Virus record (IMG/VR): IMGVR_UViG_3300021958_011004
Location: 8,275 to 72,274 of that record
DNA length: 64,000 bases
Strand: one strand, 5' to 3'
From: a virus
Lineage: Duplodnaviria > Caudoviricetes
Part shown: positions 1-64,000 of the stretch, in pieces
Layout of the letters: the number at the start of each line of letters is the position of its first letter
Position numbering within the stretch: position 1 is the first letter of the stretch
Program-made: the position numbers and the translations under genes
Notes under the pieces: model-generated
The model's input: the letters and a program-made list of their open reading frames with translations, nothing else
Databases searched by the model: none
Told to the model about the DNA's origin: nothing

Positions 1-267
1 ACCATCTTGGTCATACGAAGCAGTTCCATCCCATGTCGCAGTCTCAAATGGAGGTTGCACAGGATTTGGAGAAACACCACAAACTGCAACGGGTCTCATT
101 GGGTCAACATAACCTGTTTCTTCAATTGAAGAATCTAAATATTGTGTATCGCTGGTGTCTTGTGTATCAATAATAGAAACGCTAGTATCTCGACCTAAGA
201 ATATTCCTTCGTCCTTTGGTTTTAAGTCGTAATCAGAGCACGACATTAATAAAGATAATAAGAACAT
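1..267 (-). CDS. Partial lipoprotein with PKD-like domain (runs off window start)
   Basis: Manual translation MFLLSLLMSCSDYDLKPKD...VAVCGVSPNPVQPPFETATWDGTASYDQDG; lipobox-like Cys; GGAGG upstream. Confidence 0.6.
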   Translation of the reverse strand, partial: MFLLSLLMSCSDYDLKPKDEGIFLGRDTSVSIIDTQDTSDTQYLDSSIEETGYVDPMRPVAVCGVSPNPVQPPFETATWDGTASYDQDG

Positions 268-297
268 TTAATCCCCTCCCCCTGAATATAATAGTAA

Positions 298-1389
298 TTA
301 TTTAACAAAAACTGAATTGAATTGTTGTGTGCATCTAACAAACGTAGTACACTTACTTAACTGCTTGAGTGTCGGAGCTCCAACATAAGTACAAGTTGAA
401 CGCAAACCACCTAGAATGTCAGAGATTGTATCAGCAACTTTTCCTTTGTATGGGACCTCTACAGTCCTACCTTCTGATGAACGATAATCTGCAACACCAC
501 CATTATGCTTTTTCATCGCCGTATCTGATGACATACCATAAAACTGAATAAACATTTTATCTTCTTGTTTAGGTCCTAAGTCTTCTTCACAGAAGAAGTC
601 TAATCTTCTTTCTCCTGTTTGAAACCTACGTACTTTAATCTCACCGCCGCCTTCATCATGACCTGCAAGCATTCCACCTAACATCACAAAGTCTGCACCA
701 GCTGCAAAAGCTTTTGCAACATCTCCAGGACATGTACAACCGCCATCAGCAATGACATGTCCTCCTAAACCATGCGCTGCATCAGCACATTCAATAACAG
801 CTGAAAGTTGTGGATAACCAACTCCTGTTTGTATTCTAGTGGTACAGACAGATCCTGGACCTATACCAACCTTGACAACATCTGCACCAGCTAGAATCAG
901 CTCCTGCGTCATATCGGCTGTAACTACATTTCCAGCAATAATGTTTTTGTCAGGAAAATCTTTTCGAACTGTTCGAACAAAATCGACAAAGTGCTCTGAA
1001 TAACCGTTTGCTATATCAATACAAATCCAGCTAAGATTGTTCGTTGCAATTATTTCTTTTGCCCTTTCATATTCTTTTAAGTTTGTTCCTATGCTTATCG
1101 CAACATGGTCTAGACTTATTTGACCAAACTGGTTGTACCAATCCTTTGGTGTGTTTTGTTTTGTGATGCAAGTAAATAAATCCAGTTTTGATAATTCATG
1201 AGCCATGTTGAATGTTCCGACGCCATCCATGTTTGCAGCCATGATCGGTATTCCTGACCAAAAGTTACCACTATTTCTAAACTTAAATTTCCTTCGTAAA
1301 TCAACATCTTTTCTACTTTTGAGTGTACTACGCTTGGGTTGAATTAAAACGTCTTTATAGTCTAGTTTAACTTCATTTATTATTCTCAT
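298..1389 (-). CDS. guaC: GMP reductase
   Basis: [30 protein letters not shown] motifs; no CBS domains; start taken at ATG of MRIINE. Confidence 0.95.
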
Positions 1390-1645
1390 CAACGTCCTCT
1401 TCTTCGGTTTTTAAGTTTAAATTAAATGTCTTGATGAAACCTAACACAGCACTAATCTTATAGACATTTGTAGCTTTTTCAAAGATAGTTGAATTGATTG
1501 AATAGTAATTATCAATTCCTTTATCGTTAATTGTCTTGATTAGTTCTTCAGTGTGTTTAACAACTGATTGAGCATTAAGTAGCAAGTCTTTTACTAATTG
1601 CATTTGAACATCAAATGTTTCAGTTTCATTTTTTGTTTTCATCAA
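1373..1645 (-). CDS. Hypothetical protein
   Basis: ORF in co-directional run, coupled to guaC. Confidence 0.5.
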
Positions 1646-1779
1646 TTACCTCAATGTCAACTATACTGAGAGTTTCTGGTTTATACAAACCAGGTTTCAA
1701 AAAAACAACTGTTGCCCATTTTTCTTCTTGATTAATGTCAATAAGCACGCCTTTCTTTTTCTTTTTGCATAATACAATG

Positions 1780-2013
1780 TCACCTATTTTCATTTTTTAC
1801 CTCTAATTTTTTATCCCACCACCCTTCAAAAAAGTAGTGAATTATTGTCATCGAAATGCCAAGTACAACTGTTAGTTCTAATGATTTAGTTGCGCTGCCC
1901 AAATAGAAGTAAGCTATTAGCCATGAGAATAAAATTGATAATATTCTCCATACTATCACTTTCTTTAATTTATCATTCAATTTTCTTTCCTCAGATTTTA
2001 AACTTAGAAACAA
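1780..2013 (-). CDS. Small membrane protein (DUF2061-like)
   Basis: KVIVWRILS...TIIHYFFEGWW with two hydrophobic helices. Confidence 0.55.
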   Translation of the reverse strand: MFLSLKSEERKLNDKLKKVIVWRILSILFSWLIAYFYLGSATKSLELTVVLGISMTIIHYFFEGWWDKKLEVKNENR

Positions 2014-2206
2014 TCACCAAGTCTTTTTCAGCTGTTTCCTCATAAAGCTTTTCACAGGGTCTCATATCACAGCCTCTATCACAATCATACACAAACCATA
2101 AAATCTTAAAACAAGTGTGCTCATTAATACTTTTGTCTTTATCTAAGACTAATCCAATATAGTCTTTGCTCCACCAGAGCCTAACAATGTCACCCGTTCT
2201 TATCAT
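1991..2206 (-). CDS. KOW/SH3-like microprotein
   Basis: MIRTGDIVRLWWSKDYIGLV. Confidence 0.45.
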   Translation of the reverse strand: MIRTGDIVRLWWSKDYIGLVLDKDKSINEHTCFKILWFVYDCDRGCDMRPCEKLYEETAEKDLVIVSKFKI

Positions 2207-2234
2207 TGTTTTAAGCACGATCCTTCAAACAATA

Positions 2235-2259
2235 AAAAACCAGCACGAAGCTGGTTTTT
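2235..2259. terminator. Intrinsic terminator (bidirectional form)
   Basis: AAAAACCAGC-ACGAA-GCTGGTTTTT hairpin between genes. Confidence 0.75.
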
Positions 2260-2280
2260 AAAGCTTAACATAATATCAAA

Positions 2281-2733
2281 CTAACGTCTGATTCTTCTTT
2301 GTTTTCTTCTTCTTAGCGACTCAGACATATAATCCATCGGAAAAATCAGTTTCTGACATTTAGCAACAACACTCCTACCGAGCTTAGTCGCATAATCATC
2401 ACCTAAAGTCTCGGCATCCGAAAGCAAGTCTTTGTTAGGATCGAATATATATTCCTCGCCAGTAATTTTGTTTGTAAGTTCTACATCACCATCATCATCA
2501 ATTGAAACTATAATCGCAATAGTATCTTCAGTTTCGTAATCATATACCAAAATGTTTTCAGCATTTTCCTGTCCATCTTGAATATTTATCGTTTCTAATC
2601 CCTGATCTTTACAATCTTCGATTATTGCGGATGCAATTTGATATGAATAAGAATTAACACGAGCGTGTGTATAACTACTATCATACATCTCTTTTAAAAT
2701 CATTTTTCTTAATTGTTTTCTTGATAATTTCAT
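2281..2733 (-). CDS. Hypothetical protein with MKxxxxQLR leader (putative virion internal protein)
   Basis: N-terminus MKLSRKQLRKMILKEM; basic C-terminus. Confidence 0.6.
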   Translation of the reverse strand: MKLSRKQLRKMILKEMYDSSYTHARVNSYSYQIASAIIEDCKDQGLETINIQDGQENAENILVYDYETEDTIAIIVSIDDDGDVELTNKITGEEYIFDPNKDLLSDAETLGDDYATKLGRSVVAKCQKLIFPMDYMSESLRRRKQRRIRR

Positions 2734-2813
2734 CTTTTAATTCTCCACAAAAGCTTTTGTATAGTTTTAATTATAATCTATGAAAATAAAGTTCTATCTC
2801 TGCAATAAAAAAA

Positions 2814-2851
2814 TGGACCCTCAAGGACTTGAACCTTGGACCTGCCGATTA
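2814..2851 (-). pseudogene. Displaced 3' part of a tRNA (position ~36 to discriminator; Ile/Met-like)
   Basis: Minus strand TAA TCGGC AGGTC CAAGG TTCAAGT CCTTG AGGGTCC A: intact T arm; acceptor 3' strand pairs 7/7 with GGACCCT at 3631-3637. Confidence 0.8.
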
Positions 2852-3493
2852 GTATAGGTGATTGTGTATCTCATAAGTCCCTTTTTTAATTTTGTTGATT
2901 TCATTTTTTTTAATGACAATTAAGTTTTCTACAACTTCCCACTTGGCCAAATCTTTTTCTGTCTGATATCCTTTAACTTCAACATATCGATCAAACTCAG
3001 GAAGATAAAAGTCAGGATAATAACTTCTTTCTTTTCCTTCGTAAATATACGAAAATGATTCTACCTTATTAGTCCATTTAATTCCTTTAGAGTCTAAATA
3101 TTTTGCAGTTAACAGTTCCCATGTGCCTCTAAGACTAAATCCTTTATGTTCGTATATTTTGGTCCTTCCGCCCTTATTTCCATGGCGATATGACTCAGGA
3201 TTGTTTTTTGCAACTTCAGACATAATTTTACTATGATTTTCTTTTCTATCTTTAGACCAAGTTTTCCCTTTGTTGCTTTTTGACAATTTCTCTCTTGTTT
3301 CTTTTGAAACTTTAAAGTTTGGATTTTTTGTAAATTGATTATTTGTTTTCTTCCCGTACATGGGATTATTTTTTCCTTTTCTTCTGGTAGCTGGATGAGC
3401 AACAGAATTTGGGTTTAATTTGCAGTACCCTTTATGACTGCTAAGTGCATTAATCGTTTTATATTCTTTAGAACAAAATTGACAGATTTCCAT
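2849..3493 (-). CDS. Homing-endonuclease-like protein (Zn finger + NUMOD3-like + PD-(D/E)XK)
   Basis: CQFC...H...C; KETREKLSKSNKGK; YYPDFYLPEFDRYVEVKGY; start at MEICQ with AGGAG upstream. Confidence 0.75.
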   Translation of the reverse strand: MEICQFCSKEYKTINALSSHKGYCKLNPNSVAHPATRRKGKNNPMYGKKTNNQFTKNPNFKVSKETREKLSKSNKGKTWSKDRKENHSKIMSEVAKNNPESYRHGNKGGRTKIYEHKGFSLRGTWELLTAKYLDSKGIKWTNKVESFSYIYEGKERSYYPDFYLPEFDRYVEVKGYQTEKDLAKWEVVENLIVIKKNEINKIKKGTYEIHNHLY

Positions 3494-3572
3494 GTGTAAC
3501 TCCTGATATATCTTATATAAGTATATACCATTTAAGTTAACTGCTCTAACCTTTAGAAAATAAATTGAAAGA

Positions 3573-3637
3573 GTAGACAGGGTGGGGATTGAACCCACGA
3601 CCCCGGAGTTATGAGCTCCTCACTGAGCTAAGGGTCC
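3573..3637 (-). pseudogene. Chimeric, D-arm-less tRNA(CAT)-like sequence
   Basis: GGACCCT TA GCTC AGTG AGGAG CTCATAA CTCCG GGGTC GTGGG TTCAATC CCCAC CCTGTCT A: anticodon and T arms good, D arm missing, acceptor stem only 4/7. Confidence 0.7.
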
Positions 3638-3646
3638 AAAAAAGAA

Positions 3647-3720
<74 letters not shown>

Positions 3721-3764
3721 ATAAGTTTTTTGTTTTTAAAAGAACGTTTTATTTAATTGTTTAT

Positions 3765-3793
3765 ATTATACCAAACAAAACAATGTATTACAT
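3765..3793 (-). promoter_or_regulatory. Promoter ATGTAA-N17-TATAAT upstream of tRNA cluster
   Basis: Member of a recurring nTGYAA-N17-TATA(A/T)T class seen at 10 sites. Confidence 0.7.
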
Positions 3794-3796
3794 GTT

Positions 3797-4240
3797 TTAT
3801 TTTAAAAGTTTCCCATAAAGATACCATAAATTGTCTCGTATCTTTGTAGGTTTGCTAACCTCAAGAAGATTTCTTTTGTCACAAATTGCTGAAAGATAGC
3901 TAGCTGATCGTCGCTCAACTTTTTCTTTTGTATTTGCTGTTACAGAAAAAGATAAGTTGTCACAACATCTTTCAAACCATATATCTGTTGATTTCCACAA
4001 AGACCAGTCCTCTGAAAGTTTGAAGTATTTATCGGGTCTTTCATGAACTTTAAGAGCGATTAATATATTAATAAACTTCTCTAACTCTTTACCCTTTGAA
4101 ACAGGTTCTTTTGTTATCCAACACTCACCAGAACTGCTTCTAACCTCAATCTTGGCTTTGTGCCATCCATTACTATGGACACGATAACAGTATTGTTGAA
4201 TACTGCCTGACAACGTGTAGGGCTGTAATTCTAAGTTCAT
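3797..4240 (-). CDS. Hypothetical protein
   Basis: ORF track; coupled stop/start. Confidence 0.55.
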   Translation of the reverse strand: MNLELQPYTLSGSIQQYCYRVHSNGWHKAKIEVRSSSGECWITKEPVSKGKELEKFINILIALKVHERPDKYFKLSEDWSLWKSTDIWFERCCDNLSFSVTANTKEKVERRSASYLSAICDKRNLLEVSKPTKIRDNLWYLYGKLLK

Positions 4241-4470
4241 ATAATCTTTTTAATCCTGGGTTTAAACTTTGTAACTAGCTTGCCTTTTGAATTGTAAGTT
4301 CTTAAGTCTTCATGATTGACTGGATGTTTAAAAAGAGAAAGTGGGTCTTTTTTATCACGTTCACATTCAATAACTTCTTCAATTGAACGCTCAATGATTA
4401 CACCATTGACATAATCAACATAAACTCTGTGCCAGTTTTTAGGATTGGTCTTGTTTATCTTATCGGCCAT
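4237..4470 (-). CDS. Hypothetical protein
   Basis: ORF track; overlapping neighbours. Confidence 0.5.
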   Translation of the reverse strand: MADKINKTNPKNWHRVYVDYVNGVIIERSIEEVIECERDKKDPLSLFKHPVNHEDLRTYNSKGKLVTKFKPRIKKII

Positions 4471-5108
4471 GACTTAAAGTCTTTATTCTTTTTCTTGATA
4501 GGTTTTTTAATATGAGAATCCATGTCTTCTGGTTCTTCAATATCTCCTATCCCTGGAAAATGATATACATTCTTCTTAAGCCCGCTTGCTGTTACTTCTA
4601 TTGATTTATAAAACGCCTGTTTTTCTTCAGGGTTATCAAACTGACTAGATTTAATTGCTGCCTCAAGATGTTTTGTCTTATCCAGATAGTCTTGCATATT
4701 TTCTGTCTCGTTACCCGTTAGTCTTGTTTCTTCGTTGTTAGCTTCTTTCCAAGTTTCATTGAAGATTACTAGACCCACAACAAGCCATCCTAGACTTTTA
4801 GCTTCTACAGAATCCATGTCAATTATTGTTGATTCAGCTAATGTTTTAAGAAACACTCTGTTTTCTTCTTCTAGTTCTAATGCAACTATTTCAGTGTTTT
4901 CATATGAAACAATAATAGTTGTGTCATCAACCAATTCAGACCAAAATTCATTTTCAGAAGAATTAATAAAATCATCAAGCGATTGAAAATAGAAGAATTT
5001 TGCATCATCATCTAAGGTTGCAGATTTAGAAAGCTCCAACCCGTTTAGCAAGATTTCCATGAATTCTTCACGAGAGATTTGTAGTTGAACTTGTTTTGTT
5101 TCAGTCAT
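4455..5108 (-). CDS. Hypothetical acidic protein
   Basis: GGAGG RBS and promoter upstream. Confidence 0.6.
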   Translation of the reverse strand: MTETKQVQLQISREEFMEILLNGLELSKSATLDDDAKFFYFQSLDDFINSSENEFWSELVDDTTIIVSYENTEIVALELEEENRVFLKTLAESTIIDMDSVEAKSLGWLVVGLVIFNETWKEANNEETRLTGNETENMQDYLDKTKHLEAAIKSSQFDNPEEKQAFYKSIEVTASGLKKNVYHFPGIGDIEEPEDMDSHIKKPIKKKNKDFKSWPIR

Positions 5109-5128
5109 TTAATTTCCTCCATGTTTTT

Positions 5129-5157
5129 ATTATAACTTTTAAATTACAATTTTGCAT
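5129..5157 (-). promoter_or_regulatory. Promoter ATGCAA-N17-TATAAT
   Basis: Exact spacing matches class consensus. Confidence 0.65.
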
Positions 5158-5165
5158 GCAAGGAA

Positions 5166-5753
5166 CTAACTGTGAATCTTGCTAACTATATTCCAGAAAA
5201 CTTCTCTACAATCTTCTGCATCTTTAAGAGCTTCATGATTACCTTCAGTTGATATATCAAAATGTTCTCTAATTGCATCTAGATTTTGGCGTTCAGTTGG
5301 TAACGTAACAAAAGAAAGCGCACAAGTATCAATTAGAGGATAACCAATTTTATAGATGTTGTTATCTAAATCTAGTCTTCCACCCAAATCTGTTTCACGC
5401 CATCCATATCTTGATAGAACTGCACGAATGTGCGATATATCAAAATTAATGTTATGAGCAACTATAGGTCCCCAAGCTAGCGCTTCGGCAATCTTTGGAG
5501 CAACTTCATCAAAAGTAGGAGCATCAGACCACTCTTCTTCATTGTAACGACAAATCTCTAGAGCTTCTTTAGAAGCAAACTTTAACTCAACTGATTTTGG
5601 CTTAATCTTTGTTGACCATACTTCTTGTTTGTTACCATCACCCATCCAGTCTTTAATAACTGCGATTGAAAGAATTGCACTTCTTGACGGGTCAAGGTTA
5701 GTTGTTTCAATATCAATAAAGGTTACAGTCTTACAGTTTGTTATGTTGCTCAT
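5166..5753 (-). CDS. DEDDh 3'-5' exonuclease (DnaQ/PolC-exo-like)
   Basis: FIDIETT, AHNINFD, H.ALKDA motifs. Confidence 0.88.
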   Translation of the reverse strand: MSNITNCKTVTFIDIETTNLDPSRSAILSIAVIKDWMGDGNKQEVWSTKIKPKSVELKFASKEALEICRYNEEEWSDAPTFDEVAPKIAEALAWGPIVAHNINFDISHIRAVLSRYGWRETDLGGRLDLDNNIYKIGYPLIDTCALSFVTLPTERQNLDAIREHFDISTEGNHEALKDAEDCREVFWNIVSKIHS

Positions 5754-5756
5754 TTG

Positions 5757-6059
5757 TTATACTCCGTCACAATCATCATTGTCATCATTATCATTACTGC
5801 TGTTATAGGGACTAAATAAGTCAGGGTCATCTGTTTTGTCATCATCAAACCAACCCCACATATCATCCTCTACTTGGTCATTATACGCATCTGCAAGTCT
5901 TTTTACAAATTCATAACCTGACATTTTATCCATTTGTATTTCAGTGTTGCCATAATCGTTAATAATTCTAAACTTGTCACCGTCTCTTTCAAGGTGAAAT
6001 ACTTCTGAAGAACCATTGCCATTATTAACATTCCAACTTCTTATTCTTTTCCAAGCCAT
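5757..6059 (-). CDS. Hypothetical protein, Asp-rich tail
   Basis: ORF track. Confidence 0.5.
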   Translation of the reverse strand: MAWKRIRSWNVNNGNGSSEVFHLERDGDKFRIINDYGNTEIQMDKMSGYEFVKRLADAYNDQVEDDMWGWFDDDKTDDPDLFSPYNSSNDNDDNDDCDGV

Positions 6060-6062
6060 TGA

Positions 6063-6383
6063 CTAATCCTTAATACTTTCAAATGCTTCTTTAATTGCTT
6101 CACATTTTTTAAAGCCACTCAATCTTTTCTTTTCAATATACACACCGTCTTCTCGCTTTAAAAAGACAAGTGTAGGAACTGCTCGGATTTGAAATTCACT
6201 AGAAAGAGCATTGTAATCTTCGATGTTAACTTTAAAAACTTCAATATCAGAGTTTCTTTCGGAAAAGTTTTCTAGTTCTGGTGTCATTCTCTTACATGGC
6301 CCACACCAGCTTGCATAGAAATCAACAAGACAATAATCTTTCTTTAAGTCGTCTCTGAAATTCTCATTTAAAATGTCTTTCAT
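6063..6383 (-). CDS. trxA: Thioredoxin
   Basis: VDFYASWCGPCK; AVPTL. Confidence 0.93.
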   Translation of the reverse strand: MKDILNENFRDDLKKDYCLVDFYASWCGPCKRMTPELENFSERNSDIEVFKVNIEDYNALSSEFQIRAVPTLVFLKREDGVYIEKKRLSGFKKCEAIKEAFESIKD

Positions 6384-6386
6384 TTT

Positions 6387-6578
6387 TTATTCCTTTTTTA
6401 TTTTTTCAATGAACTCTGATGCATTGCCTTTACAAACAATGGTTCCAAAGTTGTTTGTTCTTATCTTGAATGTGTTCTTAGTGTTCTCTTGAACAAGAAT
6501 TATTTGATACACGTTGATATAATACTTTTCATTTTCTGTATTTATAACTTCAATTATTGGCAAAACTTTTGAATTCAA
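6387..6578 (-). CDS. Hypothetical protein (FlbD/LytTR-like beta-rich microprotein)
   Basis: YYINVYQIILVQE pattern only. Confidence 0.4.
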   Translation of the reverse strand: MNSKVLPIIEVINTENEKYYINVYQIILVQENTKNTFKIRTNNFGTIVCKGNASEFIEKIKKE

Positions 6579-6580
6579 AA

Positions 6581-6856
6581 CTATTCTCCTATTTCTTGCA
6601 AAACTTCAAAATCATTTGACGCAACATCAGAAACAAAATAAACATCTCTTACTCCTCCTACTGTTGCTTTTATTGAATAATGAAATTGATTATACTCAGT
6701 ATCTTTTAACAAATTACATTCATCAACAAAAATCAAATCTTGAGGAAATAAAATTATCTTTTCAATAGAATCATATTGAGGATTATTGGGATTTTCAATA
6801 ATCTTTGTTCCTGTAATTTCATTACAAGCTTTTAAGATTTGTCCCTGTTTAATCAT
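6581..6856 (-). CDS. Hypothetical protein
   Basis: GGAG RBS, promoter upstream. Confidence 0.55.
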   Translation of the reverse strand: MIKQGQILKACNEITGTKIIENPNNPQYDSIEKIILFPQDLIFVDECNLLKDTEYNQFHYSIKATVGGVRDVYFVSDVASNDFEVLQEIGE

Positions 6857-6896
6857 TGTTTCTCCAACATAAAAGGATTTTATTTGTCATGTATAT

Positions 6897-6925
6897 ATTA
6901 TACAAAAAAGGCGTGCAATTTGCAC
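6897..6925 (-). promoter_or_regulatory. Promoter GTGCAA-N17-TATAAT overlapping a terminator hairpin
   Basis: Class consensus. Confidence 0.6.
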
Positions 6926-6930
6926 GCCTT
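6904..6930 (-). terminator. Intrinsic terminator
   Basis: AAGGCGTGCAA-A-TTGCACGCCTT followed by T run on minus strand. Confidence 0.75.
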
Positions 6931-6956
6931 AATAAAACAACTTAAAAAACTAGAGA

Positions 6957-7184
6957 CTAATCGTCAGTAGTTTCTGTAGTGGTTTCTTCAGTTTCGGTAG
7001 TTGTAGTAGCTGCCTGAGTCTCAACAGTTGTTTCAGTTGATGTAGTCGTTACGGTTTCGTCAACTGTTCCGTGTGTATGAGTTTCTTCTGCTACTGTTTG
7101 TGTTTCTGTAGTTGTTTCTTCTGTAGTTGCAACTTCAGTCTCTGCTGGGCACGCAAAGAATAACAATGATAGTGCTAAAATCAT
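6957..7184 (-). CDS. Thr/Glu-rich small lipoprotein
   Basis: MILALSLLFFAC then low-complexity T/E tail. Confidence 0.65.
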   Translation of the reverse strand: MILALSLLFFACPAETEVATTEETTTETQTVAEETHTHGTVDETVTTTSTETTVETQAATTTTETEETTTETTDD

Positions 7185-7435
7185 TATTCACCACCTGTGT
7201 CTTCTTGACCAGTTTCTTCAGCAGAGCCAGTGTCTTCTGGTTCAGACCCAGTATCTACTGGTTCGGGTTCAACACCCGTGTCTTCTGGCTCATCTGCTGG
7301 TTCTTCAGCAGTGTCTGCAGCTTCCGCTGTATCAAGTTCTTCACAATCACATGACTCTTCCTTGTCGCCACATGCTGTCAAGGTTAATAATGATAATGCA
7401 CCGCCCAATGCAAGTGCTTCAATTAATGTGCGCAT
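7184..7435 (-). CDS. Acidic lipoprotein with DTG repeats
   Basis: LTLTACGD lipobox; repeated (E/V)DTG units. Confidence 0.7.
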   Translation of the reverse strand: MRTLIEALALGGALSLLTLTACGDKEESCDCEELDTAEAADTAEEPADEPEDTGVEPEPVDTGSEPEDTGSAEETGQEDTGGE

Positions 7436-7467
7436 AATCGTCTCCTTTTTTTGTATTACGCTTTCAC

Positions 7468-7491
7468 AAAAAACGCCTCTTTTAAAGGCGT
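7468..7491 (-). terminator. Possible intrinsic terminator
   Basis: ACGCCT...AGGCGT hairpin with T run on minus strand; sits downstream of a promoter so could be attenuator-like. Confidence 0.45.
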
Positions 7492-7496
7492 CTTAT

Positions 7497-7525
7497 AATA
7501 TAACAAATTTCTGTTTTGTTTACAA
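7497..7525 (-). promoter_or_regulatory. Promoter TTGTAA-N17-TATATT
   Basis: Class consensus with TG extension. Confidence 0.55.
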
Positions 7526-7527
7526 AA

Positions 7528-8493
7528 CTATGATTGTTTTTTCTCATCTTTAAGTTTTGTTGGAGTTTCAGGAACAATAAAACCACTTTCTTCTTTTAAC
7601 CCAGTAACATAATAGTTATTAAATCCCGGTCCGTCTATCTCTAATCTTCCGTTTCTCCAAGCAGCACTTGTTTTGTCGCTCAGATTTGTATTCGTAAGAT
7701 TAATTGCAAGAACACTTAAACCACTTCCCTTGGGAGGGTCAGGATATTTTCGAGTTGTAACCCTAATACCACGCAAAGCTTTTGCATCTTCAACTAGTTT
7801 TGATATATCAACTGTATCTGCTGCCATTATTGCTGCCTGATTTGAATCAAGTCTGTCAACGGGTATTGAAAGTAAATTGACATGATTTTGAAATGGTGGA
7901 TCAAAGACACCAGGTTTAACAGAAAGCTTTATTCCTCCCACACCGGGCAAATAATAAACTGCTTCTTTTTCTGAAGCTTCAGATCCACCTTTAGGTTCTG
8001 CTTTTTTAGCAGGTTCTTTTACTTTTGAACCCATAGCAACACCAGAAGCCTGAACCATTGATGCTAAGAAATCTTTAAATTCAGCCGCTTTTGATTCATC
8101 TTTCCCACTAACAAGTTTTTCTTTTGCCTTTCCTTTAGCATCAACCTGATTAGGGTAGTTACTGAAATAAACTGCACGCATATCAGCAAGTAGTTTTCCG
8201 ACACCTTTGCCCACACTAGAATCACTAGCTTTCACAGAAAAAGATTTGTTAAAAGGTTTGCCGTTCTTTGTGGGAACATCAACCTTGAGCTCGGTCATTC
8301 CTTCATCAGAGAATTTCATTGAATCCCAGTTGACTTTATATGTATAAGGATCTTCTTTGGCTCTCCTTTCCATTGCTGCAAAAGTATCGTTTTTTTCATC
8401 ATAGTCATAGTATTCAGTTTTAAAATCACCTACAGCCTCAACAATTAAAACTGATCTAATAATTTTTCTTAATTGAGACTCTGTTAGTTTCAT
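7528..8493 (-). CDS. Hypothetical protein with MKxxxxQLR leader
   Basis: MKLTESQLRKIIRSVLIVEA. Confidence 0.65.
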   Translation of the reverse strand: MKLTESQLRKIIRSVLIVEAVGDFKTEYYDYDEKNDTFAAMERRAKEDPYTYKVNWDSMKFSDEGMTELKVDVPTKNGKPFNKSFSVKASDSSVGKGVGKLLADMRAVYFSNYPNQVDAKGKAKEKLVSGKDESKAAEFKDFLASMVQASGVAMGSKVKEPAKKAEPKGGSEASEKEAVYYLPGVGGIKLSVKPGVFDPPFQNHVNLLSIPVDRLDSNQAAIMAADTVDISKLVEDAKALRGIRVTTRKYPDPPKGSGLSVLAINLTNTNLSDKTSAAWRNGRLEIDGPGFNNYYVTGLKEESGFIVPETPTKLKDEKKQS

Positions 8494-8537
8494 CTTCTTC
8501 TCCGTTACTTTTTAATATATATTACTCAAAAAGTTGA

Positions 8538-9716
8538 TTAGTCTTCTCGATATCTAACCCAAAGTAGAAAAGCAAGAAACATTAAAGAAAACCATCCTGG
8601 GTTGTCTGATACAACATTACAACCCTTGACAGGCTCAGTTATTTCATTATCAAGCTCGGGTAACTCTTCGTCTTCTTGTTCTTCAGCAACGACAACAGTT
8701 GCTGTGTCTTCTTCGGGATACCATCCAGTATCCACAGGCTCTTCAGCGGGTTCAATAGCAGGCTCAGAAGCGGGTTCTTCAACTACAGGCTCTTCAAAGT
8801 CAGGAGGAGGCATAATTTGAACATTTCCCAAGGAAAGCCCAAGATCGTAGTGAATAGGGTTCCACCAACCAAGATCAAAGTTAGCCGCAATGTTAAAGAA
8901 ATCAATCGTAAAAGTCTGACCCTCTTCAACTTGGATTGCCAAAAAGTATTCATGATACGCGTTCTGATCATCTCTCACCCCTGTGTTTAAATACATATCC
9001 CATGCCATCACATCAGCGCGACCATCAACCTCTACGTCCCACTCATATAATGTAACCTCATACTGTGTCTGAACGCGATATTCAGATCCTACATATCCCT
9101 TTACCTGCACGTCGCCTGCTGCCTGCATTGTACCTTCATCATCAAGTTGATACTCACCATGCGCCATGGCAGAACCTTCAGTGTTACCTCCAATCCCATA
9201 TTGATTTGAGAATAGAACTTGCCCATAAGCATCAATACCATAACTCTCAAAAGGAACAGACCAATCCCATCTAAATGCGCCGTTTGGATTGGCAACATCC
9301 TTAAGAGCTTCAACTGAAAGTGCGGGATACTCACCCCAGTCTTGGAACTCATCGGCCCACAAATGACAATCAAAACCGCTCACCCAAGGTGCAGCATAAC
9401 AATTGTCTCCAGGATTTGAACGTGCTTTAATTACTGCAACATAAAAGTCTGAACCTCTGTCAATTGAAGATTCAAACCAAAAGAACTCAATGATAGCATC
9501 AATTGAATTACCATAATCATCCGAGTTACCAGCATAAAGCGTATTACCTTCAAAAAACGCATATGGGTTTGTGGTTGCGTCTCCATTGGAATCATAAACT
9601 AAATCTAGAAGGACTTCGTTGTCACCTTCTAAAATCTGAGCACCGTTATATGAGGTCTCAGAGGTTGAGATGTCATCCGCATATAATAGCGAAGACATTA
9701 ATAAAGTTGTTAACAT
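8538..9716 (-). CDS. Secreted surface protein with MYXO-CTERM-like sorting tail
   Basis: Signal peptide; EEPASEP/DTG linker; C-terminal KGC...GWFSLMFLAFLLWVRYRED. Confidence 0.7.
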   Translation of the reverse strand: MLTTLLMSSLLYADDISTSETSYNGAQILEGDNEVLLDLVYDSNGDATTNPYAFFEGNTLYAGNSDDYGNSIDAIIEFFWFESSIDRGSDFYVAVIKARSNPGDNCYAAPWVSGFDCHLWADEFQDWGEYPALSVEALKDVANPNGAFRWDWSVPFESYGIDAYGQVLFSNQYGIGGNTEGSAMAHGEYQLDDEGTMQAAGDVQVKGYVGSEYRVQTQYEVTLYEWDVEVDGRADVMAWDMYLNTGVRDDQNAYHEYFLAIQVEEGQTFTIDFFNIAANFDLGWWNPIHYDLGLSLGNVQIMPPPDFEEPVVEEPASEPAIEPAEEPVDTGWYPEEDTATVVVAEEQEDEELPELDNEITEPVKGCNVVSDNPGWFSLMFLAFLLWVRYRED

Positions 9717-9743
9717 TTAATCTCCGTTTGCAAAAACAGTTAT

Positions 9744-9772
9744 ATTATACCAAAAACAATTATAATTTGCAG
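9744..9772 (-). promoter_or_regulatory. Promoter CTGCAA-N17-TATAAT
   Basis: Class consensus with TG extension. Confidence 0.7.
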
Positions 9773-9789
9773 GTTTTGTGCAAAAACAG

Positions 9790-10260
9790 TTATTCTTCTG
9801 TAACCTCTACTGTTTCTTCTTCTTGTCTTTGTAGTTTTTCTCTTAGCTTTTTTTCTTCTTCGGGCAAACAATCTTCGGGAAGCATTGATCTTAACTTCTT
9901 TTTATACTCAATCATTTCAGGTTGTGTCCACTTTTTCTTTGGACAGAACTTTTCATAATCTTCTTGATCTTTAAGAAAAATTTCCAATGCTACCATGTTA
10001 TTTTTTAAGTCTTCTGTTTTTTCGTCCATTGTTTCTATTTGCGTTTCTGTAGCGGCAAGAGTTTCAATAATTTCTTCTTTAAGATCTTCAGCTGCATTCT
10101 CGGACAATGGGGTGGGTGAAGGAGGAGGTTCTGGATTTTCTTCTTCTATTATTTCAGATTCATCCTCCAAAAATGTAGGTGGATCATCACTACCTTCATC
10201 TGCAGATACTTCAGCAGCACATGAAGTAAACAAAAGAATAAAAAGACCTGTGGTCATCAT
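9790..10260 (-). CDS. Acidic coiled-coil lipoprotein
   Basis: LFILLFTSC lipobox. Confidence 0.6.
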   Translation of the reverse strand: MMTTGLFILLFTSCAAEVSADEGSDDPPTFLEDESEIIEEENPEPPPSPTPLSENAAEDLKEEIIETLAATETQIETMDEKTEDLKNNMVALEIFLKDQEDYEKFCPKKKWTQPEMIEYKKKLRSMLPEDCLPEEEKKLREKLQRQEEETVEVTEE

Positions 10261-10535
10261 CGATCTCTCCGTGTAATAAGGTCTTCAATACGACCCAAGG
10301 TTGTTTTCATATATTCAATATCTTTTTCAATACTAATAATTCTCTTACCGTTTTCATCTAAGTCTTCAAATTTCTTTTCATATTGTGTGATAACTTGTTC
10401 AGCATCGCCCAAATCGTTTTGAAGCTCAGCTACTTTTACATTTGTAGTCCAAACCCAACCCGCAAGCGGAAGAACCAAAGCAGACATGATAAGAGAAAAA
10501 ACTTTCCATAAATCGTCTTTTGTTACACTAGCCAT
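10257..10535 (-). CDS. Membrane-anchored coiled-coil protein
   Basis: One N-terminal TM helix then heptad region. Confidence 0.55.
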   Translation of the reverse strand: MASVTKDDLWKVFSLIMSALVLPLAGWVWTTNVKVAELQNDLGDAEQVITQYEKKFEDLDENGKRIISIEKDIEYMKTTLGRIEDLITRRDR

Positions 10536-10887
10536 TTTTATCTCCTTTTAACAACACATAAATAGGTTTGTCATCTCGTTTCATCTTCTTTATTTTCAGC
10601 TCTTCTTTACACGCTTCTGACCTAGAACACACACTAAAAAAGCATAACAACTCAACGGGCCTTCTACTTCTTGTATACTTTGCACCCTTACTTGAATTGT
10701 TATGCTCAGATAAACGACGTTGCAAATCTGTGGTTATGCCCGTATAATAACTGTTATCACTACATTTTAAGAGATAAACGTACCAATGTTTATCTATGTT
10801 AATAGTAATCACCCCTGTCAGGACGTCTAGGATCTTGAATAAATCTACTATTTGCAAAACCGCTTGGTTCTTCATCATAATCATCAA
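10528..10887 (-). CDS. GIY-YIG nuclease (YhbQ/SLX1-like); true start probably near 10797
   Basis: WYVYLLKCSDNSYYTGITTDLQRRLSEHN...GAKYTR. Confidence 0.85.
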   Translation of the reverse strand: MMIMMKNQAVLQIVDLFKILDVLTGVITINIDKHWYVYLLKCSDNSYYTGITTDLQRRLSEHNNSSKGAKYTRSRRPVELLCFFSVCSRSEACKEELKIKKMKRDDKPIYVLLKGDKNG

Positions 10888-11233
10888 AGCCAGCTTCTAG
10901 GTCTTCATCTGAATCTTCAAAATAAACTCTAGTGTGATCATCAGCTTCAAGTGTAAATTCAGGTCTCATTGGCGGTTCTTGAGCTTTTACCCTGAAGGGT
11001 TCTTCTTTGGCAAGCTCAAGGTCAAATTTAGCCATAAAACTTAACAATTCTTCATTGCTCATGACAGTATTGACAGAATCTCTAACAGCAACTGATACTA
11101 TTCCTTTATCGTCTACTTCAATTTGATACAAGTCCCTATAGTCAGAACCTATCCCTTTCTCAATTGGATCATCGCCACCCTGAGCTATAGCTTCTTTAAT
11201 TAGTCTTCTTAATTGTCTTCTTGTTATTTTCAT
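10799..11233 (-). CDS. Hypothetical protein with MKxxxxQLR leader
   Basis: MKITRRQLRRLIKEA. Confidence 0.65.
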   Translation of the reverse strand: MKITRRQLRRLIKEAIAQGGDDPIEKGIGSDYRDLYQIEVDDKGIVSVAVRDSVNTVMSNEELLSFMAKFDLELAKEEPFRVKAQEPPMRPEFTLEADDHTRVYFEDSDEDLEAGFDDYDEEPSGFANSRFIQDPRRPDRGDYY

Positions 11234-11278
11234 CTTAACTCCAACACGTTATTATTAATTATTCTGAAGTATAATAAT

Positions 11279-11968
11279 TTACCTACGCTTTGGCAAGAAA
11301 ACTCTAGCCGCTCCACCACCATAATGACTCAACATCTGACGACCTCTGAAATCTGATGTTTCTGTTCCGTCACCCTGCGCAATTGAAATATGTCCTGACT
11401 TGCTATTACCTTTTCCCCAAACTACAATTGCACCTGCAGGTAAAGAAGAAAGACTTGTTGCAGAGGCTTCAATAAACAAATCTTTCTTTGCTGCCAATTG
11501 ATCAGCTGCCATGTAAGCGTGACCCCCATAGAGAAACCTCTCAATTGTTTTGTCAACTGCATTTGCAACATGAAAATAACACATGCCTGTTGACTTAGTT
11601 CTACCTGCAGTCTCAGCTAAACTAGCTGCAGCTAATTCTCTACCAATGGTTGGACTGTATTCTTCAGGTTGTGATTCTTGTGGTTGCTCTTCTCTTTGCG
11701 AGGCAACATCTGTTATTGAAAACGTAATAACATCACCGGGATGAATTATCTCTTTCCAGTCGTTTGCTGACTGAACATTCTCAATTGGAACATCGTATTT
11801 TTTAGCAATTGACCAATAAGATTCTCCACTAACAACTGTATGAGTAACCTCATTGTTTCCATTTAACATTGCTAATCTTTCTTGATTTGAACCAAAGTCT
11901 TGAATGTTTTGTTGAATCAATGTCTGATCAGCGCCCTGAGTTACATTGGTGTGTTGTAGTGATTTCAT
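11279..11968 (-). CDS. LysM + CHAP/NlpC-like cell-wall hydrolase
   Basis: HTVVSGESYWSIAKKY..ANDWKEIIHPGD (LysM); GMCY...GAIVVW...GHISI (Cys-His dyad). Confidence 0.8.
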   Translation of the reverse strand: MKSLQHTNVTQGADQTLIQQNIQDFGSNQERLAMLNGNNEVTHTVVSGESYWSIAKKYDVPIENVQSANDWKEIIHPGDVITFSITDVASQREEQPQESQPEEYSPTIGRELAAASLAETAGRTKSTGMCYFHVANAVDKTIERFLYGGHAYMAADQLAAKKDLFIEASATSLSSLPAGAIVVWGKGNSKSGHISIAQGDGTETSDFRGRQMLSHYGGGAARVFLPKRR

Positions 11969-12017
11969 ATTAACCTCTCTGCTACTTTTATTATACACAG
12001 ACTTTTTTGTAATAAAA

Positions 12018-12406
12018 TGGTGGAGCCGAGGGGATTTGCACCCCTGTCCGCAGCAGTCTTAGTTTGAGTCATCCACAAGCTTGTCTGATTATTTCTCTAA
12101 CCAGAAAGATAGCCACCTTTTTTCACATCCAACTCTTGTGTGGCCTTAGAGTTCCACCTGCTACCAACAGGGTAACCATTTCGGATTCGGCCGAGTCCGG
12201 AGACTCCCTTATAACTTTATCGTCTCATCCATCTGACTAACCTCTTGTTTTACACCGGAAGAGATACCGGCGTGATTAAGCAGCTAAAGCTACAGAATCA
12301 TAGTGTGCGTTATTGTTGGCACTTATAAAATTTGAACTGTTAAGGACGTATCTTCCCTGCTTGCACTCTCCCCTTGATTCTACCCCGTCGAATCTAAATC
12401 GGCCCC
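12018..12406 (-). ncRNA. ssrA: tmRNA (one-piece), tag ANNNAHYDSVALAA*
   Basis: 5' GGGGCCGATTTAGATTCGAC, 3' GGGGTGCAAATCCCCTCGGCTCCACCA with G3-U; tag ORF 12320-12276 ending ALAA-TAA. Confidence 0.95.
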
Positions 12407-12435
12407 TTAAATTGTTATTAATTATATTATAAAAA

Positions 12436-12759
12436 CTAATGTTCATGATTACATGAATGAACTTCTTTTGCTTTCTTCCCTGTAACTTTTATCCATGCTG
12501 CCCACAAGAAGGGAACAACAAGCCAATGTAAACAAAATAGAATACTAGCCGGTATCAAAGCAAAAAATCCTGGATGGACAACCTTACCTAAATAGCCAAA
12601 CATTAAAGGAAACAATAAGTCCTCAATAATCTCCCATCCAATTATTATCACAACAAGCGCCAAGCCATGTTCTCTGAAAGTGGCTTTTATACTATTTAGA
12701 CTTATGTGTTCTAGTTTGTGTGACAACCGTTTTTTAATCCACTGAAACATTATTTTCAC
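12436..12759 (-). CDS. Small membrane protein
   Basis: Two to three hydrophobic segments. Confidence 0.55.
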   Translation of the reverse strand: MKIMFQWIKKRLSHKLEHISLNSIKATFREHGLALVVIIIGWEIIEDLLFPLMFGYLGKVVHPGFFALIPASILFCLHWLVVPFLWAAWIKVTGKKAKEVHSCNHEH

Positions 12760-13000
12760 CCTTAGAAACTATTTCTAAATAATCTTCAATTATCAGAACA
12801 TTACGACCCGTAGCTAGCATTAGAAATATTAACCTTTTATTATTTTGCAAAATATCATTTTCAAAGGAATCACTTCTGTCCGGTGAGACGCTAATAACAA
12901 GCATAGGAGAACGCCAGCAATTATCATCAGCACTAACAGGTAAATGCTTTACGAAATCCTTCTTTATTCTTACTAGGTCTCCCGGACAGATTGGATTCAT
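12734..13000 (-). CDS. KOW/SH3-like microprotein
   Basis: ICPGDLVRIKK. Confidence 0.45.
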   Translation of the reverse strand: MNPICPGDLVRIKKDFVKHLPVSADDNCWRSPMLVISVSPDRSDSFENDILQNNKRLIFLMLATGRNVLIIEDYLEIVSKGENNVSVD

Positions 13001-13003
13001 AAA

Positions 13004-13243
13004 CTATTCTTCAGTATCAAAATCTTTGGTAAGATGTTCAACAATGTTATCAAGTTCATTAACATCTTCACCAAACTCAATGCGCTTCTTGACAACACGG
13101 AGTGCTTCACGCAAAACCTTTGGTTTAAAATAATTTTTATAATCATCAAAAAGGTCTTTCTTGTCTTGCTGCAAGAGTCTGATTTCATTTTCAATTCTTC
13201 GAAGCTTTGAAACAAATTCTTCTAGTTTTTTCTCATCATTCAT
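13004..13243 (-). CDS. DsbA(T4)/GapR(DUF2312)-like dsDNA-binding protein
   Basis: LEEFVSKLRRIENEIRLLQQDKKDLF...KPKVLREALR pattern. Confidence 0.65.
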   Translation of the reverse strand: MNDEKKLEEFVSKLRRIENEIRLLQQDKKDLFDDYKNYFKPKVLREALRVVKKRIEFGEDVNELDNIVEHLTKDFDTEE

Positions 13244-13247
13244 TTGA

Positions 13248-13505
13248 TTATCTCCTTTTCATCTTTTTCAAATCAGTTTCATTGAATGAACAGTATTGCG
13301 GGAGAATACAGGTATAACGATAGTCAGTTTGGCATCTTACTTCAAATACTGTGCCATGCTTTTCTTCGAATATCCTGTTAATCTCGCCCCACTTGATGGA
13401 ATTGTCATAATCTAAGTAATAACAAAACTCACCAACTTTTGCTGTATTGATGTCATCACCAACACGAATATTAATTTCTTTTTCTTTTCTTTTTCTTCTT
13501 GCCAT
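13248..13505 (-). CDS. Hypothetical protein (SH3-like)
   Basis: KVGEFCYY..WGEI. Confidence 0.5.
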   Translation of the reverse strand: MARRKRKEKEINIRVGDDINTAKVGEFCYYLDYDNSIKWGEINRIFEEKHGTVFEVRCQTDYRYTCILPQYCSFNETDLKKMKRR

Positions 13506-13514
13506 GTAGTAAAA

Positions 13515-13745
13515 TTACAGTATAGTACTGCATTTTACATAACGTGACCAAATTTGTGTTTCTTTTTTTTCAAAGCTATATAACTTCATTGTCCTGCTAG
13601 ATAGCTCAAGAACAAGACACATGTGACTTTTCCATTCATCCCATGGAACTTCAACTTTAACAATGTCACCGACTTTTACGTTTGCTTTTGTAATAGATGT
13701 ATTAGTATTAGCTCTCGCAATGTCTCCTATACATAACTTTTTCAT
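13515..13745 (-). CDS. KOW/SH3-like microprotein
   Basis: KVGDIVKVEVPW. Confidence 0.45.
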   Translation of the reverse strand: MKKLCIGDIARANTNTSITKANVKVGDIVKVEVPWDEWKSHMCLVLELSSRTMKLYSFEKKETQIWSRYVKCSTIL

Positions 13746-13765
13746 TGACCCCCATCATGAAAAGT

Positions 13766-14179
13766 TTACTTAAATAATCTGTCTCTTAACTTTTGAAAGA
13801 ACAAACCGAACCTACCTTTTTTCTGCTCAAATGATTTTATACCGCCATCAATGGTTGTTTCAATCCAATTGACTAGATTCTCACGTGACTCTGGATCTTT
13901 CATTGTGTCATAAGCATGTTTTAAGGCTCCAAACAAAGCAGCTTTAACTTCTGCTTCTGTGTTTAGCTTTGTCTCTTTTCCCGCTTCTTTTATAAAAGCT
14001 TGAATTTTTTGACCCAGCATTCTTAAAACAATTGATATCCCACTGTCAGTACCATTATCATAATTGATTGGTATTTCAATATCGGGTAACTTTTCTTCTT
14101 CAGCAGCTTCTTCAGCCGCCTCTTGTTCAAAGAGAAAACTTTCAATTAGTGTGTTTAATTCTTTTCTTGTTAATTTCAT
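13766..14179 (-). CDS. Hypothetical protein with MKxxxxEL leader and FEQEAAEE motif
   Basis: MKLTRKELNTLIESFLFEQEAAEE. Confidence 0.6.
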   Translation of the reverse strand: MKLTRKELNTLIESFLFEQEAAEEAAEEEKLPDIEIPINYDNGTDSGISIVLRMLGQKIQAFIKEAGKETKLNTEAEVKAALFGALKHAYDTMKDPESRENLVNWIETTIDGGIKSFEQKKGRFGLFFQKLRDRLFK

Positions 14180-14237
14180 GTCGTAACCATAACCTTATTA
14201 ACTTAATTATGGTTCTTCAAAAGACTTTGCAAGAAAA

Positions 14238-14438
14238 CTATCGGCGGCTTTGACGCATCTCGTTTTTACGACGACGTTTTTCTGCTGCTTTCTTTTTTTC
14301 TTTTTTAGCTACAGAAGGTTTTGAATAAAACTCATGCTTTTTATAGTCTCTAAGAATCCCTTCTTTTTCAACTAAACGTTTGAACTTTCTATAAGCTTTC
14401 TCAAAACTATCGTTTCTCTTCAGTCTGACTGTTGCCAT
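14238..14438 (-). CDS. rpsU: 30S ribosomal protein bS21
   Basis: V..DSFEKAYRKFKRLVEKEGILRDYKKHEFYSKPSVAKKEKKKAA. Confidence 0.93.
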   Translation of the reverse strand: MATVRLKRNDSFEKAYRKFKRLVEKEGILRDYKKHEFYSKPSVAKKEKKKAAEKRRRKNEMRQSRR

Positions 14439-14525
14439 TTTTTCTCCATTATCTAGATAACAACTATGATTATAATCTTTTTTAAATCATGTTAAAACAT
14501 AGTATTATAAATATTCGGAGGTTTA

Positions 14526-15206
14526 ATGTTTATCTACAATGACAACATCGGTTTTGTTGAGTATGTTCAACACATGGGTGATGACCTAACAATCGTAAAT
14601 GCAGCAAGAGTTAGCTTTGGCAAACAAAAATCAGCGCTCGATGTCAGAGACGAGAAGCTAATAAAATACCTAATTGCCAACAAACACACATCTACTTTAG
14701 AACATAATGTTGTTACCTTTAGATTCAAGGTACCACTTTTCGTAAGAGGTCAACATCACAGACACAGAACGTGGTCTTACAACGAAGTCAGTAGAAGATA
14801 CACAGAAGAGAACTTACAATTCTATGAGCCGACTTCTTTTAGAACTCAACACAAATCAAATCGTCAAGCAAGCAATGAAGACCAGGTCAATCCTGTAATA
14901 TGGCCTGACTTAGCAGACCCAGACTATGGCACATGCGCGGCAGAAGCCATCAAAAATCATCACCAAACTTCACTTGACCTATATAACAGGCTAGTTAGCG
15001 AAGGTGTCTGTAGAGAGCAGGCGCGTGGCGTTCTGCCTCAGAATCTTTATACTGAGTATTACGGCACGACAAATCTTAACAACTTAATTAAGTTTATTAA
15101 ACTAAGAGAAGATTCGCATGCTCAATGGGAGATTCAACAAGTCGCTCGGGCTTGTAGAGAAATAGTAACTGAATTATGGCCAGTAGCAATGAAACACTTA
15201 GAATAA
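14526..15206 (+). CDS. thyX: FAD-dependent thymidylate synthase
   Basis: IVNAARVSF, H.S.LEH, RHRTWSYNEVSRRY, EQARGVLP; GGAGG RBS. Confidence 0.95.
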   Translation: MFIYNDNIGFVEYVQHMGDDLTIVNAARVSFGKQKSALDVRDEKLIKYLIANKHTSTLEHNVVTFRFKVPLFVRGQHHRHRTWSYNEVSRRYTEENLQFYEPTSFRTQHKSNRQASNEDQVNPVIWPDLADPDYGTCAAEAIKNHHQTSLDLYNRLVSEGVCREQARGVLPQNLYTEYYGTTNLNNLIKFIKLREDSHAQWEIQQVARACREIVTELWPVAMKHLE

Positions 15207-16466
15207 CAAGTTAAGTCTTCTTCTAATTGCTTCTCTGATAATTCTTCTAATTTTAGATTCTGAGACAGGTTTCTCAGATTTAACTTTTTGTGCAATACCA
15301 CCACCCAAGACATCAACAATAAATTCACCTGTCACTTTAAAAGGATAGGGACTGAATTGTTCATCTCTAATGACGACACCTTCATGATTTGTTTCTTCAC
15401 CAATCATGTCACCTATTTCTGAAGTTAATCCTTTTAAGAAATCATTACCAAGTAGTCTTGTAGCATGCATTAAAACTGCACCATCAATTAATGCTCTAAC
15501 TCCATCAGCATCTTCAGTAGAAACTACAAGAGTATCTAAAGGTGTATTGCCCTCTAAGATAGCTAAATATATTCTTTTGTCAAACGGACTAATACGTCTA
15601 CCATCAGTGGATTTATACATTGTGTCGTATCTACCAACATACTGTGCTGGTTTAACAATAATTTCTGAGAGCCAATCTTTAAGAGGTCTTCCTTGTAGAT
15701 GGTCAATTCCACCAAAATTGTCATTATATTCTTCAGAGACATTAACTCTAAATGGTGTGTTTAAAGAAGAAGAATAGTCAATTGTTACATCTTCTTTTTT
15801 CTGCGTCGGTATTGGGCCAAAGACTTTAAACCCATGTTTTTGAGAAACAGTATTTAATTTGTTAATCAAAGACATCATAGCCTGTGAATCATATGGCACT
15901 TCAACAGAACCTGATTTTTTATTATCTGGATTAGGTAAACCGTCTCTAGTCTTTATTAAGCTCACACCTGTTTGTGCAGCTATTTTCTTTGGGACCCTAG
16001 AATACTTTTCATAAAAAGCATTAACACCATGAATTGCAATAAAATTCATTGAATAGCCAACAGCGTTTGTAGCACCCATAACATACTCTGTGTTTAAGAA
16101 ATAGTGTGGGTTATCAACAAGTCCTAAAGTCTTTAGCTCGGGCTTAATCATGGGTAGTGCTTCATTTAAAATAGTAAGTAGATTTGTAATTGCAGGAATC
16201 ATGCCGTGATTCTCTCCAAATCTTTCTCCTATTCTTGATAAAGTAACACCTTCAACGTCAATAGGTTTTTGAGAACCTCTATCTACTGCAAATTCATTAC
16301 CAGCAAGCTTAAAAGAAACATTGATACCGTCAATTTTAACGTTAATTAATTCTGCTGCTTGTTGTGCGTAAGATTTTAAATCATCAAAAATCTCAATTAA
16401 GTCATTTCCGGATTGCACCCTTTCTAAGTCAAAAGGATGTCTCATATGTCCACCAGCGCCACCCAT
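15198..16466 (-). CDS. RNA/DNA-ligase-superfamily nucleotidyltransferase (GGAGGHM family)
   Basis: Motif I KIDG, motif IV EGVVIR, motif V PFKVTG; C-terminal SESKIRRIIREAI. Confidence 0.65.
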   Translation of the reverse strand: MGGAGGHMRHPFDLERVQSGNDLIEIFDDLKSYAQQAAELINVKIDGINVSFKLAGNEFAVDRGSQKPIDVEGVTLSRIGERFGENHGMIPAITNLLTILNEALPMIKPELKTLGLVDNPHYFLNTEYVMGATNAVGYSMNFIAIHGVNAFYEKYSRVPKKIAAQTGVSLIKTRDGLPNPDNKKSGSVEVPYDSQAMMSLINKLNTVSQKHGFKVFGPIPTQKKEDVTIDYSSSLNTPFRVNVSEEYNDNFGGIDHLQGRPLKDWLSEIIVKPAQYVGRYDTMYKSTDGRRISPFDKRIYLAILEGNTPLDTLVVSTEDADGVRALIDGAVLMHATRLLGNDFLKGLTSEIGDMIGEETNHEGVVIRDEQFSPYPFKVTGEFIVDVLGGGIAQKVKSEKPVSESKIRRIIREAIRRRLNLLF

Positions 16467-16494
16467 GTGTGTCTCCTTTAAATAATACTAATTA

Positions 16495-17085
16495 TTAACT
16501 AGGACTAGAATTATCATCATCATCCCCTGGGTCTTTTTTTACAGGAGGTTTCTTTTTAGGCTTTACCTTCTTATCTTTGTTGTCTTTTTCTTTTAATGCA
16601 GCCTTATAACTGTTTGCTTCACCTGAAGGCTTTTCAAACTTTAAAACTTTTAACTTTGTTGGTTTCTTGTCCGGAACCTCTTTCTTTTTAGTTCCCGGGT
16701 TTGAAGGTTTTCTAGGTTTTGGTTTAACATCACCTGTAATTACATCAACAGGTACACCCATGATAAAAGAATGAGCCAATAACATCATGTGTTCAACAAA
16801 TTCATCAGCATTGTTAAATGAAACGCTATCATTACAAAACTCGTCTATAAACAACCAGCCTCTGTCAGATAACCTTTCAATTGCGCCACTTACAGGAGCA
16901 ATGCTTCCATATTCATCAAAGTACATACAAGTTATTCTAACACGTCCAGTTGTATGGTTTGTAGCGCCAGGATAAGTCCATCTAATTGCAAACACGGCAT
17001 TTGTAACAGATAAATCCTCTTCAGTTAGACATGTCTGAGTATAAAGTTTTCTATACTCAAAATCACTTTGAAATTCTTCACTCAT
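16495..17085 (-). CDS. Hypothetical protein with Lys/Pro-rich tail
   Basis: ORF track. Confidence 0.6.
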   Translation of the reverse strand: MSEEFQSDFEYRKLYTQTCLTEEDLSVTNAVFAIRWTYPGATNHTTGRVRITCMYFDEYGSIAPVSGAIERLSDRGWLFIDEFCNDSVSFNNADEFVEHMMLLAHSFIMGVPVDVITGDVKPKPRKPSNPGTKKKEVPDKKPTKLKVLKFEKPSGEANSYKAALKEKDNKDKKVKPKKKPPVKKDPGDDDDNSSPS

Positions 17086-17330
17086 GTTTCCACCATTATT
17101 TCTATTTCTTCCAATGCTGCATACATTATGTCGCCACGTCTGAAGTCTTTAGATTCTACATCAGAATAAAAAGTTATATACTTTTGATTGTTACGTTGTG
17201 TTAAAACAATGTCTTTACCATTTTTAAAGAACTTTATGTATGCTTTAAAATCATTTGGCAAGTCTCTAAACTTATTATAGCCAAAGACATGCGCATAATA
17301 TTCTATTTCCGCGAAAGGGTTGTCGTCCAT
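17082..17330 (-). CDS. Hypothetical protein
   Basis: Coupled ORF. Confidence 0.5.
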   Translation of the reverse strand: MDDNPFAEIEYYAHVFGYNKFRDLPNDFKAYIKFFKNGKDIVLTQRNNQKYITFYSDVESKDFRRGDIMYAALEEIEIMVET

Positions 17331-17332
17331 GT

Positions 17333-17536
17333 TTACTTCCTAAAAGCTTTGCTTACTTTGACGGGTTTATTAGTATATTCTTCTGGTTCTTCTTCAGTAG
17401 GGTCAATGACACCATAACCTGATATTTGACGAGGAGCATGAGGGTGTCCAGCGCTATAACCTCTTCCACCTCGAACATTAATAACTTTTTGTCTAAGTTC
17501 CAGTTCCTCTATGATTGTCATCATTATTTCTGTCAT
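17333..17536 (-). CDS. Hypothetical protein
   Basis: Coupled ORF. Confidence 0.5.
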   Translation of the reverse strand: MTEIMMTIIEELELRQKVINVRGGRGYSAGHPHAPRQISGYGVIDPTEEEPEEYTNKPVKVSKAFRK

Positions 17537-17671
17537 CTTCTTTCACCTTAATGTATTTTTTATATGTAATTATTCCAAAAGAAAGTAAAACACATGCTGT
17601 TAAAGACACAGCAATAACAAATTCTCCTGTTTTATCAACAGCACTGTTAAACTTTCGAGCAAAACATTTTT

Positions 17672-17887
17672 TCATTTTAAAATCTCGTGCGTAATAAAAA
17701 AGTATAATGATACTATACTGATAGCGAAGAAAGCGTATTCAAGTGTTTTGATGCAACCGTCAACAAACTTATAGAATGTTGAAACGCAAAGCTTGTCATA
17801 TTCTTCTTCATCTTCTATTATATTATAATAAAAGGCGTTTCTATTTTGCACGTATGATTTAAAGGCATTGTATTTTTTCAATATCAT
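17672..17887 (-). CDS. Small membrane protein
   Basis: C-terminal hydrophobic helix. Confidence 0.45.
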   Translation of the reverse strand: MILKKYNAFKSYVQNRNAFYYNIIEDEEEYDKLCVSTFYKFVDGCIKTLEYAFFAISIVSLYFFITHEILK

Positions 17888-18065
17888 TTGAGTCCACCAT
17901 GATGCTACCGTTGCTTGTGTAAACCAACAAGAAATTACCTTTTAGGGTTGACCTCTTGTTAATCCTGGAGTTGATCTTTTTGGCGTAATTGGTTTGGTGT
18001 AGAACTAGTCCTAGTTTACCAGATTTAAGTCTAACTAAGCATCCTGTCCAATTTAATCGGGCCAC
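17859..18065 (-). CDS. KOW/SH3-like microprotein
   Basis: WTGCLVRLKSGKLGLVL. Confidence 0.45.
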   Translation of the reverse strand: MARLNWTGCLVRLKSGKLGLVLHQTNYAKKINSRINKRSTLKGNFLLVYTSNGSIMVDSNDIEKIQCL

Positions 18066-18361
18066 TTTAAGAACTCAATGAAATTACCGTCCGGGTCTCT
18101 GATGTAACAGGACTCAGAGCCGTCTCTATGTTTTTTAAAGACTTTCGAACTTAACTTTTCACTGATAAACTTATCATCAACTTCAAAACAAAAATGTGGA
18201 GGATGTTGATTAGGAGATACTAATGCTATTCTTGCACCAGCTATTTCCATCATCGCCCAGGTATCATCCTCATACAAAACTTTGGCATCATAGTTTTCAA
18301 TATACCACTTTACAGAATTAGCAATGTTTTCTGATTGTAATGCTACGTGATCAAACTTCAT
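18053..18361 (-). CDS. VOC/glyoxalase family protein
   Basis: FDHVAL...PHFCFEV...YIRDPDGNFIE. Confidence 0.88.
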   Translation of the reverse strand: MKFDHVALQSENIANSVKWYIENYDAKVLYEDDTWAMMEIAGARIALVSPNQHPPHFCFEVDDKFISEKLSSKVFKKHRDGSESCYIRDPDGNFIEFLKWPD

Positions 18362-18532
18362 TTAAAATCTCTTCAGGATTTGTGACTTCTTCCATATGCT
18401 TAGTAATTATCGTGGAGCCTGCCGGACCTCTCGACTTTATTTCAACTATCTTGTAGATTTTATTGTTAATTACTGTAAATGTTTTGCGTACCGTCATAAC
18501 AAAACATTACAACGATACACATCTTTTTACAA

Positions 18533-20308
18533 CTATCTTCTACCGTAATACTTCTTTCTTAATAGGGATGCGTGACTCTCACCCAGCTCATAGATTCGTC
18601 TTCTTTCTTGAATCTTTCTGTCTTCTCTTAAATCACCCGCTTTTGGCTTGTATCTAAAGTCAGGTTCTGGAAGGGGGGATAGAGATTGACTGTTAGATTT
18701 ACTTAGAAAACCAAAACCTTTATCCTTAGGTTCTTGCATTTCTGTCTTATAAAATTCAGGAAGTTTATTTTTTAATTCTGATTTTGCTGTACTTGATGAC
18801 ATTCCACTATCTTTCAAAACTTTTAAAAACAAAGCTTTGATAAGATTCGTAACTTTTGTAGGCGTTTCCAAGTTCATTATTTCTTTTTCAAAATGGGATG
18901 ATTGAACAATACGATTAAAAAGTTCTTGAGCAAGATTAGAATCTTGATTAATTTGATTTAATAATTCCACAGCCATATTAGTAAGCTCTTTTCTATCATC
19001 CTTGGTGACATTAATTTTAGTATTTGGAAACAAAGCCTTGTTTGATGTAGAAACTATAATCTGGAATTTATCAACCAAACTCAATCCCGGGTCTTTCCTA
19101 AATATGTCACTTACAATAGACTTTGCTTTTAAAGCTCCTGCAGATTTTTCAGGTCTTGAGATTAATCTCATTGCTATTTTTAAACCGCCAAAACCAAACT
19201 TTGGAGCATTAATTCTACCACTATCTGGTACTCCTGCAATTGTTTGTATGATACTTGCTGCTAATGAATCAGCAGAGTCTATAATATCACCTTTAATTTT
19301 AGCATGTAAATCAGCTATTTCGGGACTTTTTGTAATTGCTTGTGAATTAAAAGTTTCAAAATCTTTTTCAACATCTGAAAGATTTAGTTTGTCAAATAAC
19401 TTTTCAGGTCTCATTAAGAAGTCTGAAACATATTGTTTGTCTGCCACGCCTGAAAAGTGTTCAGCTTGTTCATCAGTCACGGGTTCAAGATAATACCTTC
19501 TTAAAATATCTGACCTAATCAAATAACATCTATCTGTTGCTATAAAGACATAGTATTTATTTTCATCCATCGGAGGAATTGTATTACTGTAGTTATCTTG
19601 CGGCGTGGGTTTTTGTGAAGCTTTTACTTCTATTTTGTATTTTCCACCTTCAACATCGACGCCTCTACTTGTAGCATCTGTGTGATTGAAAGTCCCCCTT
19701 AAGAACAAGCTGCAAATTATTAAAGCTGCAATTTCCCATCTATCATTATCTTCTTCAAAGTTAAAATCTGTACAAGACATTACATCAAGAATTGATTGAA
19801 CAGCTACTTCTGGATTAACTCCCTTAAGATTTTTAACATATGTCGATATAAACTCATTGTTAGAATTAACACCCTTGAAGTAATCTTTTACTGACAGCAT
19901 CTTTTCTGCTGCTGATGAAGTCGTAAGTTTTTGAATTTCTTCATCTTCATATTCGTCAAAGGTGGGTATTATTAACGTTGAAGCTGATATATTTTGCGTG
20001 TTTTTTCTATTAAGTTCTTCTATTGTCTCTTTGAAGTATTGGTCTTTTTGAGCAATTGTTTGGATATCGTAGCTCTCATAAGCTCTGTTTCGCTTAGAAT
20101 CTAAGAGCCCTTTAGAAGCTTCAAGCATTCCTGAATCACCACTTGAAAGATTATATGTAATATCATGCAAAATTGGAAATGCAGTATTCTTGTTTGCAGA
20201 AGCTCTAGCCTTAACTATAGCTAAGCTTACAGGGTCATCTTCTAAGCCTGGGGCGATATCTACTGTTTCTTTTATAAGTTCTATTAATTGTCTTCTTGTT
20301 ATTTTCAT
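18533..20308 (-). CDS. Large protein with MKxxxxQL leader and PD-(D/E)XK-like nuclease motif
   Basis: MKITRRQLIELIKE; RGVDVEGGKYKIEVKAS. Confidence 0.55.
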   Translation of the reverse strand: MKITRRQLIELIKETVDIAPGLEDDPVSLAIVKARASANKNTAFPILHDITYNLSSGDSGMLEASKGLLDSKRNRAYESYDIQTIAQKDQYFKETIEELNRKNTQNISASTLIIPTFDEYEDEEIQKLTTSSAAEKMLSVKDYFKGVNSNNEFISTYVKNLKGVNPEVAVQSILDVMSCTDFNFEEDNDRWEIAALIICSLFLRGTFNHTDATSRGVDVEGGKYKIEVKASQKPTPQDNYSNTIPPMDENKYYVFIATDRCYLIRSDILRRYYLEPVTDEQAEHFSGVADKQYVSDFLMRPEKLFDKLNLSDVEKDFETFNSQAITKSPEIADLHAKIKGDIIDSADSLAASIIQTIAGVPDSGRINAPKFGFGGLKIAMRLISRPEKSAGALKAKSIVSDIFRKDPGLSLVDKFQIIVSTSNKALFPNTKINVTKDDRKELTNMAVELLNQINQDSNLAQELFNRIVQSSHFEKEIMNLETPTKVTNLIKALFLKVLKDSGMSSSTAKSELKNKLPEFYKTEMQEPKDKGFGFLSKSNSQSLSPLPEPDFRYKPKAGDLREDRKIQERRRIYELGESHASLLRKKYYGRR

Positions 20309-20625
20309 AGCAAATCCTTTGCAAATAAAATAGCTGCCATTATAAACTGCACAACAGCAAAAACTGTTATCGCCTTTGTCTTAAACAACTTCAAATCTTC
20401 AACCTGCAATTGCAACTCTTTCAACTGAGTCGGTGAAGCCACCTCATCAACACGTGCCTTCCACTTAACCAACTCCTGAACCTTGTCATCCTTGGCCTTC
20501 ATTGCAGTTATCTCTTGCTTTACATCTTGTAAGCTCTCATTTAATTCTTTTATTCCTGTTGCCAGAGTTGCCAACTCTTTTAACACAAGCTTCGAATACT
20601 CTGCCCATCCATTTTCTGCTGACAT
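20305..20625 (-). CDS. Coiled-coil protein with C-terminal TM helix
   Basis: Heptads then AITVFAVVQFIMAAILF. Confidence 0.6.
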   Translation of the reverse strand: MSAENGWAEYSKLVLKELATLATGIKELNESLQDVKQEITAMKAKDDKVQELVKWKARVDEVASPTQLKELQLQVEDLKLFKTKAITVFAVVQFIMAAILFAKDLL

Positions 20626-20871
20626 TTAAATTTCCTCCGGGTCTAAAACACAAATAATATCTTTTATCCTCTCAGATAAGTCTTCTTTTGTAGCTGATTC
20701 ATTCCCAGACATCTCTAACAAGATGTTTAATTGAACTAACACCCAGTTTCTACAATCAATCAATCCAGACTTTTCTTTCTCTTTTTCACATAAATCTTCA
20801 CTTAATTTTTGAAGCTTATCTAAGCGAGAAGTAAACGTTGAAATGTCTTTAATGCCCACAATAACACCCAC
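20626..20871 (-). CDS. Hypothetical protein
   Basis: ORF track. Confidence 0.45.
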   Translation of the reverse strand: MGVIVGIKDISTFTSRLDKLQKLSEDLCEKEKEKSGLIDCRNWVLVQLNILLEMSGNESATKEDLSERIKDIICVLDPEEI

Positions 20872-20875
20872 AAAA

Positions 20876-21172
20876 CTAACTTCTATAAGTATTACTCGAT
20901 AATAGAATGTTTCTAATTATTGCCCGTATCCTTACCTCACTCAATCGTGCGTGAGGAACATCATCAGTCAAACCCATTGCAGTCAAATAATCAGCTATCT
21001 GCTGATGAACAGGTTTCTTATTGTCAACATATCCACCCTTGTGTCCATCAGGCCATCCACCATGACTTGTGGGTCTGTCTAAATATAAATCTTTAATCGT
21101 CTGGCTTTTCTTTTTTCTTTTCATCATAATACTCATATAAAGCAGGAACCGTAACCAGCATTGTTGAAACAA
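20876..21172 (-). CDS. Hypothetical protein with C-terminal SExRIRxIIR motif (start uncertain)
   Basis: LDRPTSHGGWP...LSEVRIRAIIRNILL. Confidence 0.5.
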   Translation of the reverse strand: MFQQCWLRFLLYMSIMMKRKKKSQTIKDLYLDRPTSHGGWPDGHKGGYVDNKKPVHQQIADYLTAMGLTDDVPHARLSEVRIRAIIRNILLSSNTYRS

Positions 21173-21276
21173 TTGCTAAAGCTACAATCTCATAATCTTC
21201 TATATCTATTCCAAAAGCAAACAAAAGAAAATTAATTGGAGCACAAAAAAATGCTATAGCCTGACGGAAAGTCACA

Positions 21277-21480
21277 TTACTCTCTTACTTTTCTTAAGTC
21301 TTGCGCTCTCATGTCATATATCTTACCATCCATTTCGCTCTCAAAGACAACCATTGTTCTCTTTGTAAAAGCCCCGGCTCCATTTCCAGCAGTAACTGGA
21401 ACATAATATACCTTGAGAACTTTTCCTCGATTAGACATGTGGTGTAAACACTCTACAGTATCACCTTCTCTAATGTTCAT
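21277..21480 (-). CDS. KOW/SH3-like microprotein
   Basis: MNIREGDTVECL...GKVLKV; GGAGG RBS. Confidence 0.5.
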   Translation of the reverse strand: MNIREGDTVECLHHMSNRGKVLKVYYVPVTAGNGAGAFTKRTMVVFESEMDGKIYDMRAQDLRKVRE

Positions 21481-21504
21481 ATGAACCTCCACATTAGATT
21501 ATAA

Positions 21505-23136
21505 CTACATCAATGCTTTCTTAAAATCTTTTGGAAAGATTCCGCTGTTTCTATTATAGAATCGAGACCAATCGCTATCAAGAATATAAGTCACAGCTGT
21601 ATCTGTACTTGAACGTACACTTCTGCCGCAAGACTGTACAATTGTCTTTGCAGTCTGTAATTCATACCAACCCTTATATTTGTTCATCCGTTTCCTGATA
21701 ACCTGATCACCCAAATAAGGATATGGTATCTTACAAATAATCTGGAACCTTGACAAATCTTCTTTTAAGTCTACACCTTCAGTCATTGATGGTGACAACA
21801 AAACTGTTGGTTTCTTTGCCCGAATATGCTCCTGCAACTTAGCATCTCTGTTTTCAGAATTATGTGTGATGATTCGATTGCTTTTTATGTTGCGCTTTAA
21901 ATAGTTAGCAATTTTATAGGTATGACAATGTATCATACCTTTCTCATCAGGGTGCTGCGCTAAGATGGCTTCAACTGCTTCTTTCAATTTTGGCAAGCTA
22001 GACTCAATTACTTTTGAACTCATAGAACCAATAGAAGCTTGGAAAATAGGTCGGTTCTCTGCAGGGAATGGTGATGGTATGCTAATAGCATTAAAGCTCC
22101 TAGAAGTTAAACCAAGTGCATCTGTGAAAGCATTTGGGTTTAATATGGTAGCTGACAAGAAGATAACCTTCTTACCCATCTTAAACAAGTATTCTTCAGC
22201 AAACTTGCTTACATCAATTGCCCTATAAATCACCTTTTTGAATCCACGCCTCTCAGTTTCTTCAATTTCCATCACCCAATTATCTGCAGAATAATCTTTA
22301 ATAAATGCAGTTAACTTTTCTGCGTGACCTTTTAACATGTCATACTTCATTGATAGGGTCTGGAAATCTTTTAATCTTGATGACAAACCCATTTTCTCAA
22401 TCTGTCTTTCAAAGTTTAAAACCTGAGACTGGACTTTTTGTTGATACTCATCTCTCACCCACTTAAAGAAAGCTACGGGTGTAATCTTGCTAGGCCATTT
22501 AGCCTTAACAATCTTCTCACAGAAATATTGACTTATTGAAACCTCAACAAATCTACTCAAAACATCTTCAGTGTTATGGGCCTCGTCAATAACAAGGACA
22601 TTGCGTGGTGTAATCTTGCCACTATAAGTAGACTCGGTAATAAAGTATTGAAAGTTTGAAACAGATTCGCGTGATTCAAGATATTTGGCTTTTTTCTTTT
22701 TGTATGTACAATTGCCTCGACAGTTTTTAAAGAAAGCTGAACCTTTGTTTCTTCCTTCCGGTGATGTTCTTAACAACTGTTGTGAGGTTTGACAGTCATT
22801 TTGTTTGTGATATGTGCACTGATAGTTTTTAGCAGAGTAAATAGATTCCATACATCCAGCAGGATTGCCAAAATCTTTTTCATATTGTTCTTGCAAGACT
22901 TTTTGCGTTGTTAGAAAGTAAGCACCTAGTTCAAAGTCTTCTGATTTACCTAATGCTTCATCAACATATCTTGCAACTGTTAAACCAATTGCTGATTTAC
23001 CAACGCCAGTTCCAGCTTCAATAACAACAAACTTTTTATCTTCATCAAGTAGTGTTTGAAGTGCGAAATCAATTGCTTTTTGTTGTTCATTACGAACTGA
23101 GTCGTAAGGAAAGTATTTTTTGAAATCGTGTGGCAT
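21505..23136 (-). CDS. DinG/YoaA/XPD-like SF2 helicase
   Basis: Q motif RNEQ, EAGTGVGKS, Cys cluster, DEAH, SAT, EGVD, QSCGRSVR. Confidence 0.9.
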   Translation of the reverse strand: MPHDFKKYFPYDSVRNEQQKAIDFALQTLLDEDKKFVVIEAGTGVGKSAIGLTVARYVDEALGKSEDFELGAYFLTTQKVLQEQYEKDFGNPAGCMESIYSAKNYQCTYHKQNDCQTSQQLLRTSPEGRNKGSAFFKNCRGNCTYKKKKAKYLESRESVSNFQYFITESTYSGKITPRNVLVIDEAHNTEDVLSRFVEVSISQYFCEKIVKAKWPSKITPVAFFKWVRDEYQQKVQSQVLNFERQIEKMGLSSRLKDFQTLSMKYDMLKGHAEKLTAFIKDYSADNWVMEIEETERRGFKKVIYRAIDVSKFAEEYLFKMGKKVIFLSATILNPNAFTDALGLTSRSFNAISIPSPFPAENRPIFQASIGSMSSKVIESSLPKLKEAVEAILAQHPDEKGMIHCHTYKIANYLKRNIKSNRIITHNSENRDAKLQEHIRAKKPTVLLSPSMTEGVDLKEDLSRFQIICKIPYPYLGDQVIRKRMNKYKGWYELQTAKTIVQSCGRSVRSSTDTAVTYILDSDWSRFYNRNSGIFPKDFKKALM

Positions 23137-23164
23137 GTTTCTCCTAGTTGTTGTAGTTTTTATT

Positions 23165-23193
23165 ATTATACAACAAAAAGTTAAACATTACAT
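23165..23193 (-). promoter_or_regulatory. Promoter ATGTAA-N17-TATAAT upstream of helicase
   Basis: Class consensus preceded by TGTAACAC. Confidence 0.7.
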
Positions 23194-23196
23194 GTG

Positions 23197-23670
23197 TTAC
23201 AAGCTTTCCAAAAACTTAGAATCTGGTTTGACTATTTTACCGCCCTTTTCAACAACATGTTCAATGAATTCTTGCATTGTAAATCCACAATCCTCCATTT
23301 CTTCAACTGTTGCAACAGCATACTTTACAATAAGTTTTCCTGCCTCTAAGTGAAGTTTAATAATCTCTCTATTATTATCGCCGTTTCTATACCCGTAGAT
23401 TGGCACCATCTTAATAACCCTATAAAAGATATTGTGTTTAATTTCTATAAGGTCATTAACTTTTGATTCAATTGCTTCTTGTAACAATCTTTGATTTAAA
23501 GACTGTAAATTTGATGTCTGGGCCTGATTATTACCTGTTAGAGAAGTTGTGTTACTACAATTCGTAACATTATGTGCATAAGCTTTAAAGGCTTTTTGAA
23601 TTTGAGATTTTCCTCTAATTGGTTTTGGGAGTTGATTTGAATTAGATTGCTTCTTTTTTATGATTAGCAT
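23197..23670 (-). CDS. Hypothetical protein (start uncertain)
   Basis: ORF track. Confidence 0.4.
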   Translation of the reverse strand: MLIIKKKQSNSNQLPKPIRGKSQIQKAFKAYAHNVTNCSNTTSLTGNNQAQTSNLQSLNQRLLQEAIESKVNDLIEIKHNIFYRVIKMVPIYGYRNGDNNREIIKLHLEAGKLIVKYAVATVEEMEDCGFTMQEFIEHVVEKGGKIVKPDSKFLESL

Positions 23671-23902
23671 CTTTGCTCCTTATGTCTTTAAGGATTTCTT
23701 CCGGGACCATCATGATTACATATCTCTTCGAAAATGCAAATAGTGGAATTGTTTCAAAAATCTTGTCTGTTTCTGCATCATGCGGCAAGTAAATCACAAA
23801 GTGAGGACCACCATCATCTGATTTCATTCCAACATGAAACTCACTGTCAGTTGCTTCGACAACAAGCCTTTTAATCTTTTCTATTTCTTCTTTAAATCTC
23901 AT
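23642..23902 (-). CDS. Hypothetical protein
   Basis: ORF track. Confidence 0.5.
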   Translation of the reverse strand: MRFKEEIEKIKRLVVEATDSEFHVGMKSDDGGPHFVIYLPHDAETDKIFETIPLFAFSKRYVIMMVPEEILKDIRSKDANHKKEAI

Positions 23903-23919
23903 AAGAAGATTATAACACT

Positions 23920-25128
23920 TTATTTTCTAAATTTTCTAAAAAAGTCTTTTAAAACATCACGATCAAAAGATTCTTCTTCTATGTTCTGTCTTTCTTTTGC
24001 TATTTTTCTAACAACTCTTTCATTTAACTCTTGATTGTTTGAATGAATAACTTTTTCATTCTTTCTTCTCATTTGTTTGATAGCACTAATTGCATTTTGA
24101 ATCTGATGAGCTTCTTTTCTGTATCTGCTTCCTGCTTTTGTTCTAGAACCATAACTTGACTTCAAATGATGCAACTCATCAATAACTTCTTCTAAGTAAG
24201 TGGAATACTCAGAAGTCCCTTTTTCTGCACGTTTGATCTCAAATACAAAATCCGGATCTTCTTTTCCTGAAATGAATTCATCACCCCTTTCAATATCTAG
24301 ACCGCTTAGCTTCTTGATAAAGTTTAATTTTCTTTCCATCGGAAATGTATCAGGTAAAAGATCAGCAATTTGCATTATCTTTTCTGTTCTTTCATCATCT
24401 GAAGTAGCATTTCTTAAATCAAAAATCATCTTTCTCAGCTTTGTAGAACTTACGTCGGGAGTTTCAAAATCAACGTAGCTTACTGGGAAATCTAGCTCAG
24501 ATTCAGTTTCTTGAGTCCCGCCTCTTCTCACACCAACAGAGTTAACAATCCCCTTAGCAAATAATGCATCAATAACTTCAGGTTCAATTTCTCCCTTTCT
24601 AACACCCGGTAAGCTTCTTTTAAATGCTGGTGGACCAGTTCTGGATAAATCTTCAACTGAACTATCTGAATATAGATAAACCTCAGGATCATCAACCAAT
24701 CCCAAGAAGGGAAAATCAACACCTTTCATTGCACCACCAAAATCTCTATAGTGTTCAGCAAGACTTCCTACAATCCCATACACATTTGCAACAGGTGCAG
24801 GTGCTGCTGTAAAGCCACCTACAATTTCACCGGGCATAATTATTTTTATTTTCTGAATGTTATCAACATCCATACCAGCAGAAAGCAATTCTCTGAAAAC
24901 TTTTAACTGTGCTTTTTTAACATCAGATGTAACCATGGTCTGACCAGGAAGTCTAGTAAATTTTTTCATCTTTACTTTGTTTACAGTTTTCGTACCCTTC
25001 TTTGCACCCTTTGCACCCAACCCGGGAAACAAAAGTAGCACATCATTTAGCGCTGCTGCTTGTTTGATTACTGCTTCGTGACCTTTATGCATAGGTGAAA
25101 AAGAACCTAAATAAACTCCGATCTTCAT
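23920..25128 (-). CDS. HIGH-superfamily nucleotidyltransferase (NadD/CoaD/cytidylyltransferase-like)
   Basis: YLGSFSPMHKGH and DVSSTKLR motifs. Confidence 0.75.
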   Translation of the reverse strand: MKIGVYLGSFSPMHKGHEAVIKQAAALNDVLLLFPGLGAKGAKKGTKTVNKVKMKKFTRLPGQTMVTSDVKKAQLKVFRELLSAGMDVDNIQKIKIIMPGEIVGGFTAAPAPVANVYGIVGSLAEHYRDFGGAMKGVDFPFLGLVDDPEVYLYSDSSVEDLSRTGPPAFKRSLPGVRKGEIEPEVIDALFAKGIVNSVGVRRGGTQETESELDFPVSYVDFETPDVSSTKLRKMIFDLRNATSDDERTEKIMQIADLLPDTFPMERKLNFIKKLSGLDIERGDEFISGKEDPDFVFEIKRAEKGTSEYSTYLEEVIDELHHLKSSYGSRTKAGSRYRKEAHQIQNAISAIKQMRRKNEKVIHSNNQELNERVVRKIAKERQNIEEESFDRDVLKDFFRKFRK

Positions 25129-25158
25129 AAGAACCTCTATTTAAAACTATTATAACTA

Positions 25159-25632
25159 TTACTTTGTGTGCCAATCTGCTATTGAACTTGCCCATGACTC
25201 AGGCTTAACTCTACATACAAAACCAACACCTGTAATCCAACCCCTGACAAATTCAACAAATTCTCTTGTCCTTGACCTTTTTGTCTTGCCAACATCAGCG
25301 TGAACTTCAATATCTGCATCAGGAAATCTAGCCCTAATATTTAAAGCTGTTTGAATTGCTATGTTTATCTCTTCAGTTATTTTAGACCTCAAATCAACAT
25401 ATCTTTCTTTTTCAACTCTAAACTTTTTAAAATAATAATTAGCAATCTCACCATGATTCATATGCATACAAATTGTTATTGCAAATGTACACTTTTGAGA
25501 ATCAAGCATGCTGTCAGACCCTACGTAGACAATACCACCAGCTGCAACATATTTCTTTAAATCTTCAACAACATCGTTAAAATCACATTGAGTTCCATCT
25601 GCCTTTCGCCAATTTTCCTCAACGTCTTGCAT
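25159..25632 (-). CDS. RNase H-like YkuK/DUF458 family protein
   Basis: VYVGSDS...KITEEI..A....IEVHADV..G..F..KPESWASS.AD. Confidence 0.8.
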   Translation of the reverse strand: MQDVEENWRKADGTQCDFNDVVEDLKKYVAAGGIVYVGSDSMLDSQKCTFAITICMHMNHGEIANYYFKKFRVEKERYVDLRSKITEEINIAIQTALNIRARFPDADIEVHADVGKTKRSRTREFVEFVRGWITGVGFVCRVKPESWASSIADWHTK

Positions 25633-26456
25633 TATAAATACCGCTCACCGCGATCGCATAACATCGTTATGATTACACCTTCTGGTTCATGCATGTCTAT
25701 ATACCTCTCAGCGGATAATATGTTTGCTCCACTTGAAATACCAACCAACAAACCTGTCTCTTTTGCAAAGTCCTGCATCCGCTTTATTGCATCCTCGGTC
25801 TTCACATAGATGAACTCATCCATCATTTCTGGATTTAATAGAAAATCTGCGCCGTCATTGATTCCCTGAATACCATGAGATGCATTGTCTTCAGCGGGTT
25901 GTGTTAGAACACACTTGACACTTGGTACATTTTCATCAATATACTTTTTCATGCCCATCATTGTTCCGCCAGTTCCAGAACCATGAAGATATGCATCCCA
26001 ATCTAAACCCAACTCTTTCACCTGACTATGAATTTCAGGACCAGTTTGCAAGTAATGACATTCAACATTTAGCGGGTTCTCAAACTGATTTGGGCTCCAA
26101 CCATTGTATTTTTTAACTAGTTCATCTCTAATTTCAATAGCCTCTTTAAAAGCATTGTCTTCAACAAAAATAATATCAGCACCAAAAGCTTTCATCATTT
26201 TTCTACGCTCAATCGACATGTTTTTAGGCATGATGATGTTACATTTACAACCTAACCGAGCAGCAGCAGCTGACAAAGCAATACCTGTATTACCGCTTGT
26301 AGCTTCATAAACCTCAGTTTTGCCCGGGATAATCTTGCCTGTTTTAACAGCTTCATCAACAATATATTGAACCATTCTGTCTTTGACTGAACCAGTAGGC
26401 TGATATGTTTCTAATTTAGCGTAAATTCTATCTGTTATCTTTATTAAGGGTGTCAT
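25632..26456 (-). CDS. cysK: Cysteine synthase family PLP enzyme (CysK/CysM)
   Basis: KLETYQPTGSVKDR, EATSGNTG, GSGTGGT, GISSGAN, LCDRGERYL. Confidence 0.88.
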   Translation of the reverse strand: MTPLIKITDRIYAKLETYQPTGSVKDRMVQYIVDEAVKTGKIIPGKTEVYEATSGNTGIALSAAAARLGCKCNIIMPKNMSIERRKMMKAFGADIIFVEDNAFKEAIEIRDELVKKYNGWSPNQFENPLNVECHYLQTGPEIHSQVKELGLDWDAYLHGSGTGGTMMGMKKYIDENVPSVKCVLTQPAEDNASHGIQGINDGADFLLNPEMMDEFIYVKTEDAIKRMQDFAKETGLLVGISSGANILSAERYIDMHEPEGVIITMLCDRGERYL

Positions 26457-26459
26457 TTT

Positions 26460-27785
26460 TTATATTTTGCTTTGGATGTATTCGATTACTTTATTTACTG
26501 CATCAATCATTGCAGGTGAACGATTGATGATTCTATTGTTTTCCGGATCTAAAGTTTCTGCAAACTCTTGAATATAAGATTTTAATACTTCATCAGTCAA
26601 AGAAGCTTCAACTAAACTTTCAAAGTTTGATGCTTGTTCTGGACTTAAACTAACACCAATTAATGGTAGAAACTCTGCAGGATTTGAGATTCTGGATTCA
26701 AAAGAGTCTGAGTATATTGGTTGAGGAATTCCTTTGTTTTTTCCTCTCGTGGGAATCTTTTCACCTGTCTTTTCTTTCTTCATTAACCCACCGGGCCATG
26801 CCAAAGTGTATTTTACGCTTCCTTCCTCACCTCTTTCCATTGATTCTTTTTCACCAGCTTTCTTAGCAAAGAATGCCAAAAGAAGATTTCTAAATATCCC
26901 CTTAGCTCCAGTAGCAGAACCACCGGACATCTGCCATTGAGTATCTTCAGGAGTAGCAGAAGGAATTAAATCTATCTGAACATGACCTAGGCCTTCATAA
27001 GGAAATTTAGCGCAAACCAATTGACCAACAAATTTAACATTTTCAGGACCTAAAATACTAGCAACCTGTTCTCTAATCATTGCCTTATCATTACTATCAA
27101 CAACTAAATCAATATCACCAGCACCTCTTTCAGGAGAAGGGTCTCTTGTGCTTCCTGCAGGCAAACCTTTTAAACCGATCTTGTTTAAAACTGCAACATT
27201 AAATGCTAAAACTATTGATTTAACATCATTAGCAGGAATTCTTCCTTCGTAAGTTCCTTCAAAAGCATTTCCACCTTCAAGCAAAACTTTTCTAATTAAT
27301 CTTCTTATTATTGATTCATTTTTTGGAAAAAGCCAATTTCCAGTATTTTCTGCTGGTGTGGGATCTCTTTTTTCAACTCTTGCACCAGTGCCGCCTCTTT
27401 CTGCATTTGCTAATTTTTTTTGCAATTCGATATAAGCTTCAAGTCCTGTCTTGTCTTTTTTCTCTGATTCTTCTGAGTCAGGTGCATATAATCTACCATA
27501 TTTCTTAAATAATGCAGCATCCATTTCTTCAACGCTAGCGTAACCTAAAAACTTAGCAATTTCTTCAGGTGTAGCAATATCATAATCAGTTTCAATAGAT
27601 GGATATTTACTACCGTATGGAGCCCTCCCTATGTCTCTAAGTCTATAACCTGTGTTTCCCATGGTAAGATCTGGATGTTTTGGGTTAAACTCTGATGTTG
27701 GTTCGTTAAAAACACTTGATTGAAACAGAGAAGAATCTAATTGTTCTTTAATTAATTTAATAAGTTGTTTTCTTGTTATTTTCAT
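26460..27785 (-). CDS. Leader-bearing protein with Pol-beta-type nucleotidyltransferase domain
   Basis: MKITRKQLIKLIKE; internal RRLIRKVLLE-GGNAF; GS...GDIDLVV and QIDL acidic triad. Confidence 0.7.
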   Translation of the reverse strand: MKITRKQLIKLIKEQLDSSLFQSSVFNEPTSEFNPKHPDLTMGNTGYRLRDIGRAPYGSKYPSIETDYDIATPEEIAKFLGYASVEEMDAALFKKYGRLYAPDSEESEKKDKTGLEAYIELQKKLANAERGGTGARVEKRDPTPAENTGNWLFPKNESIIRRLIRKVLLEGGNAFEGTYEGRIPANDVKSIVLAFNVAVLNKIGLKGLPAGSTRDPSPERGAGDIDLVVDSNDKAMIREQVASILGPENVKFVGQLVCAKFPYEGLGHVQIDLIPSATPEDTQWQMSGGSATGAKGIFRNLLLAFFAKKAGEKESMERGEEGSVKYTLAWPGGLMKKEKTGEKIPTRGKNKGIPQPIYSDSFESRISNPAEFLPLIGVSLSPEQASNFESLVEASLTDEVLKSYIQEFAETLDPENNRIINRSPAMIDAVNKVIEYIQSKI

Positions 27786-28059
27786 TTTTATTCTCTATAA
27801 ATTTAATCTTAATTATTAAATCATCTATACCTTTAATTATCCTGTGCCATTCTCTATTTCTTATAAAGTAATTTTCATTAATTTTCAATTTTTCTGGTAA
27901 TAAATTTTCTTTTTGTAAATACCATCCTGAACCACTTAAAACTTCAATTAATCTATCTTCTTTATCTCTATGCCACAATAATTCTTCATCATCAATATCA
28001 ATACCAAATCTTCTTATTTGATAATCATTACCTTCTTCAATAATCTTATAAGGATTCAC
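27757..28059 (-). CDS. Cupin-like hypothetical protein
   Basis: ELLWHRD.EDR.IEV...W..Q....WHRIIKG. Confidence 0.6.
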   Translation of the reverse strand: MNPYKIIEEGNDYQIRRFGIDIDDEELLWHRDKEDRLIEVLSGSGWYLQKENLLPEKLKINENYFIRNREWHRIIKGIDDLIIKIKFIENKNENNKKTTY

Positions 28060-28719
28060 TTACCACCATGTATATCTTGACTTAGAACCTGTTAAGCTAG
28101 GATACCTTCCTGCTCTACATGCCCAATATCTGGCTGAAGTCTTATCCTTTGTTTCTTTGCATCTGTGTCTAGCAGCAAATGATTTTCTAGCTTTAGGATT
28201 ACTCAATCTCAATTTCATCTCACGAGAACCAAATGTAACTTTCTTTACATTTCCCGTCTTCGGATCTTTCACATAAACTCTATACTGTCCGCCACTTTTG
28301 CCTGGATTTCTAGATGGTTTATTCAGTTTAACTTTTTTACCTTGATAATAAGATCCTGATTTCTTCTTTTTAGAAGATTTCTTTTTCTTTTTACGACCCT
28401 CGAGAAGATTAAATTCTTCTTCCATTTCATCATCAATTTCCGCAAGAATTGGATAATCCAAGGCAACTCTTCTACCTTCGTAAACTCCCCATTCTCCTAA
28501 ATCAGACTTGATTAAATCTAAATCAACAGCATCAATCTCAAGCAAACCTTCTTCATACCAGTAACGTGCTTCTCTTATTAAATTGAAATAAGCTTCTGAG
28601 CCAGGTCTGAAGATATTTTTTGATAATGACAATTCTTTTTCAACGTGATAAAGTAATCCCTCTGAAAAAAGAACCCCTTGAACTATCGCTTCTTGTAGCT
28701 TTTGTTTTGTAAATCTCAT
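28060..28719 (-). CDS. Basic phage protein with leader-like N-terminus
   Basis: MRFTKQKLQEAI; poly-Lys; VYVKDPKTGNVKKVTFG...ARKSFAARHRC...SARYWAC. Confidence 0.65.
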   Translation of the reverse strand: MRFTKQKLQEAIVQGVLFSEGLLYHVEKELSLSKNIFRPGSEAYFNLIREARYWYEEGLLEIDAVDLDLIKSDLGEWGVYEGRRVALDYPILAEIDDEMEEEFNLLEGRKKKKKSSKKKKSGSYYQGKKVKLNKPSRNPGKSGGQYRVYVKDPKTGNVKKVTFGSREMKLRLSNPKARKSFAARHRCKETKDKTSARYWACRAGRYPSLTGSKSRYTWW

Positions 28720-28723
28720 AATT

Positions 28724-29680
28724 CTAATTATCGATTCCAAGAACCTTCTTCCCGTTCTCTGTTGCAATTTTTACTAAAGCATCCTCGTCGTATATCTTGC
28801 AAGCTTCAAGTAACAATCGCAGCTCAAACATCATGTCACCATCAGCGTATGGTTTGTAAACATCATGAATATTATCAGAACCTAGAGCAACAACAATATC
28901 GTGTTCTAATAATTCATCAACAGGAGTTATTGCATTGTGAATTGGTGCTAAATCCTCTCTACGGACATGGTCAATCCAAGCACTTGGACATGTAACAAAT
29001 GAAAGGCCAGCGTCTTTACATATCTTGTAAACTTCTTGTCTATAATACTTGTCATGACATGCAAGAGATATTCCATGCACTGCTGTAACCATTCCTTCGA
29101 GACCCCACTCAATTGTTTTTCTTGCAAGTAATTCAGTTTCTTTTTCACTTTGACAATTGAGCTGGTCAACATGCACGTGAAGCTTTTTATTTCTTGCCTT
29201 GGCCCAAAACATTACCTTATCTAAGTGTCTCTCAATGTTCTTTATTCCGTCTGCTCTAGGTAAAGAACCTATGATGTCAAATGAATCCAAAACTGTTTCT
29301 AGTAGCTCGTTTTCTGCAGGCCTTAAAACACCTTTGAGAGTTTGGCAAGCCAGCTTAATTTTAAAATTTGGGCGTGCAGCAGCTGCTTTTTTAGCACCCA
29401 CAATAGCTGCATGTTGGCATAAAGAATCCACATCAATAAAACTGCATGCATGACTTACACCAAAATTAATTTGAGAATCAATAGCTCTTAAAACATTTTC
29501 TTCATATGAGTTTGCACATGCTTGAGCCTTAAATCTATCAACGAGTTTCCACTTTTCTTCTAAATGTTTATATGTCTCCAGCTCAGAAAACATTTCAAGC
29601 GTAAAGGCTCTGTCAAAATGCGCGTGTGCATTAACAAAACCGCCATTATCAATAATACGATTTTTTAAATTTTCTAACAT
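28724..29680 (-). CDS. Cytosine-deaminase-like amidohydrolase
   Basis: NAHAHFD, HVHVD, TAVH, ALGSDN.. D motifs as in CodA-type enzymes. Confidence 0.8.
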   Translation of the reverse strand: MLENLKNRIIDNGGFVNAHAHFDRAFTLEMFSELETYKHLEEKWKLVDRFKAQACANSYEENVLRAIDSQINFGVSHACSFIDVDSLCQHAAIVGAKKAAAARPNFKIKLACQTLKGVLRPAENELLETVLDSFDIIGSLPRADGIKNIERHLDKVMFWAKARNKKLHVHVDQLNCQSEKETELLARKTIEWGLEGMVTAVHGISLACHDKYYRQEVYKICKDAGLSFVTCPSAWIDHVRREDLAPIHNAITPVDELLEHDIVVALGSDNIHDVYKPYADGDMMFELRLLLEACKIYDEDALVKIATENGKKVLGIDN

Positions 29681-29739
29681 TGAGATATATCCTCGTTTTT
29701 AATAATTATAGATATCAAAAAATAAAGGAGATTAAAACA

Positions 29740-30357
29740 ATGTCTAGGATAAAAAACATGGGAGCAGCAACAGTTAGATTTAACGAAGGTGTTATTGTTG
29801 ACGGAACAGCAGGAGATGATTCTCATGCTCTAATCATAACAGGGAGCATCCATTGTTCCACAGATGGTTACTTTGATAGAATCTATCTCGGTGGGGGTGA
29901 TGGAACAGGGTCAACAATTAGTAACGGAAACTCTGATACTTACATACAAATGCAAGGAAATGATGTTATTAATCTAGTCGCAGGAAGTAAAAACTTTGTG
30001 CAAATTGTTGAAGCGAATAGAGGAACTAACAGAATTATTATAAATGAAAATAGTGAAAATATTGATTTTAGAGTGGAAACTTCAAATCAAACACACGCAA
30101 TATTTTCCGATGGTGGAAATGATGTATTATATCTAGGAGGTTTTCCTGCAGGAAATCAGGCTGGCAGCGATGTTGGTGTATATATTTCTGGCTCTTATGA
30201 TAGAAAATTAGTGATTAATGCAGAAGTTGTTATCACTGGTGGTGTTTCTTTTTCTGGTCCTGAGTCAGGTTTAATACTATCATCTCCCAACGGGACAATG
30301 TTTGCATTAACAATTGATGATGACGGAAGCGTGGGTTCTTTTCAGCTTACCCCCTAA
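29740..30357 (+). CDS. Tail-fibre/structural-like protein
   Basis: AAGGAG RBS; Gly/Asn/Ser-rich beta repeats; C-terminal LILSSPNGTMFALTIDDDG. Confidence 0.55.
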   Translation: MSRIKNMGAATVRFNEGVIVDGTAGDDSHALIITGSIHCSTDGYFDRIYLGGGDGTGSTISNGNSDTYIQMQGNDVINLVAGSKNFVQIVEANRGTNRIIINENSENIDFRVETSNQTHAIFSDGGNDVLYLGGFPAGNQAGSDVGVYISGSYDRKLVINAEVVITGGVSFSGPESGLILSSPNGTMFALTIDDDGSVGSFQLTP

Positions 30358-30367
30358 CTCTCTAAAC

Positions 30368-30925
30368 TCATTGCATTAAAATTGTCGCAATTTGATTTAA
30401 AGATTCTTCACTATACCCTACCTGATAACCCATCATTACCAAGTCTTTATCAAAGTAATAAAATGTTGGCCAGCTAGCTAGATATAATTGTTCTTTTAAC
30501 ATAAGCGGATCACTAGTAACCAAGCTTCTATCTGAACCCCAAGTCATAGCGCTTTCTATACCGAAAGTTGAATCCCACAATCTCACGTCATCAACATCAG
30601 GAGGATATCCACTTGTATCCTCGATTAGTACTGTGACGTAATGTATGTCAGGATGCAACGTTTGAAAAGCTTCAGTATTAGCTCCTGCAGCTTGACAAGG
30701 GCCACACCACATAGCACTTAAATCAAGAATCACAGGTTTTCCTTTAAGATCATAAATACTTTTAATTTCTCCATTAGAGTCAAAAGCCTGAAAGTTGCAA
30801 ATAGTTGCACCAATTACAGAAGCGCAACCTGCTTCAACATCTTCAATGTTTTGTGACAAAGAAGTATCACTTTTAATGTCTGAGTTTGAACAACCCAATA
30901 AAAAACTTAATAATAATCCGAACAT
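30368..30925 (-). CDS. TlpA/redoxin-like lipoprotein
   Basis: LLGC lipobox; LDLSAMWCGPCQ; WPTFY. Confidence 0.8.
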   Translation of the reverse strand: MFGLLLSFLLGCSNSDIKSDTSLSQNIEDVEAGCASVIGATICNFQAFDSNGEIKSIYDLKGKPVILDLSAMWCGPCQAAGANTEAFQTLHPDIHYVTVLIEDTSGYPPDVDDVRLWDSTFGIESAMTWGSDRSLVTSDPLMLKEQLYLASWPTFYYFDKDLVMMGYQVGYSEESLNQIATILMQ

Positions 30926-30933
30926 AATATCTC

Positions 30934-31449
30934 CTATGGTATCCAGAATTTATCACCTGCTCTATCAATAAACGGATGCATGATATGACCAGGAATGCTA
31001 ATATGATTTAAACCAAGAGCATGACCTAATTCATGCTCCAAAATCAACGGGACATTAACTTCATTATTTGGAATTATAATCTCAGCAGATACTACAGTTC
31101 CAGAAACAATCATTCTACGAGTAACACCAATAGAATCTTCAGGCATTTCTCCTTCATGTCTAATAACAATAAAACCTATCGGAAAACTTTGACTGCAAAC
31201 ATAATTTTCATAGTCGATAATATAATGGTCTGTTTTAAATCCTTTAATTTCCCAATAGTTTATTGCATTTAAAACAGTTGCAATTCTAATTTCACTATCT
31301 CTACAAATCACAACTAAAGGTTCTTTTTCCCACGCTCCAGCAATAAATTTTTGTCTAGAATATACACTTTCAACTAAAATTGAGCTTAAAGCATAAAACA
31401 AAACAGCTACAACTGATATGATTACCAGCCTAATAATTGAATTCATCAT
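30934..31449 (-). CDS. Matrixin/M10-like zinc metallopeptidase, secreted
   Basis: HELGHALGLNH and Met-turn IMHP; N-terminal TM. Confidence 0.85.
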   Translation of the reverse strand: MMNSIIRLVIISVVAVLFYALSSILVESVYSRQKFIAGAWEKEPLVVICRDSEIRIATVLNAINYWEIKGFKTDHYIIDYENYVCSQSFPIGFIVIRHEGEMPEDSIGVTRRMIVSGTVVSAEIIIPNNEVNVPLILEHELGHALGLNHISIPGHIMHPFIDRAGDKFWIP

Positions 31450-31450
31450 A

Positions 31451-33055
31451 TCAACAACCCGCGATTGCGTAAGTTATCTCAATGGTTTGTCCTTCACGAG
31501 GGGTTGAACCTTCATTAAAAATAACAGAATTAGTACTGTCATCAAATATCCACGCCTCAGTCAGTTGACCATTAACATATACTTCAATTGACTCTTCAAT
31601 TATATCTGTTTCTGATAACTGGAAAGTAGAAGTATTGCTAACTTGTTCTGCTAAATCTTTTAACTGAATTCCCCAGTCAGGTGCACAAATTGAATACCAT
31701 GAACCATTATAATAATTTATAATTTCATAATATCCATAACCTGGGTTTAAATGTCTGGTTATTCCGTTAGCTGTAATATAATCACAACCAGCTGGGTAAT
31801 CAGCAATCACACCGTACATTTTGACATTTTCAACGCTAGGTTTAATATTATCAAAAAACCATGTGTAGTTTATCCAACTACCAGTACTAAAGTCAGGTTC
31901 ATCAGAGAGATATATTATAGCAAGATTAGCATGCTCTCTATAAAAAGTTGAACCTGGTCCTGCAACGCTCGGAGCTTGGAGTGCCTCATATGCCATTTCG
32001 ACACCACGCTCCATACCGCTTCCGTAAATACCAATACCATTGATTGTACTTGCAGACCACCCAACGGGGTCAGAATGATTATTATCAATCCATCCTGGCC
32101 AAGAACCTTGCCATGTATAATCTGAAGTTGTAATAAAACCCATGTGAAAGTCAGGATTAACTAACAAAAACTGGTCCATAAAATCAGTCATTTGTTGTGC
32201 CAACATACTTTGAAATATTGACATAGAGCCACTATCATCAATAACCCAGATAATATCAACAACAGGAACTGGGTCTTGTTGCCATGTCTCTGTAAACATC
32301 TGAAGATAATCAGCCTCTCCTAACTGATAAGCTTCAATTTCTGGATTGATTGGGTCATTTGATTTAATTGATATTATACTTTCATCATAGCCCATGTCTT
32401 GTGGGATATAAGAAACCAAAAAATCAAGAGAGTTTTCAGGTTCAATCTCCCAGGGAGGATCATTCAAAGACCCATATTCCATAATAATATCTGCTGGTTG
32501 ATTAACTAACTGCAAAACAGAATCAACAATCAAATTAAGGTTTCCCTCATTTTTAATTGTTATTCTTTCTTCATTGTCACACCCGAGACTAATCTCACCA
32601 TAATCAACATCCATCGGAGAGACATCAATAACTGGCGCATCTCCAAAGCCTGATAATCCTACATATGAAAGCTCTTCATTGCTGTCAGAAGACAATATCT
32701 CAATTGTCCCATAGTTTTCTTCATATGTTTCTGGGACATATGTTACAGTATATTCAACATATTCTTCCGGAGATAATGTAATAACCTCTGGACCATCTAA
32801 TTCAAATCTATCTTCACCTAAAACAACAACTGGATTATCAATGCTAAGCACATCATTGCCTGCATTCATAACAATAAAATTTTCAACTCCTGACTCATAA
32901 CCCGATCTAATGTGACCAAAATTAATTTGCTCAGGATACACAACTATTTCAGGGTTCTCATCATCAACTTTATAAAAAGTCGTATCTTGACAACCGCTGT
33001 TAAATAAACTTAAACTAGAAAGAAAACACAAAATTAGCCAGAAATTATGTCTCAT
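31451..33055 (-). CDS. Lipoprotein with Ig-like (ASH/choice-of-anchor D-like) domains and vWA/MIDAS domain
   Basis: NSGC lipobox; two NxGxxxL..V Ig-like repeats; DIIWVIDDSGSM MIDAS. Confidence 0.8.
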   Translation of the reverse strand: MRHNFWLILCFLSSLSLFNSGCQDTTFYKVDDENPEIVVYPEQINFGHIRSGYESGVENFIVMNAGNDVLSIDNPVVVLGEDRFELDGPEVITLSPEEYVEYTVTYVPETYEENYGTIEILSSDSNEELSYVGLSGFGDAPVIDVSPMDVDYGEISLGCDNEERITIKNEGNLNLIVDSVLQLVNQPADIIMEYGSLNDPPWEIEPENSLDFLVSYIPQDMGYDESIISIKSNDPINPEIEAYQLGEADYLQMFTETWQQDPVPVVDIIWVIDDSGSMSIFQSMLAQQMTDFMDQFLLVNPDFHMGFITTSDYTWQGSWPGWIDNNHSDPVGWSASTINGIGIYGSGMERGVEMAYEALQAPSVAGPGSTFYREHANLAIIYLSDEPDFSTGSWINYTWFFDNIKPSVENVKMYGVIADYPAGCDYITANGITRHLNPGYGYYEIINYYNGSWYSICAPDWGIQLKDLAEQVSNTSTFQLSETDIIEESIEVYVNGQLTEAWIFDDSTNSVIFNEGSTPREGQTIEITYAIAGC

Positions 33056-33139
33056 TTTATCCCCCGATATGTTTATAGATTAGAAAGCACAAAACATGCT
33101 CTCATATCTTACATATTCGGGTGTGTTACAAAACTGAAA

Positions 33140-33424
33140 CTAAGTTTCTGATTTTTTACTAATTATCTCTGAGATCTTCTTTAAAAAGTTAGTATTATCT
33201 AAGTCTGGATTTTTACCCCACTCAGAATCATTCCAGTCTCTTACTATTTCTCTCCAAACACCGACTGGGATTGTCATTGAAATAGGTACAGTAATAGAGA
33301 TATTTTCGCTTCGGGGTAAATCAAAAGTAGAAATTGTAACTTCTAAATAAACATTATTGCTATCACCTTCAATAGTATATAAATGCCAATTTTTACCCGA
33401 AGATATGGATGTAATACTAGCCAT
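33140..33424 (-). CDS. Hypothetical protein
   Basis: ORF track. Confidence 0.5.
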   Translation of the reverse strand: MASITSISSGKNWHLYTIEGDSNNVYLEVTISTFDLPRSENISITVPISMTIPVGVWREIVRDWNDSEWGKNPDLDNTNFLKKISEIISKKSET

Positions 33425-33429
33425 GACTT

Positions 33430-33618
33430 CTAGCCACCAAACGTAACGTGGCCTTTTAAAATATCGTCAATGGCGTTAATCGCTCTATGTAAAACAGTAG
33501 CGCAATCAATTTGTTTCATTATAGCATTCTTATCTGACTTATAATCTTTAAGCCTTGAAAATTCATTTATCAACTCAGTTCTAATTTTAACTAGTTTTTG
33601 AATTTCTTGATTTTCCAT
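33430..33618 (-). CDS. Hypothetical protein
   Basis: Coupled ORF. Confidence 0.5.
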   Translation of the reverse strand: MENQEIQKLVKIRTELINEFSRLKDYKSDKNAIMKQIDCATVLHRAINAIDDILKGHVTFGG

Positions 33619-33619
33619 T

Positions 33620-34198
33620 TTAATTTCCCTTAAACCAGCTCGGTCTATTTGCTTTTGGTTCCCACTTAGCGAATCGAACCTTATCGATATTATAGTAGTT
33701 ACGATAAGATTCTACTGCATTATATTCGTTTGTAATACTATCTTTTACTTTATAGTCTTCGTTCATACAAATAGCAAAAGGTGTTCTACCCTCTTTTGGA
33801 AAATTAACAGGTACATTCTTGTCAAGCCAGCGACACACAGCTTCAGACTTGTGATGTTTCTGATATCGATTGGTATATTCAATTAAAAGACAACTCATTA
33901 ACTCTAGATGCCAAAAATAATTCTCTGCAGACTCTCTTGTCCAGATAGTACAAGGATGATTTACGTGAGTCAAACCCCAGGGAGGTTGCTTTTCTTTTGG
34001 AACCTCATCAGCAAGAAACTTTTTAACATCTCTCATGAGTTTAAAGTCTTTCCTAGATTTTCCAAAATGATCTAACCAACTCATCCAATGAGCTGCACAC
34101 AACATTTGACCAGCTTCAAGTATCATTTTTACTACATGTTTGTTACAATGATACTCTGCTGCTTTAACAGGACTCTCGTCCAACACAAATATATTCAA
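33620..34198 (-). CDS. Pyrimidine-dimer DNA glycosylase-like protein (phage MNIF..KHVVKMILE family)
   Basis: MNIFVLD...HCNKHVVKMILEAGQML...NHPCTIW. Confidence 0.7.
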   Translation of the reverse strand: MNIFVLDESPVKAAEYHCNKHVVKMILEAGQMLCAAHWMSWLDHFGKSRKDFKLMRDVKKFLADEVPKEKQPPWGLTHVNHPCTIWTRESAENYFWHLELMSCLLIEYTNRYQKHHKSEAVCRWLDKNVPVNFPKEGRTPFAICMNEDYKVKDSITNEYNAVESYRNYYNIDKVRFAKWEPKANRPSWFKGN

Positions 34199-34205
34199 AT
34201 CTACC

Positions 34206-35009
34206 TCACAGATTAGGAATTATATGTTCTTCTATTAGTTTGATGGTTTCATCAGGCCCTGATGTTTGGAAGGCCCCAAGACCGTTCTGCAATACGTCTT
34301 GATATATTTCGTGATCATTACCACCTTTGTTGCAATTATCACCAATAAAGTAAACTTGTCGATCTTTATAAAAGTTATTTAAAGTAAAAGTTTTATTCCA
34401 TCCAACTGGGTAAATATCAATTGAAGTTTTACCGCCCAAAGCGGTTGTAAATTTATCACGCGTAATGTCTGAGTTTTGTAATGCAAAGTCTAGATCTGAT
34501 TTTAAAATTGTTCTGACACATTTTGCTTCATCAATAGCTTCGAATATTTTTCTATCTCTATCAGCAGCATCCCTACCAATCATACACCAGTTTAAAAGAG
34601 AACCGCGATTTGAAGTGAAATGACCAAAAAACATTGAATCTGACAATAATTCTTCACAAGTCATTGCTTTGTTTTGTAATCTAACAACGTGTTTCATTAA
34701 TGATTGAAATGCACTCATTCCAACATGGTACATCATACTGTTGTCTGACATCTGTACCCACTTAAAATCATTCCACTCATAATGTTTAGTCCCGTTGCAA
34801 GGATAGAGTGTTAGATTGTTAAGGTTTGGGCAATTAATAGAGTCCCAAATAGGACCTAACTGATCTTCGATATAATTAAAGCCCGAGCCTGTTACAATTC
34901 CAACATTTGTTAGGTTAAGTAACCTTGAAAGGACCTTTATCATGTTTGTTTCTATCTTTTTTCTGGCTGGTGTTAATGTACAGTCCATGTCAAACAAAAC
35001 AGTAGACAT
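34206..35009 (-). CDS. HAD-family phosphomannomutase (eukaryote-type PMM-like)
   Basis: LFDMDCTLTPARK, IVTGS, LGGKTSIDIYP.GW.KT, FIGD...GGND.EI. Confidence 0.8.
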   Translation of the reverse strand: MSTVLFDMDCTLTPARKKIETNMIKVLSRLLNLTNVGIVTGSGFNYIEDQLGPIWDSINCPNLNNLTLYPCNGTKHYEWNDFKWVQMSDNSMMYHVGMSAFQSLMKHVVRLQNKAMTCEELLSDSMFFGHFTSNRGSLLNWCMIGRDAADRDRKIFEAIDEAKCVRTILKSDLDFALQNSDITRDKFTTALGGKTSIDIYPVGWNKTFTLNNFYKDRQVYFIGDNCNKGGNDHEIYQDVLQNGLGAFQTSGPDETIKLIEEHIIPNL

Positions 35010-35438
35010 TTATTTTTCTCCTTGTTTTTGTCGAACAGCATCAACCAACCAAGAACTAGACTGTGGTTTGTTGTTACCGCCAATTCCCCATAACATTTCA
35101 ATATCTAAATCTTTGCATACTTTTTCTTCAGGTACATTACCTTCTTTTCTGTCTCCACCGTTGGCAAAATATGTAGGAGATAATAGTCTTAAAGTCTCAC
35201 AAACAGTATTATCTTCGTCAATACATTTTACAACATCAACAACGCCAGAGATAGCTTTTAATATTTCAGCTCTTTCTTCCCACCTCATAAAAGCGTAACC
35301 TTTCTTTTTTTCTAGCCATTCGTCAGTATTCAAGATAACAATAACGTCACCATATTCTGCTGCTTTTAAAATCATTCTAACATGGCCAACATGAATTGGA
35401 TCAAATCCACCACTAACTGCAATTGTTTTGTTTTTCAT
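35010..35438 (-). CDS. Cytidylyltransferase-like (TagD/RfaE domain II)
   Basis: VSGGFDPIHVGH, KKG, QSSS. Confidence 0.85.
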   Translation of the reverse strand: MKNKTIAVSGGFDPIHVGHVRMILKAAEYGDVIVILNTDEWLEKKKGYAFMRWEERAEILKAISGVVDVVKCIDEDNTVCETLRLLSPTYFANGGDRKEGNVPEEKVCKDLDIEMLWGIGGNNKPQSSSWLVDAVRQKQGEK

Positions 35439-35695
35439 AGAATCTTCCCTAAGATGTCATAGCTTGTAATAAAGTGTGTTTCGCCATTATACATCACTTC
35501 ATAAAACTTTACATTTTTGAATTCTTCGATATCATCAGGAGACATTGCAAGTATTTCATCAAATGATTGATGTGTGCTTATGATAATCGAAATTAAACCA
35601 TTATTCTGAACTTTTTCAGGCACAGAATAATGGTCACAAATTAGAACTAAGTCACCTGAATTGTAGGTTTCTAACTTAGAAACAACAGGCGCCAT
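35435..35695 (-). CDS. KOW/SH3-like microprotein
   Basis: YNSGDLVLI. Confidence 0.45.
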   Translation of the reverse strand: MAPVVSKLETYNSGDLVLICDHYSVPEKVQNNGLISIIISTHQSFDEILAMSPDDIEEFKNVKFYEVMYNGETHFITSYDILGKIL

Positions 35696-35707
35696 TTTTT
35701 TATTGTT

Positions 35708-36031
35708 TTACAGGGTTAAGTCTGAGAATTCTGGTAATTCACCTGCGTCATGATGAATGTTTGTTAATTCAACGACAACACCTGGCGATCCTGTAACTGT
35801 TATTTTTTTACACCTAATCTCAAGTCTAATAGCAGACTCTGCTGGTGCAGTTATTGTACCACTTTGTGTGTTTGATCCATCATGTATTTTTAGAGTCCCA
35901 CCAGGAAGAACTACAATTGCTCTAGAATAAAACTTTAAACTATGTGTACCTGCTGATAAAACTAATGGTGTTCCAGATGCCTGATATTCTCCAACTGCAC
36001 CAAGACCTGGCCGAGCCCAATTTAAAGACAT
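35708..36031 (-). CDS. Probable structural protein (GLGxVGxYQxSG motif)
   Basis: PGLGAVGEYQASGTP; beta-rich; GGAG RBS. Confidence 0.5.
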   Translation of the reverse strand: MSLNWARPGLGAVGEYQASGTPLVLSAGTHSLKFYSRAIVVLPGGTLKIHDGSNTQSGTITAPAESAIRLEIRCKKITVTGSPGVVVELTNIHHDAGELPEFSDLTL

Positions 36032-36130
36032 TATTATCTCCTTTGTTTTTATAGCTATAAGTATTATGCTTCTATGTTACTTACATGCCATTCAAGAATA
36101 AACCCTGAGGTTAAAATAAAGAAGTAACCA

Positions 36131-36454
36131 TCATGAGTTGATTTTCGAATCACCACTCCCACCTTTTTGGTTTGATGATTTTTTACGAGATCGCCGCTTT
36201 CTAGTTTTCTTTTCTGTGACTGGTTTATCAACTTCAAAAACCTCAGTAGTTTTTTCTTCAACTTTTTCTTCTTTCAAGACAACAGGAGGAAAAACTTTTT
36301 TATACTCTTCTTTTGTTACTGAAATAAAGTTCTTTGTTAAACAGTATTCTAATAATTCATCATAACTTCTTAAATTGTTTTTATCACAAAAAACCTTAAG
36401 TCCAGTTTTGGTTTTTCTAAGGAAGTAATCTAATTTAATCTTTTGAGTTCCCAT
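36131..36454 (-). CDS. Hypothetical protein, basic tail
   Basis: Start at MGTQKIK with GGAG RBS. Confidence 0.5.
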   Translation of the reverse strand: MGTQKIKLDYFLRKTKTGLKVFCDKNNLRSYDELLEYCLTKNFISVTKEEYKKVFPPVVLKEEKVEEKTTEVFEVDKPVTEKKTRKRRSRKKSSNQKGGSGDSKINS

Positions 36455-36713
36455 TTTTATTAATCTCCTTCTCAGACTCAACAAATAACTTTTTTATTAA
36501 TTCAGCAGTTTTTTCAGAGTAATTTTCCGAAATGTGCTCAAATATTTTAAGCATGTGCATCGAATTTGGATTATCAATCTTTGTTGATTCCTCAACATAA
36601 CTATATAATTCTAACAGTTTGTCTCCGTCCCAGTCTAAAGACTCAAGAAGCTCTGTTTCAAAGTGTATGTTTCTAAAATTCGATGCTTTCATTTTTTCAT
36701 GTCTCCATTTCAC
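36435..36713 (-). CDS. Hypothetical protein
   Basis: ORF track. Confidence 0.5.
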   Translation of the reverse strand: MKWRHEKMKASNFRNIHFETELLESLDWDGDKLLELYSYVEESTKIDNPNSMHMLKIFEHISENYSEKTAELIKKLFVESEKEINKNGNSKD

Positions 36714-36978
36714 TTATAAACTCAACAATTGCTTCTTGGAATCTTGGGTCCGTTGACAATCGATAGAGTTCTTTTTCATCAAGTTTAACATCATACAATT
36801 CAGCAAGATTATTCGCAACTTTATTTAAACTAGAAACAAAAACATTCCTTGCTGTTGAGTGATTCATTTTATAGCCTCGTTCATTCATTTCATCAGCAAT
36901 TTGATGATAAGTCATACCACCAAGTGATTTAGTTGTTGAATAACCGTTTTCTGATTTGTGACCTTTTGGCATTGACAT
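36697..36978 (-). CDS. Small HTH protein resembling sigma region 4.2
   Basis: MTYHQIADEMNERGYKMNHSTARNVFVSSLNKV; GAGGAG RBS inside end of sigma gene. Confidence 0.6.
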   Translation of the reverse strand: MSMPKGHKSENGYSTTKSLGGMTYHQIADEMNERGYKMNHSTARNVFVSSLNKVANNLAELYDVKLDEKELYRLSTDPRFQEAIVEFISEMET

Positions 36979-36985
36979 AATTAAT

Positions 36986-37726
36986 TTACTCCTCTTCGTT
37001 AATCTCGTAAATGTTTGGATCGTTGTCTTCAACTTCTGAAATTCCAAATCTTAATCGTAAAACCATTTCTTCTCTCTTGGAAAGACACTTCAAAGCTTTT
37101 ACGATACCCATTCTAATTCTTTCATCATCCATTGACTCTTCAATTGATTTAGCACTGCTTGGTAAAACATCAGCTAAGGTCCTATTAGAATCATCACTAA
37201 CAGGTGTATCAATAGAAGCAACATATTTTGCTTTTGCTGAAGCCATAGCTTGTTTAACTTGCTTAACTTCCATCTCTAGAATATCAGCAATTTCTTCCTC
37301 AGTCGGTTCAACACCAAACTCTTCTTCATATTCTTGAATTACTTGCCAAATCTTGCGTGCGTTTGAAACTGTATGAGAAGGAACCTTGAGTATTGAATTG
37401 TTTGATGTAAGGTGACGTGTAATAGATTGTTTAATCCACCAGTAGGCGTAAGTGCTAAATTTAAAGCCTTTCCGCCAGTCAAACTTTTCAACTGCCTTCA
37501 TAAGACCCATATTTGACTCTTGAATTAAATCTTCAATATTGCTACCATACTTTGAATATTTCTTTGCAATACTAATAGCTAATCTTAAATTAGCTTCAAT
37601 CATTCTTTTTCTAGCCTCGATATCACCTGACTCGATTCGTTTTGCCAGGGATATTTCTTCTTCCTTGGTTAATAATGGATGATTTGAAACCTGTTTGAAA
37701 TAACTTTCTAAAGCGTTTGAGTACAA
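36986..37726 (-). CDS. RNA polymerase sigma70-family factor lacking region 4.2
   Basis: Regions 1.2 (LTKEEE), 2 ([39 protein letters not shown]), 3 (SIDTP), 4.1 ([14 protein letters not shown]) then stop. Confidence 0.92.
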
Positions 37727-37769
37727 AAGCCACCTTCCTTGTTGTGTTGTGTTTGTGGATTATATTTTT

Positions 37770-37798
37770 ATTATAACAAAAAAAATGCAAGGTTGCAT
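37770..37798 (-). promoter_or_regulatory. Promoter ATGCAA-N17-TATAAT upstream of sigma gene
   Basis: Class consensus with TG extension; overlaps terminator. Confidence 0.7.
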
Positions 37799-37814
37799 GT
37801 TACACAACCTTGCA
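37777..37814 (-). terminator. Intrinsic terminator after hsp20
   Basis: TGCAAGGTTG...CAACCTTGCA followed by T9 on minus strand. Confidence 0.75.
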
Positions 37815-37834
37815 ATATAAATGTAAATAAAAAA

Positions 37835-38281
37835 TTAACGAATTGAAATAGATCGAGTTGTCTTTTCTTTCTTTTCAAGATATGGAAGTTCAACTGTAAG
37901 AATTCCATTAACATATTCAGCATCAACTTGCTCTACGTTAACATTGCTTGGAATAGCAAAAGTTCTATGAAAACGAAAATCTGAAAACTCTGTAATGTAT
38001 CGTTTTCTATTCTGGTTGTCTTTACTTCTTTCACCATGAACTGTCATAACATCTTTTTCAATGTTGATGTTAATATCTTCCTTTGCAAAACCGGGAACAA
38101 AAAATTCAAAGGTTACTGAATTGTTATTTTCTGAAGTAAAAATATTACACTTTGGAAATGTTTCGTAGCTTTTCAAGTTGCCTCCACTGGTATAGCTTGG
38201 AAATAAAGCGTCAAAATTATCAAAGAAACTCTTATCAAAAAAGTCATTAAAATTATTATATCGTACAAGTTTGCTGCTCAT
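37835..38281 (-). CDS. Hsp20/alpha-crystallin small heat-shock protein
   Basis: VPGFAKEDI.I...F.RTF.IP..V....A.Y.NGILTV. Confidence 0.92.
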   Translation of the reverse strand: MSSKLVRYNNFNDFFDKSFFDNFDALFPSYTSGGNLKSYETFPKCNIFTSENNNSVTFEFFVPGFAKEDININIEKDVMTVHGERSKDNQNRKRYITEFSDFRFHRTFAIPSNVNVEQVDAEYVNGILTVELPYLEKKEKTTRSISIR

Positions 38282-38295
38282 TAATTTACCTCCTG

Positions 38296-38595
38296 TTAAA
38301 TAGATTTTCGCTGAGCGTTGAATTGCTTGTCATAAAAAGCGCGTTTTTCACGATTTTGCAATTCTCGAGTGACATAGCAGAGATGAACTTCTAGGTCTCT
38401 CATATTTTTGGATGATTCATCATCCAATCTCTTTCTTGAGCTTTTAATCAGCTTAGAACGAAGCTCCATATAATACTCACCTAAAGTTTGGTCATTCAAA
38501 TATCCCAAATCTTTATTACTATAACGGTACATCACAACCTCCATCGATGCGTAGTTTATAGCTTTACTATTGTTTTGCTCAAATAAAATTTTCAT
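38296..38595 (-). CDS. Hypothetical protein
   Basis: ORF with promoter upstream. Confidence 0.5.
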   Translation of the reverse strand: MKILFEQNNSKAINYASMEVVMYRYSNKDLGYLNDQTLGEYYMELRSKLIKSSRKRLDDESSKNMRDLEVHLCYVTRELQNREKRAFYDKQFNAQRKSI

Positions 38596-38600
38596 ATTTT

Positions 38601-38629
38601 ATTATAAGCACCACACTTTGGGTTTACAC
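38601..38629 (-). promoter_or_regulatory. Promoter GTGTAA-N17-TATAAT
   Basis: Class consensus. Confidence 0.65.
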
Positions 38630-38646
38630 CCTTTTTTTTAAAAAAA

Positions 38647-39006
38647 TTAAAAAATTATTTTTTTACCCTTTAGGGTTACAGTTCTTTTATTGTAAGTGTC
38701 AAAAGCAATAGTCTTGACACCGGGAAGTTTTTTAATAGAACCACCTAACTCTTTGAGGTTTTTATATACTTCTTCAGTTCTTGGCAAGAATTTAATACTC
38801 ACTTCAAGTCTATCATCACCATCAAAAAACCTTGCTACTTTCTTGCTTTGAGCAACAACAGCTATTGCAGGAAGAATACGAATTCTTGTCATTAAATCTG
38901 GAATATGTGTATCAGGTTCAAGTTTAAGCGTTGCTGTACAAGTTGTTAGTTTTCTTTCAAGCTTGTATATTGACTCATTAATCTTTTTCATATCACTTTC
39001 CTGCAA
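38647..39006 (-). CDS. Hypothetical protein
   Basis: ORF track. Confidence 0.55.
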   Translation of the reverse strand: MQESDMKKINESIYKLERKLTTCTATLKLEPDTHIPDLMTRIRILPAIAVVAQSKKVARFFDGDDRLEVSIKFLPRTEEVYKNLKELGGSIKKLPGVKTIAFDTYNKRTVTLKGKKIIF

Positions 39007-39014
39007 TAGGTTTT

Positions 39015-40631
39015 CTAATAACTATTATCGTCGTTAGATTGTTTCTCTATTTCTATCATGCAGCATCCTACATTTAATAGCATCGTAGCAGCAGAAACAG
39101 CATTCTCAATTGCACATCTTACAACCTTGTGAGGATCAACAATACCAATGTCAAACATATTTCCTAAAACATCATTTCGAGCATCATAACCAACATAATC
39201 ATCTGTAGATAGAATTTGAGTTAATAACGAGTCCGGAGAGTTGTGACCGTTCCTAATAATCTGCTTAAAAGGTTCAACACATGATCTCTGCATAATTTCA
39301 ATTCCAGCTCTAACATCAGCACTAGACTCTGAATCTATATCTACTTGGAGCGACTTAGAAGCTCTTGCCAATGCCACACCACCGCCGGGAAGGATTCCTT
39401 CTTGAAGAGCAGCACGAGTTGCGTGTAGTGCATCATCAACTCTGTCATATCTTTCAATAAGCTCTGACTCTGTTGCTGCACCAATCCTGAGAATTGAAAT
39501 ACCTCCGGCTAGTTGCTGTAGACGGTATTTCAATAATTCAACTTCAACATCTTCCAGCCCAGGATTGTCAAACTGGCTTTTAATTGCATAGACTCTTTGT
39601 TGGATATAATCATCTCTATTATGACCTTCTTGTGCAACAAGCAGGGTGTTTCCTCGATGAGTAATTGTCTTTTTACAAGTACCAAAATCTTCCATTGAGA
39701 ATTTATTCATATCAAAAGAAGCATCAACAATTGTTCCACCCACAACAGCTTGAAGATCATTTAAAAGATCATGTCTTGAATTTCCAAATCCTGGGCTTTT
39801 AATTGCACAAACACGTAATGCTCCTTTTGTTTTGTTGAGCACTAGACCTTGCAACGCATCTCCTTCTACATCGTTAGCGATAACCAGGACAGGTCTGGAG
39901 ACCTCCAAAGAAAGTTCTAATGGTTTCATAAGGTCACGAATAGAAGTAAATTCTCTATTGGCTAAGAAGATCAGGGGCTTATCAAACTCACAAGTCATTT
40001 TATTTTTATCTGTAACAAAATAAGGAGATAAATAGCCACGCTCGACTCTAAAGCCGTCAACAACGCTTAAAGAAGATTTAAACCCTTTTGCTTCTTCAAC
40101 AATAATATTGCCATCAACACCGGAAGCTTCTATCGCATTTACAATAAGCTCAGCAGTTTCTTTTTCACCGTTTGCTGAAATCATTGCAACCTGAAGTAAT
40201 TCTTCTCTACCGTTTACTTCTTTTTTATGGCTAGATATTTCTTTTTTTATTGAATTTAAAGCTAAGTCAATTCCTGCTTTTAACAAGTCGGGCTGAAATC
40301 CCGCTGCTTTCATTTTTAAGCCTTCATTATAAATCTTTTGTGCTAGAACTGTAGCTGTTGTTGTACCATCGCCTGCTTCTTCAGCAGTTCTGGCTGCAGC
40401 TTCCTTGATAACTTTAACACCAAGATTTTGGACTTCATCTGACAAGTTAACTGATTGAGCAACTGTTACCCCGTCTTTAGTGACAATCGGATGATCGCCT
40501 GGTCGCTGAATCAACACTAGCCGTCCTTTTGGTCCCATTGTTGTTTTTACGGCATTTGCTAAAATATCAATACCTTTCTTAAGACTAACATCAAGCTCAT
40601 CTTTAAAAATGACTTCTCTTTTCTTTTCCAA
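39015..40631 (-). CDS. groEL: Chaperonin GroEL (phage-type)
   Basis: TMGPKGR, TKDGVTVA, AGDGTTTAT, DALHATRAA, PGGG; no GGM tail. Confidence 0.97.
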   Translation of the reverse strand: MEKKREVIFKDELDVSLKKGIDILANAVKTTMGPKGRLVLIQRPGDHPIVTKDGVTVAQSVNLSDEVQNLGVKVIKEAAARTAEEAGDGTTTATVLAQKIYNEGLKMKAAGFQPDLLKAGIDLALNSIKKEISSHKKEVNGREELLQVAMISANGEKETAELIVNAIEASGVDGNIIVEEAKGFKSSLSVVDGFRVERGYLSPYFVTDKNKMTCEFDKPLIFLANREFTSIRDLMKPLELSLEVSRPVLVIANDVEGDALQGLVLNKTKGALRVCAIKSPGFGNSRHDLLNDLQAVVGGTIVDASFDMNKFSMEDFGTCKKTITHRGNTLLVAQEGHNRDDYIQQRVYAIKSQFDNPGLEDVEVELLKYRLQQLAGGISILRIGAATESELIERYDRVDDALHATRAALQEGILPGGGVALARASKSLQVDIDSESSADVRAGIEIMQRSCVEPFKQIIRNGHNSPDSLLTQILSTDDYVGYDARNDVLGNMFDIGIVDPHKVVRCAIENAVSAATMLLNVGCCMIEIEKQSNDDNSY

Positions 40632-40634
40632 GTT

Positions 40635-40877
40635 TCACCCTTTTAGAATTTTTCTTTCACTAACAATTGAATATCTGCTTAAAATTTCGTTTAAGCTATT
40701 TGTTTTTTGTAATACTCTTCTTTGTTGACTAATAACATTTTCAGCAACTATTAAGTCACCTTGAACAGCAGCAACTTCATTAACTGCAATAATATTGAGC
40801 TTTCTTAGCTCGAGTTGAATTCTATCATTTAAATAATTCATACCAAACCTCCGAAAGTTTGAACATATTTTGACCAA
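40635..40877 (-). CDS. Hypothetical protein
   Basis: Coupled ORF upstream of groEL; not GroES-like. Confidence 0.45.
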   Translation of the reverse strand: MVKICSNFRRFGMNYLNDRIQLELRKLNIIAVNEVAAVQGDLIVAENVISQQRRVLQKTNSLNEILSRYSIVSERKILKG

Positions 40878-41638
40878 GTCTTTTCTTTTAACATTGAATC
40901 AAAACCTAATTCATCAAAGTAAGAGTAAATCTGTTCAAAGTCTCCATCACCTGTTTTTGTTTCCATCACAGAAAGATTATCAGAGAAATCAACCAGACGA
41001 ATTAAGTTTACATTATTTTCGAAGACTTGTTTATAGACAGGATTACTTAATTTCTCTTGCAATAATTCAGGATTACGCATAAGCTTATCAGCAGTCTTAT
41101 CACCAACCCCAGGAATACCTGAAATATTATCTGTTAAATCACCACGCAAAGCTTTCCACATAACGTAATCATATTCTGGTTTTTCAATAAACTTCTTTTT
41201 AATTGGATGATATATCTGCAAGTTATCAAAAGCATTTAGTAATTGAATAAAATCAGAGTCAGATGAAACAATTGTTACATCATCGCTATTTCTACAATGA
41301 ATTGACGCCATAGTTGCGATGGTATCATCACACTCTAGCTCTGGATGTTTGATTGTTTCAAATGGAAAATGAGCAGAAACTAAATCAATAATGGCTGCCT
41401 TTTGTCGATGAAAGCTGTTTCCTGGGTTTGGACGATTTGCCTTATAATTTCCACCACTTATTTCGCTTCGAAACTTAGGATAACCCTCTAGAACAAAGTA
41501 GACCTTGTCTGGAGAAAACTTCTCTACAATAGGGCGTACACCTCGAAAGAAGTTATAAATTATGGGATGGTCTCCTTGAGAAAAACCAGAGCGAGCGCGA
41601 TGAATGAGATTATAAGCATCAAGAAACAATACTTTCAA
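40838..41638 (-). CDS. 5'-3' exonuclease/flap endonuclease (PolI N-terminal / T4 RNase H-like)
   Basis: LFLDAYN, ECDD, SSDSDFIQ, KALRGDLTDNISGIPGVGDKTA. Confidence 0.92.
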   Translation of the reverse strand: MKVLFLDAYNLIHRARSGFSQGDHPIIYNFFRGVRPIVEKFSPDKVYFVLEGYPKFRSEISGGNYKANRPNPGNSFHRQKAAIIDLVSAHFPFETIKHPELECDDTIATMASIHCRNSDDVTIVSSDSDFIQLLNAFDNLQIYHPIKKKFIEKPEYDYVMWKALRGDLTDNISGIPGVGDKTADKLMRNPELLQEKLSNPVYKQVFENNVNLIRLVDFSDNLSVMETKTGDGDFEQIYSYFDELGFDSMLKEKTWSKYVQTFGGLV

Positions 41639-42081
41639 TTTTTACCTACCTTGTCGATTTCTTCTTTTTTCACCTTACCAATAACACCATTGCCAAGGTC
41701 TACTTTTATTATATCATCTTCATTATTATTTTGCACGCTAGACAAATTATTTATAATTTTTTGAGGTTCAACAACATCTTCAACAATATTTGGAAAGCTT
41801 TCGTCACGCAATATCTCAGCATCTGAAATCATTTTTTCAATTGCATTTGTTGCGTTCTGAACCATGTAGTTTTTTATTTCATGGCGATTTTTAAAAATCT
41901 GACCCTTTATATTTTTAATGTCTACAATGGTTTTTGCTTCATTTGGAAACATTATCATATAAGTCTTTTCTTTTCCAGTCAATGTTGTTTTTGTCACTTC
42001 TTCAACAACTTGAACTGGAATAATATTTAAAGACTTTTCACTTGACATAAAAAGAATCTGCCCGACTTCGTAATCGTTCAT
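41635..42081 (-). CDS. Hypothetical protein
   Basis: YEVGQILF; GAGG RBS. Confidence 0.55.
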   Translation of the reverse strand: MNDYEVGQILFMSSEKSLNIIPVQVVEEVTKTTLTGKEKTYMIMFPNEAKTIVDIKNIKGQIFKNRHEIKNYMVQNATNAIEKMISDAEILRDESFPNIVEDVVEPQKIINNLSSVQNNNEDDIIKVDLGNGVIGKVKKEEIDKVGKN

Positions 42082-42154
42082 AGAAACACCTCTCGAATAT
42101 TTCTAATTGTATTACAAAGCGGGCAGAATTTATAACTATTCTTGCTTTTATTTT

Positions 42155-42619
42155 TTATTTAAAGCCGATTCCCTTAAGAAATGAACCCTGATGAACAAAA
42201 CCTTTTTTGCTCTTTTGCGGCTTTTCATTTCCGTAAATCCAGTCAGCACTAATATTAAGTTCATCCATAATATTCTGAACTTCTTCTTCGATTACTGACT
42301 TAAGATGTGCTTCTTGTAATGCTTGACGTCTTTTTGCTTGTGCTTTTTGTGCAAGATCTGCTTGACGCTTCTTGTTTTCGTTCATAAGACGCTTCATGCG
42401 ACGAAGTTCTTGAACTAACTCAACTTCATCAATCTCAATTACTTCATCAAGATTTTCTTCTTTTTCTTCATCTTCTTCAGCTTCCATTGCTTCAGCAAAC
42501 ATATCACTAACAGGTGCAGCTTCTTTAATTGTTTCATTAGCAGATTCACGAAGAAGATTAGAAGATGGTGTTCCACCAACCCCAGCTAATTGACAAAGTC
42601 TATCAACATTAATTTTCAT
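42155..42619 (-). CDS. Prohead core/scaffold-like acidic protein
   Basis: RLCQLAGV, multiple L/I-x-E sites, coiled coil. Confidence 0.45.
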   Translation of the reverse strand: MKINVDRLCQLAGVGGTPSSNLLRESANETIKEAAPVSDMFAEAMEAEEDEEKEENLDEVIEIDEVELVQELRRMKRLMNENKKRQADLAQKAQAKRRQALQEAHLKSVIEEEVQNIMDELNISADWIYGNEKPQKSKKGFVHQGSFLKGIGFK

Positions 42620-42661
42620 TTTAAATTCCTCCAACAAGAATAGTATCTATAACTATTATTC

Positions 42662-43018
42662 TTAAGAGTTAGTTTCCGAAATATTTTTTCTGATGTTATC
42701 TGTAATTTGTCTACCCTTCTCTACAGCTTCTTGAAGAGGTTCTAGACCTAGACATATGCGCACCTCATCATAAAGCTCAGGGGTTAAACCCTCTTTAAGA
42801 TGGACCATATCTGCATATTGATGTAAGTCCATTTCAAGAATTGGTAACTTTTCACCATTAGGGCCAGGTTCAAATTCACCAGTCTCTCTACTTTCAAACA
42901 CAAAAAGAACTTTAGGCATTACTTCTTCTTGTGGTACCATAATAAAAGGAATCTTTGAGGATAGTCCATCCTCAGCTTCTTCATACATTAGCTCTGGGAA
43001 CCATTTGTTTTCTGACAT
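42662..43018 (-). CDS. Hypothetical protein
   Basis: ORF track. Confidence 0.55.
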   Translation of the reverse strand: MSENKWFPELMYEEAEDGLSSKIPFIMVPQEEVMPKVLFVFESRETGEFEPGPNGEKLPILEMDLHQYADMVHLKEGLTPELYDEVRICLGLEPLQEAVEKGRQITDNIRKNISETNS

Positions 43019-43077
43019 TTTTTACTCCGTTTTTAATTTTTAAAATTCTATTTTATGAAAAACAGAAGTAAAATAAA

Positions 43078-44136
43078 CTAATAGTTCTGGAGTTGATTAA
43101 TAAATTCTCTCATTTTATTCATCACTGGTTCTTCAAGTGTTGTATCAACAAGAGCTTTTGCAATTTGTGGTAATAATTCAGCAATTGCTATTTTCCTACC
43201 AGCGATGGCTTTTTCCTTTAATTCTTCAGTAATGTCATATCCATCACTGTTTGGAAGCGAGTTCATTAATCTGGTGTCAGCTTGAATGTCATTTAAAGCA
43301 GCAATTTGTTTATAAGCAGCTTGTGCATCTTCTGTTTCTATGTTACTTAAAACATCAGTTACTTTAAGATAATTGTCGATATCCTTGTCTAAAGAATTTA
43401 AATCCATGTTAGATATCAATGCCTCGGGAAATACATTTGCAAATCCTGCAGGTAAAAATATTTCCTCTACTTCTGCTTGCTCGTTTAACTTTCTTTCTGT
43501 AACAACATCTGCTACTGTTGCAGCAGCCTTAATCTGTGGAATAGGAGCTTTTTTTGCTGCCTTTATGACAACATCAGCAGCTTTTTCTTTACCTTTTGTT
43601 GAAGCAATTGAAGAAGCAATACTCTTAACAATTCCAGTTTTGTCTTCTTTTTCAACCTCAACGGCAGGCTTCTTAACAGCGGGTGTTGTGCCTCTTGAGA
43701 TGTAATCACTGCCGATACCTATCACCTCAGCAAATAAATCAATAGCACGCTGAATCCAATAACAGGCCACTGCAGGAACACCCATAATGTTTAAAGCCAT
43801 GTCTACATTATTAATAATTTCTCCTAAAACAAATCTCAAGGCAGAAAGCTCAGAAGCAGTATTTGGCAAAAATTTTGCTAGAGTTGAATCTTTTGTCATT
43901 TGTTGAATAGCACCATCAACGCTTGTAGCTCTTTTATCTCCAAGAAATAATTTTTCAAATCCTGGAATTCTAGAAAAATCTATTTCACAAGTCCCTGGTT
44001 TCCATTCTGTGTATCTGAAAACTAGGCTGCTTCCACGCTCGATTTCATTTATGAGCTTCTTTTTTTGACAGCAGCAGCCTTCTGCTAATAAAATATTTCT
44101 TATTTCTTTTCTTAGTTGAGATTCTGATATCTTCAT
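43078..44136 (-). CDS. Hypothetical protein with MKxxxxQLR leader
   Basis: MKISESQLRKEIRNILLAE. Confidence 0.65.
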   Translation of the reverse strand: MKISESQLRKEIRNILLAEGCCCQKKKLINEIERGSSLVFRYTEWKPGTCEIDFSRIPGFEKLFLGDKRATSVDGAIQQMTKDSTLAKFLPNTASELSALRFVLGEIINNVDMALNIMGVPAVACYWIQRAIDLFAEVIGIGSDYISRGTTPAVKKPAVEVEKEDKTGIVKSIASSIASTKGKEKAADVVIKAAKKAPIPQIKAAATVADVVTERKLNEQAEVEEIFLPAGFANVFPEALISNMDLNSLDKDIDNYLKVTDVLSNIETEDAQAAYKQIAALNDIQADTRLMNSLPNSDGYDITEELKEKAIAGRKIAIAELLPQIAKALVDTTLEEPVMNKMREFINQLQNY

Positions 44137-44138
44137 TA

Positions 44139-44882
44139 TCAATCTCTCATTAATCTTCTAACTTTTTCTCTTAATGCGATCACGTCTTGAGATTCATTAA
44201 CTTTGATCGGAGGAGTTGTGTCTTCTTCTTCGTCACTAACTTGAATAGTAGCTTGAACTTGTTGTTGGGCTTCAGGTTTCTTTTCAACTTCGCTTGATGC
44301 TTCTTCGCCCTCTTCTCTTTTTGTAATATCAAAATAATGTTTTGGATCACTCGGATCTTGTGCTTCTTCAGCTTCAATTGCACCAGTTAAAATCTTTGAA
44401 AGTTCTTTAAGGAATAAAAATAAAATTTCTCTTTCATTCTCATCAAGTCTATCATAATATCCACTTAATTCATCTTTAATTTCTTTGTCTCTTAAAGATC
44501 TTCCTGCGCGTAATGTATTAATGGCTGTTATAACAGAGTCAAAAGAATAACCACCTTCTGTATCATCAAGACTCATCGCTTTTTCTGCTGCTGGTAATTC
44601 TTCTTCTCTTTCTTCTGCGTCAGGATTATCATCAACTTCTTCAGCAGCAGCTTCAGATTCATCTCCGGCAGCTACTTCCTCTTCTTCTTCGACTTCCTCT
44701 GCTGCAACTTCTTCCTCTTCTTGTTCATAAAGATTTTTCATTTCACTTTCAAGGTTACTCTTAAACTTATCAGCATAAGGATCTGATGATTCATTTAGTT
44801 TTAGTTTAGATTTTTTTACTGCTTCCTCAGATACGACTCGTAACAAGTTTAGCAATTCTTTTTCATTGTTGATTTTAAACAT
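44139..44882 (-). CDS. Very acidic protein with EQEEEEVAAEE motif (scaffold-like)
   Basis: KLNES, LYEQEEEEVAAEE, KVNES. Confidence 0.6.
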   Translation of the reverse strand: MFKINNEKELLNLLRVVSEEAVKKSKLKLNESSDPYADKFKSNLESEMKNLYEQEEEEVAAEEVEEEEEVAAGDESEAAAEEVDDNPDAEEREEELPAAEKAMSLDDTEGGYSFDSVITAINTLRAGRSLRDKEIKDELSGYYDRLDENEREILFLFLKELSKILTGAIEAEEAQDPSDPKHYFDITKREEGEEASSEVEKKPEAQQQVQATIQVSDEEEDTTPPIKVNESQDVIALREKVRRLMRD

Positions 44883-44914
44883 ATAATCCTCTCTAATATA
44901 GCTAATTATGAACC

Positions 44915-45256
44915 TTAAAACATTATTTCAATTTCATAATCAATATCATTTTTTTGCTTTTGAATTTTTTTTATATTGAATTTATAATTTATCTCTTTTA
45001 CATTATTTCCTAAAACTATTTTTTTTATCATTAGTGACTGATCAAAAAATAATTTTTCTAAGTAATGAGAAGAAACGTTAAAAGCAATGATACCACTATC
45101 AACAAAATAGTTTTTAATTTCAAAAAAGTATTCATCGCTATCGTTTCCAATGACAGCAGAAAGAACGTCAAAAACAGAGCCATCGCTATCTTTCTTTTCT
45201 ATTAATTCATCCTCAGTTAAAAGACCCTTTAAAGACTCACTAACAAAAAAAGACAT
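44915..45256 (-). CDS. Hypothetical protein
   Basis: ORF track. Confidence 0.5.
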   Translation of the reverse strand: MSFFVSESLKGLLTEDELIEKKDSDGSVFDVLSAVIGNDSDEYFFEIKNYFVDSGIIAFNVSSHYLEKLFFDQSLMIKKIVLGNNVKEINYKFNIKKIQKQKNDIDYEIEIMF

Positions 45257-45257
45257 C

Positions 45258-45671
45258 TTATAAAGACCTTATAAACTTAACATCCTGATATACTTCGTCA
45301 ATATATCTTGCCAGGTCTAAATCTCTATCTGAAACACCTCCCATTTCATGTGTTGTTAATTCTATTACAACAACATCAACATCAATAGTAATCTTTGGAT
45401 GATGATTGATTTGATTAGATTTTCTCATCACATCATTTAAAAAATACATCAGATGATTAAAAGATGCAAACTTAAAAGATTTTTCAATTAAACTGTGCCC
45501 ATGTATATCTTCAACAGTTTGCCAGTCACTTGATTTTACAGCAACAGGAAGTTCTTCACCCATTTCAAAACTTCTAGCTCTCCCAACGTTTTGATAAGGA
45601 AAATTAGGAATCTCAAAACTTTGCTTTTGAGAAATCATGTTTGCTAAATTTTCAAGTAACATTTTTGACAT
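45258..45671 (-). CDS. phhB: Pterin-4-alpha-carbinolamine dehydratase-like
   Basis: FKF.SF...F...NHHP.I....V...LTTHE.GGVSDRDL.LA..ID. Confidence 0.85.
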   Translation of the reverse strand: MSKMLLENLANMISQKQSFEIPNFPYQNVGRARSFEMGEELPVAVKSSDWQTVEDIHGHSLIEKSFKFASFNHLMYFLNDVMRKSNQINHHPKITIDVDVVVIELTTHEMGGVSDRDLDLARYIDEVYQDVKFIRSL

Positions 45672-45674
45672 ATT

Positions 45675-48509
45675 TTACACAACCTCATAATCAGATAGAT
45701 TACTCATGGCAACCTGAGAAGCCATATCTTGTTTATAAGCATCGATAGCCTTAAGTAACATTGAAGAAGTATATCTTTGCCCTGATTTACCTTTTGCCAT
45801 TACCTTTCCAAAAACTTTATCAATCTCACCTACAAACTGACCAATGAAATCCTCTTCTTTTGTTGCACCTCTTACTTTCATGAAACCAGTATCAATTGTA
45901 TCTTCAAACCAGTCTTTTACAATGTCAGCAACTTCAGCATAAGTCTCAGCATCAATGCCCATCTCAATCAATTTCTCTGCTGTTTTACCCATCTCTGCAT
46001 AACTTGGGACTTCTTTGGTTCCTGTAAAGTATTCCGCAACAGAACTAGCAATTTTATTTCTCTCTTTATCATTAAGCTTTTTCTTTTTATTAACTTCAAT
46101 TTTATCAAAATCTAAATAATCTTTAACCAACTCTGCAACATAATCTCTAGCTTCTCTATCGATAATGCTTGTTATGTTACTAAACATGTCACCAACAATT
46201 TGTCTAACAATATATCCACTAACAGTATAAGCATAATCAGTAGCTTTTTCAATATCATCTGCATCTTCTGGGTCAATACCTACATCAGCAATAAAATCAT
46301 TGTATTCTGCCATTTGTCCCTTAATGTGGTCAAGAATATCAATGGTATAATCATGTTCTTCTTGATCAGCAGGCTTCTTTGCTTTTTTCTTTGCTGCCTC
46401 AGTAGCTTCTTTTGTGAAGTCAATAGCATCTATGATGTAAGGAACAATAGCCTCTTGCATTTGACGCATCTTTTCAAACATTGGAGAATCTTGACCGCCT
46501 TTAACACCTCTAGCTGCATCTTCAAATTTCTTTTTAACATGTTTGTTATACCATTGTCTGATACCATTGGCGTTAGAAAAACCAAAGAAAGGTGCAAGTG
46601 TTTCATATTCTCTTGTATCTGCAAGTCTTTGCAACTCAGATAAAAATTTGTCTTTTGCTTTCTGATCGACAGCGATATCAGCTAAGTCTGCATCAACCTC
46701 AACAGAAGCCATTTCTTTTTCTTCTTGTTTTCTAGCCTTGTCTTCTTGAAACTTTTTAGCTTCTTCAAACCTTCTATTAACAACTTCTTCAACTTTATCC
46801 TTAAATTCATCAGCAGGATAAGTGTGAATTACACCTGAATTGTTAAAAACATATTCGTCACCCTTCAGACTTCTTTCAACAAAAGTATCTAACAAAGCAT
46901 TTTCAACTTCAGACAATTGTTCCATTGTTGCATTATTGTTAAAATGCAGTCCGTTTTGGAATTTAAATGGTCCTGTTTCTTTTGTTATAACTGTCATAAA
47001 CATGTCATTAACAACTTTATTTAAAAACTCGCCCTTGGGTAATTGAGCATTTCTTTTCTTGTCAAGTGTAAGATGAGCAGCTAATGTAGAAGCAATGTAT
47101 TTAACAGCATCAGGCCCGTTAATTCTATTCATAAGGCTAGCTTTGAGAATATTAGACCTAAGGTCTTCTAATTTCTTTTTAAAAGATGCATCAGAAGGAT
47201 CCAGTTTGTTCTTTAAAAGCTTTGTTAGAAAGTTGCTAGTCCATTTCTCAATACTTTTTTCATTTGAACTGGCTTTGTTTAAATTTACGCTTGAAAAAGA
47301 ATTGGAAAAACCAATGCCATATTCATTTGCAACCATCTTTGCTGCTTCTTTAACATTCTTAACAGTTCTATTAAGCAATGCATTATAAGCTTCAACCTCA
47401 GCCGTCTGAGATATGTCATGAAGAATGTCAAATGTTTCAAACACCAATCGATTCAACAAACTTAATTCTTTCTTTTCTTCTTCTGACATTTGATCAAAAA
47501 CAGATTGTCTTATTCTACTCTTGTAAATTTCCTCAGCTTTTCTCTCTGCTTCTTCTTCTGAGCCAAATGTAACAGCACCACCAACCCTTCCACTTGATTT
47601 GTAGCCTTCTTCATAGCCCAGTATATAATCTGGTTCTTGTTGTTTTGGAATAGCTGGAAGCTCTTCAGTGTCATCTTGAATACCGTCGTTATATCCCTTT
47701 AAGTACAGATCTTTATCTTGTGCAGCTTTAAATGATGCCAAAAACTCAACATCAGCAAGTGTCTCTTGTGCTGGTTCAGCTTTCTTTTTTGCTTTTCGAA
47801 CTAGAGTTTTTATACCACCACTTGACTGACCAGCACCATATATTTGAGGAGCTTTAGTCTTTACTGCTGCTTGAGTTTCTGTGCTGTCTTGCTCCCCGCC
47901 AAAGCCAATAGATTCTCTTCTTTCAATGTCATTCATAATCATTGTTGTAACAGCAATATCGTCAACTCCTTCTTCCTGGAAATCTGACCGGCCAGCAATT
48001 GTCTTAGCCATGTCATCAATTACCTGGAATCTTTGAACTGGATCACGTTGTCTGATTGCTTTTACTACTGCTGACTTAATAGCATCCTTCATGCTGTCAG
48101 ACAATCTTGAGTCTTCTTCGTAAGACTCAGATAAAATTCTCTTTACCTCTGCTAACATGAAAAGCTTTTCATCTTCTTTGTCAAGCGCTGAATCTAAAAT
48201 CTTGTGAAGCATTCTGTAAAAGAACTCAATTTCACTTCTTGGGACTTCTTTGCAAATTCTAATAGCAGCTGCTTGTAATTCTTCTCTTGAAGCAGGAACA
48301 AAGTCTGGATCATCAACGGGAGGCTCTTCAACTGATAATTGTGTGGCCATCTGTGGCCTTGGTTTGATTGGTTCTTCGTCTTCTGCAAAGAAGCCAAGGA
48401 AATTTCCTCCCATGTTACCAGCAATATGATAATCTGATCTAGAAGGTGATTCTGTCATAACTTGTTTTAGAACGTTAAACAGGACGCTTTTCTTAACTTT
48501 TATTTCCAT
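45675..48509 (-). CDS. Large (944 aa) helical hypothetical protein, probably virion-associated
   Basis: Long ORF; GGAG RBS; leader-like MEIKVKKSVLFNVLKQVMTE. Confidence 0.7.
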   Translation of the reverse strand: MEIKVKKSVLFNVLKQVMTESPSRSDYHIAGNMGGNFLGFFAEDEEPIKPRPQMATQLSVEEPPVDDPDFVPASREELQAAAIRICKEVPRSEIEFFYRMLHKILDSALDKEDEKLFMLAEVKRILSESYEEDSRLSDSMKDAIKSAVVKAIRQRDPVQRFQVIDDMAKTIAGRSDFQEEGVDDIAVTTMIMNDIERRESIGFGGEQDSTETQAAVKTKAPQIYGAGQSSGGIKTLVRKAKKKAEPAQETLADVEFLASFKAAQDKDLYLKGYNDGIQDDTEELPAIPKQQEPDYILGYEEGYKSSGRVGGAVTFGSEEEAERKAEEIYKSRIRQSVFDQMSEEEKKELSLLNRLVFETFDILHDISQTAEVEAYNALLNRTVKNVKEAAKMVANEYGIGFSNSFSSVNLNKASSNEKSIEKWTSNFLTKLLKNKLDPSDASFKKKLEDLRSNILKASLMNRINGPDAVKYIASTLAAHLTLDKKRNAQLPKGEFLNKVVNDMFMTVITKETGPFKFQNGLHFNNNATMEQLSEVENALLDTFVERSLKGDEYVFNNSGVIHTYPADEFKDKVEEVVNRRFEEAKKFQEDKARKQEEKEMASVEVDADLADIAVDQKAKDKFLSELQRLADTREYETLAPFFGFSNANGIRQWYNKHVKKKFEDAARGVKGGQDSPMFEKMRQMQEAIVPYIIDAIDFTKEATEAAKKKAKKPADQEEHDYTIDILDHIKGQMAEYNDFIADVGIDPEDADDIEKATDYAYTVSGYIVRQIVGDMFSNITSIIDREARDYVAELVKDYLDFDKIEVNKKKKLNDKERNKIASSVAEYFTGTKEVPSYAEMGKTAEKLIEMGIDAETYAEVADIVKDWFEDTIDTGFMKVRGATKEEDFIGQFVGEIDKVFGKVMAKGKSGQRYTSSMLLKAIDAYKQDMASQVAMSNLSDYEVV

Positions 48510-48561
48510 TACAATACTCCTATCTTGTATTAAATAGGTAGGTTATCATCATTTATTATAA

Positions 48562-48960
48562 CTATTGGATTACTTTTGATGTTAGATATACAATAGCTAT
48601 CCCAGATGCAATTCCTGAAACATACACAGCTGTGTTTGTCCATCTAGGTTTATATACCTGTTTCTCAAGAAAGTCTATCTGTTCAGCTCTGAGTGCTTCT
48701 AAACCACTGCTTTTTTCTAAACATGCAGTTAAGTCTGCTTCTTTTATTTTTAATTGTAATTTAAAATCTGCATCTGCAATTGCTAAATCTCTTTCTGCAT
48801 CAATCTTACACTTTCCAACTTCTTCATCTGCTTTGGCAATAATTTGAGCAACACCCTCCGGAGACAACAAAGTGCCGCTGAAGGGTGCTTTTTCACCCTT
48901 TTCTATTGCGACACTGTCTTTACCGTATGCTAGAGCACACAATAATAAAATTTTTAACAT
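48562..48960 (-). CDS. Exported protein with C-terminal TM helix
   Basis: Signal peptide, coiled coil, AVYVSGIASGIAIVYL. Confidence 0.6.
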   Translation of the reverse strand: MLKILLLCALAYGKDSVAIEKGEKAPFSGTLLSPEGVAQIIAKADEEVGKCKIDAERDLAIADADFKLQLKIKEADLTACLEKSSGLEALRAEQIDFLEKQVYKPRWTNTAVYVSGIASGIAIVYLTSKVIQ

Positions 48961-48963
48961 ATA

Positions 48964-49335
48964 TCAATCCAGGTCAAAACGATCATTTAATTCGTCAGTT
49001 GCACCTTCTGCACCTAACCCACTAATTCTATCACGTTTTTTCCCGATTGTTACCGTTAATATTTCTGTTTGTTCACCATGAACTTCTTCTGCTTCTTTCA
49101 CATCTTCTTGATAATCAGAAACAGCATCTTTAATACTATTAACTTGTCTTTGATTTGCCTTGTTAATAATCTCTATTTCTTTTTCTTTGGCTTCTTTTGC
49201 TTGCTTCCAAATTTCTTTAATATTAATTTTCTTCCCAATTAAAATTAAGACGATTGGCACAGAAACGCCTAGAATAAATTTCCAGTTTATTCTGCACCAA
49301 TCTAAAAAACTTAATTTCACTAAATTAATATCCAT
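48964..49335 (-). CDS. N-anchored coiled-coil membrane protein
   Basis: ILGVSVPIVLILIG then charged helix. Confidence 0.55.
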   Translation of the reverse strand: MDINLVKLSFLDWCRINWKFILGVSVPIVLILIGKKINIKEIWKQAKEAKEKEIEIINKANQRQVNSIKDAVSDYQEDVKEAEEVHGEQTEILTVTIGKKRDRISGLGAEGATDELNDRFDLD

Positions 49336-49714
49336 ATTCAGCGTGTAGAGCTGATTGATCCATTCCCGCTGATCTGAAAGCGTCTCTTATTGCGCGCTTA
49401 ACCATCTCAGCTTCAGGAGATGCATTTCCTGATCCTAAAGGATAGACTTGTCCATAAACAGTAATATTAGTAACAGGTTCACCAGAATAAAAAACCGGCA
49501 TCATATTTGATACTCGAGTACCGTCTGTCGGTGCCTTTATGGAAAGCTTCGTCACATCAAATCCAGCATCACTCACAATCGCCTGTACAATTCTCCACGC
49601 CGAATTGCTTCCCGCCATCAGCTCTTCTCCTGTTATACCACTAGCAGGGTAAGTCATAGCATCTTCAAGCGCTTCATTAATTAATCTTCTTAATTGTCTT
49701 CTATTTAATTTCAT
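49325..49714 (-). CDS. Hypothetical protein with MKxxxxQLR leader
   Basis: MKLNRRQLRRLINEALE (internal ATG at 49714). Confidence 0.6.
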   Translation of the reverse strand: MKLNRRQLRRLINEALEDAMTYPASGITGEELMAGSNSAWRIVQAIVSDAGFDVTKLSIKAPTDGTRVSNMMPVFYSGEPVTNITVYGQVYPLGSGNASPEAEMVKRAIRDAFRSAGMDQSALHAEYGY

Positions 49715-49718
49715 TTTA

Positions 49719-50045
49719 TTATCCTTTCCAAACTTTGGCAAAATCAATGGCGGATTGTCCGCCAATGTAACACATGGCAATCATTCCCCAGATATCTGAG
49801 TCTAATCCTGCCCAAATCAATAGTGCTGTTGCAGCACCAAAAACTAATAACTTTCTAGAAATAATCTTTTCTTGAACTGCATCAAGTATACCTTTATCTT
49901 TGTCACCTAGATAAAGTCCTTTTTTTGCTTTTGAGCTTAACTCTAATTCAGCAACAGCTTCAAGCCTGTCAGAAATAACTTCTTTAACATCGTCAACTGG
50001 TAAATTTGCAATTGCTTCTTTTATATCGTCTTTTGAAATATTCAT
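49719..50045 (-). CDS. Holin-like two-TM protein
   Basis: ISRKLLVF...YIGGQSAID. Confidence 0.5.
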   Translation of the reverse strand: MNISKDDIKEAIANLPVDDVKEVISDRLEAVAELELSSKAKKGLYLGDKDKGILDAVQEKIISRKLLVFGAATALLIWAGLDSDIWGMIAMCYIGGQSAIDFAKVWKG

Positions 50046-50053
50046 AACTTCTC

Positions 50054-50320
50054 CTAATCTTTTAAAGGATCTTCATCTTCTAACATATTAAATATGGCAT
50101 CAACATCAGTTTTTGTGTACTTCTTAACACTTTTTACTTGTTTGTCTCTAACTAGCTGATCTAGTATCCTTATCACATCATTTGATTCTTGCCCGACACG
50201 TGATGCAAACTCTTCAAAAACTTCTTGCATTGATAAGTCCCTTTCGACGCATCTAAGTCTAAACTCTTTGTGTGTATCAGGTTTTAAGCTGATGTGAACA
50301 GATTTTTTAGATCTAATCAA
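50054..50320 (-). CDS. Ribbon-helix-helix-like DNA-binding protein
   Basis: KSVHISL...HKEFRLRC....SMQEV. Confidence 0.6.
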   Translation of the reverse strand: MIRSKKSVHISLKPDTHKEFRLRCVERDLSMQEVFEEFASRVGQESNDVIRILDQLVRDKQVKSVKKYTKTDVDAIFNMLEDEDPLKD

Positions 50321-50322
50321 TT

Positions 50323-50970
50323 TTATGCTCCGCTTTGTCCCATGCCACCAGCAAATGCACCAACTGCAAATTCTTGATCTTCAGTCTCTCTATCAGAAGC
50401 AAACTCTGCCATTGAGATTCCATATTCATTTTCTAGAATACTAACATATCTATCAACAAAGTTTTCACCATAGTTCTCATCTAAGAAGTTCTTAATTCTA
50501 TTAACAATAGCTTCTTCGACTCTAAGAAGATTCTTGTAATTCATAATTAATCTAACAGTTCTCATTGCAAAAGCATCGATATCTAAGTCAGGAACCTCTT
50601 CTTCACCGGGTTCGTCAACATCCATTGCCTCGCTTCCTGTTGGAACTGGTGCTGATTCTTCTTCTCCACCTTCTTCAGCTGTTGCTTCTTCAGCTGCAAC
50701 TTCTTCCTCTTCTTGCTCAAAAAGATATTGAAGACTTGAACTGCTTAAGCTTTGTTCCATCAATTCGTCACCCCTGACAATACTTTCATCTCTAATAGAA
50801 CTAGCTTCATATTTTAAAATAAGAGCGTCAATCTGATCGTCGATTGAAGAAAGGGCTTTTCGAGCTTTGATATCTGTTGATTTAGAGACTAGTTTTAGTC
50901 CAGTTTCTGGAGTGTCAACACTGCTTTCTTGTTCAAATAAAAGATTATAAATTTTTGAAGGTTTACTCAT
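50323..50970 (-). CDS. Acidic protein with FEQEEEEVAAEE motif
   Basis: LLFEQE at N-terminus and YLFEQEEEEVAAEE internally. Confidence 0.6.
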   Translation of the reverse strand: MSKPSKIYNLLFEQESSVDTPETGLKLVSKSTDIKARKALSSIDDQIDALILKYEASSIRDESIVRGDELMEQSLSSSSLQYLFEQEEEEVAAEEATAEEGGEEESAPVPTGSEAMDVDEPGEEEVPDLDIDAFAMRTVRLIMNYKNLLRVEEAIVNRIKNFLDENYGENFVDRYVSILENEYGISMAEFASDRETEDQEFAVGAFAGGMGQSGA

Positions 50971-51665
50971 TATGCACCTCTAATAATTTGTAAGATTTTA
51001 TCAGCTTTTTCAAATCTCTTTTCAATCACTGACCATCTTAGCTGTTTCATCATTGCAGTTAAATATGTCTTTGCATCTTTTAAATAGTCTTTGTAATAAG
51101 CATGTTGCCACATATCAACTACAATGACAGGATACATTCCCACAGGAACGTTTTCTGAATGTAAGTCAATAAATGTGTTCATATAGCTTTGTGTATATGT
51201 GTTTAAATAAGTCACAACCCATCCACAACGTGAGCTTAAAGCACATGCCATGAAATCTTTCTGCCATTCATCGAAAGAACCAAAGTCTCTATTGAGTCTC
51301 ATGTAAGATAGAGAATCCATACCAATTTGAGAATTTGCATCTGCCATATTTGCAAAGAAAAGCTCATGAAGATAAGCACCGTTCATATTATATGTTTCAT
51401 CAATTTTAACGCTGCGATACATGTGACGGTTTGAATTGACATTTGATTTATCTGCACCATCTAGTTCTGCGCTAGCTTGATTAAATGACTCAATATAACC
51501 TTTGTATAATTTAAAATGATTATCAATGTTTGCATCACTTAAAAAATCAGTTCTTACTTCAAATTGCTTTGGTTGTGCAACCATTGCTTCGTTTAGTTTT
51601 TTATCTTCAACATCAAGCGTCTTTCTAACTAAGTCTTGAATTTTTTTGTTAAATAATGCGTCCAT
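50970..51665 (-). CDS. Fe/Mn superoxide dismutase-like protein
   Basis: NHFKLYKGY, LHELFF, FGSFDEW, GWVV, DMWQHAYY. Confidence 0.82.
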   Translation of the reverse strand: MDALFNKKIQDLVRKTLDVEDKKLNEAMVAQPKQFEVRTDFLSDANIDNHFKLYKGYIESFNQASAELDGADKSNVNSNRHMYRSVKIDETYNMNGAYLHELFFANMADANSQIGMDSLSYMRLNRDFGSFDEWQKDFMACALSSRCGWVVTYLNTYTQSYMNTFIDLHSENVPVGMYPVIVVDMWQHAYYKDYLKDAKTYLTAMMKQLRWSVIEKRFEKADKILQIIRGA

Positions 51666-51672
51666 CTATACC

Positions 51673-51927
51673 TCACACCGGTTCATAATTTTTAAAGTCA
51701 TCTGATACAATTTTTATAAAAATCTTTTTTCTCATTCCTGGGCCATAATATCTATATGCAATCACACAGGGTTCTTCATCCAGATTAACTTTCTTTACTG
51801 TGTATTTAACCCCTGAGTCAATGTGTCTTATCAGTAAATCATCTTTAATAAAATCAATACAAGAATCTTTCTTTTTCCCGCCAAGAGCACATAAAGTCTC
51901 AAATAATCTTTTCTTTGTAATACCCAT
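51673..51927 (-). CDS. Hypothetical protein
   Basis: ORF track. Confidence 0.5.
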   Translation of the reverse strand: MGITKKRLFETLCALGGKKKDSCIDFIKDDLLIRHIDSGVKYTVKKVNLDEEPCVIAYRYYGPGMRKKIFIKIVSDDFKNYEPV

Positions 51928-51946
51928 CAGATAACCTCAGGAATAA

Positions 51947-52363
51947 TTATTCTTTACAAACTGTTCTTACTGTTATTCCTGCGTCCTTTAAAATCTTTAT
52001 TGAATTCTCAGAGTAAGGATAAAACTCAGAATACACAACTTCACTAATACCAGCATTCACTATCGCCTTTGCACAAACATCGCAAGGAGACAGTGTTAAA
52101 TACATCTTCTTCTTTTTTGGATAATTGTAATCACACTTAATTAGCGCATTAATTTCTGCGTGAATAAAACCACTTTGTCCCTGTTCCAAAGACTCTCTTT
52201 TATTACTTCCACCTTTCTGGTCTCCGTTGTATCCTATTGATAGAACCTGAGTATTTTCTTCATTTACAATAACAGCGCCAACCTTGTGTTTTGTGTCAGG
52301 TGAGCGCTGTGAAATTGTATGAGCAAAATTAATCCAAATTTCATCCCATCCCGGTCTTTTCAT
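51947..52363 (-). CDS. dCMP deaminase (ComEB-like)
   Basis: KVGAVIV, SIGYNG, HAEINAL, PCDVC. Confidence 0.88.
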   Translation of the reverse strand: MKRPGWDEIWINFAHTISQRSPDTKHKVGAVIVNEENTQVLSIGYNGDQKGGSNKRESLEQGQSGFIHAEINALIKCDYNYPKKKKMYLTLSPCDVCAKAIVNAGISEVVYSEFYPYSENSIKILKDAGITVRTVCKE

Positions 52364-52371
52364 TTTTTTTG

Positions 52372-52971
52372 CTATTCCTCAAAAGGGTCGTATTTAAATA
52401 ATTCAAAATCTTTGTAATAAAACTCTCTAATTAAATTCTTGGAATTGTCATTAAAAACTTCCAAATAGTCCATTTTTTTATTATGTGAGTTTAGAATTTT
52501 AATTTCATCATCAATATCAACAATGTTATTTTCTTTTAAAAAAGAAAACAGAGGTGTCATCAATTCTTGCTTGAATATTTTAGACTTCTCATTTAAGAAA
52601 GCATATTGAGGAATCCAGTGATTATTATCAACATGATATCCTTGCATCGGTAATATTGTTTTAAACATAACATCTATCACATAATTGTAATCAATCTTAC
52701 TACCTGACTCACAATGTGCTCTTCTTACTTGATTTAAATGTGATAATGCCCGTGAAAAAGGATTTCTAACGACTGCAAATGAAATCTCTGGATTTGCTTT
52801 TATAAAATTATCTTTATATTCATAATAGCAATTATGATGAGAGTTTATAATTCTCAATGCTTTGTCTTCAACCCATCCATTTCTTTCCAAAAGATTTCTA
52901 ATACTACTTCCACCTGTTTTTGGAATGTGTGAAAAGTGAATTATTCTTCCTTGCCTTTCCCAAAACGACAC
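52372..52971 (-). CDS. Sulfotransferase-family protein (Sulfotransfer_2-like)
   Basis: HIPKTGGSSI, FAVVRNPFSRALS, HWIPQ, Y..DFELF.Y. Confidence 0.82.
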   Translation of the reverse strand: MSFWERQGRIIHFSHIPKTGGSSIRNLLERNGWVEDKALRIINSHHNCYYEYKDNFIKANPEISFAVVRNPFSRALSHLNQVRRAHCESGSKIDYNYVIDVMFKTILPMQGYHVDNNHWIPQYAFLNEKSKIFKQELMTPLFSFLKENNIVDIDDEIKILNSHNKKMDYLEVFNDNSKNLIREFYYKDFELFKYDPFEE

Positions 52972-53115
52972 TATCTTTTCCTTGCTTTTATCTTGTTAGA
53001 ATACTTGTCTTTGTAGAATGTTGCTGTTGGGTGATTTGAGCACTCTATTTTTAGACCACTATTTACTACAACAATCCAATTCTGTTTAACAGAATTATAC
53101 TTTATGTATGGGCAT

Positions 53116-53967
53116 TTAATCATTCTTTGTTTCTTCCTTGTCAAACAAATCATCAACATTTGTGTCTCCTGCTAGCCTAAAACCAGCAGCCTTTTTATGA
53201 CCACCGCCGCCAAACTTCTTGGCAACCTCTGAAACATCTATCGTATCATGGAATGCTCTTAAACTAACTTTAATATCTTTATCATTGTGATCATAATACC
53301 AAATCATTGCATAATCACAATCAGGAGAAAGTCTCGCTCCTATCTCACTCATCCAGTGAGATGCATTAACTACCATAACGTGTTTACCGTCTAGATGCCT
53401 TTCAGCTGCCTTATCACAAACTTTCTTAACAACTGTCTTTGAATATGCAAGAATATAACTTCCTCGCTTAACAGCATCATCAAAAACTGAATCATCTTCA
53501 AATTTTTCAAATTCTTCAAATTCAAAAGGAACCATGTCAAAAGCTGCACTAAATTCTTTTGAATAAGGTAACTCCCATTTCCACAAGTCTCTATCAGTAA
53601 TATACTGAATAAACTTTGGAGCTTCTTTGCCAGGGTGAAAGAAATCCCAAGCAAGTGTAGCTCCTGATTTATTCATATCAAATATGGTGTTTGATATATC
53701 ATGCAACTCAACCATCGCTGACTTATGATGATCTATAACAAGTAAGTCATTGGCTTCTTCAATCATCTTCTTTGTTACTTCATTTTTAAAAGAAAAGTCA
53801 AGAATAACAACGTTTTTATCTGTTACATCAGGAGGAGGAGCGCCATGACTGCATGCATGATACTCTGCTCTATTTCCTAGTAGTTTCCAAGCTGAATAAG
53901 CGGATCCAAATCCATCTGTGCAATTTGCATGGTATATAACACAATTAACACTTGAAGGGTCTAACAT
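53116..53967 (-). CDS. DHH/DHHA1 phosphoesterase (NrnB-like)
   Basis: YHANCTDG, IDHH, SLRA, FGGGGHKKAAG. Confidence 0.88.
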   Translation of the reverse strand: MLDPSSVNCVIYHANCTDGFGSAYSAWKLLGNRAEYHACSHGAPPPDVTDKNVVILDFSFKNEVTKKMIEEANDLLVIDHHKSAMVELHDISNTIFDMNKSGATLAWDFFHPGKEAPKFIQYITDRDLWKWELPYSKEFSAAFDMVPFEFEEFEKFEDDSVFDDAVKRGSYILAYSKTVVKKVCDKAAERHLDGKHVMVVNASHWMSEIGARLSPDCDYAMIWYYDHNDKDIKVSLRAFHDTIDVSEVAKKFGGGGHKKAAGFRLAGDTNVDDLFDKEETKND

Positions 53968-54012
53968 CTAATACTCCATGTTGTTCTTTGGTTCATAACT
54001 ATCTAAGCAACC

Positions 54013-54582
54013 CTATTCTTTCATGTGGTCATGATGTGCCTGACATCTTGGTTCATATAATTCTTCACCACCAACCTGTATTTTTACATTAGCGTTACTC
54101 AAACTATATTGAATCTTTTTTGATGTGTATCTTGCATCACTTCTGCAAACCGTGCAAACAGCTGTACATTTAACAATTTCTGTACAATAAGGCATTACTT
54201 CTTTAACTTCTTCAAATGGTTCACCTAAAAAATTAAGCTCAATTGAAGAAATAAAAACATCATAACCTTTTCTAAAGAGCTTAATACAAGCTTCAGCAGC
54301 TCCAGGAATCATGAATATCTCATCAACAGCTACACAATCAACATCAACATTACTGCTAGCTATAATTTCAAGTATTTCCTTTCCATTCTCAACTTGAAAA
54401 CACTTGACATGAGCATCATTGTGTGTGACAATTACACCATCGACGGAATATCTATCATCCATCTTGGGCTTAAAAGACAACGTAGTCTTACCTTGATAGT
54501 GTAATCTGTCAATCTTCTGTAACAGTCTAGTTGTTTTTGAACTAAACATAGGCCCAGTATATAAAACCAATTCTGTGTTCAT
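54013..54582 (-). CDS. tdk: Thymidine kinase (type II)
   Basis: TGPMFSSKT, VDE, CTVC, QVGG.E.YEPRC. Confidence 0.92.
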   Translation of the reverse strand: MNTELVLYTGPMFSSKTTRLLQKIDRLHYQGKTTLSFKPKMDDRYSVDGVIVTHNDAHVKCFQVENGKEILEIIASSNVDVDCVAVDEIFMIPGAAEACIKLFRKGYDVFISSIELNFLGEPFEEVKEVMPYCTEIVKCTAVCTVCRSDARYTSKKIQYSLSNANVKIQVGGEELYEPRCQAHHDHMKE

Positions 54583-55593
54583 TTAATCTAGCTCCCACCA
54601 TTTAATAGTTTCTTCTAAGCCATCCCAAAATCTAACCAGTGGCTTATATCCAAACTCTCTTTCAGCTTTTGAAACGTCAGCTTGAGTGTGCATAACATCG
54701 CCAGGTCGCCACGGGGCATCAACAACATCAACATTGAAACGAACCTTAAAATATTCTAAAATCTCTCTATTTGATGTTCTGTCATTACAAGCAATGTTAA
54801 AATAGTCACCTTTAAAGGGTTCTTCTCTTTCTGCAGCCAAGACATTAGCACTTACGACGTTATCAATATAGCACATGTCTCTTGATTGTGAACCATCACC
54901 ATCTGATCTACAAGAACCACCTGTCTTTACAGCGTTGCACCATGCAGAAACAGCAGTTGAGTAAGGTGAGTCGCCATATTGCCCAGGACCAAAGACATTA
55001 AAGTATCGCAAACAAACAACATCAAGCTGATATAAATCCCAACAAAGTTTCGCAAAATCTTCAATAGCTGATTTCTGCCATGCGTAAGGTGACTTAGGAT
55101 TCTTTGGTGCAGTTTCCTTTGTTGGTAAATCATCAGCACCGCCATAAACTGAAGAAGAAGAAGCAAATACAATTCTTTTAATTCCACCCTCTTTGCAAGA
55201 TTCAAAAAGAGCAACAGTTTTATTGATGTTTGTATTTGTTGTTTCAGAAGGATGTTCAACAGAATAACCTACACGAGGAACTGCAGCTTGATGAAAAACA
55301 TAGTCATAATAGTTTTCTTCAATGTTGCTTAAGAGAAATGGACTAGCAAAGTCATCTTGAATAACAAGCACTTCATCATCTTCTCTTGTTACTGTTCCTT
55401 TTTCAATTTGGCCGTAGTAAATATCCAAAAAAGAAGCGTTAGGTAGTATTCTTTTCTTTAATCCATCAAGAAGCTCTAGATGACCATTTGACATATCGTC
55501 CACAACATCAACTCTCCATCCTTTACTGATTAATTCTTTTGCAAGATTGCTTCCAATAAATCCACAGCCACCAGTTATTAGTGCTCTTTTCAT
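54583..55593 (-). CDS. NAD-dependent nucleotide-sugar epimerase/dehydratase (WbpP/GalE-like)
   Basis: TGGCGFIGS, ASSSSVYG, PYAWQK, RYFNVFGP, RPGDV. Confidence 0.9.
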   Translation of the reverse strand: MKRALITGGCGFIGSNLAKELISKGWRVDVVDDMSNGHLELLDGLKKRILPNASFLDIYYGQIEKGTVTREDDEVLVIQDDFASPFLLSNIEENYYDYVFHQAAVPRVGYSVEHPSETTNTNINKTVALFESCKEGGIKRIVFASSSSVYGGADDLPTKETAPKNPKSPYAWQKSAIEDFAKLCWDLYQLDVVCLRYFNVFGPGQYGDSPYSTAVSAWCNAVKTGGSCRSDGDGSQSRDMCYIDNVVSANVLAAEREEPFKGDYFNIACNDRTSNREILEYFKVRFNVDVVDAPWRPGDVMHTQADVSKAEREFGYKPLVRFWDGLEETIKWWELD

Positions 55594-55847
55594 ACACCTT
55601 CTCCTATCATTTTTTGTATTTCACTTCTGTGTATTGTTTTTATTTCAAACCCTTTCTCTAAAAGGTTTTTCCAGGTCTCAGGAGACCCATTGTAAACTTT
55701 ATAATCTTCACCCTCTGTTATATAAATGAATTTATTCATGTAGTGATGACGCATCTGTGCCCAAAACATACCGTGCTTTCTTGGCAACCAAACACATTTA
55801 TTTTTATCATCCTGAATATATTCAAACAGCAAGGAGTCATTTTTCAC
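55590..55847 (-). CDS. Hypothetical protein
   Basis: Coupled ORF. Confidence 0.5.
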   Translation of the reverse strand: MKNDSLLFEYIQDDKNKCVWLPRKHGMFWAQMRHHYMNKFIYITEGEDYKVYNGSPETWKNLLEKGFEIKTIHRSEIQKMIGEGV

Positions 55848-56269
55848 TGTCCAGTACTCCCAAATCCACCTTCACCACGATCTGTTTCAGAAAGTTCATC
55901 AACCTCTTCAAACTCAATGAAAGGACGTGGCATAATAATTAATTGTGCAATTCTATCGCCTTTTTTGTAATGAGTTTCAGAAAAACCCTTGAATCCAAAC
56001 TTAACAATAACTTCTCCACGATAACCGGCATCAATTACACCAACACTATTTCGAAGATGATATCCTGTCTTTGAAATAGAAGACCGAGGAAAAAGCAAAC
56101 CAACATAACCTAATGGTATCTCAAATGCCAATCCAGTCTTAAACACAGTGTTACCAGCTGCATCTATTGTTGGGTCACTAACACAATGTAAATCTACACC
56201 AGCGTCATCTTGTTTTGCGTATGCTGGAATCACTGCGTTGCGATGTAACTTTTTAATTCTTACTTTCAA
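55844..56269 (-). CDS. dut: Trimeric dUTPase
   Basis: AGVDL, PRSS, GVIDAGYRGE, RIAQ, RGEGGFGSTG. Confidence 0.96.
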   Translation of the reverse strand: MKVRIKKLHRNAVIPAYAKQDDAGVDLHCVSDPTIDAAGNTVFKTGLAFEIPLGYVGLLFPRSSISKTGYHLRNSVGVIDAGYRGEVIVKFGFKGFSETHYKKGDRIAQLIIMPRPFIEFEEVDELSETDRGEGGFGSTGQ

Positions 56270-56279
56270 TTTTACCTCT

Positions 56280-57188
56280 TTAAATTATGTGTGCGGAGTT
56301 AATTACAAATTTCATTTTACAGAAATTTTTATCATTGTTCAGGTTAAATTTGTTAAAAACATCTCTTGCAAGACTCTTTAAAAAGTTTAAATCATAATAC
56401 AAAGTATCTTTAACATTTGAAGACCTTAAGAAGAACTGACAATCTAATCCATCTTCACGTATTAAAAAATGAGCTAATGAAATACACGTGTCATCTGTAT
56501 AGATAAAACGTCTTGAACTCAAAGACTCTTTTCTATTGTATTCATTATTACCTTCTAACTCATTGTCGAGTTTATCAAACAAACGTTTTCTAATGCCATC
56601 GTAATAATCAATTTCTTTATGATATGTTAGGTCAAGGTTATTAACATCAAGAAACCTACCATCATCATAATGAGTAAAATTAATACCAACACACTCAGCT
56701 GTGTCAGACTGTAGACAAATACTTTGAGTAGCTTTTTGAAGAACTTTAAAAGATTCATTTTCAAACCTGTCTAGCTGATCTGCTATACTTTTAACTATTT
56801 CTTCATCAACTTCTTTGCGAATAACCATTACGTTAGGATAACATTCAAACTCTTCAGCTGCTTCTTGAAACTTTTGGTAAACATATTCCAAGCTTTCAAG
56901 ATTCTGAATTTCATCACCTCGTTTTTCATACCTTTCTTTTATTACTTCCCAAGGAGGCAAAAGAAGAATTACAAAATTATTGAGGTTATAAAGTTCTTGT
57001 CTTAATAGTTCAACCGCACGAAAAGTATCACGACCATATTGCTGCGCATAAATCAACATTGAAATACCTGAACGGTCTCTAATGTTCCACTTATAACCCG
57101 TTTGTTTATGAAACTGATTATAAAATGTTGTTTTACCTGCTAGGTCCGGTCCTTCTAAGATAATGTAATTTATTCTATTTGAAATCAT
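56280..57188 (-). CDS. dNMP kinase fused to thymidylate-synthase/dCMP-hydroxymethylase-like domain
   Basis: ILEGPDLAGKTT + DRS (TMK fold); SSRRF, TCISLAHF, LRSSN, YYDL (TS fold). Confidence 0.7.
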   Translation of the reverse strand: MISNRINYIILEGPDLAGKTTFYNQFHKQTGYKWNIRDRSGISMLIYAQQYGRDTFRAVELLRQELYNLNNFVILLLPPWEVIKERYEKRGDEIQNLESLEYVYQKFQEAAEEFECYPNVMVIRKEVDEEIVKSIADQLDRFENESFKVLQKATQSICLQSDTAECVGINFTHYDDGRFLDVNNLDLTYHKEIDYYDGIRKRLFDKLDNELEGNNEYNRKESLSSRRFIYTDDTCISLAHFLIREDGLDCQFFLRSSNVKDTLYYDLNFLKSLARDVFNKFNLNNDKNFCKMKFVINSAHII

Positions 57189-57199
57189 TTTAACCTCTA

Positions 57200-58258
57200 C
57201 TACACAACAAGTGGACGAATCTTTCTAGAACTAGTGCTTGGACCCCAGTTTTTATCTGCTGAAACTTCGGCAAGCCAAATTGTAAACTTTTCCATTCCAT
57301 CAGGTAGTTCACCCCAAACACGCAACCAACCTGAATTACTTTCATTGTCAACAATTTTGATACGATAGAATATCTTTTTATTTCTTGTCGTTTTTCTAAT
57401 AAAGTCAACAGCACAAAACCATGCAATTTGTTTAGCACCGGGAGCTAATTGTAAAACAGATTTAACATTAGAATTTCTAATCTTTTGCATCAAACCTGAA
57501 GGAAAGGCAATGTCATCACGAATTGTTGAACATAACTCTTGATACATTTCAAGTTTATCAACACGAGACCAATCATCAATATCTTTTGACTCATCAATCA
57601 AAACAGGCAAGATTAAAGGAGCACCTTCTTTCTTTGCTTTTCTTTCAGACATTCCATAATGACCTTTTCGCAATGTGTTGTAATTACCCACAATAATCTC
57701 ATATGCCTGTTTGTGATTTCGAATAGAACCATCAATAAACTCATCAAGTGAATCCAAAGCCTCAATCTTACAAAGAGAAGTGAATCCAGTCTTGTTAAGT
57801 TTTGAATGTTTCCATTTACCACCTTCATCAAATAACAAATCTGACATTGCTTTATAGGGTCTATATTGAACAATTTCTTCAACAGCCTTGTCACCTAAAC
57901 CCTTAATTGAAGTTAAAGGCGGCACAAAAGCATTACGCTTTTCCGACCATGACCATTCGTAACCAGAATAGTTGATATCAGGTGGGGCAATATCGTAGTC
58001 CATTGCTTTGATTTCTGAAATAGCTTTTGTTAGAGCTTTTGGGTTATTGTTTTCTGATTGTAGAACTGTGGCTAACCAGTCTGTTTCGTAATAGGTGTGC
58101 AACCAAGCTGCATAATAAGAATCAATAGCATAAGCAACAGCATGGGAATTTGATGATAACATCCCATTTGACAAAAAGTATTGATGATCTTTATGTTCGA
58201 CTTCTAAGTCATAAGTTTCTTGCATTCCTTTAAATTCTATGCTTTTGATTTTTGGCAT
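57200..58258 (-). CDS. dnaE: DNA polymerase III alpha, C-terminal part (IntC + C-extein)
   Basis: 37-aa IntC ending SSN then SHAVAYA; HhH IKGLGDKAVEEI; OB-fold tail; AGGAG RBS. Confidence 0.92.
   Translation of the reverse strand: MPKIKSIEFKGMQETYDLEVEHKDHQYFLSNGMLSSNSHAVAYAIDSYYAAWLHTYYETDWLATVLQSENNNPKALTKAISEIKAMDYDIAPPDINYSGYEWSWSEKRNAFVPPLTSIKGLGDKAVEEIVQYRPYKAMSDLLFDEGGKWKHSKLNKTGFTSLCKIEALDSLDEFIDGSIRNHKQAYEIIVGNYNTLRKGHYGMSERKAKKEGAPLILPVLIDESKDIDDWSRVDKLEMYQELCSTIRDDIAFPSGLMQKIRNSNVKSVLQLAPGAKQIAWFCAVDFIRKTTRNKKIFYRIKIVDNESNSGWLRVWGELPDGMEKFTIWLAEVSADKNWGPSTSSRKIRPLVV
58148..58258 (-). mobile_element. Split intein C-fragment (37 aa)
   Basis: MPKIKSIEFKGMQETYDLEVEHKDHQYFLSNGMLSSN; block F D, terminal Asn, +1 Ser. 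Confidence 0.9.
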
Positions 58259-58281
58259 TGATTCTCCTAGTTTTATTTTAT

Positions 58282-58310
58282 ATTATACAGTCTAATCTTT
58301 GTTATTGCAT
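58282..58310 (-). promoter_or_regulatory. Promoter ATGCAA-N17-TATAAT for dnaE-C
   Basis: Class consensus; -35 lies in last codons of endonuclease gene. Confidence 0.7.
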
Positions 58311-59281
58311 GTGTAAGAAGTGCCTATTAAAAACAAACCTCTTTCTTTGTTGTCAATTAAATTGAATATTCTTTTTATTGAATCTTCACTAAACACCCCA
58401 CCTGAATTATAAGAATATTGATCATGAGCAACACGAATAACTGTCCAGCCCTCATCTACCATGACAAAATTTAATTCATTATCTTTTTTAATATTCTTTT
58501 TTAATGCTTCAACACCATGAATGTTATTAAAGTGATGAACACCGTCAAACTCAACAATTATTTTATTTTCAAGCGACATGATGTCTATTTGTCTTTTTCC
58601 TGACTTTGTTGTCTTAAATTTGTTAACACGTCGTAACTGTTGATTTCTTTTAAAAAAAGAATACTTTTTATTTAAGATTTCAAATAATTGTGTTTCTGGT
58701 TTTGATTTCCAAGAGTTAATCATTACACTTGTGCATTTGTTGTAAAACTCTTCAGGATTGTTTTCTCTCCACTCTTTTAATTGTCTTGAGCGTTTTTCTA
58801 AAATTTCTTTTCTGGCTGAAGTCTGCTTGGCAGTCTTTGAAGATTTCTCTCTAAACTCTTTTGTCTTGTTTAATCTGGTTAAGTTTTCTCTTCTTGCTGC
58901 TCTAGCACTCTCTGAGTTCATTATTCCTTCTGAAGTTTTTTTACCTAATTTTTCTCGCCACTCTTTTAAATCATTGCCCTTTTCTTTTTCTCTTTTTATC
59001 CAGTCGTAGTTTTGTGTTTCAGAATATCTTTTTTTTGAAGATTGACAAATTGTCGGACCAAATTTTTTCTCATATTCAGACTTTGAAATATTGTGTGATT
59101 TAATATGTGATGTAATTGACTTACCAATCACACCACACACTTTACATTCAACATAATCAATATTTTCAATAGCGCTTTCTTTCCACTTTAAACACTTCTT
59201 TTGATGATTTGTTAAGCTGCTTCTTCTTTCATACTTTCGGCCACAGCTACAATCGAAAGATCTTCTTGTAATATCACCCAT
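58292..59281 (-). CDS. Free-standing Vsr/DUF559-like homing endonuclease
   Basis: N-terminal Zn fingers; SKPE, IDI....KIIVEFDGVHHF, D..LN...GWTVIRV; GGAGG RBS within dnaE-N. Confidence 0.85.
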   Translation of the reverse strand: MGDITRRSFDCSCGRKYERRSSLTNHQKKCLKWKESAIENIDYVECKVCGVIGKSITSHIKSHNISKSEYEKKFGPTICQSSKKRYSETQNYDWIKREKEKGNDLKEWREKLGKKTSEGIMNSESARAARRENLTRLNKTKEFREKSSKTAKQTSARKEILEKRSRQLKEWRENNPEEFYNKCTSVMINSWKSKPETQLFEILNKKYSFFKRNQQLRRVNKFKTTKSGKRQIDIMSLENKIIVEFDGVHHFNNIHGVEALKKNIKKDNELNFVMVDEGWTVIRVAHDQYSYNSGGVFSEDSIKRIFNLIDNKERGLFLIGTSYTCNNKD

Positions 59282-59541
59282 AACGGTAGCATCCTCCCAT
59301 CTTCTACTCTAAATTTGTGATGCATGGTACATGTTACCGACTGACCGTCATCTAATGTAATCTCAAAAGTTGGAATCTTACCATGATAATGATTTGACAT
59401 TACCTTTGTATAGATTTCTTCTTTTGTTTCTTCATCACGAGAACGAACATAAGAACCAGGAATTACATTTTGAATCTGTTCAGTGCAAATAAAATCACCC
59501 TGCTTATTATATATATCGACCTCAGTATCAAATGTACAGGA
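59212..59541 (-). mobile_element. Split intein N-fragment (109 aa, starts with Ser)
   Basis: SCTFDTEV (block A), VTCTMHHKF (block B TxxH), LPL. Confidence 0.88.
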
Positions 59542-62121
59542 TTTATTAAACCCGTATGCAGAAAAGAATTCAATTCTTTCCCACAACTCAGTGCTCACAC
59601 TTTCAGGAACACCGTTTAGTTCTTTTGCACCTTGAATGAACTTACGTCTAGCCACAGCCCGTTCACCCTCTTTAGCATCATTTGCATCCAAAGATTTCTT
59701 AACCAAAGTCTTTCTAAGTTTATCAGACTCACCTGGTGAGAATCCAGAAAGCTTCTGTGCCAAAAGCATGAACTGTTCTTGGAATGTAACGTGACCAAAT
59801 GTTGGGCCTAAGATTTCTTCAATCACAGGATGCGGATATTTAACATTTGATGAATCCGCTTTGTCCTTGATATACTTTTTATGTACGTTGGCTCGTAATG
59901 GTCCAGGGCGGTATATCGCTGTAATAGCACCTAATTCTTCAATGTTTGTTGGTTTTGCATCCTCACAGAAGTTTCGAGCACCTTCCGCAGTGAATTGAAA
60001 GATACCAACCTTTCGCCTTTGATGATATACATGTTGCCAGACTTCTTGATCACTTTGTTCAATGTATCGACAATTAAGATGCTCATCAAAGAAAGCACGA
60101 ACATCAGAGAAAGGTATTTCTTCAATTGCACAATTCAGGGCTTTCTTTTTTCTAATAATACGTCTAATGCAGTTTTCAACATCTTTCATTAGCGTCAAAC
60201 CTAAGAAGTCAAACTTAACAAAACCATTATCTTCAAGATTTCTAAAGTTCATACCTTCAGACCATGGTGTTTGTAGGTCACCCCTAACACCAATAATTGG
60301 CATTGATTGTTCCAAGACATCAGGAGGACCAATAATAACACCGCCAGCATGACGACCAATAGAACGATTTTGCATAAATAGAGCTTCAATGTGTTCTTTT
60401 ACTTTGGGATACTTTTCCATGAATTCACGATAAGTCTTGGAATGTTCCATACAATCTTCATGTTTCAGAACAAAGACAGACTTTTCTGTGTTTTCATCAC
60501 GAGCAAGAGACATTACTTCATCTTGCAATGGGCCAGTCATTTTATTAACTTCAGCAAAGTCAACACCGTAAAACTTAGCAATATCTTTAACTAGTGACTT
60601 AAGCTTAAGTGTATTAAAGTTGGAAACTGGAATAACAGCATGGTCACCGAATAATTCACGTGCAGCATTAATCAATGCATCACGGTCACCGGCATCAGAA
60701 TCAATATCGGGAAACCCGGTACGATGACGACCTAGGAATCTTTCCCACAGCAAATTGTATTTCAGCGGGTCCATTTGTGTAATCCCTAACAAGAAATTAA
60801 CCAAACTTCCCCCTCCACTTCCGCGAGCAGCGCCGAATAAGGTGTGGTCAGCAGCCTTGTGGAAAACCTCGTACATTACAAGGAAATAGTTTTCAAAACC
60901 AAGATACTTAATATCTGATAATTCATGCTTAGCACGTTCAACATATTCAGGCTTTGTATGATAACCTTCACGAACAAGTGCTTCTTTTACCTTGTCTGCT
61001 AATTGCTCAAAGGCTGTTTTTTCCTTTGTGTTGTAATCTGGTAGTTTAACCTTAGTGTCAATCCAGCAGTCTTCATATTTATCCCACACAAGGTCGTGTG
61101 TTCTTTCAATTGAATCTTTTACAGCTTGTTCATAACCTTCATAAGAATCTTTGTATTCATCATAGTGACGTGTGAATTCACCCCACATCTGTTCAGCATT
61201 CTTAGGATACAATTCACACTTAAGTTCATCAAAATCAGGCAAAGGAGACGGATCATTACCCATCCAGCCAAGCTTCTTGTATAATTCACGTGCTTCCCAC
61301 TTGTCAGGAGAATAGTAGTGTGAATCTGCTGTTGAAATAAGCTTGATTCCTGTTTGGTCAGCATGACGTAACAAGTGATGATTTACAAGATGTTGTTGCT
61401 TAAGCCGATTAAATTGCAATTCCAAGAAGAAATTTTCTTCACCAACAGCATCAACAAACTTATCTGTTAAGTTGTGAAGCTCACGCTGAATATCTTCATC
61501 AGAGAGTTTAAGAGCATTACCACGCATAATTCTGTTTGAATACACACCGCCTAAACATGCAGTTGAAACTGTTAAGCCTTCATTATAACGCTTAAGCAAG
61601 TCAAAATCAATACGTGGATATCGATAAAAACCTTCTGTATAAGCACGTTTAATTAGCGTAAACAGATTTGCCAGACCAATCCTGTTTTGCGCTGTTATAA
61701 CCAAGTGGTAACGACGCTTCCATTCGTTTGTGTCCAAAGTGAAAGTTTTAGTTTCATCTTCGTTTTCAATTACGTGACCGCCTTCTTCATCTTCTTTAAT
61801 AGCAGCTTGCTTGTTTTTCTTTCTTGCTTCTTTTGCTGCTTCATAATCTTTCTTCCATTGTGAAAGTGAAGGTACAAAATAGAATTCACAGCCGTAGACT
61901 TGACGATATTTCTTGCCCGACTTTTTAACCTTTTCAGAATATTTCCTTGCGTGTGCCAGACCAGAACCATTTCCGTGGTCTGTGATTGCCCAAGCATCCA
62001 TTCCGTTTTCTAAAACAAAGTCAATATGATTTGATGGGTAACCTAATCCGTCAAAAACACTGAATCCTGTGTGGCAGTGCAACCCAACAAAGCGTGTAGG
62101 TGGTGGTAGTAAAACGCTCAT
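59212..62121 (-). CDS. dnaE: DNA polymerase III alpha, N-terminal part (PHP + Pol + IntN)
   Basis: LHCHT.FS, ITDHG, TADSHY, RGSGGGS, PDIDSD, KFDFLGL, YGFNK then intein. Confidence 0.95.
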   Translation of the reverse strand: MSVLLPPPTRFVGLHCHTGFSVFDGLGYPSNHIDFVLENGMDAWAITDHGNGSGLAHARKYSEKVKKSGKKYRQVYGCEFYFVPSLSQWKKDYEAAKEARKKNKQAAIKEDEEGGHVIENEDETKTFTLDTNEWKRRYHLVITAQNRIGLANLFTLIKRAYTEGFYRYPRIDFDLLKRYNEGLTVSTACLGGVYSNRIMRGNALKLSDEDIQRELHNLTDKFVDAVGEENFFLELQFNRLKQQHLVNHHLLRHADQTGIKLISTADSHYYSPDKWEARELYKKLGWMGNDPSPLPDFDELKCELYPKNAEQMWGEFTRHYDEYKDSYEGYEQAVKDSIERTHDLVWDKYEDCWIDTKVKLPDYNTKEKTAFEQLADKVKEALVREGYHTKPEYVERAKHELSDIKYLGFENYFLVMYEVFHKAADHTLFGAARGSGGGSLVNFLLGITQMDPLKYNLLWERFLGRHRTGFPDIDSDAGDRDALINAARELFGDHAVIPVSNFNTLKLKSLVKDIAKFYGVDFAEVNKMTGPLQDEVMSLARDENTEKSVFVLKHEDCMEHSKTYREFMEKYPKVKEHIEALFMQNRSIGRHAGGVIIGPPDVLEQSMPIIGVRGDLQTPWSEGMNFRNLEDNGFVKFDFLGLTLMKDVENCIRRIIRKKKALNCAIEEIPFSDVRAFFDEHLNCRYIEQSDQEVWQHVYHQRRKVGIFQFTAEGARNFCEDAKPTNIEELGAITAIYRPGPLRANVHKKYIKDKADSSNVKYPHPVIEEILGPTFGHVTFQEQFMLLAQKLSGFSPGESDKLRKTLVKKSLDANDAKEGERAVARRKFIQGAKELNGVPESVSTELWERIEFFSAYGFNKSCTFDTEVDIYNKQGDFICTEQIQNVIPGSYVRSRDEETKEEIYTKVMSNHYHGKIPTFEITLDDGQSVTCTMHHKFRVEDGRMLPLWVILQEDLSIVAVAESMKEEAA

Positions 62122-62135
62122 GTTTCTCCTTAAAT

Positions 62136-62171
62136 AAAAAATGTCCTGATTATATTATAACAACCAGGACA
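62136..62171 (-). terminator. Hairpin/terminator enclosing the dnaE -10 element
   Basis: TGTCCTG...CAGGACA followed by T run on minus strand; loop contains TATAAT. Confidence 0.5.
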
Positions 62172-62182
62172 CCAAATTACAT
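62154..62182 (-). promoter_or_regulatory. Promoter ATGTAA-N17-TATAAT for dnaE-N
   Basis: Class consensus preceded by TGTAAAAC. Confidence 0.72.
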
Positions 62183-62200
62183 GTTTTACAAAATTGCTAT

Positions 62201-62650
62201 TTATTCAATTTCACCCTGATATCGTTCAGTAATCAAATAACCTTCAGACACACACCGGCCAAGATAGTCATCAAGTTCTGTCAACGATCGACATACCTTA
62301 ATACCACTTGCTGCAAGCATCAGGTTAAACTGAGCACCTGCAGGTAAACCATCGCAGAAATAAACAATCGGCTTTTCTAAGCAATTGAAATATCCTGCTT
62401 CAAAGATTGTTCCCATATCTTTGTTTCGAGTATTGCAAAGCAACCATTCAGATTCATGCAGATGTTTAATGTTTCCTGCAAAGATTTGGTCCTGAACAGA
62501 ATCAGAAGCATCATTGTCACATAGATTCTCATCTTTTGGTGAGAAATAAGTGATTCCGTGCTTTTCAAAAACAGTTTTAATGTTTTCTACTTCTTGCAAC
62601 CATTCTGGGTTAAACCATCCACTTGCCAAATAAACTTTTCCTAAACTCAT
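62201..62650 (-). CDS. Nucleoside 2-deoxyribosyltransferase / dNMP N-glycosidase family
   Basis: VYLASGWF, FSP, DMGTIFEAGY, NLML. Confidence 0.85.
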   Translation of the reverse strand: MSLGKVYLASGWFNPEWLQEVENIKTVFEKHGITYFSPKDENLCDNDASDSVQDQIFAGNIKHLHESEWLLCNTRNKDMGTIFEAGYFNCLEKPIVYFCDGLPAGAQFNLMLAASGIKVCRSLTELDDYLGRCVSEGYLITERYQGEIE

Positions 62651-62654
62651 ATCT

Positions 62655-63641
62655 TTATTCCCTTCCCATAAAATTGTTGTATTGTGTTGTTAGTTCGTTG
62701 ATTTCATTTAATGTCTCTTCCCAGAGTTGTGTAAAAACAGTTGGAGTACCTGGGTTATTTGTTCCATTGATATCTTCACGTCGTGCTTGATAAATCGAAT
62801 CATCAGGATGATATTCAAACAGATCGTTCTTAGGTTCTGGCCAGTACAGGTTTGTACCACGCGAAGTGAAGCCACCTTTACCATCAGGTACGCGGAAAGT
62901 TTTCACATAATGCATATCTGATTTATTAAAGTTAATTCGTGATGAAGCCTCAGGCAAGACTTTGATAACTTCACGTGCCATATAAGCAGCCAAAAGATTA
63001 TCAGCAGCAGGTTGAATTTGCATATCTTGTCGTTGTGCAATAAAACCTAACAAGTCTTTAAGATTAAGACGCATCAGATAGAAAGAAGTCATACATTTTG
63101 GAAGAATCATTCGAGCATCCATCATAGATACAGCTTTTGAATCTGTCATTTCTGCATAGAGTTGCTTTGATTCTTTTACAAGTTGCAGCCATCGTTCATA
63201 GAATTCTGGACTATTTTGAACAGCCTCAGGAACAACAGCAGGGTCATCACGCAAGTCACGGTCACCTGTACATTGTGCAGCAAAAGAACCGGCACGATGA
63301 CGAATGATATGAGTGACTTCTTGAAAAGAAAGACCGCTAAGTTTGAATGTAAAACCAAGACATTCCATTGGAGTTGGTAGAGCTCGGAAATTAAGTACAT
63401 CTTCTAGATTTGAAGAGAGTTCTTGTAGAGGAACAGTGCTGGGTAGCGTTTCATCATGGTGGTCAGCCCAAGTTGCTTTAACATATTGCCATGCAACATT
63501 TAGAGCTTGTGACCGTGTTGGTGCATCTACTAGCTCAACCTTTAGTGCTTTAAGATTATTGTAGAAAGTTGTGTTTGGTTCTTGACCGAACTTAAGTTCC
63601 ATTGGAAGATTGACCGGAGTCAGATTGGGATTTTGTGGCAT
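62655..63641 (-). CDS. Divergent ThyX-fold flavoprotein (second paralog)
   Basis: FTFKLSGLS, RHRAGSFAAQCTGDR, DARMILP, LKDLLGFIAQR..Q; extra C-terminal region. Confidence 0.75.
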   Translation of the reverse strand: MPQNPNLTPVNLPMELKFGQEPNTTFYNNLKALKVELVDAPTRSQALNVAWQYVKATWADHHDETLPSTVPLQELSSNLEDVLNFRALPTPMECLGFTFKLSGLSFQEVTHIIRHRAGSFAAQCTGDRDLRDDPAVVPEAVQNSPEFYERWLQLVKESKQLYAEMTDSKAVSMMDARMILPKCMTSFYLMRLNLKDLLGFIAQRQDMQIQPAADNLLAAYMAREVIKVLPEASSRINFNKSDMHYVKTFRVPDGKGGFTSRGTNLYWPEPKNDLFEYHPDDSIYQARREDINGTNNPGTPTVFTQLWEETLNEINELTTQYNNFMGRE

Positions 63642-63671
63642 GTTTTATTACCTCCTGCCTGTGTACAAAAT

Positions 63672-63699
63672 AAAAGATACCATAAAGGTATCTTTTTTT
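63672..63699. terminator. Intrinsic terminator
   Basis: AAAAGATACC-ATAAA-GGTATCTTTT hairpin. Confidence 0.7.
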
Positions 63700-63724
63700 A
63701 CATGTGTGACAAATTTAAATTTGT

Positions 63725-63952
63725 TTATTTTATTTCATTAACAGAATTACTAATTTCCTGATCAAAGTCCATTCGAAGTCTGATTAGTGGATTAAAAACA
63801 GCAACTTCTCTTTCTGTGATTAAATGACCTTCAGGTTTGACAAGTTGTCCTTCTACGTCAACAGCTTCAAAGTCGATTTCAGTTTTTTGTTTATATACCA
63901 CTTCAAGTTCTTCTGCGTGTGAAAGTGAAGTTAATAGAATTAAGTTTATCAT
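63725..63952 (-). CDS. GltF/CglF-like gliding-motility protein
   Basis: Signal peptide then VVYKQKTEIDFEAVDVEGQLVKPEG...FNPLIRLRMDF..EI..SV. Confidence 0.7.
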   Translation of the reverse strand: MINLILLTSLSHAEELEVVYKQKTEIDFEAVDVEGQLVKPEGHLITEREVAVFNPLIRLRMDFDQEISNSVNEIK

Positions 63953-64000
63953 GGTTACCTCCAAAAATTAAGTATCTTGAAAAAATGAATTCCTGAGAAT

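What the first reader, a model, noticed from the sequence alone, without database searches (positions are those of the whole stretch)
2281..49714. Shared N-terminal leader on unrelated proteins: putative capsid-targeting / prohead-protease signal
Seen: MKLSRKQLRKMILKE (2733), MKLTESQLRKIIRSVLIVE (8493), MKITRRQLRRLIKE (11233), MKLTRKELNTLIE (14179), MKITRRQLIELIKE (20308), MKITRKQLIKLIKE (27785), MKISESQLRKEIRNILLAE (44136), MKLNRRQLRRLINE (49714), weaker at 28719, 44882, 48509; 23 nt are identical between the 11233 and 20308 starts. Downstream sequences are unrelated. Related helices occur internally or C-terminally (SESKIRRIIRE in 15198, SEVRIRAIIR in 20876, NESIIRRLIRKVLLE in 26460). Knowledge: T4 internal proteins share a 10-aa capsid-targeting sequence (MKTYQEFIAE) removed by gp21, which cuts after Glu in L/I-x-E. 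Inference: a portable tag that loads diverse cargo, including enzymes, into the head for injection; a modular payload system and possible biotech tag.
Basis: partly seen in the sequence, partly recalled or inferred. Interest (0 to 1): 0.85.

Follow-up and report, generated by a model that had tools for sequence, protein, structure and literature searches.

The report
Shared capsid-targeting-like leader on phage proteins
Eight unrelated proteins of this uncultured jumbo phage start with the same short helix ending in a glutamate; it most likely marks them for loading into the phage head and trimming by a T4-type head protease, but no experiment has shown this yet.

Summary
Eight minus-strand genes begin exactly with MK[IL][STN]..[QE]L..[LIM]I..E. 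A profile built from them scores 18-22 bits on these eight; the next best hit in all six frames of the 72-kb contig scores 6.5 bits. The protein bodies are mutually unrelated.

The same leader starts at least 197 ORFs in IMG/VR. It is essentially absent from 596 Gb of prokaryote genomes, apart from likely phage contigs binned into MAGs.

The window is 26% of a ~280-kb phage and holds no head genes. However, all 10 leader-bearing contigs that are at least 54% complete encode a T4 gp21-type (S77) prohead protease. The closest near-complete relative has a T4-like head module and at least 20 leader genes.

The leader ends in [LI]-x-E, as does the aligned capsid-protein maturation site of the relatives.

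One carrier is a Pol-beta-fold nucleotidyltransferase. Its conserved domain starts right after a second helix ending LLE. Stand-alone homologs begin at exactly that residue.

The helix also occurs at C-termini and between domains, so it behaves as a portable docking module.

Packaging and cleavage remain untested.

This scan noted the same kind of leader on at least eight other phage contigs. I rate it a new variant of the T4 capsid-targeting-sequence principle, with moderate to high interest.

The parts
2281..2733 (-). Leader-bearing gene, 150 aa. The leader is the first 15 aa (2689-2733). The body is acidic with a basic C-terminal tail.
7528..8493 (-). Leader-bearing gene, 321 aa. Long-type leader of 19 aa (8437-8493) ending IVE.
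10799..11233 (-). Leader-bearing gene, 144 aa. Leader of 14 aa (11192-11233).
13766..14179 (-). Leader-bearing gene, 137 aa. Leader of 13 aa (14141-14179). It lies directly downstream of the ribosomal protein S21 gene.
18533..20308 (-). Leader-bearing gene, 591 aa. Leader of 14 aa (20267-20308). It has a conserved central D...E-V-K motif and an invariant basic C-terminal tail. Its function is not established.
26460..27785 (-). Leader-bearing gene, 441 aa. In order: leader of 14 aa (27744-27785); a hypervariable spacer; a second helix ending LLE (27276-27320); then a conserved Pol-beta-fold nucleotidyltransferase domain (26463-27275).
43078..44136 (-). Leader-bearing gene, 352 aa. Long-type leader of 19 aa (44080-44136) ending LAE. 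The syntenic gene in relative G008 keeps only the leader.
49325..49714 (-). Leader-bearing gene, 129 aa. Leader of 14 aa (49673-49714). The syntenic gene in G008 keeps only the leader.
15201..15263 (-). The same helix motif at the C-terminus of the 422-aa protein 15198-16466.
20894..20941 (-). The same helix motif near the C-terminus of the 98-aa ORF 20876-21172.
28060..28719 (-). Possible degenerate long-type leader (start 28719). Homologs of its C-terminal domain in G013 and G001 also start with leader-like helices.
45675..48509 (-). 944-aa protein with a degenerate leader-like N-terminus. Its G008 homolog starts with a clearer leader-like helix.
44139..44882 (-). 247-aa protein with a weak leader-like start. 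It is the first gene of the operon that contains the 44136 carrier and is preceded by ATAATTAG.
2767..2774 (-). Promoter-like ATAATTAA, 41 nt upstream of the 2733 start.
11255..11262 (-). Promoter-like ATAATTAA, 29 nt upstream of the 11233 start.
14203..14210 (-). Promoter-like ATAATTAA, 31 nt upstream of the 14179 start.
27809..27840 (-). Two promoter-like ATAATTAA copies, 31 and 55 nt upstream of the 27785 start.

Best explanation
The leader is a short amphipathic, mostly basic helix that works as a portable head-loading and processing signal, analogous to the capsid targeting sequence (CTS) of phage T4.

Proposed mechanism (inferred): the helix docks its protein onto the scaffold/core of the assembling prohead. 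The phage's T4 gp21-type serine protease then cuts after the glutamate of the terminal [LI]-x-E. The mature protein stays in the head and enters the next host together with the DNA.

Shown here:
- The tag exists on eight unrelated proteins.
- It is selected at the peptide level.
- It is specific to phage contigs.
- It co-occurs with T4-type head protease genes in every sufficiently complete carrier contig tested.
- Its end has the same form as the aligned capsid maturation site.
- In one carrier, the conserved enzyme domain begins exactly after such a site.

Inferred only: docking to the scaffold, cleavage, packaging and injection.

The same helix also sits at C-termini and between domains of large proteins. 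The docking function is therefore probably independent of position, and cleavage is a separate, optional step.
For: 1. Eight N-terminal copies stand far above noise, and the bodies are unrelated.

Of these, 197 open an ORF of at least 40 aa (median 108 aa). The positions left free in the pattern still show a strong consensus. Conserved residues use all synonymous codons; for example, Leu8 uses six codons. Selection therefore acts on the peptide.

3. In 596 Gb of prokaryote genomes there are only 107 stretches. About half are chance short ORFs. All multi-copy cases are MAG contigs that look like phage.

4. 16 of 24 large carrier contigs encode Peptidase_S77 (T4 gp21 family), including 10 of 10 that are at least 54% complete.

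5. The window shares many proteins with G008 at 40-76% identity, in synteny. G008 is 289 kb and 96% complete. It has T4-like gp17, gp20, gp21, gp23, gp18 and gp19 and at least 20 leader ORFs.

6. T4 gp23's known cut (LTE|A) aligns with [LIV][LVI]-x-E|[STA] in the relatives' capsid proteins. This is the same form as the leader end.

7. In the 441-aa carrier's homologs, the leader is invariant and residues 20-150 are hypervariable, and deleted in two homologs. A second helix ends LLE, and the conserved domain starts right after it. Remote stand-alone homologs start Met-Gly-Gly at exactly that residue. Others carry different helices that also end h-x-E before the same Gly-Gly.

8. In syntenic slots, G008 has leader genes whose bodies are unrelated to ours. 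This is the pattern described for the T-even internal-protein loci, where only the CTS is conserved (PMC3012670).

9. T4 gp21 cuts after Glu at N- and C-terminal propeptides and at multiple sites within propeptides (PMC5694885). C-terminal and internal helices therefore do not contradict the model.

10. Small proteins in the relatives' head modules, next to the protease and capsid genes, start with leader-like helices. One strong leader gene lies 3 kb from the G013 capsid gene.
Against: - The 72-kb contig has no protease, scaffold, portal or capsid gene, so the link to a T4-type head rests on relatives.
- No carrier has been seen in any virion proteome.
- Eleven cultured T4-like or jumbo phages, T4 included, lack the leader. 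Only Flavobacterium phage immuto has one short variant.
- The leader shows no sequence similarity to the T4 CTS.
- The carriers lie among metabolic and replication genes, not in a structural module.
- The head-module small proteins match the leader profile only weakly, at 7.8 bits or less.
- C-terminal copies often lack a following Glu.
- Most carrier bodies are acidic, unlike the basic T4 proteins IPII and IPIII.
- I could not measure the base rate of S77 proteases among large aquatic viral contigs, so the 10/10 association has no proper control.
Confidence: 0.55

Rival explanations
1. The helix is a general docking or oligomerisation module for some other phage or host machine, such as the phage GroEL, the replisome, the membrane or DNA. 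It would have no role in head loading.
For: - The motif works at N-termini, at C-termini and between domains.
- The carriers are scattered among metabolic and replication genes, next to GroEL, a sigma factor and a helicase.
- The helix is amphipathic and basic, with net charge +1 to +5, which would suit nucleic-acid or membrane binding.
Against: - It does not explain why the motif so regularly ends in [LI]-x-E.
- It does not explain why conserved domains and stand-alone homologs begin exactly after that Glu.
- It does not explain why every sufficiently complete carrier contig has a T4-type head protease.
Confidence: 0.2
2. The helix is a protease-removable propeptide that keeps enzymes inactive or folded until cleaved, in the manner of a zymogen. 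It would not target them to the capsid.
For: - The 441-aa enzyme has an invariant leader, a dispensable spacer and a cut-site-like junction before the conserved domain.
- Large multi-domain relatives have the helix between domains, like a polyprotein.
Against: - Many carriers in relatives are only 80-150 aa and come in tandem arrays. They resemble T4 internal proteins more than zymogens.
- Known S77 proteases act inside proheads (PMC5694885).
Confidence: 0.1
3. The leader is an N-terminal degron or regulatory tag, read by a host or phage AAA+ protease or chaperone to time the abundance of these proteins.
For: It is a short, conserved N-terminal peptide on diverse proteins. About half the carriers have their own promoter-like element, which suggests co-regulation.
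Against: - The motif also occurs at C-terminal and inter-domain positions.
- There is no resemblance to known degron classes (from my own knowledge, not tested).
- This reading does not explain the association with T4-type head genes.
Confidence: 0.07
4. The conservation lies at the nucleic-acid level, as a translation-initiation enhancer or a recombination cassette at gene starts.
For: - A-rich second to sixth codons.
- A 25-nt exact identity between two leaders in this genome. This could promote cassette exchange, as proposed for the T-even internal-protein loci.
Against: - Across 203 IMG/VR copies, the conserved residues are encoded by all synonymous codons.
- The motif recurs at C-termini and inside proteins.
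- Recombination may be a side effect but cannot be the main constraint.
Confidence: 0.03

Closest known systems
Capsid targeting sequence (CTS) of phage T4 internal proteins IPI-III and Alt, removed by prohead protease gp21
   Same: - A short N-terminal peptide is the only part shared by otherwise diverse proteins.
- It starts with Met-Lys and ends hydrophobic-hydrophobic-x-Glu.
- The phage lineage has a gp21-family (S77) protease and a gp23-type capsid.
- Cargo bodies are swapped between relatives while the tag is kept.
   Different: - Different and longer sequence: 13-19 aa against 10 aa, with no match to the T4 motif.
- Basic rather than acidic or neutral.
- Many more clients: 8 in a quarter of this genome and at least 20 in G008.
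- Clients reach 591 aa and are dispersed through the genome.
- The helix also occurs at C-termini and between domains.
- No experimental evidence.
Propeptides of phiKZ, 201phi2-1 and SPN3US head and ejection proteins, cut by S80 proteases
   Same: Jumbo phages in which many head and ejection proteins lose propeptides by cleavage after Glu in a three-residue motif. Some paralogs share identical N-termini, and propeptides contain multiple cut sites (PMC5694885).
   Different: - Those phages use A/S/G-x-E motifs and a different protease family.
- They have no single conserved leader across dozens of unrelated proteins.
Encapsulin cargo-loading peptides and P22 scaffold-domain fusions
   Same: A short terminal peptide or helix docks cargo to the interior of an HK97-fold shell. 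It can sit at either terminus.
   Different: The sequences are unrelated, and those systems involve no proteolytic trimming. This is only a functional analogy and was not tested here.
Polyvalent multi-domain proteins of phages and conjugative elements (Iyer et al. 2017; cited from memory, not read here)
   Same: Remote homologs of the nucleotidyltransferase cargo lie inside 1000-1500-aa proteins, with the helix motif between domains. This suggests delivered multi-effector proteins that are cut into parts.
   Different: No recognisable Pfam domains were found in those large proteins. Membership was not established.

Membership tests
T4-type capsid targeting sequence / gp21-cleaved propeptide | A short N-terminal peptide shared by otherwise unrelated proteins of one phage | tested here: met
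   Eight copies score 18-22 bits against 6.5 bits for noise. The bodies are unrelated.
T4-type capsid targeting sequence / gp21-cleaved propeptide | The peptide ends in a gp21-type site, hydrophobic-x-Glu | tested here: met
   All eight end in [LIV]-x-E. The same form is found at the position aligned to the T4 gp23 cut in the relatives' capsid proteins. This is sequence-level evidence only.
T4-type capsid targeting sequence / gp21-cleaved propeptide | The phage encodes a gp21-family (Peptidase_S77) protease and a T4-type head | tested here: inconclusive
   Absent from the 72-kb fragment, which is 26% complete. Present in 10 of 10 carrier contigs that are at least 54% complete, and in the nearest relative G008.
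T4-type capsid targeting sequence / gp21-cleaved propeptide | Sequence similarity to the T4 CTS | tested here: not met
   The T4 pattern, with up to 2 mismatches, hits T4 twice and hits G000 and G008 not at all.
T4-type capsid targeting sequence / gp21-cleaved propeptide | Carriers are present in virions with the leader removed, and the leader is sufficient to load a foreign protein | not testable with these tools
   No cultured carrier has a proteome. Among the cultured phages searched, only Flavobacterium phage immuto has a short variant.
Pol-beta-like nucleotidyltransferase superfamily (cargo domain of 26460-27785) | The G-[GSA]-G...D-x-D motif plus a third acidic residue, on an NTase palm fold | tested here: met
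   The motifs GAGDIDL and QIDL are invariant. The AF2 domain has pLDDT 70-87. VIA gives Z 10.2 to Pol X and 9.7 to Pol beta, and all top 50 hits are NTases. Foldseek gives Pol lambda at E 1e-5. Pfam finds no hit, so the subfamily is unknown.
Sec/Tat/lipoprotein signal peptide | A hydrophobic core of about 10-15 residues after a basic N-region | tested here: not met
   The leaders are charged amphipathic helices with mean hydrophobicity of -0.04 to -0.68 and no hydrophobic run.

The most novel reading that the evidence does not exclude
The helix is a position-independent cargo-loading peptide of a large uncultured lineage of jumbo phages with T4-type heads. Under this reading, it can sit at the N-terminus, at the C-terminus or between domains. 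It would dock enzymes and polyproteins to the prohead core, and the head protease would then cut at adjacent h-x-E sites. If so, the whole injected protein set of these phages could be read directly from sequence, and it would be far larger and more enzyme-rich than in T4.
Probability: 0.3. Interest if true: 0.8.

Novelty: new variant of a known kind. Interest (0 to 1): 0.6.

Why it matters
If the tag really loads proteins into the head, it gives a sequence-only way to list the proteins that a large and abundant group of uncultured aquatic jumbo phages injects with its DNA. These would include early weapons and counter-defence enzymes, such as a nucleotidyltransferase. It would also show that the T4 internal-protein principle is much older, more widespread and more heavily used than T4 suggests. 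In addition, it offers a second, unrelated peptide tag for packaging foreign proteins into phage capsids. One cultured phage, Flavobacterium phage immuto, carries a short variant of the leader, so the idea can be tested directly.

Tried and rejected
- Pfam and PHROGs gave no informative family hit: none for the eight carriers or the 422-aa and 944-aa proteins beyond two marginal PHROG matches (E about 0.002) to unknown-function families, and none for ten leader or head-module proteins of relatives.
- tblastn of a 25-aa leader and of the 591-aa carrier against cultured phages found nothing.
- The leader DNA pattern had no match in immuto, Mel-JY01, HTVC008M, Syn9, P-SSM2, RM378, XacN1 or RsoM2USA. 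My recollection that T4-like cyanophages carry this leader was therefore not borne out for the two tested (Syn9 and P-SSM2).
- A looser pattern and blastn found only immuto gene 190.
- AlphaFold of the 591-aa carrier was too poor to search (pLDDT 47). Its PD-(D/E)xK-like D...EVK motif therefore remains a guess.
- Profile searches of the Protein Data Bank with A1 and A2 found nothing.
- The ESM Atlas gave nothing for the 352-aa carrier.
- A candidate promoter word for G013 (GATATATA) did not generalise.
- Head-module small proteins and scaffold proteins of relatives look leader-like by eye but score only 7.8 bits or less. I use them as weak support only.
- The ATAATTA association (Fisher p = 0.0024) is post hoc, because the word was picked from these same upstream regions.
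Full report
**What the window is.** The window is bases 8275-72274 of a 72,274-bp IMG/VR virus contig. CheckV rates the contig 26% complete, so the genome is probably about 280 kb. GC content is about 35%, and almost all genes lie on the minus strand. Recognisable genes are metabolic or replicative:
- a GMP-reductase-like enzyme
- an XPD-type helicase
- a PLP-dependent enzyme and an amidohydrolase
- GroEL
- a sigma-70-like factor
- a split DnaE polymerase, ThyX and ribosomal protein S21

No T4 gp21-type protease was found in the contig, and none of the proteins annotated was a capsid, portal or scaffold protein.

**Checking the observation.** All eight strong leaders are at the stated coordinates, each at the ATG of a minus-strand ORF of 129-591 aa. 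A profile built from their first 13 residues scores them at 18.3-21.7 bits. The best other hit in all six frames of the whole contig scores 6.5 bits, so there are exactly eight strict copies, all in frame and at an ORF start.

With the first 20 residues removed, the eight proteins give no mutual BLASTP hit below E = 0.1. They also have no homologs in three fully fetched related genomes. The longest exact nucleotide run between two leaders is 25 nt, between 11233 and 20308.

They are the same motif as the long-type leaders without the initial Met-Lys. A profile of that core scores them at 10.6-16.2 bits.

The three 'weaker' starts do not score. However, the 944-aa protein and the 28719 protein have homologs in relatives that start with clearer leader-like helices.

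**How widespread and how specific the leader is.** Many are tandem clusters of up to seven copies.

Re-scanning the fetched loci gave 203 matches. Of these, 197 open an ORF of at least 40 aa, with a median of 108 aa. The positions left free in the pattern still show a strong consensus: Lys5, Arg9, Lys13 and Glu15. Conserved residues use all synonymous codons; Leu8, for example, uses six. The constraint is therefore on the peptide, not on RNA or DNA.

The same pattern in 596 Gb of prokaryote genomes found only 107 stretches. About half are chance matches in short or hydrophobic ORFs. All multi-copy cases lie on MAG contigs that look like binned phage, for example a 306-kb contig with seven copies and a 101-kb contig with eleven. 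The refutation condition 'equally common in non-phage proteins' is therefore not met.

**Link to a T4-type head.** Among 24 large carrier contigs, 16 encode Peptidase_S77, the T4 gp21 family. This includes all 10 that are at least 54% complete; the eight without it are all 45% complete or less. I could not measure the base rate of S77 in comparable contigs, so this association has no proper control.

I fetched three carrier genomes whole (G001, 190 kb; G008, 289 kb; G013, 278 kb). They have 8, 20 and 6 leader ORFs at 10 bits or more, plus weaker ones. All three encode T4-like gp17, gp20, gp21, gp23 and gp18, and G008 and G013 also a recognisable gp19.

The window shares its DnaE with all of them at 41-47% identity. 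With G008 it shares dozens of proteins at 40-76% identity, in synteny over window ~37-62 kb. This phage therefore very probably has the same kind of head, but that is an inference from relatives.

An alignment of capsid proteins places the known T4 gp23 cut (LTE|A) opposite LRE|T, LKE|S, LRE|A, VSE|A and ISE|A in the relatives. That is the same hydrophobic-x-Glu form as the leader end.

In the relatives' head modules, small proteins next to the protease and capsid genes begin with leader-like helices. One strong leader gene lies 3 kb from the G013 capsid gene. These head-module proteins match my profile only weakly, at 7.8 bits or less.

**Anatomy of one carrier.** The 441-aa protein (26460-27785) has close homologs only, at 69-92% identity. 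In their alignment:
- the 14-aa leader is invariant
- residues 20-150 are hypervariable and are deleted outright in two homologs
- a second helix ends in LLE
- the sequence from the next residue (Gly-Gly-Asn-Ala-Phe) to the end is highly conserved

AlphaFold models the N-terminal 180 residues as flexible, with two helices. The C-terminal domain is modelled with pLDDT 70-87. That domain matches family X polymerases and other Pol-beta-type nucleotidyltransferases. Foldseek gives E about 1e-5. VIA gives Z 10.2 and 9.7, and all top 50 hits are NTases. This agrees with the invariant GAGDIDL and QIDL motifs.

An exhaustive search with the mature domain found 74 remote relatives:
- Many stand-alone proteins start Met-Gly-Gly-Asn exactly at the predicted cut.
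- Four carry different N-terminal helices that also end h-x-E just before the same Gly-Gly.
- Many carry the helix motif at their C-terminus.
- In 1000-1500-aa relatives, the motif follows the domain as an inter-domain linker ending in Glu-Glu.

This is the pattern expected of a removable, portable docking and processing module. The literature records that T4 gp21 trims both the N- and C-termini of Alt and cuts propeptides at several sites (PMC5694885).

**Turnover of cargo.** Between conserved flanking genes, G008 has leader genes in the same slots as window genes 44136 and 49714, with similar lengths. Only the leader aligns. This mirrors the T-even internal-protein loci, where only the CTS is conserved (PMC3012670).

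**Regulation.** The 8-mer ATAATTAA occurs six times on the sense strand of the contig. Five of the six lie 29-55 nt upstream of four leader genes. The 7-mer ATAATTA lies 20-60 nt upstream of 4 of 8 leader genes, against 8 of 123 other ORFs. Two of those eight precede the gene with the C-terminal helix and the operon that contains carrier 44136. The word was chosen from these same regions, so the p-value of 0.0024 is optimistic. It looks like a -10-only promoter. Whether it is late-class is unknown.

**Comparison with known systems.** The closest known system is the T4 CTS, which shares the logic, the Met-Lys start and the hydrophobic-x-Glu end. The sequence itself differs: the T4 motif is absent from this contig and from G008. 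The leader here is also longer and basic, has many more and larger clients, and is not confined to N-termini.

Among cultured phages, I found only a short variant, at the start of gene 190 of Flavobacterium phage immuto. The library holds no paper reporting its virion proteome. Three literature searches (two on capsid targeting, one on phage immuto) turned up no description of this leader.

Earlier notes of this scan describe the same kind of leader on at least eight other phage contigs and reach similar readings. They are AI notes. I treated them as leads only and re-derived everything from this window and its relatives.

**Verdict.** I put 0.55 on a CTS-like head-loading and protease-processed signal. 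The main rival is a docking helix for some other machine. The finding is a new variant of a known kind. It is of moderate to high interest and can be tested directly in phage immuto.

Noticed in passing
window 14238-14438 (-): A phage-encoded ribosomal protein S21 (Pfam E 7.7e-18) lies directly upstream of leader gene 13766-14179. In relatives G001 and G008 and in Microcystis phage Mel-JY01, the S21 gene sits inside the head module, between the protease and capsid genes (next to a leader-like small protein in G001 and Mel-JY01).
   Followed up: partly
window 1626-1793, 1991-2218, 12734-13000, 13515-13745, 17859-18065, 21277-21492 (-): A family of small (55-90 aa) paralogs with a shared G-D-[IL]-V start, possibly SH3/KOW-like. 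There are more copies upstream of the window. Pfam finds no hits.
   Followed up: partly
window 18533-18625 (-), C-terminus of the 591-aa carrier: A 30-residue basic C-terminal tail is essentially invariant (28 of the last 30 residues) among homologs that are only 54-60% identical overall. Carriers 2281-2733 and 13766-14179 also end in basic tails. This may be a second functional signal, such as DNA binding or C-terminal processing.
   Followed up: no
window 15198-16466 (-): A 422-aa protein has a K-I-D-G motif reminiscent of ligase/nucleotidyltransferase motif I and the helix motif at its C-terminus. It has no Pfam or PHROG hit and is preceded by ATAATTAG.
   Followed up: no
window 29680-30357 (+): One of the few plus-strand ORFs. 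About 72 aa of it match (42% identity) the 419-aa protein that follows the protease in the G001 head module.
   Followed up: no
window 14526-15206 (+): A ThyX thymidylate synthase (Pfam E 6e-50) is encoded on the opposite strand to nearly all other genes.
   Followed up: no
L202/L238 (NHDW01000006.1, 306 kb), L207/L235 (PBIO01000025.1, 101 kb), L215, L233/L245: Contigs filed in GTDB MAGs as Methylococcaceae, Halobacteriovorax, Peribacter and Aenigmatarchaeota carry 5-11 leader genes each. They are probably jumbo-phage contigs mis-binned into cellular MAGs. One IMG/VR carrier is labelled a giant-virus MAG (L044).
   Followed up: no
L170-L174 (LR756508.1, 484 kb uncultured huge phage): A published 484-kb huge-phage genome has a related capsid protein (52% identity to G013) and four leader-pattern ORF starts.
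   Followed up: no

What the first reader, a model, noticed from the sequence alone, without database searches (positions are those of the whole stretch)
51947..63641. Candidate novel pyrimidine-modification pathway flanking the DNA polymerase
Seen in one co-directional run: divergent ThyX-fold protein, deoxyribosyltransferase/N-glycosidase, dnaE, kinase-TS-like fusion, dUTPase, nucleotide-sugar epimerase, TK, DHH phosphoesterase, sulfotransferase, dCMP deaminase. A canonical thyX 40 kb away already covers dTMP, so the two extra TS-type folds are free for other chemistry. Knowledge: phages with modified DNA place nucleotide-level modifying enzymes, a dedicated kinase and a clean-up hydrolase next to their polymerase (T4 hmC, SPO1 hmU, Z-genomes). 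Inference: a modified C or U is made at the nucleotide level, possibly further glycosylated/sulfated; flavin-dependent ThyX-fold involvement would be unusual.
Basis: inference. Interest (0 to 1): 0.8.

Follow-up and report, generated by a model that had tools for sequence, protein, structure and literature searches.

The report
Phage module for a modified cytosine
An uncultured aquatic giant phage keeps, around its DNA polymerase gene, ordinary nucleotide-supply genes plus a virus-only set of four linked enzymes that probably makes a chemically altered cytosine building block for its DNA. The same set occurs in a cultured Geobacillus phage, so the idea can be tested directly.

Summary
The gene list is real, and all genes lie on the minus strand. 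The "dnaE" is a gene fractured by a split intein and a homing endonuclease.

Most genes are ordinary dNTP supply: dCMP deaminase, TK, dUTPase and an NrnA-like DHH. Four are unusual and linked:
- a true-type nucleoside deoxyribosyltransferase;
- a ThyX-fold protein with a rewired, invariant motif (RHRxxSFxAQCTGDR);
- a minimal ThyA-fold domain with the catalytic Cys and the cytosine-type Asp;
- the YorR/TMK-like kinase fused to that domain.

The block is syntenic in 80 of 80 IMG/VR loci. The ThyX-like motif was not found in 185,579 bacterial and archaeal genomes. In cultured Geobacillus phage GR1 the ThyX-like stop codon overlaps the start of a stand-alone mini-TS gene, with the kinase and NDT encoded separately.

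My best reading (about 0.5) is pre-replicative synthesis of a C5-modified dCMP, of 5-hydroxy, 5-hydroxymethyl or 5-methyl type. The closest known enzymes are the flavin-dependent 5-hydroxy-dCMP synthases (PMC13326640).

Sulfation and glycosylation are not supported. The sulfotransferase is an accessory gene (5 of 80 loci), and I found no family-wide DNA glycosyltransferase or dCTPase.

The scan had already flagged both odd proteins in other genomes of this phage family. The link to GR1 and the four-gene module are what this report adds.

The parts
62655..63641 (-). ThyX-fold flavoprotein paralogue (328 aa) with a rewired substrate loop and an inserted C-terminal region of about 60 aa
   Evidence: Pfam Thy1 66 bits; TIGR02170 42.4 against a cut-off of 87.9. 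AF2 model pLDDT 76; Z 15.6 to M. tuberculosis ThyX with 204 residues aligned. Against T. maritima ThyX: H53->L, E86->A, S88->C, R90->G, Y91->D; R78/H79/R80, T55, E58, R147 and R174 are kept. The motif is invariant across 17 relatives and phage GR1.
62201..62650 (-). Nucleoside 2-deoxyribosyltransferase (149 aa). Its start lies 4 nt after the ThyX-like stop.
   Evidence: PF05014 56.6 bits. Best solved relative is the true NDT 6evs, E 3.6e-8, with the D-x-G-T-x-x-E-x-G catalytic Glu aligned. It follows the ThyX-like gene in all 40 first loci, directly in most and within 3 kb in the rest. Junction sequence.
59539..62121 (-). DnaE-type polymerase, N-extein (861 aa: PHP, polymerase and finger domains)
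   Evidence: PF02811, PF07733 and PF17657. Phage DnaE hits cover residues 11-861.
59212..59538 (-). Split-intein N half (about 108 aa) plus stop codon
   Evidence: Follows ...YGFNKS and begins C-T-F-D-T-E-V. Unsplit relatives read FNKSHAVAY without interruption. The boundary is uncertain by one residue (Ser1 or Cys1).
58292..59281 (-). Free-standing homing-endonuclease-like gene (329 aa) between the intein halves
   Evidence: DUF559 (Vsr-like) 23.2 bits against a cut-off of 20.6. Present between the dnaE halves only in some relatives (L035, L036, L165, L190, L200); most have an intact dnaE.
57200..58258 (-). Split-intein C half (37 aa, ends ...SSN) plus DnaE C-extein (HhH and the rest)
   Evidence: PF14579 HHH_6; phrog_405 DNA polymerase positions 793-998. 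Junction.
56748..57188 (-). YorR/TMK-like P-loop nucleotide kinase domain (residues 1-147 of the fusion)
   Evidence: P-loop GPDLAGKTT, DR motif and R-x3-RGDE lid. Z 13.3 to YorR 3kb2, and Z 11-12 to dTMP and deoxynucleoside kinases. Profile E 6.7e-11 to YorR.
56280..56747 (-). Minimal thymidylate-synthase (ThyA) fold domain (residues 148-302) with cytosine-type active-site residues
   Evidence: Model pLDDT 96.6. Z 12.4 to MilA 5b6e, 12.0 to HY126 dCMP hydroxylase AfhB 9iqu, and about 11 to ThyA. The profile aligns C235 = Cys146, R255-S256 = R166-S167, N258 = D169 and D266 = N177. All but position 258 are invariant in 85 homologues.
55844..56269 (-). Trimeric dUTPase
   Evidence: PF00692 95.3 bits. 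At this position in only 7 of 80 relatives.
54583..55593 (-). NAD-dependent nucleotide-sugar 4-epimerase/dehydratase (SDR). Conserved neighbour; its role in the pathway is not shown.
   Evidence: PF01370 167 bits; the best NCBIfam matches, TviC and GalE, fall below their cut-offs. Present in 69 of 80 loci directly after the fusion gene.
54013..54582 (-). Thymidine kinase
   Evidence: PF00265 123.9 bits; 69 of 80 loci.
53116..53967 (-). NrnA-like DHH/DHHA1 phosphoesterase
   Evidence: PF01368 and PF02272; phrog_4771 at 2.9e-77. In 60 of 80 loci, at up to 87% identity.
52372..52971 (-). Sulfotransferase (accessory gene, not part of the conserved module)
   Evidence: PF03567 39.8 bits; phrog_3347. 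In only 5 of 80 loci, at 27-38% identity and at different positions.
51947..52363 (-). dCMP deaminase
   Evidence: PF00383 76.1 bits; 68 of 80 loci.
14526..15206 (+). Canonical flavin-dependent thymidylate synthase ThyX
   Evidence: TIGR02170 172.6 bits against a cut-off of 87.9; motif RHRTWSYNEVSRRY. It co-exists with the ThyX-like gene in 4 of 5 long related records.

Best explanation
The stretch is the conserved replication and nucleotide-precursor block of a large family of uncultured aquatic giant phages. Most of its genes do ordinary work: dCMP deaminase, thymidine kinase, dUTPase and an NrnA-like DHH esterase feed dTTP synthesis and salvage for an AT-rich genome.

Embedded in the block is a four-protein module that I found only in viruses: (1) a true-type nucleoside deoxyribosyltransferase; (2) a ThyX-fold protein, probably a flavoprotein, whose nucleotide loop and folate-stacking His are replaced by a different invariant set that includes a Cys; (3) a stripped-down ThyA-fold domain that keeps the catalytic Cys, the phosphate-binding Arg/Ser residues and the Asp that selects cytosine; and (4) a YorR/TMK-like kinase fused to that domain.

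The most likely mechanism is as follows. The mini-TS domain binds dCMP and attacks C6 with its Cys. C5 then receives a new group (hydroxyl, hydroxymethyl or methyl). The fused kinase phosphorylates the product, and the phage DnaE incorporates it.

What is shown: the folds, the conserved residues, the fusion, the gene linkage and the virus-only distribution. What is inferred: the substrate, the product, the part played by the ThyX-like protein and the NDT, and whether the base ends up in DNA. The sulfotransferase is an accessory gene and not part of the module. The epimerase is a conserved neighbour whose role is open.
For: Fold and residues:
- The fusion model has pLDDT 96.6 and pTM 0.91.
- The C-domain matches MilA (Z 12.4), HY126 dCMP hydroxylase AfhB (Z 12.0), T4 dCMP hydroxymethylase and ThyA. 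The N-domain matches YorR and TMK (Z 13.3).
- The profile alignment to AfhB and ThyA places Cys, R-S, Asn (at D169) and Asp (at N177) in register.
- Cys235, R226, R227, R255, S256, D266, H300, E192 and Y195 are identical in all 81 fusion proteins examined. The four stand-alone GR1-clade copies keep Cys, R-S and Asp but read Gln at R227, and their E192/Y195/H300 columns did not align.

Literature parallel (PMC13326640):
- N177D marks dCMP use, and D169N marks flavin-dependent 5-hydroxy-dCMP synthases.
- In DLP3, RB69 and RL38J1 a TMK/YorR-like kinase gene lies next to the synthase. Here the two are fused.

Linkage:
- The ThyX-like gene is followed by the NDT gene in all 40 first loci, directly in most and within 3 kb in the rest.
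- dnaE is followed by the fusion gene in 80 of 80 loci.
- 14 of 14 long records carry both the ThyX-like gene and the fusion.
- In the cultured Geobacillus phage GR1 clade the ThyX-like stop overlaps the start of a stand-alone mini-TS gene (TAATG, with a GGAGG upstream). The mini-TS match has hhalign probability 96.7% and E 3.5e-10. The kinase and NDT are separate genes there.
- Between the two clades ThyX-like is 47% identical and NDT 41%, but DnaE only 23%.

Distribution:
- No relative was found in 185,579 bacterial and archaeal genomes.
- Canonical thyX is kept alongside the ThyX-like gene in 4 of 5 long records.
- No C5-cytosine DNA methyltransferase was found in 17 records.
Against: - No chemistry was measured, and no modified base is known for any member of either clade.
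- No MazG-type dCTPase was found in 5 long records that are 26-87% complete. Full replacement of cytosine therefore lacks its usual helper.
- The residue at ThyA position 169 is not fixed in the family (Asn 31, Asp 39, Glu 15 of 85). The hydroxylase signature therefore cannot name the product.
- The mini-TS domain lacks about 100 residues of a normal ThyA, including the W80/W83 region and the C-terminal tail. This is judged from spacing and length only. It scores nothing against PF00303, so it may not be a self-sufficient enzyme.
- The ThyX-like protein keeps R147 and R174, the residues that hold dUMP in ThyX. This fits a uracil substrate.
- In GR1 and one complete relative the ThyX-like gene is the only Thy1-family gene and no ThyA is present. 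It could simply be their thymidylate synthase.
- Co-occurrence inside one phage family is partly shared ancestry.
Confidence: 0.5

Rival explanations
1. No modified base is made. The ThyX-like protein is a divergent but ordinary dUMP-to-dTMP synthase (or an isozyme used under other conditions). The fusion is a dTMP/dNMP kinase whose mini-TS domain only binds a pyrimidine nucleotide, as a regulatory or channelling domain. The whole block then simply boosts dTTP for a 35% GC genome.
For: - R78/H79/R80, T55, E58, R147 and R174 of ThyX are kept.
- The T. maritima S88C mutant ThyX exists as a solved structure and is the top sequence hit.
- GR1 and a complete relative have no other Thy1 or ThyA gene.
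- The surrounding genes (dCMP deaminase, TK, dUTPase) all point to dTTP supply.
- No dCTPase and no shared DNA glycosyltransferase were found.
Against: - Canonical thyX is retained next to the ThyX-like gene across the marine family. This argues against redundancy.
- The mini-TS domain keeps a full catalytic set (Cys, Arg pair, R-S, His), and the Asp that switches ThyA-family enzymes from dUMP to dCMP is invariant in all 85 homologues examined. That is hard to explain for a mere binding domain or a dTMP route.
- ThyX residues H53, E86, R90 and Y91 are all replaced by a different invariant set.
Confidence: 0.25
2. The module works at the level of free base or nucleoside and its product does not enter DNA. 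One version is a MilA/MilB- or BcmA/BcmB-like pair, in which a TS-like enzyme and an NDT-family enzyme make a free modified pyrimidine. Another is a pool-editing or counter-defence device that reshapes host nucleotide pools.
For: - An NDT-family gene is the constant partner of the ThyX-like gene and is shared with GR1.
- MilA is the top structural match of the mini-TS domain.
- GR1 adds a YfbR-like 5'-deoxynucleotidase in the same cluster, which suggests traffic through nucleosides.
- TK lies in the block.
Against: - The NDT resembles true transferases (6evs, with the G-W-F type N-terminus and the catalytic Glu), not the nucleotide hydrolases.
- The genes always flank the replicative polymerase.
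- The fusion to a nucleotide kinase points toward making a dNDP/dNTP, not toward releasing a base.
Confidence: 0.15
3. One reading: the modified pyrimidine is further glycosylated and/or sulfated, using the neighbouring epimerase, the sulfotransferase and the DHH enzyme (as a PAP phosphatase).
For: - The epimerase follows the fusion gene in 69 of 80 loci.
- The window also encodes a phosphomannomutase and a weak nucleotidyltransferase-like protein.
- Known 5hoC and 5hmC pathways end in glycosylation (PMC13326640).
- GR1 has a gene annotated as a glycosyltransferase inside its cluster.
Against: - The sulfotransferase is in 5 of 80 loci, at different places and at 27-38% identity. DHH is in 60 of 80, so the two are not a pair.
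- GT1/GT4/GT2 genes occur in only 4 of 17 records, far from the module and in polysaccharide-type clusters.
- The GR1 'glycosyltransferase' has no Pfam match.
Confidence: 0.07

Closest known systems
Flavin-dependent 5-hydroxy-dCMP synthases of phages (HY126 AfhB, PDB 9iqu/9iqc; RB69 gp48; DLP3 gp80; RL38J1 gp216), with their neighbouring TMK/YorR-like 'nucleotide kinase' genes (PMC13326640)
   Same: - ThyA fold (Z 12.0 to 9iqu).
- Catalytic Cys, the SRR and R-S motifs, Asp at the N177 position, and in this window Asn at the D169 position, all in register.
- A TMK/YorR-type kinase is associated with the synthase. The DLP3 gp78 kinase hits the same YorR structure, 3kb2.
- The gene lies next to the phage DNA polymerase.
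   Different: - About 155 aa instead of 217-250, and the protein ends right after the His equivalent to H207.
- No PF00303 match.
- The kinase is fused rather than adjacent.
- The D169 position varies among Asn, Asp and Glu in the family.
- A ThyX-fold protein and an NDT are constant partners, and these are not part of the known pathway.
- No arabinose/UDP-sugar genes, DNA glycosyltransferases or dCTPase were found.
T4 dCMP hydroxymethylase gp42 with dNMP kinase gp1, and MilA (CMP hydroxymethylase) with MilB (an NDT-family N-glycosidase)
   Same: - A cytosine-specific ThyA-fold enzyme with Asp at the specificity site (1b5d, 5b6e).
- A kinase acts on the product (T4).
- A TS-type enzyme is paired with an NDT-family enzyme (MilA/MilB).
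   Different: - Those enzymes are full-length and folate-dependent. Here the folate-binding parts appear to be missing.
- The NDT looks like a transferase, not a nucleotide hydrolase.
- The kinase is of TMK/YorR type, not of gp1 type.
Flavin-dependent thymidylate synthase ThyX, and its neofunctionalised relative PolB (UMP/dUMP C5-methylase, PDB 4p5a/4p5b)
   Same: - ThyX fold (Z 15.6 to M. tuberculosis ThyX, 14.3 to PolB).
- The RHR flavin motif, T55, E58, R147 and R174 are kept.
   Different: - Fails the TIGR02170 cut-off.
- H53->L, E86->A, S88->C, R90->G and Y91->D, all invariant in the subfamily.
- A conserved insertion of about 60 residues before the last helix.
- Found only in viruses, and always alongside the mini-TS, kinase and NDT genes.
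'Fractured genes' with split inteins and a free-standing homing endonuclease (the arrangement described for environmental phage genes; recalled from Dassa et al. 2009, not re-read here) and the cyanobacterial split DnaE intein
   Same: The two intein halves end and begin two separate ORFs of an essential replication gene, with an endonuclease gene between them.
   Different: - The insertion site is within FNK(S)|SHAVAY of a phage DnaE.
- The endonuclease is DUF559/Vsr-like.
- The penultimate residue of the C-half is Ser, not His.

Membership tests
ThyX, flavin-dependent thymidylate synthase (TIGR02170 equivalog) | Scores above the curated equivalog cut-off | tested here: not met
   42.4 bits against a cut-off of 87.9. 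The canonical copy in the same window scores 172.6. The broader Pfam Thy1 cut-off is met (66 against 24.8).
ThyX, flavin-dependent thymidylate synthase (TIGR02170 equivalog) | ThyX motif RHR-x7-S-x-R-Y (Ser88, Arg90 and Tyr91 of T. maritima) and the folate-stacking His53 | tested here: not met
   Reads RHRAGSFAAQCTGDR, with Cys for Ser88, Gly for Arg90 and Asp for Tyr91. His53 is Leu. These residues are invariant in 17 relatives and in GR1.
ThyX, flavin-dependent thymidylate synthase (TIGR02170 equivalog) | ThyX fold with the flavin-binding RHR, Thr55, Glu58 and Arg174 | tested here: met
   Z 15.6, rmsd 3.1, 204 residues aligned to 3gwc. The residues are aligned. Flavin binding itself was not measured.
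ThyA-superfamily dCMP C5-modifying enzymes (T4 gp42, MilA, AfhB) | Thymidylate-synthase fold | tested here: met
   Residues 144-302: Z 12.4 (141 aligned) to 5b6e, 12.0 (147 aligned) to 9iqu, and about 11 to ThyA. Model pLDDT 96.6.
ThyA-superfamily dCMP C5-modifying enzymes (T4 gp42, MilA, AfhB) | Catalytic Cys (Cys146), the Arg126/Arg127 pair, Arg166-Ser167, and Asp in place of Asn177 for cytosine | tested here: met
   C235, R226/R227, R255-S256 and D266 are in register with AfhB and ThyA. C235, R255, S256 and D266 are invariant in all 85 homologues. R227 is Gln in the four GR1-clade copies.
ThyA-superfamily dCMP C5-modifying enzymes (T4 gp42, MilA, AfhB) | Complete cofactor pocket (W80/W83 region and the closing C-terminal tail), and recognition by PF00303 | tested here: not met
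   No PF00303 hit in the window or in 5 related records. There are only 34 residues between the Glu58-like E192 and R226, and the protein ends two residues after H300. The pocket was judged from spacing only, not from coordinates.
5-hydroxy-dCMP synthases (PMC13326640) | Asn at the ThyA Asp169 position together with Asp at the Asn177 position | tested here: met
   The window copy reads R-S-S-N-x7-D. Across the family, however, the position is Asn 31, Asp 39 and Glu 15 of 85. It cannot be used here to name the product.
5-hydroxy-dCMP synthases (PMC13326640) | Bound flavin and O2-dependent hydroxylation of dCMP | not testable with these tools
   This needs purified protein or the in vivo plasmid assay.
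Nucleoside 2-deoxyribosyltransferase (PF05014) | Pfam cut-off and the catalytic Glu in the D-x-G-T-x-x-E-x-G motif | tested here: met
   56.6 bits against a cut-off of 28.8. The motif DMGTIFEAG aligns with that of the true NDT 6evs at E 3.6e-8.
dTMP kinase / YorR-like P-loop nucleotide kinases | P-loop, DR motif, Arg-rich lid and the kinase fold | tested here: met
   GPDLAGKTT, D38-R39 and R86/R90-G-D-E are conserved. Z 13.3 to 3kb2. Profile E 6.7e-11 to YorR. Pfam TMK scores 25.6, just under its cut-off of 27. Substrate not tested.
Phage pathways that fully replace cytosine (T4 type) | A dCTPase that removes dCTP, and DNA glycosyltransferases | tested here: inconclusive
   No MazG hit in 5 records. 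GT1/GT4/GT2 genes occur in only 4 of 17 records, far from the module. All records are fragments (26-87% complete), and novel families would be missed.
Split intein in a fractured gene | N-half after the N-extein starting with Cys/Ser and block A; C-half ending in Asn followed by Ser/Cys/Thr; exteins contiguous in relatives | tested here: met
   ...FNKS|CTFDTEV... and ...SSN|SHAVAY. Relative L018 reads FNKSHAVAY. An endonuclease gene lies in between. No group I intron was found by Rfam.

The most novel reading that the evidence does not exclude
The minimal ThyA-fold domain has lost its own cofactor pocket and works with the rewired ThyX-fold flavoprotein as a two-protein catalyst. The mini-TS Cys activates dCMP at C6. 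The ThyX-like flavin then delivers the group for C5, either a one-carbon unit as an N5-iminium or an oxygen as a flavin hydroperoxide. The fused kinase and the NDT channel the substrate and the product. This would join the two unrelated thymidylate-synthase lineages in a single reaction and define a new, widespread DNA base pathway in marine giant phages and in Geobacillus phage GR1.
Probability: 0.15. Interest if true: 0.9.

Novelty: new variant of a known kind. Interest (0 to 1): 0.7.

Why it matters
Phage DNA base modifications decide which restriction and CRISPR defences work against a phage. They are also a source of new enzymes for DNA chemistry.

The module here is carried by a large family of aquatic giant phages. 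IMG/VR holds 153 relatives of the ThyX-like gene, and the metagenome protein search returned 976 matches, the best 120 at 81% identity or more.

The module combines both thymidylate-synthase folds with a kinase and a deoxyribosyltransferase. I did not find this combination described in the papers searched.

Because the same four proteins occur in the cultured Geobacillus phage GR1, the question 'what base do they make, if any' can be answered with one LC-MS run and a standard co-expression assay.

If the base is new or abundant, it would also affect how marine viromes are sequenced and how their hosts are predicted.

Tried and rejected
- **DHH as a PAP phosphatase partner of the sulfotransferase.** Rejected. 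DHH is in 60 of 80 loci and the sulfotransferase in 5 of 80, at varying places.
- **Group I intron in dnaE.** Rfam found none. The sequence shows a split intein.
- **Using the D169N signature to call the product 5-hydroxy-dCMP.** Rejected as decisive, because the position varies among N, D and E in the family.
- **Fused forms of the ThyX-like protein of 575 aa or more.** None found. This is weak evidence.
- **Bacterial or prophage homologues of the ThyX-like subfamily.** None in genome contigs.
- **Nucleotide-level relatives among sequenced phages.** None by megablast. DnaE is at most 29% identical to any deposited phage. The fusion protein has only kinase-half hits in Bacillus phages.
- **Classical ThyA, MazG and C5-cytosine methyltransferase.** No hits in related records.
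- **Variable insert between the NDT gene and dnaE in relatives.** It holds a C92 amidase, a TseH-like protein, a second SDR and DnaJ, with no recognisable glycosyltransferase.
- **Literature.** I found no paper describing this ThyX paralogue, the kinase/mini-TS fusion or phage GR1 DNA chemistry.

Full report
**Setting.** The window is 64 kb of a 72.3-kb viral contig. CheckV rates the contig about 26% complete. It has 35% GC and nearly all genes are on the minus strand. It has no nucleotide-level relative among deposited phages, and its DnaE is at most 29% identical to any of them. The rest of the window encodes a tmRNA, a tRNA, GroEL, a helicase, a 5'-3' exonuclease and several metabolic genes.

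**Observation.** The canonical thyX is real: 14526-15206 on the plus strand, TIGR02170 172.6 bits. Two points need correcting.
- 'dnaE' is a fractured gene. The first ORF ends with a split-intein N half that follows ...YGFNKS. A DUF559/Vsr-like endonuclease gene comes next. The following ORF begins with a 37-aa intein C half ending in Asn, and continues SHAVAY.
- Unsplit relatives read FNKSHAVAY without interruption. Rfam finds no intron.

**The kinase/TS-like fusion (56280-57188).** Pfam sees only half a thymidylate kinase. A full-database profile search found 262 cluster representatives, and most are full-length two-domain proteins. With 52 of them as the alignment, AlphaFold2 gave pLDDT 96.6 and pTM 0.91.
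- Residues 5-147 match SPbeta YorR (Z 13.3) and dTMP and deoxynucleoside kinases.
- Residues 144-302 match the thymidylate-synthase fold. The best matches are the cytosine-specific members: MilA at Z 12.4, phage HY126 dCMP hydroxylase AfhB at Z 12.0, and T4 dCMP hydroxymethylase.
- A profile search of PDB sequences aligns the motifs in register with AfhB and ThyA. SRRF corresponds to Arg126/127, C235 to Cys146, R255-S256 to Arg166-Ser167, N258 to Asp169, D266 to Asn177 and H300 to His207.
- In 85 homologues, Cys, R-S and the Asp are invariant. R227, His300, Glu192 and Tyr195 are also invariant in the 81 fusion proteins. Position 258 is Asn in 31, Asp in 39 and Glu in 15.
- The domain is only about 155 aa and ends two residues after His300. 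It has only 34 residues where ThyA has about 68 between Glu58 and Arg126. It scores nothing against PF00303. I infer that the normal folate pocket is missing, but I could not inspect coordinates.

**Relation to published work.** Lee et al. 2026 (PMC13326640) report three things.
- Phage ThyA homologues with N177D plus D169N are flavin-dependent 5-hydroxy-dCMP synthases.
- The 5-hydroxycytosine is then glycosylated in DNA.
- In DLP3, RB69 and RL38J1 a TMK/YorR-like 'nucleotide kinase' gene lies beside the synthase. DLP3 gp78 hits the same YorR structure, 3kb2.

The window's fusion has both signature residues and joins the two activities in one chain. Because position 169 toggles within the family, I do not use it to name the product.

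**The ThyX-like protein (62655-63641).** It passes Pfam Thy1 but fails the ThyX equivalog cut-off.
- Its model (pLDDT 76) matches ThyX at Z 15.6 over 204 residues. A poorly modelled, conserved insertion of about 60 residues precedes the last helix.
- Aligned to T. maritima ThyX, it keeps the RHR flavin motif, Thr55, Glu58, Arg147 and Arg174. It changes His53 to Leu, Glu86 to Ala, Ser88 to Cys, Arg90 to Gly and Tyr91 to Asp.
- The new motif RHRxxSFxAQCTGDR is invariant from 100% down to 45% identity.
- The metagenome protein search returned 976 matches, the best 120 at 81% identity or more. IMG/VR holds 153 relatives.
- None was found in one genome for each of 185,579 bacterial and archaeal species.
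- A canonical thyX is kept beside it in 4 of 5 long related records.

**Linkage.**
- In the first 40 related loci the ThyX-like gene is always followed by the NDT gene, directly in most and within 3 kb in the rest. In the window the gap is 4 nt.
- In 80 loci retrieved with the fusion protein the order is fixed: ThyX-like, NDT, a variable insert, dnaE, fusion, epimerase, TK, DHH, dCMP deaminase, SOD-like.
- Counts out of 80 loci:

| Gene | Loci |
|---|---|
| dnaE next to the fusion | 80 |
| epimerase | 69 |
| TK | 69 |
| dCMP deaminase | 68 |
| SOD-like | 64 |
| DHH | 60 |
| dUTPase at this position | 7 |
| sulfotransferase | 5 |

- All 14 long records tested carry both odd proteins.

Shared ancestry explains much of this, so the next comparison carries more weight.

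**The Geobacillus phage GR1 clade.** The cultured phage GR1 (OK896991.1) has a ThyX-like protein 47.7% identical over 94% of its length.
- Its stop codon overlaps (TAATG, with a GGAGG upstream) the start of a 151-aa 'hypothetical' protein. This protein is a stand-alone mini-TS domain: hhalign probability 96.7%, E 3.5e-10, with the Cys, RSSN and Asp kept.
- A separate P-loop kinase matching the fusion's N-domain and an NDT (41% identical) lie 1-5 kb upstream. DnaE follows downstream but is only 23% identical.
- Three IMG/VR contigs of the GR1 clade show the same layout.
- GR1 adds a nitroreductase-family gene directly upstream, a YfbR-like 5'-deoxynucleotidase, and a gene annotated as a glycosyltransferase that has no Pfam match.

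So four proteins travel together in two very distant phage lineages, and each link rests on a different kind of evidence. The kinase and mini-TS are fused in the marine phages. ThyX-like and mini-TS are translationally coupled in GR1. ThyX-like and NDT are coupled in the marine phages.

**What is not supported.**
- The sulfotransferase is a sporadic accessory gene. The DHH enzyme is therefore not its dedicated PAP phosphatase.
- GT1/GT4/GT2 genes occur in only 4 of 17 related records. They lie far from the module, in polysaccharide-type clusters.
- The variable insert in relatives holds no recognisable glycosyltransferase.
- No MazG dCTPase was found.
- No C5-cytosine methyltransferase was found either. 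This is compatible with C5-modified cytosine but is weak evidence.
- In GR1 and one complete relative the ThyX-like gene is the only Thy1-type gene and there is no ThyA. A third relative has a ThyA. An ordinary dTMP-synthase role for the ThyX-like protein therefore cannot be excluded.

**Conclusion.** The block is mostly ordinary nucleotide supply around a fractured DnaE. It also contains a virus-only four-protein module whose best reading (about 0.5) is pre-replicative synthesis and phosphorylation of a C5-modified dCMP. The product, the role of the ThyX-like protein and the role of the NDT are all inferred. The rivals are:
- no modification at all (0.25);
- a free-base or nucleoside product, or pool editing (0.15);

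The most novel reading that remains open is that the two TS folds act together, with the flavoprotein supplying the C5 group to a cofactor-less mini-TS (0.15).

**Earlier notes in this scan.** Notes from this scan had already flagged the same two proteins in other genomes of this family and reached similar readings. What this report adds:
- the link to the cultured phage GR1;
- the four-gene module;
- the variability at position 169;
- the accessory status of the sulfotransferase;
- the absence from cellular genomes.

Noticed in passing
window 12018-12406 (-): Phage-encoded tmRNA (Rfam RF00023, 85.7 bits; ARAGORN tag peptide ANNNAHYDSVALAA). The tag could help guess the host.
   Followed up: no
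window 50970-51665 (-): Fe/Mn superoxide-dismutase-like gene directly after the dCMP deaminase. It is kept at that place in 64 of 80 related loci. This is unusual for a phage and is possibly tied to flavin/oxygen chemistry in the block.
   Followed up: partly
window 57200-62121 (-): The exact intein boundary is ambiguous by one residue. A Cys1 start would leave an extra Ser in the spliced DnaE. A Ser1 start reproduces the FNKSHAVAY of unsplit relatives and aligns better with block A of the Npu DnaE intein (recalled). The C half ends S-N instead of the usual H-N.
   Followed up: partly
window 14526-15206 (+): The canonical thyX is one of the very few plus-strand genes in a window otherwise read on the minus strand. 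In more distant relatives it lies 1-3 kb upstream of the ThyX-like gene in the same orientation.
   Followed up: partly
window 298-1392, 23920-25128, 25632-26456, 28724-29680, 34206-35009 (-): Further metabolic genes: IMPDH/GMP-reductase family, a weak cytidylyltransferase-like protein, a PLP-dependent (PALP) enzyme, an amidohydrolase, and a eukaryotic-type phosphomannomutase.
   Followed up: no
L003 11503-18986; L018 11679-12749: Relatives carry a 2-7 kb variable insert between the NDT gene and dnaE. It holds a C92 permuted-papain amidase, a TseH-like protein, a second SDR epimerase and, in one lineage, a full DnaJ. The window has no insert there.
   Followed up: partly
related records G001 about 203-213 kb and G006 about 37-63 kb: Clusters of GT1/GT4 and GT2 glycosyltransferases in a few relatives. 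They look like polysaccharide-synthesis gene sets and lie far from the nucleotide module.
   Followed up: no
L041 (Geobacillus phage GR1) 23306-24538: An amidoligase and a gamma-glutamylcyclotransferase gene lie downstream of the replication block in GR1. PMC8989533 lists Pfam amidoligase matches among genes of unknown function on thymidine-hypermodification contigs.
   Followed up: no
window 39015-40631 (-): Phage-encoded GroEL-type chaperonin (PF00118, 215.7 bits).
   Followed up: no

Follow-up and report, generated by a model that had tools for sequence, protein, structure and literature searches.

A probable mobile split-intein cassette with a Vsr-like endonuclease gene divides dnaE in an uncultured giant phage

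Results

Three adjacent genes at the dnaE locus

The window, by which we mean the whole 64,000-nucleotide stretch of viral DNA analysed here, comes from a metagenomic assembly of an uncultured giant phage, estimated to be about 26% complete. Its dnaE locus comprises three open reading frames, all on the minus strand: dnaE-N (59212-62121; 969 aa, ending ...FFSAYGFNK followed by SCTFDTEV...KEEAA), an endonuclease gene in its own frame (58292-59281; 329 aa) and dnaE-C (57200-58258; 352 aa, MPKIKS...GMLSSN followed by SHAVAYAI...). The polymerase parts were delimited by Pfam matches and colinearity. The N-extein (59542-62121; 860 aa, ending ...YGFNK) contains the PHP, Pol III alpha core and fingers regions (PHP, DNA_pol3_alpha and DNA_pol3_finger; PF02811, PF07733 and PF17657). 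It is followed by IntN (59212-59541; 109 aa and a stop codon), which was recognised from alignments and from PDB and NCBIfam matches, and which has Ser1 in block A (SCTFDTEV) and T72-x-x-H75 in block B. The free-standing, putative homing-endonuclease gene, assigned from Pfam, its homologues and a structure model, begins inside IntN: the 70 nt from its ATG (59281) to the final base of the dnaE-N stop codon (59212) are shared by the two genes, in different frames, exactly the overlap that a previous sequence-only reading had described. After a 33-nt spacer (58259-58291), dnaE-C starts at its own ATG, with its own Shine-Dalgarno sequence (AGGAG, read from the sequence) 5 nt before it. This gene opens with IntC (58148-58258; 37 aa, blocks F and G, YDLEVEHKDHQYF...GMLSSN; assigned by PDB, TIGR01443 and NF005616 matches) and continues with the C-extein (57200-58147; 315 aa and a stop codon), which starts at Ser+1 of SHAVAY and carries the HhH domain (Pfam HHH_6).

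A fusion of these products by read-through or frameshifting is ruled out by the real stop codon that closes IntN, by the frame of the endonuclease gene and by two in-frame stops between this gene and IntC. RNA folding revealed neither a sequestering hairpin at the endonuclease ribosome-binding site nor structure upstream of dnaE-C (z 0.45 and 0.74), and shuffled sequence gave promoter-like and terminator-like matches at least as often as the locus did. Within the 72-kb record, the divided dnaE is the only Pol III alpha gene seen. DNA and protein searches against cultured phage records gave no match to the locus or to the endonuclease, and the DnaE-N protein matched cultured phages always at less than 30% identity.

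The junction is defined by uninterrupted alleles

The 860 and 315 residues encoded by the two adjacent, same-strand polymerase genes are colinear over their full length with the uninterrupted dnaE of about 50 related viral contigs. In these alleles extein residue 860 is followed directly by residue 1 of the C-extein (in L001, for example, at 8565/8566). Since they join precisely there, the K|S junction is exact and not guessed, and the proposal that the joined 1175-aa polymerase would read YGFNK|SHAVAY is supported. The closest DnaE relatives, L001 and L025 (79% identity), have an empty site. Moreover, the five-part cassette recurs in 27 further viral contigs, some of them with DnaE exteins only 25-29% identical; recurring in 27 independent contigs, the layout is neither chance nor an assembly artefact. 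Its earlier designation as a fractured gene in the sense of Dassa et al. 2009 is upheld. Contiguous mini-inteins of 136-151 aa occupy the same dnaE site in at least 11 representatives.

Both halves belong to a family of DnaE-type inteins

Both halves are homologous to the Npu/Ssp DnaE split inteins and are broken at the same point of the fold. In PDB searches IntN matched Npu DnaE IntN (E 2.7e-7) and IntC matched Npu DnaE IntC (E 1e-3); with a profile, the match to Npu DnaE IntN reached E 5e-17, compared to 2e-8 for gp41-1. The best NCBIfam matches to the halves were NF007079 (IntN, profile positions 809-873) and NF005616 (IntC, positions 1-45). IntC scored 20.8 bits against TIGR01443 (cut-off 15.6), and IntN 21.1 bits against TIGR01445, just under the cut-off of 24.5. 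Many uncharacterised metagenomic inteins score closer to the window intein than the cyanobacterial type does. Among characterised inteins, those of Npu/Ssp DnaE are closest to the window intein, so that this intein, earlier proposed as a likely orthogonal pair, may cross-react with them.

The alignments contain every splicing motif: Ser1, T72xxH75, block F, the terminal Asn37 and Ser+1. These matches and motifs bear out the view that dnaE carries split-intein halves. Position 1 is S, T or C in 101 of 102 scorable clusters (Ser in 77), H75 is invariant across the family, the ...SN|SH terminus is found in 26/26 IntC loci, and the block F D/H is among the catalytic positions that more than 100 clusters and 26 loci retain. 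Because inteins that are nearly identical (L067 and L085) can have either Cys or Leu at position 2, Ser1 and not Cys2 is predicted to be the constant nucleophile. Cys2, which the 'SC' start of IntN brings to mind, was rejected as a general mechanism, as Leu2 substitutes for it and the empty alleles have no extra residue. Note that the window IntN has three cysteines (C2, C19 and the nearly invariant C71), so that it is Cys-free at the catalytic positions only and lies outside the cysteine-less class, in which no Cys occurs anywhere in the intein. The penultimate residue of IntC is Ser in place of the usual His; the aligned Npu DnaE has Ser there too. Charge complementarity between halves has been described for other split inteins; here IntN (-10) and IntC (-2) are both acidic, so it is not evident from net charge.

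The endonuclease model has a Vsr-like fold

The endonuclease is predicted to comprise two zinc-finger-like beta-beta-alpha modules (residues ~9-63, with a weak Ros/MucR match), a helical middle and a Vsr-like nuclease domain (~173-323). Its Pfam match is DUF559 (E 6.6e-5, above the cut-off), and its homologues form 41 clusters. All of 25 homologues keep D233, E244, D246, H250 and D267, which lie in the expected order and may form the composite EDxHD catalytic motif (Glu, Asp, His, Asp). Sequence searches of the PDB, with the single sequence or a profile, reached neither Vsr nor I-Bth0305I (3r3p), and Foldseek with the whole model (pLDDT 85) gave only weak E-values; the fold match came from VIA-align. 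This matched the model to Vsr (1cw0_A; Z 11.9, 135 residues aligned, rmsd 3.4), to I-Bth0305I (3r3p_B; Z 10.7, rmsd 2.6 over 96 of 98 residues) and to a DUF559 protein (3hrl_A; Z 9.7). As modelled, therefore, the endonuclease has the Vsr/I-Bth0305I (EDxHD) fold, and the description of the 329-aa frame as a free-standing, off-frame Vsr/DUF559-like enzyme stands. All the full-length homologues found occupy one site in dnaE. The window copy is full length and keeps every invariant residue; among its relatives, the gene is frameshifted in L090 and shortened in L086 and L089.

Selection and probable mobility of the cassette

Values of dN/dS were 0.05-0.35 for IntN, endonuclease and IntC (0.10-0.35 for the endonuclease among relatives) and 0.03-0.24 for the exteins, both of which are full length; by these estimates, purifying selection acts on all parts of the cassette. 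Many of the dS values were near saturation. For the two closest pairs compared, synonymous divergence was 3-5 times lower in the cassette than in the flanking polymerase: 0.10-0.22 in the cassette compared to 0.58-0.87 in the flanking extein for L067-L085, and 0.47-0.58 in IntN and endonuclease compared to 1.9-2.1 in the flanks for L064-L066. Cassette dS being below flank dS in these pairs suggests recent homing. Incongruence between intein and extein trees was not significant in the AU test (p 0.21), which did not reject the extein clade; thus, it is the dS contrast, together with presence or absence of the cassette among relatives, that speaks for horizontal spread.

Discussion

The anatomy of the locus, its homologies, their conservation and the population pattern are direct observations. 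The explanation that we consider very probable is that the fractured dnaE harbours a mobile split-intein cassette, with halves that trans-splice and an endonuclease that homes. For the window cassette, splicing, cleavage and homing are what we infer from these sequences. In the Pol III alpha gene, the codon boundary K860|S would be occupied by a mini-intein with its coding sequence split by a free-standing homing-endonuclease gene, giving three predicted products: DnaE-N-IntN, the endonuclease and IntC-DnaE-C. IntN and IntC would associate into the HINT fold and splice in trans by a class-1 pathway that uses oxygen nucleophiles: Ser1 would undergo an N-O shift, transesterification to Ser+1 would follow, the terminal Asn would cyclise and an O-N shift would complete the reaction. 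Most likely the two halves rejoin the polymerase in this way, and the product would be a scarless 1175-aa enzyme reading YGFNK-SHAVAY. The endonuclease, with its zinc-finger-like modules presumably binding DNA and its Vsr/EDxHD domain acting as the nuclease, would target co-infecting phages whose dnaE is uninterrupted, cutting close to the insertion site, which is highly conserved, and the repair would copy in the entire cassette.

The two pieces might instead be held together by splicing-dead intein halves that act as a non-covalent clasp. A fragmented RNR is reported to assemble without protein splicing (PMC3045599), and both the penultimate Ser of IntC in place of His and the lack of complementary net charges between the halves would fit a dead intein. 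We find a clasp very unlikely, since it would need no catalytic conservation, whereas S/T/C1, TxxH, the block F D/H, the terminal Asn and Ser+1 are kept in more than 100 clusters and 26 loci. The penultimate Ser is, moreover, shared with the Npu DnaE intein, which splices efficiently. It is still harder to believe that dnaE is simply broken, a pseudogene made by insertion of the endonuclease gene, or that a contiguous intein only looks split through misassembly or a spurious frameshift. The contig is metagenomic and about a quarter complete, and its 72-kb record has no second Pol III alpha gene to point to; yet the same layout is present in 27 independent contigs, both exteins are complete and evolve under purifying selection, a genuine stop codon closes IntN, the endonuclease gene is off-frame with two in-frame stops before IntC, and dnaE-C has its own ribosome-binding site.

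Somewhat less improbable than either, but still unlikely, is that the middle gene has been domesticated or is decaying, no longer encodes a homing endonuclease and sits in an immobile cassette that is inherited vertically. The frameshifted copy in L090, the shortened ones in L086 and L089 and the lack of significant tree incongruence in the AU test would all agree with this. Against it, the window copy is intact at every invariant residue, dN/dS among relatives is 0.10-0.35, every full-length homologue found sits at this single dnaE site, and dS in the closest pairs is lower in the cassette than in the flanks. The mobile, trans-splicing cassette therefore remains our preferred reading.

More speculatively, and we think rather doubtfully, the phage K|S-site family and the cyanobacterial split DnaE intein might share a recent ancestor, the cyanobacterial dnaE having arisen from a phage-type fractured dnaE by a four-codon shift of the site, loss of the endonuclease and unlinking of the halves. 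If this were true, the phage family would retain all the stages of split-intein birth: empty, contiguous mini-intein, endonuclease-split, decayed endonuclease and possibly unlinked (L029). Public viral contigs show the empty, contiguous, split and decayed-endonuclease states, and therefore the model of Dassa et al. for the origin of split inteins can be tested by comparative genomics. For engineering, the family offers a large natural pool of predicted Ser1/Ser+1 split inteins that have the fast intein of Npu DnaE as a relative; the window intein itself is not cysteine-free. Knowledge of inteins and of phage replication is left unchanged by the window cassette.

Comparison with known systems

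The gp41-1, NrdJ-1 and IMPDH-1 split inteins are characterised fractured-gene inteins and form the same kind of cassette as that in the window; gp41-1 also has Ser+1. They reside in other host genes, their similarity is distant (E 0.02, single sequence), and gp41-1 has Cys1. The cyanobacterial Ssp/Npu DnaE split inteins (PDB 1zd7, 4qfq, 4kl5; NCBIfam NF007079 and NF005616) are the best solved or curated match to both halves and share with the window the host protein, the motif YGFNKSH, the HINT split point and the Ser-Asn end. However, they are inserted at Y|C (FAEY|CFNKSH) and not at K|S, use Cys1/Cys+1 in place of Ser1/Ser+1, and have unlinked dnaE halves, which in the window are adjacent, with an endonuclease gene between them, in a phage host. 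The K|S site had been placed four residues downstream of the cyanobacterial one, and P0264/P0307, which show the cyanobacterial-type FAEY|CLSY... junction, agree with this.

I-Bth0305I, the prototype EDxHD (Vsr-like) homing endonuclease (PMC3239194; 3r3p), resembles the window enzyme in its nuclease fold, probably in the order of the invariant Asp, Glu and His residues, and in having an N-terminal DNA-binding region before a C-terminal nuclease. It is encoded by an intron in recA and has NUMOD/HTH-like repeats, whereas the window enzyme comes from a free-standing gene within that of an intein and carries a pair of zinc-finger-like modules.

The nearest system was described by Dassa, London, Stoddard, Schueler-Furman and Pietrokovski (2009, NAR 37:2560, PMC2677866), who reported three fractured DnaE loci (DnaE-1, -2 and -3). 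None of these is at the cyanobacterial site, and DnaE-2, at least, has a Vsr-like endonuclease. As in the window, the gene is that for Pol III alpha, the N piece with IntN, the free-standing endonuclease gene and IntC with the C piece follow one another on one strand, insertion is away from the cyanobacterial site and the source is environmental phage-like DNA. The nuclease domain also falls in the C-terminal third in both (positions 196-315 in the DnaE-2 model, ~173-323 in the window). This comparison of sites is by description, and the window site may be one of those three. Dassa et al. emphasise that the 3' end of the endonuclease gene overlaps IntC and that a hairpin lies at its ribosome-binding site; in contrast, the window has the 70-nt overlap at the 5' end, with IntN, a 33-nt gap before IntC and no significant hairpin. 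Several relatives of the window do have the 3' overlap with IntC. The novelty implied by the sequence-only reading is not borne out, with fractured DnaE already in that report and an intein family that comprises 114 clusters at 90% identity and, at E<1e-10, has 424 representatives. The window cassette is not a new kind, the DnaE layout having been known since 2009; it shows, cleanly and completely and in a replicative polymerase, the stage of split-intein evolution at which the host gene is fractured.

Organization of the interrupted dnaE locus

The 72-kb source record has an estimated completeness of about 26%, so we regard the window as a fragment of a jumbo phage. The record has one match to Pol III alpha. 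The locus consists of three consecutive ORFs, all on the minus strand. The dnaE-N ORF (59212-62121, 969 aa) carries the PHP, Pol III alpha core and finger domains; its extein ends ...FFSAYGFNK, followed by the 109 residues of IntN, SCTFDTEVDIY...KEEAA. The endonuclease ORF (58292-59281, 329 aa) begins within the tail of dnaE-N, at an ATG in a different frame, shares 70 nt with dnaE-N and has GGGAGG 11 nt upstream of its start. After a 33-nt spacer with AGGAG, the dnaE-C ORF (57200-58258, 352 aa, HHH_6 domain) begins MPKIKSIEFKGMQETYDLEVEHKDHQYFLSNGMLSSN (IntC), then SHAVAYAI.... The ORFs and domains thus confirmed the split gene, intervening endonuclease and 70-nt overlap described in the sequence-only reading. 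On the minus strand, a terminator-like hairpin (14-bp stem plus T run, 62140-62173) separates the start of dnaE-N from the nucleoside deoxyribosyltransferase-like gene upstream of it.

The insertion site in empty alleles

Searching viral contigs with DnaE-N as query gave 62 related loci, and local tblastn with the five parts as queries found uninterrupted DnaE in about 50 of them; the site is empty in the closest relatives of the window polymerase. In these empty alleles the counterparts of K860 and of C-extein S1 are directly adjacent (in the related contig L001, at 8565/8566 with 79% identity). By this alignment the K|S junction is exact, and loss of the 109 + 37 residues therefore restores YGFNK-SHAVAY without a scar, in a predicted polymerase of 1175 aa (860+315), as had been claimed. 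For the Lys codon at -1 (window 59539-59544, compared with its homologous positions in L001-L032 and L064-L082), 10 of 12 occupied alleles had AAA and 14 of 16 empty alleles had AAG. These raw counts ignore relatedness; the contrast is compatible with co-conversion or target immunity.

In two DnaE proteins with this intein (P0070 and P0250), Y-C-F-N-K precedes the junction. The Cys falls where cyanobacterial DnaE has the +1 Cys of its intein site; this could be chance, or a scar left by an intein once inserted there.

Relatives and motifs of the intein halves

For both halves, the best matches were cyanobacterial DnaE split inteins. IntN as a single sequence gave E 2.7e-7 (7qil, 4qfq, 2keq) versus 0.02 for gp41-1, a characterised fractured-gene split intein; IntC matched Npu IntC at 1e-3, and the family profile gave 5e-17 (Npu/Cfa type), 2e-11 (Ssp) and 2e-8 (gp41-1). 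Among NCBIfam models, IntN matched best to the last 65 positions of NF007079 (cyanobacterial DnaE-N) and IntC to positions 1-45 of NF005616 (DnaE-C); TIGR01443 scored above its cut-off and TIGR01445 slightly below. An exhaustive HMMER search recovered 3331 representatives with E<=1e-3; at 1e-10 there were 424. Since many (Y/F)(G/S/A)FNK|(S/C/T)-site inteins of other DnaE lineages outscored the cyanobacterial type, the latter rank as closest among characterised relatives, and others may be closer overall. Matches with the cyanobacterial-type junction FAEY|CLSYDT... (P0264, P0307) made directly visible the previously noted position four residues downstream of that site.

All 114 metagenomic clusters were DnaE fragments. 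In the 102 that could be scored, residue 1 after YGFNK was Ser (77), Thr (12), Cys (12) or, in one outlier, Val. The window IntN starts Ser-Cys, and we read its SCTFDTEV as a probable block A with Ser at position 1. Cys2 and Leu2 alternate between near-identical inteins (SCTFN... in L067, SLLFN... in L085), which leaves Ser1 as the constant residue. In block B, T72-x-x-H75, the family alignment shows an invariant H75; C71 is nearly invariant, and the window intein is not cysteine-free. Conservation of IntC is strong, and its last residues always fit (T/Q/S/V)-S-N|S-H.

Thr occupies position 1 in about 12% of family members, some without Cys2 (Thr-Leu in P0036, P0046, P0076 and L082; Thr-Cys in L017); it would be an unusual first nucleophile for inteins. 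Net charges also vary: some members pair an IntN of +8 to +16 with an IntC of -8 to -11, others an IntN of -8 to -11 with an IntC near -2 (L080, L088 and L089 contrasted with the window and L064-L068). This flip may define mutually incompatible IntN/IntC pairs.

The endonuclease

The endonuclease has homologues in 41 clusters at 32-98% identity, some annotated by JGI as very-short-patch-repair endonuclease. In the endonuclease alignment, D233, E244-F-D246-G, H250-F, D267 and R283 are invariant. The AlphaFold model of the window protein (pLDDT 85) opens with a pair of beta-beta-alpha modules (C11/C13/H26/C30 in one, C46/C49/H59/H63 in the other), followed by a helical region and an alpha/beta domain. 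Weak Ros/MucR matches and the model suggest that the modules are zinc fingers. For the alpha/beta domain, VIA-align ranked three structures clearly ahead of those listed after them: Vsr (Z 11.9 with 1cw0_A), the catalytic domain of I-Bth0305I (Z 10.7 with 3r3p_B) and a DUF559 protein (Z 9.7 with 3hrl_A). The lineage of I-Bth0305I-type nucleases is the EDxHD family defined by Taylor et al. 2011 (PMC3239194).

Recurrence, selection and probable mobility of the cassette

A scan with the endonuclease alignment retrieved 27 loci (L064-L090), and the order extN-IntN-endonuclease-IntC-extC was kept in 27/27, even where the exteins are merely 25-29% identical to those of the window; there, IntN is 46-60% and IntC 59-65% identical. 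L017 and L035 also match the window layout in all five parts. In most loci the start of the endonuclease gene shares 55-127 nt with IntN, and in about half the gene also runs 8-23 nt into the start of IntC. The endonuclease is frameshifted in L090 (2135-3089) and truncated in L086 (5001-5663) and L089 (5001-5528), with intact intein halves; these cassettes look like late stages of a homing cycle. At the K|S site, a contiguous mini-intein of 136-151 aa without endonuclease is present in at least 11 representatives.

Nei-Gojobori estimates between close relatives gave dN/dS of 0.05-0.33 (IntN), 0.10-0.35 (endonuclease) and 0.01-0.11 (IntC), similar to the exteins. In the two closest pairs, dS inside the cassette was far below that of the adjoining polymerase sequence: 0.12, 0.22 and 0.10 versus 0.58 and 0.87 for L067-L085, and 0.47 (IntN) and 0.58 (endonuclease) versus 1.93 and 2.15 for L064-L066, whose IntC value, 1.28, is noisy (37 codons only). 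The higher dS estimates are saturated and not to be over-read. Recent horizontal spread of the cassette would be expected to lower its dS in this way. Congruence of the intein and extein trees was not rejected (AU p 0.21).

The dnaE of this phage group is also an insertion hotspot, with gaps of 1.1-3 kb in the extein alignment, up to four per gene (L048/L049), near residues 190, 435, 465-472, 662-667 and 788 (L027, L034, L037, L039, L041, L044, L046-L051 and L054; L066, L076, L078, L079, L085 and L088). A related phage (L029, 6001-14091) has its dnaE broken into three or more pieces. After piece 1 (6001-8238), which stops about 49 aa beyond extein residue 665, comes a gene resembling saccharopine dehydrogenase (8427-9572) instead of an endonuclease. 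Piece 2 (9592-10530) picks up about 10 aa ahead of residue 667 and carries a Cys1 IntN of the K|S-site family at its end. dnaE-C was absent from the next 3.5 kb and from the whole 21.6-kb contig, and this dnaE may combine an intein-less break with unlinked intein halves.

Proposed mechanism and comparison with known systems

From its anatomy, homology, conservation and dS pattern, we interpret the locus as an active fractured gene, and we infer its chemistry, cleavage and homing. Three proteins would be translated from the locus, IntN and IntC would associate, class-1 trans-splicing would proceed via Ser1 and Ser+1, and the endonuclease would drive homing. Two features call for caution about active splicing: both window halves are net acidic, and the penultimate IntC residue is Ser, though the alignment places the same residue in Npu DnaE.

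None of the papers searched described the K|S-site DnaE intein family or its use; current cysteine-less split intein work uses PolB inteins (PMC12707363). The cyanobacterial DnaE split inteins are homologous in both halves and differ in insertion site by the four residues. The fractured-gene arrangement, with DnaE among its hosts, was already described by Dassa et al. 2009 (PMC2677866), and by description is exactly that of the window locus; the overlap of the endonuclease end with the IntC start that they note is matched by about half of our loci. The earlier interpretation was thus right on anatomy and overstated on novelty and orthogonality: the window locus adds one member to the known fractured-gene class.
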